From the NCBI RefSeq assembly GCF_036588685.1, contig NC_086384.1, positions 40,300,001 through 40,364,000 of the forward strand: 64,000 nt of DNA, written 5' to 3'. The first letter of the stretch is position 1; every line of letters begins with the position of its first letter. Source of the stretch: Mytilus trossulus (taxonomy: Eukaryota). The position numbers were made by a program, and so were the translations under genes. Under the pieces are notes generated by a model that saw only the letters and a program-made list of their open reading frames with translations, was not told where the DNA came from and searched no databases. Positions 1 through 64,000 of the stretch are shown piece after piece.

Positions 1-109
1 TTCTTTCTCAATTTTTGTTAGTTACGGATTCCAAACTTAAGTACGGCTTTAGACATCACCAAAGATAAAAATATGATTAAATATCCAAATCTTAGGCAAA
101 TTCATAATC

Positions 110-250
110 TAGGGGCCAGCTGAAGGATGCCTCCGGTTGCGGGAATTATTCGCTTCATTAAAAATCTGTTTGTGACCTTCTGTTGTTGTCTGCTCTATGG
201 TCGGGTTGTTGTCTATTTGACACATTTCCCATTTCCATTCTCAATTCTCA
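110..250 (+). repeat. SINE-like dispersed repeat 3' end
   Basis: GTGACCTTCTG.TGTTGTCTGCTCTATGGTCGGGTTGTTGTCT.TTTGACACATT.CCCATTTCCATTCTCAATT; also at ~14905-15007 and 22675-22806, degenerate at ~26290, 54360 and 58075 (minus). Confidence 0.8.
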
Positions 251-2494
251 TTTATGGTTACTTATGTATAAAAGGGTAACTTCAGGTTGTCCAGAATGGT
301 CATAAACAGTTCTTCATCTTATTGTGACATTTGTTGTCTTGCGCATAATATGTTGTATCTTGCTTATACTGGTCCCCTGTCCTCTTATGATTGTTTCTTA
401 CTATGATGACTGATCAAAATCCTTCATGTAACAAGGAAGTATCAGTCTAAACCTGGAAGTGATGCCATACACCCAGAAAAAGCACCATATATACTGAATG
501 ACAATATGTTCGACAAATGGAACTTTAGCTAATCCGTTGTCATCTGTGACACAGAATTCATTTACAGTAAATCCTGCAGACCATGATTGCATTCATTAAA
601 CTGTTGCGATAATGGAGTTGGCAAATCCTGCTCCACTTGATACACCCGCCATGTTTCCCAAGCAATTCGAAATTCTGTGAAGTTAAAATTGAGGAAAAAG
701 GACAGAATTGTGGTAACGATAATTAAACATAATCATGGTCTTCTCTCACAGATATATTCCGTAACAGTATATTAACTTAAAATGGTGTGCCAAAGCCTTT
801 CGGAAGAATGTTTCTAACTATGTTACTTCGGAGCCCTGTATCAAAAACTTCATCTTTCCGTTCTTTATAATAACTATTAGCTAAATGTATTGGAAATCGC
901 ATTCATAACCACTCGTTCGACTCCGTACCTTTATCTAACGATAGAAGAGTAGTAGCTAAGGGTATTTTCCGATGTTTGCCGATTGGACAAATATCAACAA
1001 AGACACAGAAATTAAACTGAGGGTGTGCACTGCTTACTGATGATGGTGCACACAAAGAACTTGACTATTTATTGTAGACTTTCTGAGCGCCTGTCTATTC
1101 GTGTAGTTTATCGTAAAAAGTTGCATAATATGTACATGGATATAACAAACAGTTGTCAAAATTGATATGGAAGCTTCGAATTAAACAAATTTGATGTTAT
1201 AAAATGTTCGATTCGTGGAAATCTGAAACTATATGAAATGTCGGACGACCAGTAAACATTAACGTTTTGATACATATGTTCAATATATACTGTACGTCCA
1301 ACTGTTGTTATTAGGAATATTGATTCCATTGCACTCTCCTATTGGTTACGATAGAGTGGGCATAGTTAACGTCCGTCCGTCTGTTATTTTTTTTACATAT
1401 TTATCAGCTTCTGTATCTAGAAATAATTTGATATTTCATCTGTATCTTTTGACGATAATTTGATTTTACAGAGTGCCTACATACTGAGGATGGAATTTTT
1501 CAATTCATATTTCTCACCTCCAGTGTTTTGGAATATTTTGAATTTAGATATTTAATATTGAATAAACAAGTTTCACATTTAACTGCGCATGTCTAACTTA
1601 ATAAGCTAAATTATAAAACCACGCAGCTTCAGTGTTAAAAAATTATTAATTTGATATTTGATCTTGAATTGGTTATGTTGAAAGTGCCGTGTAAGCAATT
1701 TTCAAATCTCCATGGCAGTTACTTCCTTTTTGACATTAATTTAGATAAGTCATTTTATCCAACAAGCATGGAATTTTATTGATTAAAAATGATTATTAAA
1801 GTGTGGGGTATGCATGTACTTCGCACGACATTGCGTGCAACTCATTGTTTATGAATAGAAATGATTCGAAATTTAAGTGAAACAAATCCGTTATGAACTC
1901 AAAACTATTTAACTTTTGAGATCTGATGAATATCAATATTAACGACTGCATTTGTGATATAGTTTGTTCCGTTCATAATTGTTGATACTCTTCCAGTATG
2001 AAATAGGAATGAAAACACACGTGTCACTAAGAAATGTGTAGGTATCCGGATAGATGTTCTTGATTTCTTTACATTTTAAGGGCATAGTCCATGTCTTAAG
2101 AAGTAACGCGTATTCTGTAATTTCATGAAAAAGGTTTTTCTGTTTATTTAAGTTATTCTGTTAAACGATGATTTCTTTATTCGAAAATTATTTCATTCGT
2201 TCCCGTAATCAGTAGTTTATAACCATTATTCTCCATTATGTTAACCCCGACCTACAAACAGAGCCGCGGTTTAAATACACTGAGAAAAAGCGAACAAATT
2301 TGGACGAGTATTCTGTCTTTAGGCATTAACATTTTTGTAGAGATGATCATATTGTGATAACTTATCCATTTAAATAATAAGTTGAAGCTGGGACAAATCG
2401 GGTTTTAACATATGTCATATATGTATAGCACGAATTTTAAGCTTTGATTTATAAAATATTTCCCTCAAACAATAGAAGGACTGAATCATATGAT

Positions 2495-3560
2495 ACCTCA
2501 TCAAAATTTGAAGTGCCAGAATGTTCGTCAATATGAATTAGACAGGCTATATTTCACTCATTTGTAAGATAAGTTGAACCTTTTCTATACTCTCGTCGTT
2601 TGCAAAAGGAGCCAAAACGGCGAATGCAGTTTGAGGTAAAACCCGGATATCCACCTCCTCAAAATTATTTTAAAGTGCGAGGATGCACGTAAACATATAA
2701 TTCACTTACCTTTTAATTTTTATTTAATCGTAATCGGTTTCTTCGATCAATTTAACCTTTTTGTTTCCTTTGTCCTTTGAACGCAGTTTGAGGTAAAACC
2801 CCGAGGATCCTAACTCCTTAATATTTAAAGCATAAGAATATCGTTCGCTCACGTTTATTTCAGATGATTGATAGTTTGATAAGTTTCACCTTTTCTTTTT
2901 CTCCGTGTCTTACATATAAAAGATAAATGTGAATGCAGTTTGAGGTAAACAACAAGAATCCCACCTCCTCAAAATGTAAAGCCCCTAGATGATCGTAAAG
3001 ATACGATATTGTTCACTCACTTGATTTTAGCGTATCGTCCGTTTGGTATAATAAAAGTTTTACCTTTTCTTTAATTACATTCAAATGTGAATGCAGTTGT
3101 AGAGATAGATTATCGAGAATCACAACTCCTCAAAATTCAAAGTGCAAGGATATACGTTAAGATATCGTTTGCTCTCTTGATTTTAGCTTGTTGTTTGGTC
3201 AATAAATTCAACCTTTTCTTTACCTGCCGAATCGAATTTTACAAGCTCAAAAATGTGTATGCAGTTTGAGGTTAAACTCCTAGCATCCCTCCTAATAGTT
3301 AAAGTGCATGATGTAAAACAGATCACGCTCGTTCACTTGATTTAAGCTAATTATTTGTTTGATAAGTTTAACCTTTTTCTTTACATTCGTACGAAATGTA
3401 TCTTACAAATCAAAAAATATAATTCAGCTTGAGGTTATGGCCCGAGAATAACACCTCCTCAGAATTTGAAGTGCCAGGATGTTCATAAAGATATCGTTTA
3501 TTCACGTTTATTTCATCTTATTGTTTGTTTGGTAAATTTGACCTTTTCTTTTCTTTCGTC
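2495..3560. repeat. Degenerate ~150-170-bp tandem repeat, about 7 copies
   Basis: Recurring GAATGCAGTTTGAGGTAAA...CCTCCTCAAAAT and GATAAGTT.AACCTTTTCT near 2622, 2780, 2931, 3090, 3259 and 3421. Confidence 0.85.
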
Positions 3561-3799
3561 TCATACAAATCAATGGACATCTAGTATAATCGTTTGTAAT
3601 TGAAATGACAATCATCCAAATGCCTAGGAAATAATGTGAACGATAAATTCCTTTTTTCTTTATAATTAGAAGCAGACGACTTTGAACTTTTTAATCAAAA
3701 GACGATAATTTCAATGAACTAATAGTTAAAAAACCTAATAAAACAAATGAAAGCGAAAAATAATATATGTAAATAACCTACATAGACTAAGGCAGACAT

Positions 3800-5466
3800 T
3801 TTTATTCAATGACCCCATCCAACCAATTTTTGGGGGACGTCAATTTTAAATATGAAATGTACGCTTTATGTTCTTTCATTTGATATGCGACAACCTTACC
3901 ATCTGAGAAATTTGAATGTTTGCACTAAATGACCCCACCCTTCCCCCCTGGGATGAAAAGGGGGTTTAAAATTTTCTTTTTTTAAGTAGAGTTTATTAAG
4001 ACCTTCAATTTGATATATCAGATGACCCCATTTGACAAAGTGCAAATAATGATGCAATATCAACTCTATAAATAGAAGTTATGAAACTTACAAAGTCAAT
4101 GCAAAACATGAAAATTTCAAATTGATTTTTTGGTGTTTTTTTCCATGGAATGATTTTGGTATTTGGTCAAACACATAACTATGTCAACCTCTTCAATTTC
4201 TAAAACATTTTTCGTGGTAAGCTCTTGATGATTCAGAAATACATGCCTCCGCTCGCAAAACTTCAAACTGCATTATCTCTAAAACGACAATAGATATCTC
4301 AAATCTGTTAAATGATAAATGATCTACAGTTGAAGGACAACATTATAAAAAAAGAATGTGGACAATTTCAAAGTTCACCAAGGTCACAATTAATCATCAA
4401 ATATATGATGCAATACAAAACTTGAGAACCGGAAGTCGTAGAGACATGGGACTATCACCATTCAACTCAGGACCACTTGACCTTTCAAATGTCACAAGGT
4501 CAAGGTCATAGTATAATGTGAAGGTCAAGGTGAAATTTCATCATGACCTGACATTGACCTCAAATTGAAGGTCTTGAACTACTGATCATCTTTGCAGTTT
4601 ATAGTAGGTTGATATCTGTTACCTTTAAAAAGATATACACACAATACTATACTTTTAAGAATCATCCCGTCGTAACTTTTGAACAGACAGTCGGAATCTT
4701 TTGAGCTCAGTGTATAAAATGTAGAGCTCGTCGAGAGGAGCATTTTATACACTGTAAGTATGCAGCAAACTCTTATCGTTTTCTTAATATGCAAGCTTGA
4801 AATTGCAGCGTAATTTTTTTTTGTACTTGGTGACCTTTGACCTTGGGTGCAAATTAAAGGTCACATGAACTTAAGATTATTGGTGTAGGTCCCAAGTCTT
4901 TACGACTTCCGGTTCTCGAGATACAATTTTTCAAAAATTGTGTATATTTTTTCAAGGGAAATAACTCCTTATAAGGGTTAACAACAAAATGATTGTATAT
5001 GTTTATTATCATTGCCATTTGGTCTTGTACATGTTGCCGTTTTCAAATCGATTCTATCTTGAATACTTTTTGAGAAAAATGTAAAAGAAAGAAATTGCTT
5101 CAAGGGGACGTAACTCTCATAGGGAATGATGAAATCCTTAGCAGCCTCATATGGTAAAACATCATGATGAGATCTAACTTTTGTCCAAATAAGGTCATGA
5201 TATCTTTTAAAACATTTAAGGGGGGCCATGTTGAAAAAAATCAATAAAAGGGAGATAACTTCTAAAGGGGATGATGAAATCCTACAAAAGTTCATCTGGT
5301 AAAAGTTCATGATGAGGTCTATCAATGATATATATTTGGTCTTGATAACTTCAACAGAAAGGGGATGAGGCCTTGTCAAACAAATGTTGGAAGAAAAAAA
5401 AGAAAAAGAAAAAAAAACATTAGAAAAACAATAAGGTCTTTCCTCACGTAGGGGAAAGACCTTAAT
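3800..5466 (+). mobile_element. Probable non-autonomous Helitron/Helentron-like element (left boundary approximate)
   Basis: Ends in a 12-bp hairpin TAAGGTCTTTCC-9nt-GGAAAGACCTTA (5432-5464) after an A-rich tract; the body is rich in TGACCTT/AAGGTCA motifs. Confidence 0.5.
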
Positions 5467-7600
5467 GATACTTTCAACCTACATGATTAATAAATTGTTT
5501 TTTGGTTTATCTACCGTCTTCGTTAAGGCATGTTCATTAAAAGTCTTATAAGTGCAAATATATGATGAACGACATAAGAAACGCACCAGTAATTTCTATG
5601 GAGAGAATTGCAAATGTGTTTTTGAAAAGAATTAACATTTTCAAACAATCTTTCTGAATTTATAAACATCACATTTAGTGAAAATGAATATTCATTTCAT
5701 TTTCTAAAAACAATTTATTTTCAACCCAAAATGATGCAATTTTCTTTAAAGATACAATCGAGGGAATCTGTTTTTACAAAAACTTTGAAACTGACTTTAG
5801 AAAAATCAGATTTTTGACTAAAGTTGTCTCAAATGACAAATTTTGAGTTGAAAAAATTGAGACCTTTGAACTTATACTTTTGTGAAAAAACATCCCATAT
5901 CATTTTAACGAAAATGTTATCAAATAAGTTAGAGATGAAATATACTAGTGTATCAAACATTTTTTTGCATAATCTCCCAAATTTACGAAACATTATTATA
6001 CAAGAGCAAGTAGTGCGTTTTTTATGTTGTTGAGGATACAATTTCTATTAGATACGATATTTATAAATTCAATTAGTAAAAGTTGGTTTGTATGCGGAAA
6101 TAAGAAAATAATCTCATCGATATTGGCTTAAAATGGTTTTACTGAAGACTAACAGAAACATAAATAATAAAGTTATACTGTTTTTATTTGATATGAATAA
6201 CAAGATAAACTTTATTTAGTTCATGACTGATGTTTGATACCAGTTAAAGTAAAATCACTAAAAAACTTAACTCCGAGGAAAATTCAAATAGGATAGTCTC
6301 TAATCAAATGGCAAAATGAAGGATATAACACATCAAACGAATGGACAACAACGGTCATATTCCTGACTTGGTACAGGTATTTTCAAAGGATAAGGAATGT
6401 ATCTTAAAATATCTTCATTATATAGGTTGATTGTTGTTTTTAAATATAAAAAAATAAGAGATGTGGTATGATTGACAATGAGACAACTACAATGTGTTTA
6501 CTTAAGTTCAAATGGTGTGGATGTAAACAACTGTAGGCAACCGTACGGTCGTCAATTATGAGAAAAACCCAAACCGTGTGATCAGCTATATATTCAAGAC
6601 ATCGATTGACAAATTATGAAACAATTCAATTGACAAAAACTTAAGACCATTTTTAAAATGAAACAATTCAACTGACAAAAACTTAAGATCATTTCCAAAA
6701 TAAAACAATTTACAAAAACAAACAGATATCAACAGTTAAACGACAACAACTGAACTACTTACTCATGAATTGGGGCAGTCACGCAAATAATGTGGCGGGG
6801 TTAAACATGTTTCTGATAGCTCGACCCCTTTAACCTGGGACAGTTATCTAACAGTAAAACCTAAGAAAAGCCTATAAAAGAAAACTGTTAAAAAAGTTTT
6901 AACACATCAGATGTAAACAAACGCCACTTTAAGCAGTGTTGGCTATATCGTGGCTGTCAGGCTACTTAAAGGACGAAGCCAGCATTTCCAAAGAGATACA
7001 ACGAGCTTCGTTATGCAAACTGATACTCCCTAGTAAATAGCAATGTATTTAAACGCACCTAGTTGCCCGTTACATGCTTCTTACTTAAAACATCAGTGTA
7101 CATAGGGTAGTGATAAAGAAATGAAATACATAGACTCTCGGTCACCAAGGAACATGACTTTATTACACGGAGGTTGAGAGTCACATATCTTATACTGATG
7201 ACTTTTGTGGGTCGATTTGTTAATGTCTCGTTGTTTAAATTGTTTTATCGTCTAATTATTTCATGTCACATATAATATTTGTTTTTAATAATATCTTTAC
7301 AAATATGATTACACTTATCAGAAAAAATATAACGCCTACTTTTTCTTTCAAATAAATCTGTTTGCTAAATCGGTCTGCTAATCCAATTTTTGAATCTTAA
7401 CAGTCATCATTCCAAAAATATCGAAAATACTATATCAGAAAATTTAAGTAGGCAAAGGAAAATATATCGTAAATGTCAGTTATACGACTCAATGATATAT
7501 TTTAAGGATAATTTAATAATATGATGAAGATTTGTCTGTGTTTCGGTCCTCAATGCGCTCCAACTTTGTACTTGTTTGGCTTTTAAGTGTTTTGATCTGA

Positions 7601-7644
7601 GCGTCACTGGTGAGTCTTTTGTAGACGAAACGCGCGTCTGGCGT
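7601..7644 (+). ncRNA. Hammerhead ribozyme motif, core variant CUGGUGA (likely inactive)
   Basis: gcgtca-CTGGTGA-gtcttttgtagac-GAAA-cgcgc-GTC-tggcgt, within the same repeat family. Confidence 0.65.
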
Positions 7645-8939
7645 ATTATATTATAATCCTGAAACCTTTGATATCTATTTCTTTGCAAAAGTGCTTTTAA
7701 TGGAATATTAAAATTCTAAATTGAATATCAACATAAGAATGTTATACCTCACGATGTAGAATTTTTAGGAAAGACTCATCTATAACGCTCAATAAAAAAA
7801 GGCAAATAGGATAAGTAAGTAAGAAGGTGTAGAGCATTGACGGTCAAATTTCACGAAGGATTTGTAAAATACAGCTAAGGTAATCTATTCCTGGGGTGAA
7901 AATTGTGGTTCGAGCAATTCAAATTAATAAACCTCAGTTCAATATACATGCAGCTACATCTATATACCAATTGCAAGATATGACATGTTTGTGAGTGCTC
8001 GACCCTAACATGGGACAGTGGTATAGCAATACAATATAAGAACGGACTATGAAAAAAGACATTTGAAAAATGCTTAAATCATCAGATTGTGGTACTAACG
8101 CCACTTTCATCAGTTTTGCTATATCGTTGAGGTCAGGTTTTGTTGTAATGGAAGAATCTAACATTTCCAGAGGGAAAGACCTTCGTCAGTAAAACCAACA
8201 TTCCAAGTAATCAACAATGAATTCAAATACACTTGAAACGTTACAGGGTTGAAACTAAAAAAAAAAACATCATTGTTGAGGTATACGTTAGTAATAATGT
8301 AACTGAAATACCTAGACCCATGACCAGCAAGGGATCTTCACATTTTAAGACTTAGATATTAACACGGTAGGTAAAAACCATGATCCCAGACGGACAATAT
8401 ACCTATCGTGTTAGTTTAAACATATAAATAAATATATAACATCCAAAAATGTCTATAATACTATATCAGAAAAAAATCAGGAAATCAAAGGAAAACATAT
8501 ATGAAATGTAGAATTAACGGTTCAATAATAGAGTTTAAGGATAATTTAAGGCTTTTTAATATGATAAAGATTTGTCTGTGTTTCTTTGCAAAAGCGCTTT
8601 TGATTAATTATGAAAATTTTTAATTTTAATTTTTTTTCGATGTCTTTATATGCCTAACAGAGAACCTTGTACCTTATCCTTGGAATTTAGATTATTATAG
8701 AAAATGTAAAGCAAAATATCAATCTTTTGATATTAAACACTCAACCAAAGACTATTCAGAACCGCTCGATTTAAAAATGTTAAATGGTCAAAAACGAAGT
8801 TGAAGAGTATTGACGGTCAACAGTTCAGAAAGGTTTTGTCAAATACAGCTAAAGTAATTTATTTCTTAGGTAGATATTTTAAACAATTAAACTTAGTTTA
8901 TCCCTTTTGATCTACGTGTACCTAGCATTAAAAATTCAA

Positions 8940-9330
8940 ATACTGCATTCCGAGGAAAATTCAAAACGGAAAGTCCCTTTTCAAACGGCAAAATCAAATG
9001 ACAAAACACGTCAAATGAATAGACAACAACTGTCATATTCCTGACTTGGTACGGTCGTTTTCACATGAAGGAAATGGTGGATTGAACCAAGTTTTATAGC
9101 GCTAAACATCTCACTTGTATGACTGTCGCATCAAATTCCATTAAATTGAAAACGACGTGTAAACAAAACAGACATTATAGGTAAAATAGTTACAATATTG
9201 ATACAGCAGACATCATTGTGTCACAATCTCAAAACAAACAAATATTTAACAAAAAAGCACAAAAAGCGTATATCAAATTTGAAAACCACATGCAATGCTT
9301 CGCGTGTATGACGACAGAAAATATACACGA
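8940..9330 (+). repeat. Dispersed repeat (CCGAGGAAAATTCAAA...ATATTCCTGACTTGGTAC family)
   Basis: Also at ~6250-6385 and ~30780-30940. Confidence 0.75.
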
Positions 9331-9746
9331 CACATAGAAAGAAATATAAAATAATTTTCCTTGATAACAAACATTTTGATTAATTTTAAGAATGAGATTA
9401 AGAAGAATAAATGTCCCTCGCGGTAATCAATTACATAATATATTGCAGAAGATAAGAACAATTAAAATGCAAAGGTCATTGGTGTAACATCATAAGTTAT
9501 AAGCTGACTACAGCCGTCAACATTTACGTTCAGAGGTCCTCAGGGAACAATAATAATAATAATAGTAAAAATTTCTATAGCGCCCTATATAACAAAAAAA
9601 TCACTCTAACATGTCTAAGGCGCTTTACATATACATATACATGATACAAATATAATAAGTTAACCACACAACAAAATGAAATAAACAATGTTATGTTTAA
9701 AAGAACTAAAAGCGTATATATGAAAGATATATGAACATAAATAATG

Positions 9747-12612
9747 ATGATGTTATAAACTGATTGCAGTCGTCAACAGTAACGTTCAGACGTCCTCGGT
9801 GCAACATCATAAGTTATAAGCTGACTACATCCGTCAACAGTAACGTTCAGAGGTCCTCGGTGCAACATCATAAGTTATCAGCTGACTACAGTCGTCAACA
9901 TTAACGTTCAGAGGTCCTCAGTGCAACATCATAAGATTTGAGCTGACTACAGCCGTCAACAGTAACGTTCAGATGCCCTCAGTGCAACATCATAAGTTAT
10001 AAGCTGACTACAGCCGTCAACAGTAACGTTCAGAGGTCCCCAGTGTAACAGCATAAGTTATAAGCTGACTACAGTCGTCAACATTAACGTTCAGAGGTCC
10101 TCAGTGTAACAGCATAAGTTTTAAACTGATTGCAGTCGTCAACATTAACGTTCAGAGGTCCTCGGTGCAACATTATAAGTTTTAAGCTGACTACAGTCGT
10201 CAACATTAACGTTCAGAGGTCCTCGGTGCAACATTATAAGTTTTAAGCTGACTACAACCGTCAACAGTAACGTTCAGATGCCCTCAGTGCAACATCATAA
10301 GTTATAAGCTGACTACAGCCGTTAACATTCACGTTCAGAGGTCATCCGGGCAACAGCATAAGTTATAAGCTGACTACAGTCGTCAACATTAACGTTCAGA
10401 GGTTATCGGTGCAACTTCATAAGTTATAAGCTGACTACAGTCGTCAACATTAACGTTCAGAGGTCCTCAGTGCAACATCATAAGTTATAAGCTGACTACA
10501 GTCGTCAACATTAACGTTCAGAGGTCCTCGGTGCAACATTATAAGTTTTAAGCTGACTACAGCCGTCAACAGTAACGTTCAGATGCCCTCAGTGCAACAT
10601 CATAAGTTATAAGCTGACTACAGCCGTCAACATTCACGTTCAGAGGTCATCCGGGCAACAGCATAAGTTATAAGCTGACTACAGTCGTCAACATTAACGT
10701 TCAGAGGTTATCGGTGCAACTTCATAAGTTATAAGCTGACTACAGTCGTCAACATTAACGTTCAGAGGTCCTCAGTGCAACATCATAAGTTATAAGCTGA
10801 CTACAGTCGTCAACATTAACGTTCAGAGGTCCTCGGTGCAACATTATAAGTTTTAAGCTGACTACAGTCGTCAACATTAACGTTCAGAGGTCCTCGGTGC
10901 AACATTATAAGTTTTAAGCTGACTACAGCCGTCAACAGTAACGTCCAGATGCCCTCAGTGCAACATCATAAGTTATAAGCTGACTACAGCCGTCAACATT
11001 AACGTTCAGAGGTCATCAAAGCAACAGCATAAGTTATAAGCTGACTACAGTCGTCAACATTAACGTTCAGAGGTTATCGGTGCAACTTCATAAGTTATAA
11101 GCTGACTACAGTCGTCAACATTAACGTTCAGAGGTCCTCATTGCAACATCATAAGTAATAAGCTGACTACAGTCGTCAACATTAACGTTCAGAGGTCCTC
11201 GGTGCAACATTATAAGTTTTAAGCTGACTACAGTCGTCAGCATTAACGTTCAGATGCCCTCAGTGCAACATCATAAGTTATAAGCTGACTACAGCCGTCA
11301 ACATTGACGTTCAGAGGTCATCCGGGCAACAGCATAAGTTATAAGCTGAATACAGCCGTCAACATTAACGTTCAGAGGTCCTCAGTGCAACAGCATAAGT
11401 TATAAGCTGACTACAGTCGTCAACATTATTGTTCAGAGGTCATCGGTGCAACATCATAAGTTATAAGCTGACTTAAGCCCTCAACATTAACTTTCAGGAG
11501 TCCTCAGTGCAACAGCATAAGGTATAAACTGATTGCAGTCGTCAACATTAACGTTCAGAGGTCATCCAGGCAACAGCATAAGTTATACGCTGACTACAGT
11601 CGTCAACATTAACATTCAGAGGTCCCCAGTGCTACAGCATAAGTTATAAGCTGACTACAGCCGTCAACAGTTACGTTCAGAGGTCATCGGTGCAACATCA
11701 TAAGTTATAAGTTGACTACAGTCGTCAACATTAACGTTCAGAGGTCCCCAGTGCTACAGCATAAGTTATAAGCTGACTAGAGCCGTCAACAATTACGTTC
11801 AGAGGTCTACGGTGCAACAGAATAAGTTATAAGCTGACTACAGTCGTCAACATTAATGTTCAGAGGTCCTCAGTGCAACAGGATAAGTTATAAGCTGACT
11901 ACAGCCGTCAACAGTTACGTTCAGAGGTCGTCAGTGCTACCTCATAAGTTATAAGCTGACTACAGCCGTTAACAGTAACGTTCAGAGGTCATCGGTGCAA
12001 CATCATAAGTTATAAGCTGACTACAGTCGTCAATATTAACGTTCAGAGGTTATCGGTGCAACATCATAAGTTATAAGCTGACTACAGTCGTCAACATTAA
12101 CGTTCACAGGTCCTCAGTACAACATCATAAGTTTTAAGCTGACTACCGCCCTCAACATTAACGTTCAGAGGTCCTCAGTGCAACAACATAAGTTATAAGC
12201 TGACTACAACCGTTAACAGTAACGTTCAGAGGTCATCGGTGCAACATCATAAGTTATAAGCTGACTACAGTCGTCAACATTAACGTTCAGAGGTTATCGG
12301 TGCAACATCATAAGTTATAAGCTGACTACAGTCCTCAAAATTAACGTTCACAGGTCCTCAGTGCAACATCATAAGTTTTAAGCTGACTACAGCCCTCAAC
12401 ATTAACGTTCAGATGTCCTCGGTGCACCATCATAAGTTATGAACTGATTACAGCCGTCAACAGTAACGTAAAAAGGTGATCGGTGCAACATCATAAGTTA
12501 TAAGCTGACTACAGTCGTCAACAGTAACGTTCAGAGGTCCTCAGTGCAATAACATAAGTTATAAACTAATTACAGCCGTCAACAGTAACGTGAAAAGGTC
12601 CTCGGTGCAACA
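9747..12612. repeat. 61-bp tandem satellite, about 47 copies
   Basis: Unit GTGCAACATCATAAGTTATAAGCTGACTACAGTCGTCAACATTAACGTTCAGAGGTCCTCA. An isolated copy lies at ~9474-9549 and degenerate relatives at ~17590-17700. Confidence 0.97.
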
Positions 12613-13917
12613 TATAACACCATAAATTGTTACGTAAAAGACTAAAACTAAATACAGACGTCCACATTATAACCTAAGATCATATGATTTTTTATCAACA
12701 GGGTAATTACTTTGAATTATCTTTCGATAACTCTACACATTTTATTATCATCTTGTATTGAATAACTTTTCCTCTAATGCTCTAAATGTCTATCAAAGAT
12801 TTCCGTCAAAAATACTGTTTTTAAACTGATTTTCAAGCACGTTCTCTTATTAATATATCTGGGAGTAACATAATGAATTATTATTTTTAAAACCAACATT
12901 AAATACAGCCATCAACATTAAAATATGAGATTGTATGATTTCTTATCACCTTGTGTAGTACTTTAAATTTGCTTTGGTATCTTCAAGGATTATTGACAAG
13001 TTCTATATTGATTAACTTTTATTTTGCCTGTGTTATATTTGTCTGTCACATGTTTCCGTCATAAAAAGCAGTAAGTGCTTTTATAGACCGATTTTTAAGA
13101 ACGTTCTTACGTTATATATATATATATATATATATAGTTGATGTATTTGATAGAAACATCCTAAATTGTTACTTTAAGGACAAAAAATTAATACAGTCAC
13201 CAATGTTAGAATATTAGACCTCATGGTTTCATATATTAAGCAGTTTAACTACTTTGAATTTGCTGTCGACAAACTCTAGCATTCTGCTATCAAATTGTAT
13301 TGATTAACTCTTCTTTTTCCAATTTTGTTGTTGTTGTCTATCGTAGCTTTAACATTTCCGTCAAATAAGAGTATTAAGTGCTGTTTATCAAATGATTATT
13401 ATAGCAGGTTCTTTTATTGATATACATGTGCATTGCAGAAACATCATGAATTGCTATGTTAATAGCTTGATATAATACAGCCGTCAATATAAGAATCTGT
13501 TAACTCATGACTGCTTATCACCAGTTTAAAAGTTGAGATTGCTTTCAGTATCTCGAACTATACTGTGATCATGTTCTATTGATTAACTCTTACTTTTTCC
13601 AGTGTTTTTGTCTATCATCGATTCCAGTCATAATAAAGTATTCAGTGCTTTTATAGACTATTTTTTTGGTTCGTTCTATAGTGTGTATACCTTTATGACC
13701 AACTCCAGGAAAGTTCTTCAAACATTTTTTTTTTTGTTGGTTTTCAATGTCTCTTTTAGCGTATTTTGCTACATGGTGACGTTCAGGGTTATATTTATAG
13801 AGGAATTCAGCATATCCAGAAAGAAACCACGACCTTTTTAAGGAAAAAATTACAATCCTAGAAAATATCATTTCAACGCAGCAGCTACGTACAGGCTTCA
13901 AACTAAAAAAAAATATT

Positions 13918-14105
13918 ATTGTTGATACGGTTGTGATGAAGTTATTAGAATACCTAGACCATCGACCACTAAGGGACATCATTGTTGATACGGTTGTGAT
14001 AAAGTTAATAGAATAACTAGACCCTGAACCACAAATGGACTTCATTGTTGATACGGTTGTGATAAAGTTAATAGATTACCTAGACCCTCAACCACCAGTG
14101 GACCT
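13918..14105. repeat. 63-bp tandem repeat, 3 copies
   Basis: ATTGTTGATACGGTTGTGAT.AAGTT...CTAGACC at 13918, 13981 and 14044. Confidence 0.9.
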
Positions 14106-15289
14106 TTGCATTTTTAACCCAGATGTTAAGGGATTGATATCTAATAATTGTTGAGTCACATATATAATGTTGGTGACAGCGGGTTTTATTTGTAGATAAC
14201 TCGGGGTTTTAAATTTTGTATTTACTGGTTGCTGTCAATCACATGAAATTTTCTTTTATCAAAATCCTTACAAATATGATTACACTTATCAAAAGAAATA
14301 AAACGCCGACTATTTCATCCAAATACATGAAATAAATCGGTTTGCTAAATTGGTCTACTAATTCAATTTTGAAACTCAACAGTCATCTTTTCAAGAATAT
14401 CTATGATACTATATCAGAAAATTTAAGTAATCAAAAGAAAACAGATCTGAAATTTCAGATTTACGGTTTATTGATAGAATTTCAGGATAATCAAATAAAT
14501 TGAAAATATGATGAAGATTTGTCTGTGTTTCTTTGCAAAGGGGTTTTGAATGAAATATTGAAATTCTGAATTTTTTTTTCCCGAAGTCTCTGTTCCACAG
14601 CGAGTACATGTACCTCAACTTTGGATTTAAATAGTTTATATCACATACTGAGCAAAGATACTAGTCTTATGATAGTGTACGCCAAGGCGCGTTTCTTCTC
14701 CGATATACCCATCAGTAAAGCTCGATTAACACAACGTGAAAAAGCCTAAATAAAGTACGAAGTTGAAAAGCATTGCGTATAACAATTTCAGAAAGGGTTT
14801 GTCAAATACAGCTAACTTAAAGGTAATCTATTCCTTTTCGAACAATCAAATTAATAAACCTCTGCTCAAAATACCTTTAACTACGTACACATCTAACTGA
14901 AATACTTTCTCGCTACATTGAAGACCTGTTGGTGACTTTCTGCTGTTTTTTTCTATGGTCGGGTTGTTGTCTCTTTGACACATTCCCCATTTCCATTCTC
15001 AATTTTATTATTTATACTTTTTTACAAATATTATGATCAGTTGTATGTATACGATTACTATTCTATTTTCATCTTGTATTGTTTAACTTTAATTTTTTAT
15101 GTGTTTTTGTTGTCTTTCATGGGTTTCCGTTCTTCATGTTTGATTTGTAAACTGATCTTTTATCACGTTCTCTGTTTAATACATCTGGGAGTTACAACAT
15201 TATAATACATAAAATTCTTTATTTAACGAAGGTAACACATTTAACAATTACATGTTAATCTTCCATGAGGCCTTCAAAAACTATTAATA

Positions 15290-16070
15290 CAAATAGAAAA
15301 CAGACAAAAATACATACAAAATAAAATACATAATACAGTTTAATATAGCAGCTTAAATATTGAATAAGCACATATATGAATTCAGTAGAAGAAACAATAT
15401 GCATTAGTTTCGTGCATCTTTATTCTGTTCAGTTAGAAAATAGTTTGAACAGTTGGTCTTAAATGTATCTAAATTATCTTTTTCTTTAATATTCTTTGGT
15501 AAATTATTCCAGGTAATAAGACCAGAATATTTAAATGTTCTTTTTAAAAAATCAGAATTAGGTCTTGGTGCATGAAGAAGTGTTGATGTTGTCGATCTCA
15601 GACAATAATTATAAAGATCAGCACAAGCAGTAAATTTAATAGATAGATAGTCAGGTGCTAGACCATTCATACAATTAAACATTAACACAGCTTGAAAATA
15701 GTGTATCCTCGTAAATATAGTCATCCATGCAAGTTTTTTAAACATTACTGTTGATGGAAAATCAAAAGAAACAGATAAAACTAATCTTGCATCACGTTTT
15801 TGGAGCTTATGTATCCTCTCCAGATTAATATGTGTGGTAAGACCCCATACTGTACAGCAGTTGTCAATAATGGGTAATATATAGCTATTGTAAAAAAAGA
15901 TTAAGACCCTTAAATGGTAAATAACGTTTTAAGCTTTTTAACAAATATATTCTGGTTGAAATAGTTTCGCATATTTTATCAATTTGAATTGACCATGATA
16001 GGTTTTTATCAATATGAATTCCGAGAAGTTTTTCAACTTCAACATTATCTAAAGCGATATTATCTTGTGA
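15290..16070 (-). mobile_element. Non-LTR retrotransposon (L2/CR1-group) RT C-terminal fragment with 3' tail
   Basis: EKLLGIHIDKNLSWSIQIDKIC...ILPIIDNCCTVWG...KLQKR.ARLVL...FNCMNGLAPDYLS...KRTFKYSGLITWNNLP, the typical post-RT region; disrupted by a frameshift. Confidence 0.85.
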
Positions 16071-18992
16071 TAAAACACATAAACATTCATTACAGTTTAA
16101 TTGTTAATCTAAGAACAAAGACTTAACACAGCCACCAACAGTAGAATATGAGACCGCTTGATTTCTTATCAAAAGGTTAAATACTTTGAACTTGCCTTTG
16201 TTATTTTGTTTTAAACAAGATGTATTGATTAACTTCACTGTTTTCTGTGTTTTGATGATGTCTTGGTTAACTCTCACTTTTCGTGGGTTTTTGTTTTCTA
16301 GTATATATTGCCGTCATAATAAAATATTAAGCGCCTTTAAAGACTTATTTGTATAAATGTTCTACTGCGTGTATACCTCTGATTAACTTCTAAAAGAAAG
16401 TTATTCTAACTTTTTGATCGGTTGGTTTTGGTTTTAAACGCCACTTTCGGCAGTTTTTGCTACATCGAGACGTTATTGAGTTTTGTGGAAGAATCCATTA
16501 TGTCCAGATAGAATTCGAAACACCGATCTTCTTCAGAAAATAATCGTAGTGATTTAAAATGTAATCAAACATAGATCTACCTTTCGCGTTCATTGGTTAA
16601 AACTGAAAACTTCAATGTTGAAAGGGATACGGTAAGTTAAGTACCCTCGGCTACCCAGGGGTGTTGACATTATTCGACCCGGAGATTAAGTGCTGATATA
16701 TGGTTTAAAAAATGGTTTATCCTGCCACATGTCATAATGTCGATGACTGTGAGTTGATTTGCAGATGTCTCGGTGTTTTAAATTGTGTATCGACTGGTTG
16801 CTGTCAGATGTAATGAATCGTTTTTTAATTATATCTTTACATATATGATGACACTCAAATGCCTTCTACGGTATTTCTTTGAAATAAACCGGTTTTCTAA
16901 ATGGTATTCAATTTTTGAAACTCAACCGTCATCATTCAAAAAATATTTATAGTACTGTATCAGAAATGTTAGGTAATTAAAGGAAAACATATTTTAAATG
17001 TCAGATATACGGGTTCTTTAATTGATTTTCAGTATAATTTTATACCTTCCAATATGGTATAGACATGTCTGTGTTTCTTTGCGAAAGTGCCTTTACTGAA
17101 ATATTAAAATTCTAAATTTTATATTTTTTCCGATGTCTTCATGCCTCAGAGTACCCGAAGCTTTGAATTAAAATTATGATACAAATAAAAAATTGCAAAG
17201 TTACCAGTTTTATGATAGCATACGGCAACGCGCGTATAATTTCGTCTACCAAAGTCTCATCAATAACGCTCGATTCAAAAAATGGTAAAAAAGTCAAAGT
17301 AAGTATTAAATTGACGAGCATTGACGGGCAAAAGTTCAGAAAAAATTGTAAAATACACCTCACAAAGATAAAAAAAAAAAACTGTGGTAGAAAATCGTGT
17401 TTTAAAGAGTTCAAATTAATATACCCCTTTTCAAAATAAATGTAGCCACATCTGATTACCTTAACTGTCTTTTTTATTTAGAAAAAAACATCCTTTGTTT
17501 TATGCAAACGATGAATTCATAAGACATGAACGTCCCTCTGTTATCAACTTGACATTTTTCAAAATATAAAAATATTATATATATATTGACGTGTAAAGGT
17601 CCTTGGTGTAAGATGATAAGTTATAAACTAACGACAGCCCTCACTGTTACATGTACTAACTACTGCCGACAACATTAACATGCAAAGGTCCTTGGTGTAA
17701 CACAGTCGGCACTTAAAGTTTCCGCGCGTAATACCATACATTGTTTAGTCAAAAACCAAACAGAATACAGCTTTCAACATTCGAACCTAAGATCACTTCA
17801 TTTGTTATCAACAGGTTTAGTATTTTGAGTTATATTTCGGTAACTTCAAACATTTTAGGATCATGTTGTATTGATTAACATTTATTGTTCATGTGGTTTT
17901 GTTGTTTATCATAGATTTCTTTTATTACTGCTTTATGTAAACTGATTTTTAAGCACGTTCTCTTATTAATTTTCCCAGGTGTAACATAATGAATTCTTAC
18001 TTTAAGAACCAAGACTAAATACAGCCGTCATTATTAGAATATGAGACCGCTTGATTTTTTTTTATCACTACTGACTTTGAATTTGCTTTGTAATCTTTAA
18101 TTATTATTGAAATTTTCTATAATTTTGACTAACTTTTCTTTTGATAATCCGTGAGGGTTCATAATTTGGTTAAGAAAATGATTAAAATTATCTGGAATTA
18201 ACAGCATTTGTGTTTAAAAGATGTTGAATATATAAAAAAAAAAAAAGAATAAACTTTGATAATGTTGAAAAAACAAGTGCTCCTCTCATTGTTTTCCCGA
18301 GTGAACTATAATTTCTTTCAATATGCTGTTAATGCCATAATTACAGATAAATCATTGTGTTAATTGTGTGAGTTGTGAACACATTTTAATTTTACCATAT
18401 GCAAATAAGTGTTAAAATTGTAACTTTCAATTTGACTCATTTTTCTTTCCATGATCATGAATCTGTCTGATATCTGACCAACAAAACTGTACTGCGTAAG
18501 AATACACAGTTGATTAAATGTTCGGTTAAAACACGACGTAACCGAAAATACAAATCGAGATTTTGAATTTCTTTTTTTTTCAGATTGAAGCTTTGTTATT
18601 ATTTTTTTTGGTGTATGCGTCTGTCACTTCGTTCACTTTGTTTAAAGTCAGAAACCTCAACAGCGAGTGATGAAATGCTATTTTGGCACTAATGTGCTAT
18701 TTTAGTTTTGAAGGTTCGGAGAAGCCAGAGTGCACGGATAGAATCATACCGACCATTGATAGGAAATCTGACATTCCTAATCAGTTTAGATTGTAGTCGA
18801 TCATACCTGTCATAACTTTAAAGTTGAAACAGCAGTTCGACTACTCAAGACCGTTATCGAGGTCTCTAGGAACTTCTACAGTGATTGGCTTTAGTAAAGA
18901 TTGTTTAAATGTGTGTAAATTTGCAATTAATAATTTGGTCCATAATAATGTTTCATATTGGTTTAAATAAAATTAACGGTACCAATTTTCTT

Positions 18993-19036
18993 GCACCAGA
19001 TGCGCATTTCGACAATACATGTCTCTACAGTGATGC
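18993..19036 (-). ncRNA. Hammerhead ribozyme motif of a second family (AUC triplet; core variant CUGUAGA)
   Basis: Reverse complement gcatca-CTGTAGA-gacatgtattgtc-GAAA-t-gcgc-ATC-tggtgc; the stems differ in sequence from the main family but still pair. Confidence 0.65.
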
Positions 19037-20934
19037 TCGTGGCCAAAATATTTGAAATCCAAAGCTTATATAAAATATATTTAAAGATAGGCTACTTTTG
19101 TAATCAATTTAAACACTAGTCGAATGATTTCAATTTGATATATTCATGCGCGATGAAAAAGTTGACATGGACATACAAAAAATAATGTTGGATGTATATA
19201 AAAAGGATTAAACACATATTAGTTATTAATGTTTAAACTAGGTCACTGATCATGACTCATTTACTTTATCATAAAGTCCTCCTGACTTTTATTCATCTTG
19301 TGGTTTAATCAACCAACTTAACACAACAATGACCTTTAGAAAAAAATGTTTAATACAAATATAATTTTGCTCAGAGGCGAAATGTGCAGACGACAGATCT
19401 ATGATAGATTATCAACTTTTCTAAGAACTATTTTCTCTCTCGGCGATTTATATATAAACAGTCATATATATAAATAAACTCATCATCCAATGTAGGTACA
19501 GCCTACCGTGTAAGGGCTGTAATGTCAGTCAATGTCGTTAAATACCGCCATCATGTAGATATAAGGATTGCAATTGTATACGTCAGACGCGTATAATTTA
19601 TTATTTAGCCTCCTGTACAAAATGTAGATTGATGAAATGGTTAACCTCTGGCAAACATGGTGTCTTTCGGGGTTTTGTGTCAATTGATTGCTGTATCATG
19701 GATGTAACAAATTGTATGTCCTTTTCAAATTTAAAACAATTGCGATATATAAATAATACTATAACATTAAGCAATTAAAAATTATACATTTTTTATTCCA
19801 TAATCTGCTTTTTTATGACTATTTTGTATTACACCTTTTTAAATGAGTTTTGTAGTCTCAATCTGTCATGAATCAGTTTTGTGTACGGCCTGGAATTTAT
19901 TTAAAGTTATGGTGTAATCAACACATTTTATTGAAGTTTATTGTCCCCTTTTTATACACCCCTTTATAGTTCCTTTTTTTCCCGTGCTTTAAAAGGTATT
20001 GAATTATGTTCTTTCAATACTGTTTAGAAAATTGTAAAAATTGCTTGAGTGTTAATAAAAACATTGAACAATTATTGTCAGCAAGTATAGTTATATATTA
20101 TATCCGTTTTACGTAAAATATTTTACCAACATTACAAACCAACTACTCTATTTTTTAATTTCAGAAGGGTTTGTTTTAGAAAAATCTGAGAAGGGATATA
20201 CACTTATCATTCAAATACCTCTTATTCTTGGTTTTTCAAATTGATTTTCGTGATCATAAGAATTGAATTTCACTTTGATTAAGATGTTTTTCTCGTCCCG
20301 CAACACTGAAATTGATTGTACTTCTTTGTTGTGATGTTGTTTGTAGATTAAAATATTTACATAACTGCCTTTTTTGCTGATTTTAAAATTGATGGATTTT
20401 TTTCTCGTGATCACAAGCATTCGGTTCGATTAAGATAAATTTTCCCTCGTGAGCGGCAACAATCTATTTAATTGAACCTTTTTTGTTTGTGATGTCCAAT
20501 TGAAGATTCCATTTTAGAATACCTGACAACTTCTTATATATCATCTCTTGCCATGATTTAGTGTTTTAACCTAAAGAACAATGGGTTTAAATGAATATAT
20601 GTATCTAAATGTAGTTGCAACTCCTTTGTATGCCATAGAAAGTTAATTAATCCATTACCATATATATTTTCTTGTTATGTTTTCTTCTTTCTCCGATTGA
20701 TATTTTTTTTCAAAGTTGCGGTTGGTACAAGTAAGTGGTCCTTATTTCTATGTAAAGTTTAGCGAATTTAAAATACTATCGTCGTTTTTTTTTAACAAAA
20801 CAAGATTTGTTAATGAATCCAACAAGGCCGTACGGTGACATATAGCTTACAATTGTTGTGTCATTTGGTCTTTTGTGGAGAGTTGTCTCATTGGCAGTAA
20901 TACCAATTTTTTTCTTCATATATTTACATAGATC

Positions 20935-22200
20935 TTGTCTCTCCTTAATGGATTCGCGTCATTGATAGATTCGGCGCAAAAAATACTACTTTTAGCTACT
21001 TCTTTACAAGCAGAACCAAATACAATGAAAATCCCAACTTTGTACTGGCTTTCTAAGGTACTCAAAAAACCTTGCAACAATAGATTTATTTCATCTTCAA
21101 GCCATTGTTCCACTACTAAATTGTCTATTCTACTTACTAGTACACTTGGTACAATAAAACACCTGATAATAAATTGTTTAAATAAGGCCTTTGAAAATAG
21201 TGGAATTAGTTACTTTTGAAGTGTCAAAAACTCGTTGGAAGTACTTGATAAATTATATGCATATATTTGGTGATTTTGAATCTGTTCAAAGTTTTGGTTT
21301 TTCTACCCTTTATACCACTTTGACTCATATTCTTATTAAGAAAAAATGCACATCCCTAATTCACTGGACGTTTAAAAAGTCAGAATGTGAGTACATATGT
21401 TCAAACTCTTTTATGTATTTTTTGATTTTCAATAAACAAAAGAACTATGTCAATTGGACATGCTTTGATACTATATATGCGTTTGAATTTTTACTTGATA
21501 ACATATTTGTTCGCTTTGGAGATTCCGTATATCGTCAAGTAATTGGAATTCCAATGGGGACTTACGGTGCACCACTTATTGAGGACCTGTTTTGTACTGT
21601 TATGAGTTACAATTTATGACTAAAATAAGCAAAGACCAATCGAAACAACATTTGATAGAAAACATTAACACCGCTTTTAGATTTTGGATGATATATTGGC
21701 TCTCAATAATGACGACTTCAGTATGTATATTTATCCTGTTGAAATAACATTAAATAAAGCGGTGTTTATATATTCCAACTTGTACGATTCGCTCGTGTAT
21801 GTAACAATGTTTTAGATTTTAACGAGAGAAATTTATGTATTACTGAAAAATTATTACACCAGGGTTTTCGATATCACACACTAGTCAAAACATTTACTAA
21901 ATTTTATCATCGGTACAAGGACATCATTCGTAAATATAGCTCAACATGCAGACTTCATATACGTTCAGGTATTTCACATCCATTTTTTTATGGAAATATC
22001 CTTATAAAGCACAAAGGTGTCACTATTCACCTCAGAAACTAACAAAACATTTGAATAGACTTATTAAGAAGAAATATAGTTACGATACTGTTTTTAGGTC
22101 ATTAAAGGTTGCATATTTTGGCGTTAATTTTGATTCACTTATAGGGTCTTTGCGTCAGAACTAAACACATTTATTCAAAAACCAGTTGTTGGCATGACAC
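20935..22200 (+). mobile_element. Decayed Penelope-like retroelement reverse transcriptase (5'-truncated; RT runs to the C-terminus, Naiad-like)
   Basis: Frameshifted motifs IPTLYWLSK..K..RFISSSSHCSTTKLS, VQSF(G)FSTLYT, YRQVIGIPMGT..APLI.DL, FR..LDDILALNN, GVYI.QLVRFARVC. The ORF ends ...SLIGSLRQN* with no visible C-terminal GIY-YIG domain. Confidence 0.85.
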
Positions 22201-23137
22201 GGGTTATGTTATTCTCATATATTTTATGATGGTATGATACTAAACCCCTAACGGGCAGGATTGTGCCTGATGCTCATATGATGAAATCATAATCTTTCAA
22301 TCAGTTTAATTGAAGTCTGGAGCTGGCATGTCAGTTAACTGCTAGTAGTCTGTTGTTATTTATGTATCATTGTCGTTTTATTTATTTTCTTTTGTTACTT
22401 CTTCTGACATCGGGCTCGAACTTTTCTTGAACTGAATTATAATGTGTGTATTGTTATGCGTTTACTTTTCTACATTGGCTAGAGGTATAGGGGGAGTGTT
22501 GAGATCTCATAAATATGTTTAACCCTGACGCAATTGTGCGCCTGTTCCAATTCAGAAGCGTGTTGTAGTCTTGTATATCTTTTAATTTAAGTTTCTAGTG
22601 TATAATTCTGAGTTAAGCATGACGTCCATTATCACTGTACTAGTACATGTAGTATACATGTTGTACATATAGTCCATCTGAAGGACGCATACGGGTGCGA
22701 GAGTTTCTCACTACATTGAAGACCCACTGGTGGCCTTCGGCTGTTGTCTGCTCTATAGTCGGGTTGTTCTCGCTTTGACATATTCCCCATTTCCTTTCTC
22801 AATTTTATTATAGAATATTGTTTTGTTTATTGAAATAAAAAAACTTTTCGTGTTGGTAGTAATGATACTTTCGTTTGTTTTTCTGATAGTAAATAGTGCA
22901 AATAATCTTCATTTATTCGTTGGAACATATTTTTTTTTGCAAATGTATATTTAGTCATCTTTCGTACGCATGTTATCTCCTGCATAACCTGACGCATGAC
23001 TCTTTTTTTCTAAATTTGTATCTAATTCATAACTTTAAAAAACTTTAAAGCTGCATGCTAGTTTTACGCTTTATCTACACTTTACAGGCAAAAGAAAATG
23101 ACGTATGTAATTGACACTTTTCTAACACGAATGCTTA

Positions 23138-23292
23138 TATAACTCTTCTAAACATCAACCCAACAATGTTAGATATCACAGTAGCATGGGTTCGAATCCC
23201 GGCGAGGGAAGAACCAAAAATTTGCGAAAGCAAATTCACAGATCTAACATTGTTGAGTTGATGTTTAGACGAGTTGTATATATATATATATA
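23138..23292 (+). mobile_element. Truncated tRNA-derived SINE-like insertion with an inverted copy of its tail
   Basis: B-box GGTTCGAATCC (23189-23199); ~36-bp inverted arms at 23138-23174 and 23242-23279; (TA)n tail. Absent at the paralogous position (~27645) of the local duplication. Confidence 0.6.
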
Positions 23293-26200
23293 AATATATT
23301 CAATAATATTTTTTTTTATTTTGATCCTGAATTTATCAGCAAGAATACAAAGCGAGCTCGCGAAGTAAAAAATCTTATTTCTTTTTATCGGCAGTTTGTG
23401 TCCCAAATGACGTTTTTTGTTGTCAATAATTTGTTAAGAATATTAAGTAACATGATATTATAGTAAATATTAGTTATTTTAAGCGTAAAACAATGCGATA
23501 GTTGTTCAGATGTATGAATGAAATTACATGCATGTCATTGGTAAATTTTTGCTATTGGACATGAATGCTCGACGTCATTATCTAACATTTCCGAGCAAGC
23601 CTTTGAACTCATTACTCTATTAAAAAAATAATGTAAATGCTTTAACAAATACGAAAATAAGTTGACCAGGAAATAATTTGTTGTCTTTTTCTATCTCTTA
23701 CTTTATTTTTATCCAATCTTTATGTTAAGTTATGCTGCTTAAAGAAAGATAACTGCGTTCAATCATCATATCAAATAGAAGTTAAGATTTTAGACGGAAA
23801 GCTTATTGCTTGCTGGTAACAAGAATTTTACACCTGCTATGTACAAGTCATGTTGTACAAGATCTACATTCATAGTCGAATCTTTAATGTACTATTTTAC
23901 AAGATACCATTCCGCAATTGCGCAGTTATGTAACATTGATTTGTGCAGTAATTCCAAACAAAATAATGAAAATGATATCATCTCTTTTTGGGCATTCTGA
24001 AAAGTCTCAGTCTTTGTCTGGTCTTTAGTTTCAATAAAAATATTTGACCACCACATCTAGTTTTAAAAGTTTCAAGTGTAGATATATATGTCTGTCTTTT
24101 TAGTTCAGCAACCTACTAGTATATTAATGTGTAGGACGACAAAATATCTTACCAGTAGTAACAGGTTAATTGTCTAGTCTTTATAATAGATAACCTTCAA
24201 CAAACTGCACCTCAACTTTTTTTCTGGAAACATGTATGTTCCTTAATTACTTTCGAAGAACAATATACTATTGATATTTTAAAAATATTCTGCGGAAAGT
24301 GATGTAAATAAACAAAATTTATAGGGCAATTACGATCATGGAATTTTATTGGTTTCAATTGCCATCCTTAAACAATTTTTTTTTTTAATACATGTAAACA
24401 CCGTTCTAAACTTCACATTGACGATCACTTACTAAAACGCATATCCGACTTTTTTTTTAATATTGCATTTGATACAAGGCATTAGTCAGACATGTCATTA
24501 TAATGACCGATCCATGTTTTATATTTCTACAAGCAAAATCATGTTCCGTAGTTGACGTTTGTCGGTGTGGTTCATTCTAAGTGATTCTCGTTTCACGTTC
24601 ATTATATAGATGATACCGTTGGTTTTCTCATTTGAATGGCTTTACACTAGTTATTTTTTGGACCCTTTATAGCTAGCTGTTTGGTGTAAGCCAAGGCTCC
24701 GCGTTGAAGATCGTACTTTGATCTATAATGGTTAACTTTTATAAATTGTGACTTGTTGGAGAGTTGTCTAATATATATAAGCCTTTATCAAATGTAAACC
24801 ACAAGACACTTACTTCAGATCTATATTTTTAGTTTTTAATATCACCGTCATTAAAATAACCAACAACTCAAATATCAGCATTTTGAAGTCTGTAGGAAGG
24901 AATTTTCTGTGTACACAAAATTTATATTATGTGCACTAAAATTATCTTTATTTTATATAGATTTCTATATCAGAAGTAGAAATTAAACGTGTATATGGTC
25001 AGTGTTCCTGATATACTTATTTCTATTGCTGAAGTTTTTCGTGTCTCATGTTGCAATCTGTTTACATTTCAATAGTTTACTGCAATGTCTGTATATATTG
25101 AACTTTCTCTAATTCTTCGTCAATTTATCCCTTTCTGCACCCATTGTATAAAACAATTAATCAACGTGTGGTTCATTTGATCTCAGTTTTTCATTGGTGA
25201 AAATCATATTGTGACGTTGAATTTTCTTGTGTTCCTCTTACTTTCTTACTGTTACGGCATGAAAAAAGGTAACCATGCCTGATGACGTCACATAGAAAAA
25301 CCACATCTTTTTTGCAGATCAGTCACAAAGATGGAATAAGTTTGCCTGCGTATTGTTTGAATATCGTTTGAGAAACACATTCCACCATTTTTTTTATGTT
25401 TTCCGTGCAAGACTTAATCAGTTTATTACATTAAACTTTTCCCCAAAATTGCTGATATGTGTGATCTTAATTTTGTTGGTTTCCCTAGATTTCCATTGCT
25501 TCACCGAGTACAGAAATGCAATACCATAGGGTATGTTACCTTTCAAAAAACTATATAATCCGGATTCACAAGAGTGTATGAAAATAGTCAATTTTATATA
25601 TGGATAAAGTATCATATCGTATCACGATATTACTGACTTTTATTCATCTTGTGGTTCAATCAACCGACTTAACACTACAATGACCTTTACAATTAATACA
25701 AACAATGTTTTTCTTTAGAGGCGAAGTATGTAGACGACAATTCTGTGATAGATGATTATCAATTTTTCTAGTAACTTTTTTCTCTCTCGGCGATTTATAA
25801 ATACACAATCATGTATATAAATAAACGCACGTTACAATGTAGATACCAGGATTAAATGTTGAACGCCAGACGCGAGTATTTGAGCCGGCTGTCTATTGTT
25901 GACCTTTGACATACAAGATATTTTTCAGTTTTTTTGGGATAGTTAGAGGTAGGAATGCTGCTAGACAAAACTCATCAGGCACCGACCTTTCCTCTTTTGA
26001 ATTTGTTTGAACCGGTTGAGCATGTTCCATTTTTGATTCAATAATTCTAAATTTCGCAAAACTAAATCAACAAATATTCGAAAAGGGAGTGAAAAGAAAA
26101 TAATACTTTGTTTTGGTTTAAAACCAGAGAGAGAAATAAATTTTATGTATACTGAGGTTTTTGTTATAAAATAAAATGAATGTCTTATAATAAGCTACAC

Positions 26201-28404
26201 AAAAGCTGTTGTTCAAAGAAAACAAAATGCTTTTTAGTAAAAATGGTAAGTGTTCTCAGTAATATAATTTTAAAAGTAACCAATGTTTAGCTATTGTGAA
26301 GACCCAATGACGGCCCGGGATGTTATCTGCTCTCTGGTAGGGTTTTAGTTTATTTGACACAATTCCCGTATCCATTTGCAATATTATTAGTCTCCACAAG
26401 TATGTACTGTAATAGGCTATACATGTTTTATTCAAAATGTACAATCATTGCAAAATGTATTCAATTTAGAAAATACGACAAAGAATATAGAACTGGTATT
26501 CCTCTTCTTCCGGATTTTTTATTTTCTTTCCTCGTGATCACAAGCATTTGTTTTGATTTATATTTGTGTTTTCTTTGTATTTGCCACCAATCAATTTGAT
26601 GACCATTATTGTTTGTGATGTTCATTTGTAACATTTTAACATACCTGACGATTTCATCTAATTTATCTCTCTGACATGATATAAGTGTTTTAAACTAATG
26701 AAAAATGAGTTTGAATGAATATTTTTTACAAAATGCAATTTCAACTCCTTTGGATGCCATACAATATTGATAAACTATCACCATTAGTGTTTTCTCATTA
26801 CTTTTAAGATTTGAATTGATGTATTTGTTTTTCAATGAGCGGTGGCTACATCTAAAAGTTCTGTTGGCGTCACCGGATGTGTCTCGGTATGTAATATCTT
26901 TACTGCAGATCAGATAAATGCTTTGAACATATATATGTATATATACATGTATGATCCGTGTGGAAGACCGTTCTTTGACCTATACTGTTTGTTTTTGTAA
27001 ATTGTGACTTTTACGGATAGTTGTCTCATTTGCACACATACTATATCTTCTTATATCTATACACACGCGTGTGTAGACTCAATGATAGTGTATTGTTTTT
27101 ACACTAATTTGTTTTCAAAACATGCGAAACCGTCCTTGAAAATACGTGACACGGTTTGTAGTCTAGCTAGAACCTATCATTTTGACCGTTTGCACAGAGT
27201 TTAAGGCGGCAAATGTTGTTACTTTTTCAGAAAGGTTCTTGTGACGGGGCATTAATGTAATTACCAATGGGATAAAACGAAGACCTGCAGTTGTTAACTG
27301 CGTCCTTTGGTACGTGTTTTTTAATTGAAAAAGTACAAATCTGATAATCGTTTTTTTTTAATACATGCATGTATATAAATCATCTTTTTTACGCGTGTTA
27401 TCTTATGCATATAACATATTTTACTAAACATGACAAATTACTGAACTGGATATAGTTCATACATGTAAATATCTATATAAAGAAAAAGCTGATGCATTAC
27501 TTTTTTCAAAATTTCTATTTAATTCATATCTTAAAATAATGTTTTAAATCCATAAATTTAAAGATGCATGATAGTTTCACACTTTATCTACACTAGGCGG
27601 GACTTGGAGAATGACGTATGTTATTGACACTTGTCTAACACGATTGCAAAACATATAGGTATTCAATGATGATATATTTTTATGCCGGCTTCATCATCAA
27701 GAATATAAAGCTATCATGCAAAATAAAATATCATTACTCCTATTAACAGCAATTTGTTTTCCAACAGTTATATGTTTTGTTTAGAATAGGAAATAACATG
27801 AAATATTAAATAAAATTGATTTTAAGTGTACACAAATGCGATAGTTGTTCGGTTGTATGAATGAAAGTTTGGCTTGAATGCGGACGTCATTGCCTATGAC
27901 ATAGGGTTAGTCTTTAAATTCACTGATTAATCCAACGAACATTGTTCCCTTGTGTTTATGCTTTATTGAAGTAGATAATCTAAGAGCAGGATAGCTTGAT
28001 ACAAAACCAATAGCTAAGAGAGGAGTCATAAGCTTTGTCTACAGCTTATCTTGAGGATGTAAACAATTAAAAAAAATATATGCCTGACCCTTTTGGTAAC
28101 TTATTTGTCGCAGGGCTTTCTACTCAGCCACGGAAATCAAACGTATGCTACAGAAACAGAGACAATGGTGGTTCAAAGTGAATTAGCATTAAATAAGGTG
28201 TACACAATTTAACAATAATGTCAACTTGATGAGACAAAAATGTTCTCCTTAGAAACATCTCATAATTTGAAACATCAACTAACGTGTTAAATATTGCCTG
28301 TCATTTAGATCTAAAGATTAACATACTTAAACATTTATTTTTGTCAAACTGTTATAAAAAATAGTTTCATAACATTTGAGTTCTTTAGTAACAAGATTTG
28401 TGTA

Positions 28405-28829
28405 AATAAACTCATCATAGATACCAGGACTAAATTAAGTATATACGCCAGACGCGCGTTTCGTCTACAAAAGACTCATTAGTGACTCTCGAATCCAAAA
28501 AAGTTTAAAAGGCCAAATAAAGTACGAAATTGGAGAGCATTGAGGAAAAATTACTAAAAGATTTGCCAAATACAGCTTAGGTAATCTATGCCTGAGGTAG
28601 AAAAGTCTTAGTTTTTCAAAAGAATTAAAACTTGGAAACAGTAAATTTATAAATATAACCATATCAATGACAATTAATATCAGCACGAAAAGTGCTGACT
28701 ACTGGGCTTGTGATCCCCTTGAGGAAATTAATCTCCACCAGGAATGGCATCGACCTAGTGGTTGTGAATAAACTCATCATAGATACCAGGACTCAATTTA
28801 GTATGTTCGCCAGACGCGCGTTTCGTCTT
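28405..28829 (-). mobile_element. Retrozyme-like ~362-nt unit bounded by two hammerhead copies
   Basis: AATAAACTCATCATAGATACCAGGACT...CGCCAGACGCGCGTTTCGTCT repeats with a 362-nt period (28411 and 28773). One hammerhead (28445-28488) has a CUAAUGA core variant; the other is truncated. Confidence 0.75.
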
Positions 28830-28955
28830 ACCATCTGTTGTTATTCACAATGACAATCAAACCTTATATTACTTTAGCACAACGTTTTGGAAATTTTGGA
28901 CCCTCAATGCTCTTCAATTTTGAACTAGTTTGGCTTTATTAATATTTTGATATGA

Positions 28956-28999
28956 GCGTCACTGATGAGTTTTATGTAGTCGAAACGCGCGTCTGGCGT
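28956..28999 (+). ncRNA. Minimal type-I hammerhead ribozyme (intact core, weakened stem II)
   Basis: gcgtca-CTGATGA-gttttatgtagtc-GAAA-c-gcgc-GTC-tggcgt: stem I gcgtca/tggcgt, core CUGAUGA/GAAA, palindromic GCGC loop III, GUC cleavage triplet. Confidence 0.75.
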
Positions 29000-31344
29000 A
29001 CTGAATTATAATCCTGGTACCTTTGATAACTATTTATCAACTAAGTATCGGTTTTTATCCAATATCATCGCTTTAGATATTTAAATTCATTCTGAACAAA
29101 GCAAGGTAACTCTGTTTGATCGTGAGAATATTGAATAACGTGAATATAAAAAAAGTTAAACCTTATTGATATGGACATTTTTTAACCGTCGGTGCAAATA
29201 TTTTATGCAATTTAGAATGTTTAGGACGATAGAGTGTAGATGAAGATATGTTTTCACAAGAAAATAGACATATAGCCCTATCAAAATGCATTATTATGTC
29301 TTCGAGTTTATCAGCATTTGCTTTTACCCTTAAACATGCTAAATATTTAGTCTTTGGTTCAAACAGGCCGTGTTTCGATTCACAAAATTTCGAATTCGAG
29401 AATAGCCCTTCAAAGAGACAATTCGCTGCAGTTACATGTTCCCGATTGGATGAGTTTATAATATAGGTAAACACGATGTTACATGTATAAAATGTTTAAA
29501 ACAATTGTAAGTTATCTTTTATAATTATAATGTATAATAATTGACATAACCATTATTGGTAAAACGTGTTCTTAATCTATCCGTTTGTTATAATGTTAAT
29601 ACACATTCTCTGAATGATTGATAGTTGTGCACCTAACCAGGAACATATAACATATATATATTAGATATAATGTTCCCAAACTTAATGTTAAAAATGTATA
29701 CAGAATTTAGTTTTCAACTTAAAAAATCCAAATATTTTACCTTAAGTTAAAAATCACGTGTACATCTGATTTGCTTCAGTAATAACCATTCACTATAACA
29801 ACGAACGAAAAGGATTTTTCCTCATTTAGCATTACAAAACGTTGCGATCCAAGGGTTAACGCTCAGCCTTTATTTTGCCTTCAATTTCAATAACGCTATT
29901 ATACTTGATTCTTCTACATGATTATTATACATTAATCTAGTTATATGATATATCATATCACAAATATGTATTATTTTGTTTACTTAGCAATTCGCAAGTT
30001 ACATAAAATAAGAGGTGCTGCACTATATTGATTTATTACTTTAAATCATATCAAGCAACGACAAGGACTTCTCCTCGTTTTGCATTACAACATTTACAGA
30101 GATTTCATGCCCAGTCTTTATTTTGTATTAATATTCAGTAAATATTTTAATCTAGTTTAAAAAATACATTTATATTAGTTTCCCTTTTTAGTTCGACAAC
30201 CTATTTGAAAGTGCAGGACGACATAATTTTTCACTAGTAGAAACAGGTTAATTGTCTAGGCAATACAGATTAATTTGCAACAAATTGCAACAAAAATATT
30301 TCTCCGGAAATATGTCTGTAACTTTATCACCATCGACGAACAATATACAGCTAATAGTATAGAAAATATCTTTAGCGAAAAGTGAAGCAATGAATCAAAA
30401 CTTATCAGTCAAATACGGTCAGTGCATGTTATAGGTTTCAATTGCCCTCCATACATGATCATTTTAAAATAAACGATGTTCAACCTTCACACTGAAGATC
30501 ACTTACTAAAACGCATATCCTTATTTTCTTAAATATTGCGTTCAGTACAAGGCATGAGTCACACATGTCATTTTAATGACCGATCAATGTTTCAAATTTA
30601 CAACAAAAAACATGTTAATCACTAAACATTTACTTCAGATCTTTATTTTCAATTTTGAATATGATTGTCAGTGTCATCAAAAGATAGTAAATACAGTTTA
30701 TATAAAATTTGAAATCTTCAAAATTAAAACCACATTTTGGATAAAAGTAAAATATAACAACGAGAATCGAAGAAACGAAGAAAAATACCAACTCCGAGGA
30801 AAAGTCAAATTGAAAAGTCCTTTATCAAATGGAAAAATCAAAAGATCAACTACATCAAACGAAAGAATATCAACTGTTATATTCCTGACGTGGTACATGC
30901 ATTTTCTTATACATAAAATGGTCGATAAAACCTGGTTGCTACATCGAATGGATACCGATATATGACTTGATTTTCATACGAACGGTTACTAATTTTGAAG
31001 AGTACCGGTCTCTAGTTTTCAGGAAATACAAGGCCCTACTCTGCAAATGTTCACCCTCAAACATCATAACATCAGGGATACAAAGTCGATCAAGCGGAAA
31101 CCTGCCCAAATCCAGGGCAGATAGGAGGTTCCAATGTTCAAATGGATAGTCAATGCTCTTCAACTTTGTAATGTTTTGGCTTTATAAATATTTTGATTGA
31201 TGAGTCTTATGTAGACAAAATGCGCGTCTGGCGTACTTAATTATAATCTTGGTACTTTTGCTAATTATTTACACGATTTGATATTGACTGATAAAGCATC
31301 TAGACTACCGGTATTTGCCGACTTTTTGTCCCTTATAAAATAAT

Positions 31345-31640
31345 TTAATTTTGGATGTAACGCGTCTTCTGATAGGCTGACGTTATTTTGTTATGAGCCC
31401 AAATACATAAGGTAGTCATGTGACCGTGACGTCATCGACGCTTTTTCATGGTTTTCTACGGTTTAAAATGGAATTAAGAATTAAATTATAAGATATTACT
31501 GTATTTTTTTCGAAATAACATTAAAAAATATGTGGTGCACACTATTAATTAACCCGCTACGTGCGTTATTCAGTGTGCACCACATTTGTTTATGTTATTT
31601 CTTCATAGACAGAAAAACCATTACAGTCATTCCTTAAATA
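31345..31640. mobile_element. Small non-autonomous element with a long internal hairpin
   Basis: Inverted arms GAAATAACA...TGTGGTGCACACT (~31512-31543) and AGTGTGCACCACA...TGTTATTTC (~31572-31601). Confidence 0.55.
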
Positions 31641-33304
31641 ATTTTTAAAATGTGTTGAAAAAAAACATATTTTATTTTTTAAAGCAAAATTTCTCTAATT
31701 GTTAAACAATTTATCCTTTATCTGTTGATCATTAATATTTAATCAACGTTTGGTTATTTTCATTTCAGTTCTTTATTTGTTAAATTTCAATTATGACGGT
31801 AAAATTCCTTGCTTTCCTCTAAATTACCATTTGTCAAGTAACGAAAAAAGGCATCCATAAAATTCAATATAGAGAACACATATTTTGCAAAATCGCATGT
31901 TTATATAGCGTCAAAACATTATTCGAGAAACAGACCATCTCTGAATCCCGGGCAATACAATATTTCCCTTCTCTCGACAGTTGATTTTCAATAATTTATA
32001 AGCTAGACAAGTCTTGCCTCTTTTTTTCAAATTAAATTGTCTCGAGCAGAGAAATCCCACTTGATATTCGTAAACTGTTGTAGAATCGTTATATAAATGT
32101 ATAGATCAAAAATGTGAGGTATTTCGAATCAATAAGGTAACAACTCAACACGAAACAACAAAACCAGGTCAACATAATTGCCTCAAAATCAGACAGGTGT
32201 GTCTGTGCAACATTTCAGGTGCTTAATAGACCAAGTCTAACAAAAAGCTACAAATGTTAGTTTAATTTTGAAATGTTGACTGATCTGTCATGATCTTGAT
32301 ACGGTCATTACGTGAGCAGAGTTTTATGGATTACCATTTTTTTTTAATTCTTTCAGTGAGATATCTAAGATAGATCTATGTAAGGATGATATATATTTAT
32401 ACATTGGCCACGATATTTTCATTCAGCAGATATAACACGGTAGAAATTTTTCAGAGCTAAAAAAAGGAGAGTCTAGATGAGTTGACAGAATAGAAAATAG
32501 TTGGTCGAATTGCAGAGTAAAGAGCGAAAACAAAAGAGAAAGAAAATGAGGAGAAAATAGATATTTTTGTTGTTAAAATGTCAATGATAGAGCATGATGG
32601 GAAAATAGAGGGAAACAGAGTGCATCCCATCCAGACTCTCATATCCATGAAGATTCATCTTGGTGCACAACTAATGCATGATTCAGATGAGTACTCCGTC
32701 TATTCATTTAGCACAAATAAATAAGACACTAACATATGCACACTGCCATTAAATTTCAAGATATTTCCTTGTACCATACTATATACCAGTTTGTTTTCCA
32801 AGGGTTGGTTTGGTTGTTTTCCTGTGACACTGATTTAGACATATCTTGTCCTTCAATCTCCTAAAACTTAATTTCGGTAAACTATCTTTAATGTATAGTA
32901 CCTTGAATTGGTATTATCGTTTTACTTTTCTGACCTATTAAAGTATTATCATGATCAACACGACGGGTCCATATGTCCTCCAGGATCTGCTTATTATTCC
33001 GGAGCAAATAAGATCATCTCCGGTCCTTCAGTGGGCTCCATGTTCATCCGTCTTTCTTTTTCTGTGTTGTGTTTTGTAGATTATTGTTTGTCTGATAAAC
33101 GTTTTTGCTGACATGAATTTTCATTGATATGGATATATTTATAAATTTACTGTTTACAAATTTTAGAACTTTTTGAAATACTAAAGGCTTTTCTACCTCA
33201 GGCATAATTAACTTAGATGTATTTCGCAAAACTTTTAGAATTTTGGTTCTCAAAGCTCTTCAACTTCGTACTTTATTTGCCATTTTAAACTTTTTTGGAT
33301 TCGA

Positions 33305-33348
33305 GCGTCACTGATCAGTCTTTAGTAGACGAAACGCACGTCTGGCGT
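33305..33348 (+). ncRNA. Hammerhead ribozyme motif, core variant CUGAUCA, in a retrozyme-like copy (~33105-33385)
   Basis: gcgtca-CTGATCA-gtctttagtagac-GAAA-cgcac-GTC-tggcgt. Confidence 0.6.
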
Positions 33349-34235
33349 ATGTACTAAATTTAGTCCTGGTATCTATGAAGAGTTTTGTTTTTTGCTTCTC
33401 TTTTTCAGTTATGTAGTATTCAAATGAACCTTGTTTGAATGTTTGATATGGTCGGAATAAGCTCAAAAAGACTTTTAAAGTTTAAAGTTTTATTTTATAC
33501 GTATAAAACATTTTTTTCAACCTAAAATTGTGTTTAATGAAACACAAATAAGTATAATACTTGTACTTTTAAAACTTAAACAATATAATACCCTTCCTAT
33601 CAAAAGTCTGCATCATTTGTAAATAATATGCTTCATAAATATAAAAACTGCCAGCGTTATTGTGATAAATTTTATCATTGAATCGTATGAATCCGTCTTA
33701 TATCACGCTTTCATCGAAGAAACAGTGATCTAATTTTGACAACGTGATCACCAGAAAAAACAGAATGTTATTTCGACCTCGTGATCAGAGTTTAATAACA
33801 AAATGGTTAACATAAAAATCTATCGCAGATGTTTTGAAAAAGCATTTACGAAGCATACATGTATGTGGTATATTTTAGAAACTTCAATAACATAAAATTA
33901 CTAGTCATTTCATAATGTTAAAAACAAAAACAATAGAAAAATTCCGCAAACATCGCATTTTTTGTATAAGATATACATTATTTGAATCGATTTTTTGGCA
34001 AATTCTTATTTTACAGTTATGATCACACATTTCTATTTTTACAGGTATGAAGATTATCATATTTAGAATGGTATTTTTCAGATTAAATCCAAAAGCACTG
34101 ATGCAGTTGTATGCAATTTTAGACTTCATTACAATAAAAGAACCAATATTCTAATCCGATTTAATCTATGTAGTATGTCTTTAAAACACTATCGTTAATT
34201 GTTTGCCAAATTCTCTATACATCTTCAGTCTTCAT

Positions 34236-34369
34236 TTATCCAGCTTGTTGTTGTTGTCCTTGTTGTTGTCCCTGTTGTTGCTGTTGTTGGGACAATAATC
34301 TGATTACTTCCTGTTGAATTCCTGTGTTGAATGGGTCGTTGTATAGCTGACACAAAATTCCTCGCTCGC
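34236..34369 (-). CDS. Constant terminal exon 4: Cys-containing segment and Gln-rich tail
   Basis: Acceptor tgtttgcatag|GCGAG; in frame gives (G)ERGILCQLYNDPFNTGIQQEVIRLLSQQQQQQGQQQGQQQQAG-stop (TAA ends at 34236). Confidence 0.82.
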
Positions 34370-37300
34370 CTATGCAAACAAATATTAAAAAGATAAATTA
34401 AAGTCGTACTGAATTACAGGAAAATGGTTCAGCAACACAATTTTATTATTTGCCTTCGGAAAAGATGTATAAATAATTAGGAAGTCTGAAACCCTTCGTT
34501 TTTAACTCACTAAATACATGTATCAGGATCCATACATTTTGATAATTGCAAATTACGCTTGAGAATGCTAAACTTTATCACATTTGAAGCTTGATACTTA
34601 GAAACAAAATTCCTTTTAAATCAGTTTGATACAATTGAAATGAATTAAGGCAGCAGTAAACATCGATTTTTAAATTTCGTTACTCGATAAAGGTATGAGC
34701 TGTTATCTTTTTAATAAACAACCATAGTACATGCACCATTGACTAGCATATAAGATTTCTTGTCCACCATTTTGTGGCAAGTGGTTATGCTTCGATAGAA
34801 CAAGAGTATTGAGTATCCATCAATTTGTATACTTATTTTTTCTGTTACTTTTTTTTCTTTTAAAGGGAATTGATTTACTAGAAAGTGAAATTTGCTATAT
34901 TTGTTTCTATACATTAATTATTTCATCCATATAGAAAATAATTACCTTGGAATCCAACTCCTGTTACATTCGGTGATCTTACATCAACCCAATATTCATT
35001 ATATTGTTTAACAACTGTGGCGCTACAAAACATAATTTTGGAGATTTGAATAATTTGATATATCTTTTTAGAAACTATCAATGAATGAACGTTAAATAAT
35101 TTCCAAAATAATTTGGTCTATCCATAGATGCTTTGACTTTTACCTTCGATTTCTTTACCAAAAATCATTACGAATGTTTCTCGTTCAATGGGGTTTATCA
35201 AATCAAGTGTATTGAACGTTTGACATATATTTCAAAGTACTAATTCTGAAAAAAAATGTGATCATATGAAACAGCTGATGTAATCAGTTCATGAACCTGG
35301 ACTTATGGAAACAAACAAAACACAAGAGAGTCATTTTAGTCCCTTTGGTACTATAAATAAAATATGATAAAATTTGCATATATATCCGGAAACCGAAATA
35401 GTTTTCAAATTTGGAAACTATTTAGTAATACCATAGTTTAAGGGCAGTTCAATTTCGATCTATTCTTAAAAGTCAAATAAATAATATACTTTCGAGCTAA
35501 ACAATATATTAGTATGCCATGCATCAATCTACATATTTTTTGAATGTTTGTTCCAAACTTCTATTGAAACTTTGTTGTCATACTTTCCGAATAAACACAT
35601 ATGAAAAGATCCATTATTGAAACTTAATTCTGATCTCCTTCCAAAACCTTTCAGATTTAACAATGTTATAACAAATTTAGGGAACAGTATTTAATCGACG
35701 CAGATGAAAATCAAGGTCACACAAATAAACTGAGATAATCCGATGATCACTAAACGGTGCTAGACTGTGTGCATTGACAGGGTAATACTCCAAGTCTATG
35801 CCTGGATGATCCGACATGACATTGACACTCGGACAAAATTTCACAATCGTGGATATTACACAATCGATGAAAATCGGGGGTTAGCTAGTTCTTTGTTTTC
35901 GTTTCACTCACATCAATATTGTAACATTTAGTAACTTTTTCTGGCAATTTAAACAAAATATATTTTGAATAGTTGCATAATAGCTAAAGACCATTATACA
36001 ATTGATGTGATCTGAATTTACTGCAAGCTAAATATCTGAAACGTATTAGCGTATATATCGCACTGAAAATCTTTGGAAATTTGACGAAAGACTTAAAACT
36101 ACTGACTTAATAATTGTTCAGTTTTTTATGAAACATATTTATATCAAAATTAGTCATTTGATTTAAGATATATTTATTCGTGACTACTTGAATGGAAGTT
36201 TAACATCCAATTTTCGAATAAAAAAGTGCATTAAATTTGTCTATAAAATTAGATTAACATGTTAGAAAAGGAACTTTCAACAAAAAAAAAACAGATTTAT
36301 TTGTGATTATAATTATAATAAATTTAAACATAAACATGCCAAATTTTTTTTTTTATATTGAACATGAATGCTATTTGTATTTATACACACATTTATATGG
36401 TTTATATATTTCTAAATTGCCGCAAGCTTATTGATTTAAATGATCACGTTTTGAATACACACGTTAAGTAGTTCAAAAAGCCATTAATCAGATAGAACAA
36501 GCAATGCAATAATGACGCCGAACCTTCGAAAATTTTAAATAATACAATCCAAGCTGTCAATTCAATGATTAGGTCAATACTTAAACATATATGTATGCAC
36601 TTATATCAATTAAACCTTTTTAAAATAAAACTAATACAGTTGAACAACAATATATAAGATCGTGTCGATTGAAAAATACAAACGTAAAAATGATATAAGC
36701 GATGAATCATCGAAACTGCAAGTATAGTATATCAGTTTTGAATAGTTGGACAAAAATAATTGTAAAAAACAAAATACGACACTTTTCTTATTACTTGCTC
36801 ACAAAGACTTACGAAAATGTTCAATGGCGTGACATACGTTTAATTTGTTTTTGCTGATTTCATGTTATGACTACAGATCACTATCTTGAATGAATACACT
36901 AATTATCTAATACATCTTCGAGAAATTAAAGTATGATATATCTGAACAAAGTATATATAGTTGTTATACATATTTTTAAATAAAGAGTTGTCTTCCTTTT
37001 ACTAGGAACATTCTCATAAAACATTTGGCATTCAAACTGTGTTAACTGGAGCGCCATTGATCAATCTAATTTAGGTGAACACCTGGTTTCTCTAATTACA
37101 TGTAGTCCGGAAACATTGGTCAGAAACGTGGCCATGCAAGAAATAAATTATTGCTATTTACTTTTAGATATGTTTTACAATTATTACTATTCATGTACTT
37201 TAAAATATTGAAAAATTGTTCTAGCATAAATAACAACTTAACAAAATTTAAATTTAATCATTTTCCATATGTTTTGTAATTTATAAACATTTTGTTAACA

Positions 37301-40300
37301 TATTCACAACATCAACTCATGTCTTCTGACCGAAATTTCATTCTTATTTACTATAAAAGCGCTTAAATTGTATATGAAGTGTTGTTTTCTTTTTTTTTTA
37401 CAGCGCTCCCAATATTTACCCTTGTACTCGTCTATAATGCACACTTACACAAATTGGACATTTCCCAAGTTGCAGCTTGCTGGTGGGTACCAGTCGAAGG
37501 AAACCACATTTTTATCTCTGTTGTTTGTATGTGTAATTCCACCAACACCTCCTACTGCAGCACGACATCTCCTAGCTTGTGAATTGTCATCTAAAGGTCT
37601 AAATGTTCCATAAGCAGGTCTGTTGATGGCTTCCAATGGAAAACCATTTCTTGTTGCTTGTACGAAAAATCCACGGAAATAATCGTTAGGTGCTGCTCTA
37701 AGGGTTACTGAAAACACAAAAAATAATAAAAGTTAAAATAAAATTTATATATATTTGCCTTAATGAAGAACGTCATTTCTGTATTCCTTAAAAACAAGTC
37801 TATCATTGTAGTTCATGTGCCGCTATTTCACTCAATTCTTTGAATATCAATTTGTTCTCCATTTTTTTGTATTTTTTTACTATTTTTGACAGTTATTTAT
37901 TTGCTGGTCCTCTCTTTATTCTCAAGTCTGTTAAACCTAACCAGACCGTCATATATCATCATTTCCATCATGCACATTGTAAATATGGCCTAACGCTTGC
38001 TCCTGTAAACGTACCTCTTAATGGAAAAAATAATTCTCAACGAATTGATTTAGACAAGCCATATGCAGAGAGTTGACGAGGCCTGGCCGTTACGCATGAC
38101 AGAAAAAATACTTTTGTCTACCCAAGGAACATTGTATCTTAGTCGTATTTTGCAAATCCTTTCGAAACGTTGGTCTTCAGTGCTATTCAATGTTGTACTT
38201 TACGTTTGCTTTCAAATTTTCTTGTATTCGATATACACTAATGAGTCTGTTGTAGACGACACGCAGGTCTGTCGAACAGACCTGACGTCTGATGAGTTTA
38301 TTTATTTATCATTGGAAATTGGAATCAAATGTTTGCCTTGGTCTAGTCAGTCATATGACAGTTGTTATCTTATACATGTAGTTTGTTTCTATGAATGTTG
38401 CATTAATTTTTGTTTTTGTTACACTTCTGTGTTCTGTTATTCCCTTGTTTTCCCCGCTTTTGGTTTGTTACCATGATTTGTTTTCTCTTAATCGATTTAT
38501 GACTTGTGAACAGCTGCATACTACTATTGCCTAATTTTATAGAAACTGTGCGCGGGTGACCGATAAATCACACCACTCAAATGTCAGTAATTTCAAGTTC
38601 CTATTGTTTTTTGTTATAAATATCTATCTTTTATATATTTAGATTTTACATATTGTATAAATTTAAGTCTTGCAACATGGCATACATGATGCCTCTAGCG
38701 ACTTGGTATTTAAATTGCAAACAGTAAGAACATCTGTTCAGGTATCTTAGAGTTAAAAGTCCCCAACCAGATCAGACAAAAATACGTTGTGATACATTCA
38801 AACGGATATCGCAGTCGCGGATAAGATATAATGCAGCGTTATAAACAGACATATATTAGCATAACGTACAATGTATTCAATAAGATCAAATAGATTGAAC
38901 CTGTTATTGTTCTTTACATCTCGAAAAGCAAGGGCAGCTCTCCCTTTTTTTTATTTCAACAGCTACAAACTAGATACAACGAATCATAAAGTCATAAAAT
39001 TGGTTATATACCAAAGCTACAACATATCATGATTCTTTTTACCCTGACATTTTACTATGTACGATATAGGTAATTAACATATGTCTTCTTTATATCTTAT
39101 ATCGAATACAGAACTGTCACAAAATATGAACATTAACCACGAATATAAAGATGTTTGTTCACTTTATAGATACACACCTACATGCTCATAATTGTCAAAT
39201 TAATTGTCAAGGAAAATAATTAAAAGTGATGTATACTCTTTCAATACACTAACAAATGTCCTCAGATAAATGTTTCATAACATCTATGGTAATATATGCT
39301 GCATGGATTATTGCATTTTATGAAAGGGAACTGCAATAAATTGTCGTAACAGTATATATGCAATAAATGTACGATGGGCCATTACTGTATAACAAGTTAA
39401 CCGAGGGTAACATGCCAATAAAAACAGGAATATATCTAGAACGGGTATATGTAATGACAAGAAATAATGTCTTCTGAATTGACGGTTCACGCGACATAAG
39501 ATATAAAACAAAAATCTTCTTGAAAAGTAGATATGCCGAAAGGAAAATTTCGATCTTTTAAAATGACAGAACTTACTAATTTTGAATACAATTTATCATA
39601 TAAAATAAATGTTGTGGTTAGGTAATGTTCGTCATTTAAAATATGACCAAATAAACAACTGAAGAGTCATTAATGTACAAATAGGTTATAGATATAGGAA
39701 GATGTGGTGTTAGTGCCAATGAGACAACTCTCCATCCAAATAACAATTTTAAAAAAGGAAACCATTATAGGTCAATGTACGGCCTTCAACACGGAGCATT
39801 TGCTTACACCGAACAACAAGCTATACAGGGCATATGTTTGAATGATACAGATCGTTGTAAGTAGTCTAAATGAGTCCGTTAGTTTTTTCGTTTGAATTGT
39901 TTTACATTGTCTTATCGGGGCCTTTTATAGCTGACTGTATGGTATGGGCTTTGCTCATTGTTGAAGGCCGTACGGTGATCTATAGTTGTAAATGTTTGTG
40001 TCATTTTGGTCTTTTGTGGATAGTTGTCTCATTGGCAATCATACCACATCTTCTTTTTTATATTAACAGAAAATTACAATATTCTGATCTGGAATGAAAA
40101 CTACATTTAATAAAAAAAAAATATTCTAAGAAAACCAAACTCCTATATAGGTAGTTGATACACACATAAGCTGTACTTAGTTTTACAATCATGTTAAACA
40201 TAATTACGTCGGCAATAGATATAACAATATGGTCAAAGGAATATAACTGGCATGCCATAAAACGGAAAAGGGAAAAATGACAACCAACTGTTCAGATGAG

Positions 40301-40985
40301 AAAACACAACATCAGCTTAAAACCGAAGATATATAAAAACAAACCCATTCACAGTCTGGGGATATAAGAAGGGTAGAAAAAGAAAAGATATTAAAACTCA
40401 TATTAAAGTCATCTAGCAACCGACAAAAAAGTGACAAAAAACGACGAAATGATAAACAAAATGCCCTAAACTGAACACTGAGCAATGCTTAGTCTTTTAA
40501 ATCATGAGCTCCTCAAATGATTCAAATAACTAAAGATTATGCTAATTAGTAAACATCTGGATTGAAAGAAATCGTGTGATCAAAAAATAACAACAATATG
40601 AACATGATGAACATTATACTTTTTGAAAATGAGGAAAAAGATTTTAAAAAACACTGTCAGAGACTACAAAAGACTGTCAACGATTATTTCCTTACCCCTT
40701 AATGTTGAAATATCTGGAAAAAAATTAAGTGACTTTACCTCTAATTCTAGATCCTCGTGCACCACTATATTGGGCACCACTGGTTTCCAAAGAATACCCA
40801 CTAGTTTCCATTGACAGTGGATAATAAATTCCAATGTGCGTTGCATTTATTCTAGTTTGATGAATAGGTGTTGGATCTCCACAAGAATTTTCAGGTGCAC
40901 CATTTGGATATCCACTGACAAATGTCAATGCATAATACAAAAAACTGGATGCAATTAAATTTGGCAAAGTGAATTTGGATTTCAT
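34236..40985 (-). CDS. Secreted Reeler-domain protein (putative defense protein-like), isoform using proximal first exon V1; join(40985-40739,37707-37449,35022-34946,34369-34236), 238 aa
   Basis: Manual splicing gives a 717-nt open frame with GT-AG introns of matching phase (1,2,1). Sequence: signal peptide, then YPNGAPENSC...RIR|VTLRAAPNDYFRGFFVQA...GITHTN...FDWYPP...VQFV|ATVVKQYNEYW. These are the characteristic Reeler motifs, followed by a Gln-rich tail. Confidence 0.9.
34946..35022 (-). CDS. Constant exon 3: end of Reeler domain
   Basis: Acceptor ttttgtag|CGCC, donor CCAAG|GTAATT; 77 nt. Encodes (V)ATVVKQYNEYWVDVRSPNVTGVGFQ(G). Too short to appear in the ORF track. Confidence 0.9.
37449..37707 (-). 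CDS. Constant exon 2: Reeler core
   Basis: Acceptor ttttgtgttttcag|TAACC, donor TTTGT|GTAAGT; 259 nt. Encodes (V)TLRAAPNDYFRGFFVQATR...QARRCRAAVGGVGGITHTNNRDKNVVSFDWYPPASCNLGNVQF(V). Confidence 0.92.
40739..40985 (-). CDS. Variable first exon V1: signal peptide + N-terminal Reeler segment
   Basis: MKSKFTLPNLIASSFLYYALTFVSG-YPNGAPENSCGDPTPIHQTRINATHIGIYYPLSMETSGYSLETSGAQYSGARGSRIR-G; 247 nt (phase 1); donor AGAG|GTAAAG. Confidence 0.9.
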
Positions 40986-41127
40986 AATTCAAGTGATATT
41001 CCGCAGTTATTATTTGTTATGGACGTTAGGTCTTTCAGGTAAGTCAAAGGTAACCGTTTTTGTTTTGATGGCTTGTCATCGGATTGTCTTATTTCAGCAT
41101 GATTGATGTATTGGTTATTATTATTGC

Positions 41128-41139
41128 AATCACGTGATT
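41128..41139. promoter_or_regulatory. Palindromic E-box (AATCACGTGATT) upstream of V1
   Basis: Perfect 12-bp palindrome about 145 nt 5' of the V1 ATG; the same TCACGTGA core occurs upstream of V2. Confidence 0.3.
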
Positions 41140-44100
41140 TGACATTCCATTTTCCATGCATGGATACACATATAAAATATATATAACATGAAATTTTGTC
41201 ATAATCTGATTTATATTCAAAAATCGTCATGTCAGTGGGCAAAACTATTTTAATTTCACTCTAGTATTAATAGATTGTATTTGCTTATCTTTATTGTATA
41301 AATATTTGTGGGCTTTATTTTAAGTGTTTACATATAAGGGCTAGTTGTCATCCATCATCATGTGGCTTAACACGGATGTGAGGATTGACCATCGGTAAAC
41401 TACCGTTACCTCTAATTCGTCATGTGCTTAAAGTTAGCCGTCCATAGTATTATCATTTAACGCTTTTAATTTTGTTGCAACACAAACGCTTTTCGACAAT
41501 TAATATCTTTTGACCTCGTGATTCAAATATTTTAACAACATCCACTCAATATACATTTTTGAAATCATTTCTTTGAAAATATCCAACATTTAGTTGCTAT
41601 TTCCATAGAACTTTTTTTATGTGGTACAGACAAAATTAGTATTGAAATATTTTTTTTTTTTTTTTAGAAATATGCATATTTATATATGACATTCAAAACG
41701 ATTCTTTGATTAATATTGCTGTATCCTTAATTGTGTTCTTATTCAACTGGTTACTTAAACATAATGTATTTATTGTAGATAAAAAAATCAAATTGTACCT
41801 AATTATATAAAATTGCTTTCACATTGAAATTTGGATATTGTAAATAGTTTGAGAGGATAATGTTAGGTTTTTATAACTTGTATTCAATCACATTGTATTT
41901 ACACACTAAAATATGTTTACTCTAAGCTAAGATTGTTGTATAAAAAATAAGGCAATAGTAGTATACCGTTGTTCAAAAGTACTGTATCGATTCAGAAGGA
42001 AAAAAACAAATAAGTGCGACAAACTTGAACCGTTGGAAAAACTACAACTGTCAGAGAAAAAAAATGGCACAACTGAACCACGGAAGTGCAACAAAAACCA
42101 AACGCCAACATACATAGACGCGGATTATTTGTTAACAACTGCTATATTCCTGTCTTATCCAAAAATTTTGAGTTGAACCTTGTTTTAAAACTAGCCAAAC
42201 TAGTAAAACATTCAAAACAAAAAATAAACAAATGAAGTTGTGATAAACCTCAAAGGTGTAACCAAACCTTTACTAGGAATCAGAGCAATATATGCATAAC
42301 GGAAATACATTATCATTACTATCATTATTATTATTAAACTATCTTTGTAAGAAAACACATATATAGACGTCCTTAACATAAAATTTTGTCAAGATACCAA
42401 CAATAATCACGGTTATTTCCCTTTCCATGTAACTATGTGTGGTCAATTACAATGTTCCTATAAGGCTACAATGAAGTTATTCTTTATAAGGCAACAATGG
42501 ATATCTATTGTTTCTGCGTTTTCACTACAAAAAATGCCTTGGAAAAAATGTAAATTACAACACTCTTATGTCCGAATAAAACCGAAAAACATATTTAGTG
42601 CCCAGCCTGATTAAAAACAAATACTAACACATAAAACAGTTAACATTGTTTGTGTAGTGGTTTGTAACTCTTTTTTAATATGCCCTAAACTTTGTCTGAA
42701 CTCTCTCGTGTATCTTAGAAAGTTCTATTTATTATTTTGGGCAATAATTTGGAAATTGACTTTTTTCCTTAAAAATTTTTAAAAGTGCTATCTCGTTTTG
42801 TCTGGAGATTTAAATTACATTATTCATAAAAGAAACTATTTTTTAACACATTTTCTAAAAAGGTGCCACCAAATACTCATCAATTTCATGTTTAAATAAC
42901 CACATAAACCTGATGAATTACACAATGATTTGTATGAACAAACCACAAATATAGTTACGTTTCAACTCTTTTAAAAGTAAACATATTTACCACAAAATTA
43001 AATGTAATGTTTAAAAATGCAACGCGATCATTAGATTATGCTAATTAAATAAGAAAATACTAGTTTATTAAATTTTTAAAAATCCAAAGTCGATTAAATC
43101 GATTCTAATCGAAGTAAGCGCATTCTGGTCCGCATTAACCTCATTTCAAATATAAGGGCTAAAGATGATAAATAATACACAGTTCCATCATTTTAGATTA
43201 TAGTATTTCATATTTATCACTTGATATAAGTCACCTCAATCTATAAACATTAAATTTAAACTAAAAAACAAAATGATATGTTAAATACTAGTAATTGTTA
43301 CAAAGCTGTCATCTGTCACATTCCAATAATTGTCAGAATAATTAAAAAAAAATTTGTACGTTACCGTTCTTTTACGAATGTGGAGCATTGTCACAACAAA
43401 ATGTTCTGACAAATGGTAATCTAGCACTGTCTTAGACTATACAGACTTCATGAGCAGGGGTGTGTTCTTTTCATTAGATAAAGGTAACAGTAGAATACAG
43501 TTGTTTAATAGTTGTCAATCCATTAAGCGAAAACAAATCGGAGTTTCATACCAAAGCCGAGTGAAACACATTTACTATAACATGAAAACAACGGAACAAC
43601 AGAAACACTGAACAGCTACAAAACAAACGCCATCATCATGATAATATATATGAGCAGATGTGGTTTAAGTGCCAATGGGACAATCTCAATCTAAGTGAAA
43701 ATTTTATAGGTCAAAGTATGGTCTTCAAACATAGAAAAGGACTTTTTAATAACATCTGCCATTTTCCTGGCAAGGAACATGACATTTGAAGAAAAATGTG
43801 GGTTAAACCTGGTGTTATAGCTATTCAAACCTCCCGCTTATATAGCAATGTTACAAAACTGCCCAAATTTACTATAAAGAAGAAGTAAAATATACGGTCA
43901 ACATCACAATTTTGTTGACTGATACGATAAATTTGTCTCTCAATTCACTGGCTCCGTGTGTTAAAAGTCTTAATTCTATAAGTTGATAGGGTGTATTTTT
44001 CCGTTTCGGATTTGGAAATAGCAGGTAACAATCGGTTTAGATATTTAGTCAAATGTGCAAATTTCGACATTTGTATATAAATATTTAAGAATTATCATTT

Positions 44101-44530
44101 TAACATAGAACAATATATGATTTATCATATTTACGGCTGAATTTTACGAAAAATTATTGATAATCTGATTAATTTTCTCAGCCTTGCCACATAAGAAGAG
44201 GTGACTCAAACAAAGAAACTTTGATTAGAGGATGTGTAGTAAATACACCTATTTTATTTTGTGACAAGAAAGCGAGTCTGGTGATTTATTTAAAAGCATA
44301 TAATAAGAGCTATCTTTACTTATTTAATTTTTAAATTCTCATGCATATTCTATACTCAGTAGTCATCACTTAAGTTATAAGGTCGTGTATATAGATCTAT
44401 TGTTTTCAAAATTCGAAATATTACGGATTTCTTATCCCAAGTGTATATTACCTGAGCCGTATTTGGTATAAACTTTTGGAATTTTTGGTCAACTTTGCAC
44501 TTGTTTGAATTTAAAACTAGTTGGATCTGA

Positions 44531-44574
44531 TCATCCCTGATGAGTCTTATGTTGACGAAATGCAGGTCTGGCGT
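44531..44574 (+). ncRNA. Degenerate hammerhead motif (core intact, stem I disrupted)
   Basis: tcatcc-CTGATGA-gtcttatgttgac-GAAA-tgcag-GTC-tggcgt. Confidence 0.45.
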
Positions 44575-44577
44575 ATC

Positions 44578-45130
44578 AAATAAAGGCAACAGTAGTATAC
44601 CGCTGTTCAAAACTCATAAATCCATGGACAAAAAACAAAATCGGGGCAACAAACCAAAACCGAGGGAAACGCATTAAATATAAGAGGAGAACAACGACAC
44701 AACACCGAAACGCAACAGCACACAGAAACGGACCAAGCAACAGACAATACACCACGAGAATAACAAATATAACATCAAAACCAAATACATGAATATGGGA
44801 TAGACAAGTACCGTGCCACGTCTTATCTCAAAAATAAGAGAAAACAGAAACGACTCAACGTTAAAATGCAACACACACACAGAAACGAACAATATTATAA
44901 CAATTGCCATCTTCCTGACTTGGTACAGGACACTTTTAAAGGGAAATAAAAGTGGTGGGTTAAACTGGTTTTAAGGCATGCCAAACCTCGCACTTTAATG
45001 GCACAGTTAAATATAACATTAAAATGAAAACAAAAAATTACAGGACTACAATACAAATAAAAAGCAGAACATATTAGACAAAGAAAAGCATGATCAATAG
45101 ATAACAAAAAGCATCAGGTTTAAAATTCAA
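44578..45130. repeat. Young dispersed repeat, copy 1
   Basis: The first ~380 bp (AAATAAAGGCAACAGTAGTATACCGCTGTTC...AAAAGTGGTGGGTT) are nearly identical to 46901-47285. Older relatives lie at ~38330-38535, 41945-42200 and 43480-43860. Confidence 0.9.
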
Positions 45131-45803
45131 TACGCCAAAGTCAATGTTACACCAGCTGTAACGTGAATAAAAGCCCGATGACCTATATTCTTATTGTATT
45201 CTTGAAAAAGCATGTGATAAACTGCATCTTGACAAATTATCATAACATGCTATGGATTTTAATATAGACACCCCATCTACCTAAACACCAGAATTTTGGT
45301 CTTTTTTGCATAAGCGTCGATGTTGTCCTATTAATAACTGCTCCATGTTGACTAAGCGTGGATTCGCTTGACTGGTGATGAATTCTCAAACGGAGACGCA
45401 TACCTTGTCAAACGATCTGATCTCGTTCGTCTTGGTCATCTTCAATTATTTTGTGTAACCTTGAGAATCAGTGTCCCGCTATGCATGCATATACCGCGTT
45501 TCGAGTCCACGCTTAGCCAGAAAGTCACACTCAGGGGAAAATACAGTCAGTCAAATAACAGATTAGACGAGTGTACTGGTATCTAAGCAACATAATCCCC
45601 GACTTTATGTTACAAGTGAGTCGAGAAACCGACATATCATATCGCTTAAAGATATGTAGCGTTAATTTTGTCGTTCTTTTTCATGTCTCTGTTTGAGCAG
45701 TTTCTGAGTAAAGACAGTCATGTAGTATTTTTTCAACTTAAAAGTTAATGTTTTGAATGAAGCGTTGGAAATTGAACATCTGAAACTCCAATTCATATAT
45801 TAC

Positions 45804-45903
45804 CAGTATCAAAATTCGGGCTACTTGGCATACTTGACATTCTCGCCGACGTGCTGTCTGCTGACAAGCAAACCCAAAATAGTAGTAATACTGAAACTTT
45901 CAT
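45804..45903 (-). other. Possible short signal-peptide-only first exon (phase 1)
   Basis: MKVSVLLLFWVCLSADSTSARMSSMPSSPNFDT-G|GTAATA; 100 nt, phase compatible with exon 2. It lacks GAP-x3-C, and its ATG sits at the edge of a dispersed repeat. Confidence 0.25.
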
Positions 45904-46900
45904 ACAAGTGGGAGGTTTAACTGTTATACCATGTTTAATCCACCATTGTATTACTGTTTCAAAGTAGCGATATGACAGCTGTTCACTTCTTTCGATGGGA
46001 GAAACCTTCATAATAGTCGATTTTATTAACCCCTTCCTGTAATTTCGCAGCTGATTTAGCATTCCGTACGAGTATTTTTAACATGAATGCATTGTTAGTG
46101 GTCATCAAACCCAAATGTTTAATACCAGGAACTATTACATAATTCACATTAACAACGACATCTTTTTAAAAAAATAGAAGGAACGCCTTATGCGGTTAAC
46201 CTCTGAATAAAAAGTTCTGTCATGTCAACTGAATATTTCATATTGTTAGCACATCAAATTAATATAATGCAACTCTGAACAATTAAGATTCCGATATAAA
46301 AAAAAATCATTAAGGACTTTCGATCTAGTGTGATAAACTCAGGTGACCAATAGAAGAGATACATGAGACGATAGTCAAACACATAAGTTGTAACCGAACT
46401 GACAAGACCATGGTATGTTTGGTTAAATATAAAGTGTTAGGATCAGTTACTCTTGATATTCTTACAAACGAAGAGAAAGTCATAAACAATTTCAAAATGC
46501 TCTTATTTATTCCTTAGATTGTTTTTGCACTAAACAACTAATGTAAACAATAAATAATTATTATCAACAAACTTGATATCAACAATATTAATCAGAACTT
46601 TAATAGTTTTAAATAATCAAACAGTTCACAAGTCGTAAATCCACAACTAACCGTGTATTAAAATAAGCCACGTTTCCCTACTAACCTAATATTGTATATA
46701 TACGGTCTCAACGAGGTCGCTTTTAACCAAATTGAATCATATTCCTATATTTGAATCTATAAATGTATAGGAGGTAAGAAAAATGTTGATATACATGAAT
46801 CTTCACATTCGCAACATCTTCAATGTTAATGTATGCCATAAGACTTGTAGATGTAATCAATCTATAAAATTGAAAAGACAATACAATGATGGAATAAAGC

Positions 46901-47285
46901 AAATAAAGGCAACAGTAGTATACCGCTGTTCAAAACTCATAAATCCATGGACAAAAAACAAAATCGGGGCAACAAACCAAAACCGAGGGAAACGCATTAA
47001 ATATAAGAGGAGAACAACGACACAACATCGAAACGCAACAGCACACAGAAACGGACCAAGCAATAGACAATACACCACGAGAATAACAAATATAACATCA
47101 AAACCAAATACATGAATATGGGATAGACAAGTACCGTGCCACGTCTTATCTCAAAAATAAGAGAAAACAGAAACGACTCAACGTTAAAATGCAACACACA
47201 CACAGAAACGAACAATATTATAACAATGGCCATCTTCCTGACTTGGTACAGGACACTTTTAAAGGGGAATAAAAGTGGTGGGTTG
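46901..47285. repeat. Young dispersed repeat, copy 2
   Basis: Near-identical direct copy of 44578-44961; explains the near-duplicate ORFs 44674-44910 and 46997-47290. Confidence 0.9.
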
Positions 47286-50099
47286 AACATTTGATCAGTA
47301 GCCTGTAAGATTTATTTAATTTACACATTTTGTATTTTGGGGTCACCTCGATGGAAGATGGTAAGTGTTAGACAACAGACTATGGTGATACATGAAGTTA
47401 TGGATGGGTATTACAAAATTAAGGATAATGGACAAAAAAGAACTAAAACTAGAGAAAGAGAAAACATTGGCAAAATAGAAAAACAAACGAGAATAGTTAG
47501 TTTCTAGATTATGTAGTATACGGAATGATTGAATAGCAAAGTAAGGAATACAGAAACATTGTCTAAAACACGTGAAACAGAAATTAAGACAACACACCAA
47601 TTGTAGATCTAGAAAGATGTTTGAAAGAAGGAGGCATGCCTAGTATGCCTATATTTACCTGAAATGGGACGGAAACTTGGTCATAATTTTAAGTTTCAAA
47701 ACAGTAATATTCTTTATCCTTAAAAAATGTTACTTAAATTGTGGTCAAACTGGCCTTTAAAATGAATTCATTTGAACAATTTACCTGGAACAAAACAGTG
47801 CATTTTTTGTTAACACATTTTACGTTCATATGATACACATGCAGCAATGAACTGACAAATTGAAAAATTGGACAAACAAGACTAAGATAAAATTTGCATC
47901 TGAAGAGTGTCTGAATAAATAATATTTAACACATGCACTGTCATCCCTAATAAGTAAACGATTATGAATATCATACGTTAAGTCAGTAATTGAATATCAT
48001 TACTGTACCATAAAGAATAAAATACAATGCTTTCAGGAATTGAGATTTCCCGAAATTGATAAATCACATAGGTGACCGAGTATGTTTTTGTGTAAAACAA
48101 ATGAAAGAAAGAACCATTATGAAACAAACACATCCAGCATGTCCAATATACGAGAACTACAACGATTCTGTTTGGTGTCATGGTTATAAAATATGCTCGG
48201 TCTATTTACATAAATTAACGTAGATGAAAGAGAAAATATAATTTATGATAGATTATTAGGAGACAAAAACGCATGATTTATAATTATAATTATTTATACT
48301 AAACTTATTCTTCCTGTCAGACGGCAAATTTACTACCTAGAACCTAATTTATAAGGTGGTACGTATACATAACGATAAAGGGAGATGACTCTGTAAAATC
48401 AGATGAACGTTTTAATCACGTTCTATTGAGAAGGAAATATTGAGTTTCTAAATGATCAACATTAGTTTTTCTCAGAATGTTATATTTTCAATGTAATTTG
48501 TCCAATAAAGTGTATGGTTCAACTTTTCTGAAATATATATGTTTGTCAAAGGGTCAATGTTGATATTTTATAAAATTGTAACGGTGTTTGCATTGGTACT
48601 CTTGCATATTATATATTTTGAGTAATGTTTTATGACATGGTATTCAGAAGCCAAAGTACAAGTGTATGTATACATTTGTGTTACATAGATTTATTTCTGG
48701 CAAACTATAATGACTTTTTTTAATATCCTATGTCTAAAACTTCTTTGTTTAACGAATTCTCAGAGTTTGACCAAATCATTCAAAAGTTAACTTAAAGATT
48801 TGATATTTTAGTCGCACTTCAGTGGTATAGGTTGAGAGACATAAGCCCGAAAGCTACTACTGTGGATTTCCCCCAGGTTTCTATGTAAAGAAATGATCAT
48901 ATCTTGTTCATGTGTATGAGGTAGCAGTACACTGATGAAACTTGAGATCGGTACTAACCCGAATAATACTCTGTTATTTAGCACGATGTTCTTTTTATTA
49001 AACCCCATCTAGACCCTTATTCAGGTGACATTTGAGATCGGTTTATTTGTTTGTACTCACCAAAATAATACTCTGTTATTTTGCACATTATACTCTATTT
49101 TGTAAACCCCCCAATGAACCTCCTTCATGGGGAAAATGTCACTAATAAATAACAAATGTTAGGAACAATAAAATACAACTTTATGTTGACAATTATATCA
49201 TTTTACTTGTAGATTCGCCGGACATTCATTACTTAAGACGAAGAAAAAAGACTTTTAGTACAATTTATTCCTAATATTACACAACTGCAAAAAAAAAGAG
49301 GTAGTAGGAACCATGTGGATACTCAGACGCATAAGTCGAAGAAAACAGACATGATAGAAAATGCAACTAATATAATTTCTTTTCACATTTGAAAAACAAT
49401 TAACAATACAGAACAGCACTTCAGAATATTTTCAATGTATGATAAGAACACTATTCGTATCGCAATATCTGAAATAGAATTAGATATAAACCCATGGAAT
49501 CGTATTATTGTTGCATCTAAAGTACAAGAAACAACATTTAACGGTGACAGTTTAAATAAAAAGTCTGCAGGGTCTTGTTTACCATTTGTATTACGTGTAA
49601 ATCGTCTTCTATATACTAAATTTAGACTTTTATCATCCCATAACGTTACGGTATGTCCGCTTTTCTTCCATTATTCAACAGAGGCTTAGGTTATTATATC
49701 AATAAACTTACCAACTGGATGCATGTACCAGACTTAAAATTTTGTACTCCTGACGTGTGTTTTGTATACAAAAGACTCATTAATGACACTCGTTTCAAAA
49801 AAGTTCGAAAAAGTTAAATATAGTTCAAAGTTGAAGAACATTTAGATTATAAATTCCGAGATGTTTTACTAAATTTAGCTACTGAAATCTGTTCCTTGGG
49901 TAGAAACTCAATATTAATTTGAAAAACTGCAATCTTTTGTGAACATTTAGTTTATAATTAGGACCACCGAATGCTGACTTTCAAAACAATGATCTTAGAT
50001 AAAAGAAAACTTTCACTTTTATAAATAATATTCCTTATACAATTATTAAACCATATAATGATATCACGCGAAATCACGCGGTAACTAAGAATACATTAC

Positions 50100-50358
50100 C
50101 TCTGATATAGTCCTGTTTTGGCTTCATTTTTGGTAGAGTTAAATTTTTGTATTCCAGTTTACTAACTGTTAATGTGTAATTCATTTCAGAATTGTTCATT
50201 GGAAGATACTGTCCCATGTGTGTTTCATTTAAAACTTTCGTATGGAAAGTTGCAGACGACAGACAAGTGTTAATTGGTGCTCCATTCCAAAAACAATATA
50301 CAGTTGTTAAACAGACGATCACAAGAATTTCAGTAACTTTTGCCAATTTTTTCAGCAT
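50100..50358 (-). CDS. Variable first exon V2: signal peptide + N-terminal Reeler segment (predicted 242-aa isoform if spliced to exons 2-4)
   Basis: MLKKLAKVTEILVIVCLTTVYC-FWNGAPINTCLSSATFHTKVLNETHMGQYLPMNNSEMNYTLTVSKLEYKNLTLPKMKPKQDYIR-G; 259 nt (phase 1); donor AGAG|GTAATG. Clearly paralogous to V1 (NGAP-x3-C, N-x-TH-x-G-x-Y-x-P, terminal IR|G). Confidence 0.8.
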
Positions 50359-50420
50359 CGTGGATATTTTTCAAGGAAGATTGTTAGAAATGGACGAACA
50401 CTTGGAACCTGTTATACGGT

Positions 50421-50430
50421 GTCACGTGAT
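50421..50430. promoter_or_regulatory. E-box GTCACGTGAT upstream of V2
   Basis: TCACGTGA about 65 nt 5' of the V2 ATG, among several TGACA/TGTCA motifs. Confidence 0.3.
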
Positions 50431-53400
50431 ATTATGCCAAATTGACATGAGCGACACATCAATTAGTAAGAAATGTCATTCTCTTGTCAATGAGACATGT
50501 TGATTAAATGTCAATTACAAGCAATTGCACTATATATAACAAAGTAAGTTTGAGGAAATACAATGGACGGATTCTTGTCATTCAATTGAAATAATATGTT
50601 TTTCCCAAGGACACCCATAATACATATATATATAAATCTAAACGATTAAATGCAATTTACAAGCATGCTGTACATAATCATAGTACTTCCGGCGTGAGAA
50701 CGGTGCTGGAAAGTTAGTCCCACTACCAATGCATGAAGGTCTGAACTGGGGGGGAGGGGGATTTCCATTTCCTTATTCTTTCAGTCATGTTTTCTATCAT
50801 TTTTACCTTTTTGGCCATTATTTTCTATTCTTTATTTTTAGGTGTTTTTTTTGTCTTAATATATTCTTTATATTTGTGCCCATAAATTTGGATGATTCAG
50901 GGGGAACTAATTCAAATAACGAAAAATACAAATTGCACACACATTTATTCTAAAGAAAATAACCCTTTATTATACCCCCTTAACATTTATAATTTAAACA
51001 TTGAATTTAACTAGTTTAAACCTGTGTGAATGCAACCTAATTAGCTGACGAACTGATTTATGGAAATTGAACTTGCTTATTATGTAAAAAAACTAATGAT
51101 ATATTGAACCTAGAACGTATACGTGTCTTCAATATAAGCCAAGGTGGGAGTGTTAACGGACATATATAGGTTTTTTCCATTCTTTGCATATGTTGTGATG
51201 CATTTATGTGAAGAAGAAGTAATGAAATATAGGTCACAGAGGTTATTCTTAAGCTACAGGTTGTAAAAATATAAATTATATATGGATTATACAAAGAACA
51301 AGCGTCAGTGTGTTAATAAAAAGTAAACTAAATGATAGAAATAAGCTGCTTTCAGAATATGAGAAGAAAATGAGTTCGACGTCCTTCTCCCCCTGCTTTT
51401 AAATAAAACAGAAGAAAAAAAATTCTGTCGATTCCTTTATCTTTTCTTTTTATTTTCAGAGTTACTTCCCCTGAGTACAAAAAAAATAAGATTGAAGAGA
51501 ATTTGTTATTAGACATTTTGTAACAGGTGTTTGTCTTCAATATCTAATAAATCAAAAGTAATTACATAAGTATGAATATTCAATAACAATCACTTGAAGT
51601 AAAATAACGATATTTAGTAATATACAGAACAAAATAAAGACATTTTACAAGATTTCATACCTGCCCCCGGCTAACAAAGACAAGCCTTCAATAATAAAAA
51701 ACCTCAAATTTGATAATTTTATAATCATAAATGTCAAAGGATATTAATTATACATCACGATTGACAAGCTAATTCACAGGGAGTTTTCTTTTCAGTGACG
51801 CCATGACAATAAATGGTACAACTAGTCATATTCGTGGTTTACGTACAAACAAAAAGGCGATATTGACTACAATGATTTTTTTCTGTATAAGCGGTCATAT
51901 AAGAAAGAAAAAATCCCAAGCAGCATGGTTTTTTTTTTTAACTTCAAATATTTTTAATTGATTTACATTACATGTGTTAAATGTACATGTAGAGGGCGTC
52001 GCAGTTTATCTTTAAATAAGTCTTGTCTCATAAATTTGTGGTGAACACATGCATATTTCTGGCATACGACTGTCACACATTATTGTTTATGTCATATTTC
52101 ACTACTATTCTTTATTACATACCAAAAATAAATTGTGCAGTATAATACATGTAAATTATGATCTATTATTATACAACTTTTTCTCTAGCATTCAAGAAAA
52201 ATCAGGTCCATTTAAAAAAAAATCAAAATTTACCATTGTTTCAACCAATGCTTTGTCGAGTGTTTCACTCCATCACTAAACTACTCTTCAAATCGGAATT
52301 TCCAGTCTTAAATTATGTAAATAAATTATATAAACATGTACATGTATACTGTACATGAACTGCACTGGTTGATACTTTAGTCTGAGAGAACGTGATTATA
52401 AATATATTTCTTAGTTGCAATTGGCCTTTTTTAACTAGCTTCCAGTACAGGAAACTGCAGGTTCTCTTAATTATGGCGATATTTGGTGTCGGTTGTTCTA
52501 ATTTTTGCTGATTTTGTGTTGCGTATTCATCTCTTGAGTTTATTTAATTGCAACTGATTTTTGACAGTTTGTTCTTATTGTGTGATGTTGCGCTGCTGTC
52601 CCAGATTATAAAGAGGGTTTAACACCCACAAACATGCTTAACCCCGCTACGTTCTGTATGTGCGTAAGTCAGAAGTTAAAATTGTGTTGTAGTTCTCCAG
52701 TTTTAAAAAAGATTCACGCTTTTCATGTCGGGGTCTTTTATAGATAACAATACGGTATGAGATTTTTTTTTCATTGTTGAAGGTCGAGCAGTAGTATATA
52801 ATACTTGCTAATGTTCATTTCATTTGACCTCTGGTTGATAGTTGTCTTGTTGACAATCATAGAACATCTCGTTAATTTTATGTTTCAAGATACACAAAAC
52901 AACAAAATAAAGTTTGTTTACATCATCAAGATAACATTGTTCTGATTGTAAATAACTAAATGACATGCTTCAGAACATATGTATGTTCTACTTAAACATA
53001 TACCATTCATGTATAAATCTTATTTCCTTGTGCATGACGTACCTTGTCAATCTAATTGGTTTTTCCTAATGACTTTAAATTGAAAAAAAAACTCAATCTT
53101 TCCTATTTTGGCCATCGCTTTAAGCATGTTCAGAATAAGGGAAAAATACGACATGCCGAAATCTAATAGTTCATCTTTTGACAACTTTACAGTCATAAAG
53201 CATGTCAGTCATACATATACTAGTCAACTATAAAAACGATACAAGGCAATGAATTATCAATATATAAGAAAAAACACATCGTTTAAACACCAACAATGTA
53301 AACACTCGCCAATTGGTAAATGTATCATGTTTACAAAGTTGCTTTCTCACCAAAACATATAAATTAAGACAAAAAACTCTACATTCTTGATTTGTTCGTA

Positions 53401-56400
53401 ATTTGATTTATTTCCAATATTGTTTTTAACCGAGTTCAGAAAGAAATTATGTAATTTTTGAACGTACAGTTTGAAATAAAAAACATGGTCGGATTAGACT
53501 ATCGATTTTCTCAATGGTTGCCTTAAAACCAAAATAATATTTCTGATTTTGGCTAATTTTTAAAACATATGCGTCTGGAGAAAAACAAAACACACCACAC
53601 AAATATAAAGCAGGCCTGTTTGAAATTTCACTGAATTTCAACACACCACTGAATATTCCCGCGTTGCATAAAACATAAAAAGCTTCTGTTTAATTGCGTG
53701 TCGTTTTCAGTCAGGCTATGTGTTATTGGATCACGGGATTTGTTTTCTTCTCAGCAACAACAAAAACAACATTTAATACTCGATTTTAGATCATAAACAT
53801 AAACTTGACCTAACAGTTGTAGACGGACAACTTTGAAAAAAATCAATCTACTTGCAAAATTTTGCGGCGAAAATCAGTTGACTAGACATGTGCGCATGCT
53901 CTCCCGGAAGTGACATTTACTTTCTCTGTTGTCTATTTCCTTTTCAAGGAGTTACTCTTCACAACCGCAATATCGAAACAGACAATGGGTTTCCTTTGAA
54001 CAAAATTTTGCTGATCTTTCATTATTTCTCTTCTTTACTAACACACTGATCCAAGATGTATAACACCATAATTTTACACCCTTTACACCCAAAAACACGA
54101 ATAAGTCCTACTTAATACATAATTTTACAGAAAATCGTGATGGTCTAAGTTGCTACAATACTTGTTCATACAAGCACTTAAATTTGTTTGATGGTTTAAT
54201 ACAAAAGATTTCATATGAAGGCCTACTCTTACGACCATTCTGATATACAAGTACATAAAAGTACGTTTAAAAAATTAAAGATGAATTGGATGAGGTTTAC
54301 ATAACAGATAATAATAATTGGCTAAAAATAGAGAATGAAGAGGAGGACATACAGATTAATCGGCAGCCTTTTAATTGTTGCGTTCTGCTTTGAAGTCGGG
54401 TTGTTGTCACTCTGACACAATTTTCGAAGATGGTAACAAGGGTTAAGTAATAATAAAAAATGATATAATTGGGGGATAAATCTTACAAATAATGAAAATT
54501 GGATAAATAAAATAAAGAATACAGAAAAATGGCATACAGATTAAAGAAAACAAAAATAAAAACACTCATTCAGACCCTCAATAAACCTTTTAAATTGTGA
54601 AATTGCAAGCCATTTTCTGTCTATCTCTTTTAAGACATGGCAAGTAGTCCATGCTTTCCTACAAAAAACTAGAATATTACTTTGATAAAAATAAAATGAT
54701 GCAGAAACAAGGATCCTGTTCAAGGAACAATTTTGGGGAAAACTTGACACTGTAATAAATTGTATCTATTAACCTCTTCTGAAAGTTGAAATAAAAGTTG
54801 AAATAATGTACCTAAATTAATAATATATTACCGATTTGAAGTGGAAATTTGCGTGGCATTGTAAATGCTGCCATAAAAAATAGTAAATTAAAATAAAAGG
54901 TGAATCTGCCAAAAAAGGTGAAAGTTTCTTAGAAATAATATACAAAAAAGAAGATTGTTATAATATACAGTACGTGTATATTGTGTATATTCTTTTTTTT
55001 TTTACGAAAATATTAGTTTATGAGAGGCTTGTGCTAAATGCTTATTTTAACCGAAGCGTTCCTGAAATTGACTGCTATGACATCAATTCAATGAAATCAC
55101 AATAGTCAAAAAGACTAACTTTTTAAAAGTCCTACATGTAGTTACTATAGTAAGCAGATTAACTGAGAATGTAGACAAATAATACTTTCATCCAATTATT
55201 TAATTTTCGGTGAGTTTACCAGCCTAGTTAAGCCCAAAATTGAATCTGTTGCTTTATATTGGCATGTCATCAATGGTTTAGTATAGGAGTGCTCGGTAAA
55301 CATTACGTACTATCTACTTATGCAGAATCTGTTTTGCTAAGCGGAAAACCGGAAAAAGAGTCGTAATCTAAACTATTGATGACATGAAAAGCAAAAGTGT
55401 GAACAGACTAACACATAGATATTTACGAACGGAAACAACCACCCTCCCAAAAGACCTATACTACATGTATCTGAAATTATTTTATCAGTCAATACGACTT
55501 TCGGAAATATTTTGGTATTAAATCCTACCCTAATACTAACAAAAACAATTTCTTATTAGTTTTAACCCTCACTACGTGCCCTTTTAAACTATAAATATAA
55601 ACATACTTTAAAAAAATATTTTCCTTTTTAAGTCGATATCTTTTAAAAACGTCATCAGTAGAAGTCGAAACATACACATGACTTTGTTGATTGATTAATT
55701 GATTGATCATTTATATTAATATCTGAATTTATCGATTGATCAATTGATCGGTTGTGTCTATTAACATTGTTTTTTTTGTGGTACACGACTATTTCCGGTT
55801 CGTATATTATTATTACATTTAAAGTCAGACATGAGACAGAATAGATAAAAGCGATGTTTAATAACCAAGCACTGTTACTAAAATACAAGATGACGGTAGA
55901 GTGTCATATTGAAAACAAACTGTCACCGTTTAATAGTTCAAAGAAATGAAAAGGTTTCAGTAAATGAAAAATAAGTATAAAGTTCTTAAGATTGAACACT
56001 TTGAACTTATAATTCCCCGGGCAAAGTTTACCAAGTTAAATTTGACTTATCTTTCAGGTTTCTTTGATATATTTGTTCAAGTTTTGATGTATTTGTACAT
56101 CTTGTCAAATCTTTGGGTTTTAGCCTTTCTTGTGAGTCGGTGTATTTTCAACAAAAATGCTTCAGAGGCATCAAGTACCAAATGTATAAAGTGCTTAAGT
56201 CCTTGATAGCTATATATAGTATATGAAATAAATCAAAATGTATTACTAGTATATAGAAAAATAATACCCACATGTATACAGTGTTCCAAAGTACAACATT
56301 TATTTTTAAAGACCATGCAGGCTAAGACTGGTAAAATAATGATTTGAAGCAGATGACGTAAATGTTACAAAAATTCTATAGGACCACGTTATCAACGTCA

Positions 56401-58433
56401 ATAGTTTGGCTTTATAAGGTTAGTGATTGCGTAAGGCCAATGCGTTTAGACCTTGCAAACAGCAAAGTTGCTTTATATCCTTTTTAAACCTTTTCTGATG
56501 AATCTTCATGAACTGTTATGAAGTATTTGCCACTGGAAGAAATACAACCAACAACCAATCAACAATTGGTCTGAAGCTATAGTTATTGACGACAATATAA
56601 CTAAATGAACTTTATGATCCGAGGAAAATAAACATGTCCTACCATATCTTCCACATTTAGAAAACAATAGTATATATTGCCGAGGTGTATTTCTCGAACA
56701 GAAGTATGTCATCACATGGTTCATTTACATACTGACTGTTACATTAGGAACCAATCTTGCAAAAATCAGTAAAGTGAGAAGGGGAGATAAAGCTTTTTTT
56801 GGTCTTAACATAAAAGAAACAAAAAGGAAAACAAACATGTGTTTAACATGTGGTTAATATAGTTGTAAGTATTTCTCGTTTGTTATATAAACAAGACCGT
56901 CGGTTTCCCTTTTTGAACGGTTTTAAACAAAGCTGTTCGGTGTGAGCCGATGCTCCTCGTTGAAGGCCGAGCTTTGACCCATACGTGTAGGTTCTCTTTT
57001 ACAACGTGTGACTTGGATGGAGAGTTGTCCAATTGGCACTCATATGGCATCGTCTTGTATTATATAAGGTTCAAGTTAGTCAGAATATTTAAAACAAATT
57101 TTAACGAGTTACCATGACAAAAAAAAATCAATGACAAAGTATGATGTATACGTTTGTAAAATGTCTTCTTTGAACTTGTTTAATCATCTTTTAAATATAG
57201 TTTAGAATAAGTCAAGCTGCGTACCTAAAAACCTACTTTATATTGTGTAAATAGCTACATGTACATGTATGCTAAAGCTTCTCTTAAATTATATGTTGTT
57301 TTCTTTGTTGCGAACGTTGTTTCAAGAATGTCAAAGTGAATGGTGAACTACATTTTTACATTTAGCAGTTAACTTCATGTTCATCAATGTTTTGACGATC
57401 TTGTCGATAACCATAGATATAGGAAGATGTGGTGTGAGTGCCAATGAGTCAACTCTCCATCCAAATAACAATTTAAAAAGTATGACTATTTTCATATTCC
57501 CAGTTTTTGACACCGGAGTATATATATATTTTGACATGTTGAGAACTTACTCTGTAGTAGTACTCGGTCAAGTAAGAGCAACTAAATCGAGTAAAACCAG
57601 GCATTTGTTCAATAGATGCAATCTAGGAAAATATTTAATATATTCCGATGATTTTATCGTTTACAAGAAACGTAAAACAATTATTTTTTTTCCATAATCC
57701 AAGATTGTATAAAAAAAATAATCTTTTACTCGCTCTTACTAGGACGAGTACCAGAATGTCCTTATACAGGCAGTTGATAACCTGACGAAAATTGTCAACT
57801 ACGGCGTCAAAATCCATGAAATGAAAACATGCCATGGCTTATCGTCAGCATGTATATCAGAAACGGATGTTAACATGTATGAATTTTTTCTCATTTTATT
57901 AACTGAGTCAAACGTATCATAATTCACCAAAACTATGTGTTTTTTTATAATTTTTTAAGTGTTACAGACTACAATGTCTCTTGGCGAACCTCCTGATACT
58001 ACGTATTAATGAATTGCAGTTACAAGGAATATCTACATTACAATGTCTTGACGTTCAAAAGAGAATACATTTGAGAATTGAAATGAGGAATATGTTAAGG
58101 AGACAACAACCAGACAAACTGCCAATTGGTCTTCAATTCAGCGAGAAAAACTCGCACCACGATGAGGTTGGCCTCAGCTGGCTTCTAAGTTAAAACATCC
58201 CCATATTTTTTTAAATATTGACATGTTTTCATTTTTGATATAATCAAGATTTACCAAAGCAGAGTTGGGTTACCTTTAGGGTATCAAATATATAAGTGGA
58301 ATATTTTGTTTTGTGGTAGACTAAGTCATTTCGCAAATTTATACTAAAATATTTTCTCAATCGATAAACTTAACTAAAAATGCTACCATGACAGATACCA
58401 CATCATACATACAAAGATTAAAATTTTGTATTT

Positions 58434-58477
58434 GCGCCAGATGAGTTTTTCGTCTACAAAAGACTCATCAGTAACGC
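58434..58477 (-). ncRNA. Hammerhead ribozyme motif immediately downstream of the V3 splice donor (intact CUGAUGA core, degenerate stem III)
   Basis: Reverse complement gcgtta-CTGATGA-gtcttttgtagac-GAAA-aactc-ATC-tggcgc. Confidence 0.55.
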
Positions 58478-58525
58478 TCGAATAAAAAATGTAAATAAGG
58501 CCAAAAAAAGTACGAAGAAACTTAC

Positions 58526-58739
58526 CTCGGAGTGATTGTGGGTTGAACTGTCCTGTCTCAATTCGATAACCATGAGGAGCAGGATTTCTTGGCCGTGCAT
58601 TGTGACCAGGCCTTAATATAACATTTCTACCGTCCAAACGGTCATATTGACAAAAAGCGTCGGGAGCACCACTGCTGTAAGTATTTACGTCACTTACAAA
58701 TAAAACCAGGGAATAAATTGTCAGAAAATAACAGTACAT
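58526..58739 (-). CDS. Variable first exon V3: signal peptide + N-terminal Reeler segment (predicted 227-aa isoform if spliced to exons 2-4)
   Basis: MYCYFLTIYSLVLFVSDVNT-YSSGAPDAFCQYDRLDGRNVILRPGHNARPRNPAPHGYRIETGQFNPQSLR-G; 214 nt (phase 1); consensus donor CGAG|GTAAGT. YSSGAP-x3-C...P-x-H is the typical Reeler N-terminus. Confidence 0.8.
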
Positions 58740-61484
58740 GTTTGTTGAAATTATTTCAATCCGTTAATTATGAGAATGAAAATTAACGAAAACCGTATCA
58801 AGACACTGAATTGTCCCTAAAAACGTTTAACTCTAGCGGAATGCATCAATCAAAATTTCTGAAATCATATGTCAAGTTACTTGTCAGCCAATGACAGGCC
58901 AAGAAAAGAGATGTAAACGCAGACGTGAAATTGTAGAAAAGTTTATAACTAGATCTTTTTGACGTTTGACACCAATGGAGCTCGAATTTTGTTCAGTTAA
59001 ATGGAGAGTTTGTCCAAGACGTTTATAGGTCATAAATCACCTTGAGATGTTACTTTGTTGACAAACAGCCGATCTATTGTCTAGATCAAAGTAAAGTGAC
59101 GATGATTGAAATATTAAATGTAAGCCCCCGAGCCCCGGATGACAGCTAAATCAAAAAAATAAAATATCGTGCAAAACACGTGTTTTGTAGTGTAATTACA
59201 CATTTATACATATACGTTTTTGTCTTTCAAAAGGCAAAGTCATTAAATTTCATGTCGTTTAAAAGGTCGTATACATCTGTTTAAAAGTTATTTTCGTAGT
59301 GTTACGCAAGATAATAATTATTTTCAAAAACATGCTGACTTACATTTTTTTTGTTTTGTTTTTTTATTAAGATTGTTATTTCAAAGAGATTTAAAACTGT
59401 TATTGTGAAAATTTACGACTTTATTACAAACGGAACAAACAAGTAAATATTTTTAAATACTAATGTTTGGTTTTTTTTTGGGTTTTTTAAGTAACTGCAT
59501 ATTTAGACAATTGCGTTATAATGATGTAATATTCATAATTTTCATGTTATTTTTAAAGTCAATAAATCTGTTTAAAGTTTGATTCAAACTGTTAATACAA
59601 TAATACGTTGCTGTCTTTCATAGAAAATTTGATTAAACATACGGTTAAACGGTTTTCCAATAGTTGAAAATTTCACATTGTTTAAGTTCAATGTTTGTCA
59701 AAGTTTTCTTATATTAAAGAAGGGAATGGTAAGTTATGTTTCAGCACACACTGTAAGACATCATTTCTATGCATCCACAGTGTTTTCATTAAGAACCGGC
59801 CGCCGGCCATTTTGAACTGTTCAAATCAATTTCTGGCCGGTTCAGTTGTCCTTAACAAAAAAAAAAAAAGTCCGATTTTTTTTATCAGATCTTTTTATAT
59901 TAAAATCATGACAACGGAGTTCGAAGATTTGTGTTTATATTTTAAACCGACATGCGGTTGCAACGACGATTTTCATTGGCTGTTATTTCAGACTTCCTGT
60001 TTGACACACGTGCTTATCGTTGTTATGATTGAATGAATAGTAATGTACACGGATTCCACTGTACCCTCGCAGCTCTCATGGGGTGTTCCGTAAACGGAGG
60101 GATCTACGTACATACATACATAGTTTTACTGTTTAGGTGATCTACAACGGACCCCGTCGATCTGCCGGCAACTACAAAGCATCCGAAAAGGGGGCAGGGT
60201 ACATCGATGAAAAATTGCTTTGGCAGAACTTCTGGTCCCGTTCCAAATCATAGATATATTTCTGGTGATAATACTTTCAGTTGTGAGGTATGTAACCCTT
60301 TTAAAAGCTATCAAACGAAATTTAGAAGAAGTGGAAGCTCATGTTTTCTTATAAATGAGCCTGGCCAGCACTTCTTCTTTTTCTTTCTTAACACATCTTT
60401 TCATACCACCGGGATAATGGGAAGGGGGATATTTAAAACTGCTGCGTGCAGGGGAAGTGCTGTCCAAATTTTTTTAGGGGTCCCCAAAGGTAGGACAAGT
60501 ATCTGGTTTTAAATGTAAATAGCACCATAATTTTCTTATTGTCCCATGTCCCTATTTAAATAAAATTAACCTCTTTTCAGGTTCAGAGTTTTTGCTACTA
60601 CATGTAACCTTTTATCAACAATTATTATATAGCCAGAAATAAATTATGATGCTCAATGTAGTATTTTTTTATTCTGAGGATGATCAGATTTTGAGGACGA
60701 TTGTTGCTGGTGAACTCTATTTTGGCATGAATAACAAGTTTTTATACATAAGTGTCATTGAATTGTATCCATCAATCATTCTAATAATTAATCTCTTAGT
60801 GAAGTGATATAAATGAAAATATTTCAATATTATACTTTCTGACTTAGTGATGTTAGATATTTAAATTCAATTTTTTTACTTAGAAAAACTTTAGGTTGCC
60901 TACATTAACAGTGGTACTGTAAAAGTGACATTTTTAGAACGATTATAATTTTCTGCCATGCCCAGAATTCAGGATTTTGTGTCTATTTTTTTTTTTAATC
61001 TTTGATGGTGGGGAAAGTGGTAGAAATGACATTTTCAGAACTATAGTTTTATGCCAGGTATGCAGGTTTTTAAGCCTTTTTGTTAAAATTTTGAGGTGGG
61101 CTAGTGGTAAAAGTGACATTTTCAGAACAATAATTTAATGCCCAGAATGCGCCAGAATGCAGGATTTTGCGTCTAATTTTAAAAAAATCGTGGGGGGGCA
61201 AGCCCCCCCAAACCCCCCCTGTTAGGTTTGGGCCTGCTTAAATCTCTAATTGGCCCCTTCAAACAAAATGAAGTGAAACCCCTGCATCCATCGACGCAGG
61301 TTCAGGCTCTGTATAAGTCTGGTTTCTGATAGACCAATGACCACAATTGACGGAAACAATCGTTACTACTCGGCAATGTTCGCTGCAAAGTTATTATAGG
61401 CAAAACGAGAATGTCCGAACAATTTCGAAATTTGTCAGTCGATAAATAACCTCAGTGTTGTGAAAGTATTAGAAAAAAAGAAAA

Positions 61485-61675
61485 AAGAAGATGTGGTATG
61501 ATTGCCAATGAGAAAACTCTCCACAAGAGACAAAAAAAACAATAAAATTAACAACTATAGGCCACCGTACGGCCTTCAACAATGAGCAAAGCCAACACCG
61601 CATGGTAAGCTATAAATAGCCCCGAAATGACAATGTTAAACAATTTAAACGAGAAAACTAACGGCGGCCTTATTT
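61485..61675 (+). repeat. Dispersed repeat (AAGATGTGGTATGATTGCCAATGAGA...CCGTACGGCCTTCAACAATGAGC family)
   Basis: Other copies at ~6455, 20820(-), 24600(-), 39690, 39870(-), 52720(-), 56880(-) and 57415. Confidence 0.8.
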
Positions 61676-62700
61676 ATTTAATAAAAAATACGGCCTTTTA
61701 TTGAAAGAATGAGTCGCACATTTACTTGTTTTAATCTCCATAAAAGATGTAATGACATTTTTTGTTTCTCATCGATAATCGATGAAATTGAGACACGAAT
61801 TGCTGATGATAATTGGTTGCTTAGCGTCCAGTGGCAAATAGTTCATACATGGTCAGGACGATAAGACTAAGGGACTCTGTTGAATAATTCTCTCATTGTT
61901 AGGCATTCCACATTACCTTTTGTATATGAATACTCAGAATAGATATTAAGACAACCTAAACATATCACACTAAAATGAAATAAATCAATTATTATAAATT
62001 ATAATAAAAAAAATCTAATGGAGAAGTTAAAGTTTGAAAAACAAATGAACAAGAAGCAGGTGTGTTTGTCAAATTTGAACCAGTGTTTTGTTAAAATGGT
62101 GGATGTATCACCTAAATGCAGCAAAAAGTAAAACATAATGGAAAATTTAATGATATATTAAAAAGGAAATATTACATAACCAAAATAAAAGTAACATTAG
62201 ATTTGTATGTATACAATGTCATCCATATTACATGTATTTTTAACACCGATTAATTATTTGGTATCTGCCATAAAATATTGAAAAGAAATATATGTCTTCT
62301 GATTTGAATTATGATCTCGTCCGCGTAATCAGGTAATAAAAAAAACTATTTTTCATAATAATTTAAAAATGTTCAACACTCTAAAATAATATAAAAAATA
62401 ATTGATATATGGTCATATCACGTTGGTCATATAAATGTATTGCGGAAGCTTTTTGCTTAAATTTATATGGTTTTGTACTTTTTTTTAGACACTTGACATT
62501 TGTTTTTCTTCGGCAGGTCTGGCAATGTCTACTTAACTAAAGTAATTTTGTGTGAATCAATTTAGATAGCTACATGTATAAAGTCATTGGTACTATAATG
62601 CTGATACCATTGTGTCATACTGTAAATGCTTTTGATACTGTGATATAATGTGGATACTGAAGAGTTTTGAATTCATTATTATAGAGGGGGTGGACACGGG

Positions 62701-62970
62701 GTGCCCTTCTCCCTTCTCCCACCCCACTTCTCCTTTTCTCCTACCCTTCTTCTCCTTTCTCCTACCCCTCTTCTCCTTATTTTTTTTTTAATTTACCGGA
62801 AAAAAGAGAGATATTTTATTTTTTCATATTTTATTTTTTTCTCCAACTTTTTTTCCTTTCTCCCAGCCTTCCTCTCCTTTCTCCTACCCCCTTTCTCCTT
62901 TCTCCCATACCCTTTCTTCTTTCTCCTACCCCCTTTCTCCCTGTCTCCCTTACCCCTGTCCTCCCCCTCA
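62701..62970. repeat. Polypyrimidine/polypurine low-complexity tract
   Basis: Repeated TTTCTCCTACCC-like units. ORFs 62701-62976 and 62831-63052 are by-products of this tract. Confidence 0.85.
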
Positions 62971-63129
62971 TTATAGGTAATCTAAGAACCAGTCTCACGC
63001 TAGCAGCCACAACGCTAGCAGCTACATGTAGTTTTAAGATATGTGAACACAATCAATTTGTTTTTAAAGAAGTTCAAAGTAGGGGTCGGACACCCTACTC
63101 ACCCTTACCTAAAAGTTGATGGAAAATTA

Positions 63130-63378
63130 TGAGGGATGAAATTTGAAAAAAATAGGCAGGACAGGAGTTTTGAGTAAAAAAAGGCAGGATGAGACACTTG
63201 CAAAAAAAAAGTCAGGACGACAATTTAGGTAAAAAAAAGTCGGGATAAACTAAAAAAGAAAGGCAGGACCGAACAGAGTGAAAAATAAAAAAGCAGGACA
63301 GAGAATACAGCTAAAAAAAATGCAGGACAAAATTTTTCATCCTAGCCCCCCACTAAAAATCAAATGGTAGCTCCCTAA
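63130..63378 (-). mobile_element. DNA-transposon end remnant with internal ~30-bp GCAGGAC repeats
   Basis: Repeated AAAA(G)GCAGGA(C/T) units ending in CCCCCC...ATCAAATGGTAGCTCCCTAA. The partner terminus is not seen. Confidence 0.4.
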
Positions 63379-64000
63379 GCGACATCAACTGGTTCAGAGA
63401 TAGAATGTTTCGTCAAAATAGATTCTTTTTTCAAAAAAGTATTAAAGGGCGACACTTACAAACTTCTGATGGAAAAGTCAGTACCATGTAAAAAGCAATT
63501 TTGCCAACTTTTCAAAAATAAATTATTTACGATTCTATAAACACTTAAAAGAGTTTACTATTTAAGATTTAAAGTGTGAAGCTCGCTGTTTGAAAGCGAA
63601 TGATATTGACTGTCTTCAAATAAATGAATATATTAAGATATATACAAGATATATAAGATTTTATTGATATAAAAATCCAAAATCTGGATTGTCATCAACA
63701 CATACACAAAGAACAAACAAACAGTAATCATTACAATCAATGATATGTACATACAATGGTAATATATATTTTCTTTCTTATCTATCTATTTGACTGAGGA
63801 GGTACAGTTTTACATCATAGTTATACAATTTATAAACTAAATAACGTAAAATAGCTTAAGTTAGTTAACGTCTGAACTTGTACATCTCACTAATACCTTT
63901 TATGCAACATTTACTGACATCTTAACCATTACTTCGAAATATGAGGTGAAATTTTTCTATGTCTGAAAGATTATTGAAAGATGGTAAAATATCTGAATTA

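What the first reader, a model, noticed from the sequence alone, without database searches (positions are those of the whole stretch)
34236..58739. Variable-first-exon array spliced to one constant region: a protocadherin/UGT1A-like architecture for a secreted Reeler defense protein
Seen in sequence: three divergent exons (V1 40985-40739, V2 50358-50100, V3 58739-58526) lie on the same strand about 8-9 kb apart. Each is an intact frame of ATG + hydrophobic signal peptide + [YF]xxGAP-x3-C + Y-x-[LI]-x motif + terminal [IL]R. Each is 3n+1 nt long (247, 259, 214) and ends in G|GTAA. All three join the single exon 2 (cag|TAACC) in frame as ...R-V-T-L-R. By eye I found only one set of exons 2-4, and none between the V exons. 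Established: tandem variable first exons with their own promoters spliced to shared constant exons are known for vertebrate clustered protocadherins and UGT1A, and for chelicerate sDscam. Secreted Reeler-only proteins act in insect innate immunity. Inference: this locus makes at least three isoforms (238, 242, 227 aa) by promoter choice. I know of no description of this for a Reeler gene, but I cannot check the literature. More V exons may lie beyond position 64000.
Basis: partly seen in the sequence, partly recalled or inferred. Interest (0 to 1): 0.93.

Follow-up and report, generated by a model that had tools for sequence, protein, structure and literature searches.

The report
Three alternative first exons, Reeler gene
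A mussel gene for a small secreted Reeler-domain protein has three divergent first coding exons that each join one shared set of downstream exons; this is real and conserved from mussels to scallops, but public gene annotation already lists it as three isoforms and it is a small example of a known gene layout.

Summary
V1 (40985-40739), V2 (50358-50100) and V3 (58739-58526) are open minus-strand exons of 3n+1 nt. Each ends in G|GTAA, and each is in frame with one exon 2 (37707-37449), exon 3 (35022-34946) and exon 4 (34369-34236).

tBLASTn and profile-HMM scans of 134 kb (20 kb below to 50 kb above the window) find exactly three V exons and one constant set. The window matches the Mytilus trossulus RefSeq chromosome. 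Its isoforms X1 (242 aa, V2), X2 (238 aa, V1) and X3 (227 aa, V3) match the window's exons at 100% identity.

M. edulis has the same triple, and two of the three models were found for M. galloprovincialis. Two scallop species carry four isoforms with identical constant parts. V2-type and V3-type exons each form well-supported cross-order clades, so the array predates the mussel-scallop split.

Immune function was also not tested.

It is a new, apparently unpublished member of a known kind (homologous alternative first exons), already captured by annotation and far smaller than protocadherin or UGT1A arrays. Interest is moderate.

The parts
58526..58739 (-). V3: most upstream alternative first coding exon (214 nt, phase 1). 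It encodes a signal peptide, GAPDAFC...PGH and the strand YRIE, and ends LR.
   Evidence: Open frame; donor GAG|GTAAGT; 100% identical to residues 1-71 of RefSeq isoform X3, P0031; belongs to the V3-type clade with scallops and oysters, support 100/100.
50100..50358 (-). V2: middle alternative first coding exon (259 nt, phase 1), with four N-glycosylation sequons and a basic loop.
   Evidence: Open frame; donor GAG|GTAATG; 100% identical to residues 1-86 of RefSeq isoform X1, P0041; V2-type clade with scallop and pearl oyster, support 95/99; sequons and pI 9.2.
40739..40985 (-). V1: proximal alternative first coding exon (247 nt, phase 1).
   Evidence: Open frame; donor GAG|GTAAAG; 100% identical to residues 1-82 of RefSeq isoform X2, P0035.
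37449..37707 (-). Constant exon 2 (259 nt), the core of the Reeler domain. Its shared acceptor is ttgtgttttcag|TAACC and its donor is GT|GTAAGT.
   Evidence: Sequence; Pfam PF02014 E 1.2e-10; the only such exon in 134 kb; the only Reeler hit within about 2 Mb.
34946..35022 (-). Constant exon 3 (77 nt), the end of the Reeler domain (ATVVKQYNEYWVDVRS...).
   Evidence: Borders read; 100% match to all three isoforms.
34236..34369 (-). Constant exon 4 (134 nt including TAA), a helical Q-rich tail.
   Evidence: Borders read; 100% match; helices at residues 188-224 and 203-238 in the two models.
41130..41137 (.). Palindromic E-box TCACGTGA, 145 nt upstream of the V1 ATG; a candidate promoter element.
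   Evidence: One of only two copies in the 64 kb window; absent upstream of ten paralogous Reeler first exons. A promoter role is inferred, not shown.
50422..50429 (.). Palindromic E-box TCACGTGA, 64 nt upstream of the V2 ATG; a candidate promoter element.
   Evidence: The second of the two copies in the window. A promoter role is inferred, not shown.

Best explanation
This is one gene on the minus strand for a secreted single-Reeler-domain protein. It has three homologous but strongly diverged alternative first coding exons, in the order V3, V2, V1, followed by one constant set (exons 2-4).

A transcript starts at one V exon. That exon's phase-1 donor (AG|GTAA) is joined to the single exon 2 acceptor. 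Any V exon lying downstream has no acceptor of its own and is removed with the intron (3.0, 12.4 or 20.8 kb).

Each V exon supplies its own signal peptide, the N-terminal arm with GAPxxxC, the first beta strand and the loop up to the middle of strand 2 (R|VTL). The three proteins of 238, 242 and 227 aa therefore share about two thirds of the Reeler sandwich and the Q-rich helical tail. They differ in the N-terminal third, in glycosylation (1, 4 and 0 sequons) and in charge.

Shown here: the exons, their phases, the uniqueness of the constant set, identity to annotated isoforms, and conservation of the V types across bivalve orders. Inferred: that each V exon has its own promoter, that all three mRNAs are made in this species, and that the isoforms differ in ligand or tissue.
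For: - The V exons are open with matching phases and donors.
- There is one Reeler exon 2 with a strong acceptor.
- No other constant or V exon lies in 134 kb or near the locus genome-wide.
- RefSeq isoforms X1-X3 of M. trossulus are 100% identical to the window's exons, on a contig of the same length, 60,198,110 bp.
- Constant parts are identical among the isoforms in each of five species. V parts are 22-34% identical between types within M. trossulus and 50-52% identical within a type between mussel and scallop.
- V3-type and V2-type exons form cross-order clades.
- Full-length V1-type and V3-type proteins sit on contigs of 780-2017 nt, too short to hold the introns, so they are spliced transcripts in other bivalves.
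- No acceptor-like pyrimidine tract plus AG lies within 400 nt upstream of any V ATG, and in-frame stops precede each ATG.
- The only two TCACGTGA copies in the window sit 145 and 64 nt upstream of the V1 and V2 ATGs.
- The fold is Reeler, with the exon junction inside strand 2.
Against: - The V2-to-exon-2 and V3-to-exon-2 junctions therefore rest on RefSeq and other gene models, whose supporting evidence I could not inspect.
- For the V2 type I found only annotation models and unspliced genomic ORFs, no transcript-sized contig.
- Transcription starts are unknown.
- The E-box argument is post hoc, and V3 lacks that motif.
- The N-terminal arm is poorly modelled (pLDDT below 50 at residues 19-55 of the V3 isoform), so structural statements about it are weak.
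Confidence: 0.87

Rival explanations
1. The same three V exons and constant exons are used, but the choice is made by mutually exclusive splicing from one shared upstream promoter or non-coding leader exon (Dscam-like), not by three promoters.
For: Transcription starts were not measured, and the annotated 5' UTRs could not be inspected.
Against: No acceptor-like site lies within 400 nt upstream of any V ATG. Each V exon carries its own ATG and signal peptide. V1 and V2 share a proximal TCACGTGA that is otherwise absent from the window.
Confidence: 0.07
2. Only V1 is used. V2 and V3 are orphan first exons left from decayed tandem duplicates, and the annotated isoforms are products of homology-driven gene modelling.
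For: No junction reads were seen here. Only genomic read-through ORFs of V2 (P0042, P0043, P0059) were found for Mytilus in read assemblies.
Against: The mature V2 part is identical across three Mytilus species. V3 is 90-100% identical to the window's exon in the three species' models. Orthologous V2-type and V3-type exons with the same donor phase persist in scallops, pearl oysters and oysters. An unused exon would not stay open at 50% identity over that distance. V3-type is the only type seen in oyster transcripts.
Confidence: 0.05
3. These are ordinary tandem genes: V2 and V3 have private downstream exons, either too diverged to recognise or lost through assembly collapse.
For: Tandem Reeler genes with private exons do exist elsewhere in this genome, for example at C12:16.15-16.20 Mb.
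Against: Profile HMM and tBLASTn find nothing better than E about 0.4-1.3 in the intervals. The intervals share only short dispersed repeats. Constant parts are identical among the isoforms in each of five species and assemblies.
Confidence: 0.01

Closest known systems
Clustered protocadherins and UGT1A (vertebrates); sDscam (chelicerates, PMC4835542)
   Same: Tandem homologous 5' exons lie on one strand. Each has its own start codon and a donor of the same phase, and each is joined to a single shared set of downstream exons. Downstream variable exons are removed with the intron.
   Different: There are only 3 exons here (4 in scallops), against about 9-100 in those arrays. The variable exon encodes a signal peptide plus one third of a single domain, not whole ectodomains or a substrate-binding domain. 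Separate promoters are not shown. There is no evidence of stochastic, combinatorial or self-recognition use.
Tandem-exon-duplication-derived alternative exons in general (PMC8373072)
   Same: Homologous duplicated exons are used in a mutually exclusive way, so that part of a domain is substituted.
   Different: Here the substituted exon is the first coding exon and includes the signal peptide. The case concerns a bivalve Reeler gene, for which I found no description.
Arthropod secreted single-Reeler proteins: Noduler, shrimp LvReeler1-3 (PMC12113285), crayfish PcReeler (PMC10149183), tick PIXR (PMC5543126)
   Same: A signal peptide followed by one Reeler domain. The RefSeq names 'putative defense protein 1/3' come from this group.
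   Different: The abstracts of those papers describe separate genes or molecules and mention no alternative first exons. An immune role for the mussel gene is untested.
Gastropod shell matrix protein SMP1 (PMC12277549; bioRxiv 10.1101/2023.03.18.532128)
   Same: Signal peptide + Reeler domain + low-complexity tail in a mollusc. This shows that such proteins can be matrix components rather than immune factors.
   Different: SMP1 is reported as gastropod-restricted. Orthology to this gene was not tested, and no isoform array is described for it.
F-spondin reeler domain (PDB 3COO, 2ZOT, 2ZOU)
   Same: It is the closest solved fold (Foldseek E 1e-9, target-normalised TM-score 0.61-0.67; profile E 7e-9).
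   Different: About 21-23% identity; it is one domain of a large multidomain matrix protein.

Membership tests
Reeler domain proteins (Pfam PF02014) | Sequence match to the Reeler profile above the curated cut-off | tested here: met
   Exon 2 alone scores 42.4 bits against a cut-off of 21, and 45.7 bits in the genome scan. All full-length relatives carry PF02014.
Reeler domain proteins (Pfam PF02014) | Beta-sandwich fold like the solved reeler domain | tested here: met
   The AF2 model of the V2 isoform (pLDDT 72.6) has F-spondin reeler domains as its top Foldseek hits. The N-terminal arm is of low confidence.
Variable-first-exon / constant-exon genes (protocadherin, UGT1A, sDscam type) | Several homologous 5' exons in tandem on one strand, each with its own ATG and a donor of the same phase | tested here: met
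   profile E 6e-27, 2e-24 and 8e-23 for the three exons.
Variable-first-exon / constant-exon genes (protocadherin, UGT1A, sDscam type) | One shared set of constant exons, with none between the variable exons | tested here: met
   tBLASTn and HMM scans over 134 kb; genome-wide Pfam scan.
Variable-first-exon / constant-exon genes (protocadherin, UGT1A, sDscam type) | Each variable exon is joined to the constant exons in mature mRNA | tested here: inconclusive
   Annotated proteins for all three joins match at 100%, and the constant parts are identical. No reads or transcripts of this species could be examined.
Variable-first-exon / constant-exon genes (protocadherin, UGT1A, sDscam type) | A separate promoter in front of each variable exon | not testable with these tools
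   Only hints: no upstream acceptor, and TCACGTGA close to V1 and V2.
Variable-first-exon / constant-exon genes (protocadherin, UGT1A, sDscam type) | A large array giving a diverse repertoire | tested here: not met
   Exactly three V exons, with none in a further 50 kb upstream; four in scallops.
Arthropod Reeler immune proteins (Noduler/Reeler1 type) | Secreted protein consisting of a signal peptide and a single Reeler domain | tested here: met
   Hydrophobic N-terminal helix at residues 2-18 and 2-24, and one Reeler domain. No formal signal-peptide predictor was run.
Arthropod Reeler immune proteins (Noduler/Reeler1 type) | Binding of microbes or induction by infection | not testable with these tools
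   No expression or binding data were available. Mollusc Reeler proteins are also reported from shell matrix.

The most novel reading that the evidence does not exclude
An exon-swapping module at least as old as the mussel-scallop split (and so older than the Pteriomorphia crown) lets one bivalve gene make three or four Reeler domains with different N-terminal faces, glycosylation and charge. Each would be driven by its own promoter: a MITF/TFE-type E-box for V1 and V2, CCAAT-type for V3. Each would be specialised for a different tissue or ligand, such as microbial surfaces or shell matrix. That would make it a small, hard-wired recognition repertoire of a kind not yet described for Reeler proteins.
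Probability: 0.35. Interest if true: 0.55.

Novelty: new member of a known kind. Interest (0 to 1): 0.38.

Why it matters
It is a clean, deeply conserved invertebrate example of homologous alternative first exons that replace part of a single extracellular domain together with the signal peptide. It warns that the bivalve entries named 'defense protein 1', 'defense protein 3' and 'ferric-chelate reductase 1-like' are isoforms of one gene, which matters for expression studies and proteomics that count them as separate genes. It also offers a tractable test of what the N-terminal third of a Reeler domain contributes to binding. It does not open a new class of mechanism.

Tried and rejected
The shared constant exons there are inferred from identical protein parts.

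Exons were searched one by one by reference, and full-length comparisons used database proteins.

**Searches that gave nothing useful**
- A search restricted to the V2 part returned only its own cluster.
- Weak hits at 56946-57047 (E 0.4-0.8; it crosses the exon 2/3 border without an intron and lies in a dispersed repeat) and at window-equivalent position 108181-108231, beyond the window end (E 0.4), were judged noise.
- Pfam did not recognise any V exon alone.
- Four literature searches found no description of the array.

**Readings rejected**
- Tandem genes, relic exons and assembly collapse; see the rival explanations.
Full report
**1. The observation**

- V1 is 40985-40739 (247 nt).
- V2 is 50358-50100 (259 nt).
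- V3 is 58739-58526 (214 nt).

All are 3n+1 nt long and end in GAG followed by GTAAAG, GTAATG or GTAAGT. Each begins with ATG and a hydrophobic stretch. Each carries [YF]xxGAPxxxC and a Y-x-[LI]-x strand, and ends in IR or LR.

Exon 2 begins at 37707 behind a long pyrimidine tract and cag and ends at 37449 before GTAAGT. It is a significant Pfam Reeler match on its own (E 1.2e-10, 42.4 bits against a cut-off of 21). From I read exon 3 as 35022-34946 and exon 4 as 34369-34236 (TAA included).

V1 and V2 are detectably homologous (tBLASTn E 7e-9). V3 is only weakly similar to them pairwise (E 3.8).

**2. Is there only one constant region?**

- tBLASTn with exon 2 finds nothing else in the window (next hit E 1.3).
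- A six-frame Pfam Reeler scan of the whole 1.30 Gb assembly lists the exon 2 hit. It lists no other hit on this contig nearer than 42.46 Mb, about 2 Mb away.
- I fetched 20 kb below and 50 kb above the window. I searched the 134 kb with the variable and constant parts of 15 homologues and with profile HMMs of both parts.
- The V profile hits exactly three frames (E 6e-27, 2e-24, 8e-23; next hit E 1.1). The constant profile hits exactly exons 2, 3 and 4 (E 6e-52, 3e-12, 2e-14; next hit E 1.3). The strong hits are partly by construction, because Mytilus sequences are in the profiles. The informative result is that nothing else is found.
- The intervals between V exons share only short dispersed repeats, not duplicated gene-sized segments, and hold no other long conserved frames.

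So the 'private exons' refutation fails, and no fourth V exon lies within 50 kb upstream.

**3. What the databases already hold**

A search of 1.8 billion representative proteins with exon 2 found a 249-aa scallop protein whose N-terminus resembles V3. Searching with it returned a family of bivalve proteins named 'putative defense protein 1/3' or 'ferric-chelate reductase 1(-like)', many labelled isoform X1-X4.

Cluster look-ups show three Mytilus trossulus RefSeq proteins with consecutive accessions:
- XP_063408506.1 (X1, 242 aa)
- XP_063408507.1 (X2, 238 aa)
- XP_063408508.1 (X3, 227 aa)

They lie on a contig of 60,198,110 bp, which is the length of the contig that holds the window. Aligned to the window, each segment of each isoform is 100% identical. 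The longer exon 2 alignment reads 90% only because it runs on into the intron. X1 is V2+constant, X2 is V1+constant and X3 is V3+constant.

The pattern recurs in other bivalves:
- M. edulis has the same triple (XP_071147848 to XP_071147850).
- For M. galloprovincialis I found V2 and V3 models (VDI14104, VDI14103) on one 196-kb contig.
- Argopecten irradians has four isoforms. So does Mizuhopecten yessoensis. The types are V2-type, V1-type and two V3-like types.
- Pinctada has a V2-type model and Tegillarca a V1-type protein. Oysters show V3-type proteins.

**4. Shared exons, and the age of the V types**

Within each of five species the part from R|VTL to the C-terminus is identical in all isoforms. 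The mature V parts are 22-34% identical between types within M. trossulus.

Between mussel and scallop, V parts of the same type are 50-52% identical, not far below the 63-67% of the constant part.

A maximum-likelihood tree of mature V parts gives these groupings:
- a V3-type clade of mussels, scallops and oysters (support 100/100);
- a V1+V2 clade (100/100);
- within that, a V2-type clade of mussels, scallop and pearl oyster (95/99);
- V1-type sequences unresolved at the base.

The sequences are short (50-64 residues), so only these deep splits should be trusted. The duplications that made the V types therefore predate the split of mussels and scallops. From general knowledge, not tested here, that split is several hundred million years old. 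Exons that were not used would not have stayed open with conserved motifs, donor position and phase over that span.

**5. Transcript-level evidence**

Indirect evidence exists for two of the three types. Full-length V3-type proteins of Crassostrea gigas lie on many read-assembly contigs of 1-2 kb. A V1-type protein of 223 aa lies on a 780-nt contig. The Tegillarca V1-type protein of 270 aa lies on a 1295-nt contig. These contigs are too short to contain the introns, so they are spliced mRNAs.

For the V2 type I found only gene models and unspliced genomic frames (P0042, P0043, P0059-61). The V2 and V3 junctions in M. trossulus thus rest on RefSeq models whose evidence I could not inspect.

**6. 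How it most likely works**

Every V exon has its own ATG preceded by in-frame stops. No pyrimidine-rich acceptor-like site lies within 400 nt upstream of any of them. A transcript that starts at V3 or V2 therefore has no way to include the downstream V exons and must splice to exon 2. This is the same logic as in protocadherin and UGT1A clusters.

As a hint of separate promoters, the palindrome TCACGTGA occurs only twice in the 64 kb, at 41130-41137 and 50422-50429. Those sites are 145 and 64 nt upstream of the V1 and V2 ATGs. The motif is absent upstream of ten paralogous Reeler first exons and occurs at about 0.03 per kb in 164 kb of other loci. This is a post hoc observation. V3 instead has two ATTGG (inverted CCAAT) motifs at roughly -150 and -235, and a differently flanked CACGTG 438 nt upstream.

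Structure predictions of the V3 and V2 isoforms (pLDDT 70 and 73) show four elements in order:
- a signal-like helix;
- a poorly modelled arm carrying GAPxxxC;
- a first strand (Y-x-[LI]-x) encoded by the V exon;
- a second strand split by the intron (R|VTL).

The remaining strands and a C-terminal Q-rich helix come from the constant exons. The fold matches the F-spondin reeler domain.

The isoforms thus exchange the N-terminal third of one domain. They also differ in sequons (1, 4, 0) and pI (7.3, 9.2, 10.0) of the mature V part. This agrees with the scan's other note on this stretch.

**7. Function**

The 'defense protein' names derive from arthropod single-Reeler proteins with reported antibacterial roles (PMC12113285, PMC10149183, PMC5543126). 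In gastropods a signal peptide + Reeler + low-complexity protein is a shell matrix protein expressed at the mantle edge. Proteins named 'ferric-chelate reductase 1' also appear in mollusc shell and mantle studies. Which role this gene has, and whether the isoforms differ in role, is open.

**8. Comparison and novelty**

- In layout the locus works like a protocadherin, UGT1A or sDscam cluster.
- It fails the feature of a large repertoire, having three exons.
- Promoter choice is unproven.
- It fits the broader known class of homologous, mutually exclusive exons derived from tandem exon duplication (PMC8373072).
- I found no paper describing it for a Reeler gene or for bivalves, but RefSeq already lists the isoforms.

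I rate it a new member of a known kind. It is well supported and of moderate interest, mainly for its deep conservation and because differently named database entries are isoforms of one gene.

**9. Limits**

- No reads, no transcription starts, and no DNA of other species were examined.
- Paralogue loci could not be fetched.
- The tree rests on short sequences.

Noticed in passing
window 9752-12617: A minisatellite of 47 copies of a 61-bp unit (88% matches), with G+C raised to 42% against about 31% around it.
   Followed up: partly
window 44577-44965 and 46900-47288: Two direct 389-bp repeats, 98.7% identical and 2.3 kb apart, lie in the V2-to-V1 interval. This could be an LTR-like pair of a small element or a recent local duplication. 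Both carry a hydrophobic minus-strand ORF.
   Followed up: no
window 41130-41137 and 50422-50429: The only two TCACGTGA palindromes in the window lie 145 and 64 nt upstream of the V1 and V2 start codons. From memory, not checked here, this is the MITF/TFE-type E-box. The motif is absent upstream of ten paralogous Reeler first exons.
   Followed up: partly
window 33136-33378, 44447-44584, 49734-49960, 58403-58517: Copies of one dispersed repeat. Two of them sit just downstream of the V2 and V3 donors, 140 and 9 nt into the intron.
   Followed up: no
window 15404-15745 (-) and 21191-21619 (+): ORFs that look, by my reading of their motifs, like fragments of retrotransposon reverse transcriptase. 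The left half of the window shows no other ORF of 110 aa or more that looks gene-like.
   Followed up: no
G000:C12:16.15-16.20 Mb (L009, L011-L014, L017, L020, L024, L025, L028) and C14:14.56-14.59 Mb: Clusters of Reeler genes whose exons repeat in the order first-middle-last. They look like ordinary tandem genes with private exons, in contrast to the locus studied.
   Followed up: no
window 50359-50367: M. galloprovincialis and M. edulis V2 isoforms start three codons further upstream (MST-MLKK). In the window that ATG reads ATA, so the M. trossulus isoform is three residues shorter.
   Followed up: partly
P0010 / P0074 (unionid freshwater mussels): A Reeler protein with a more diverged constant part (41% identity to exon 2) has a V1-like N-terminus (GAPDNTC...NATHTGIY). 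The V1/V2-type arm may therefore be older than Pteriomorphia.
   Followed up: partly
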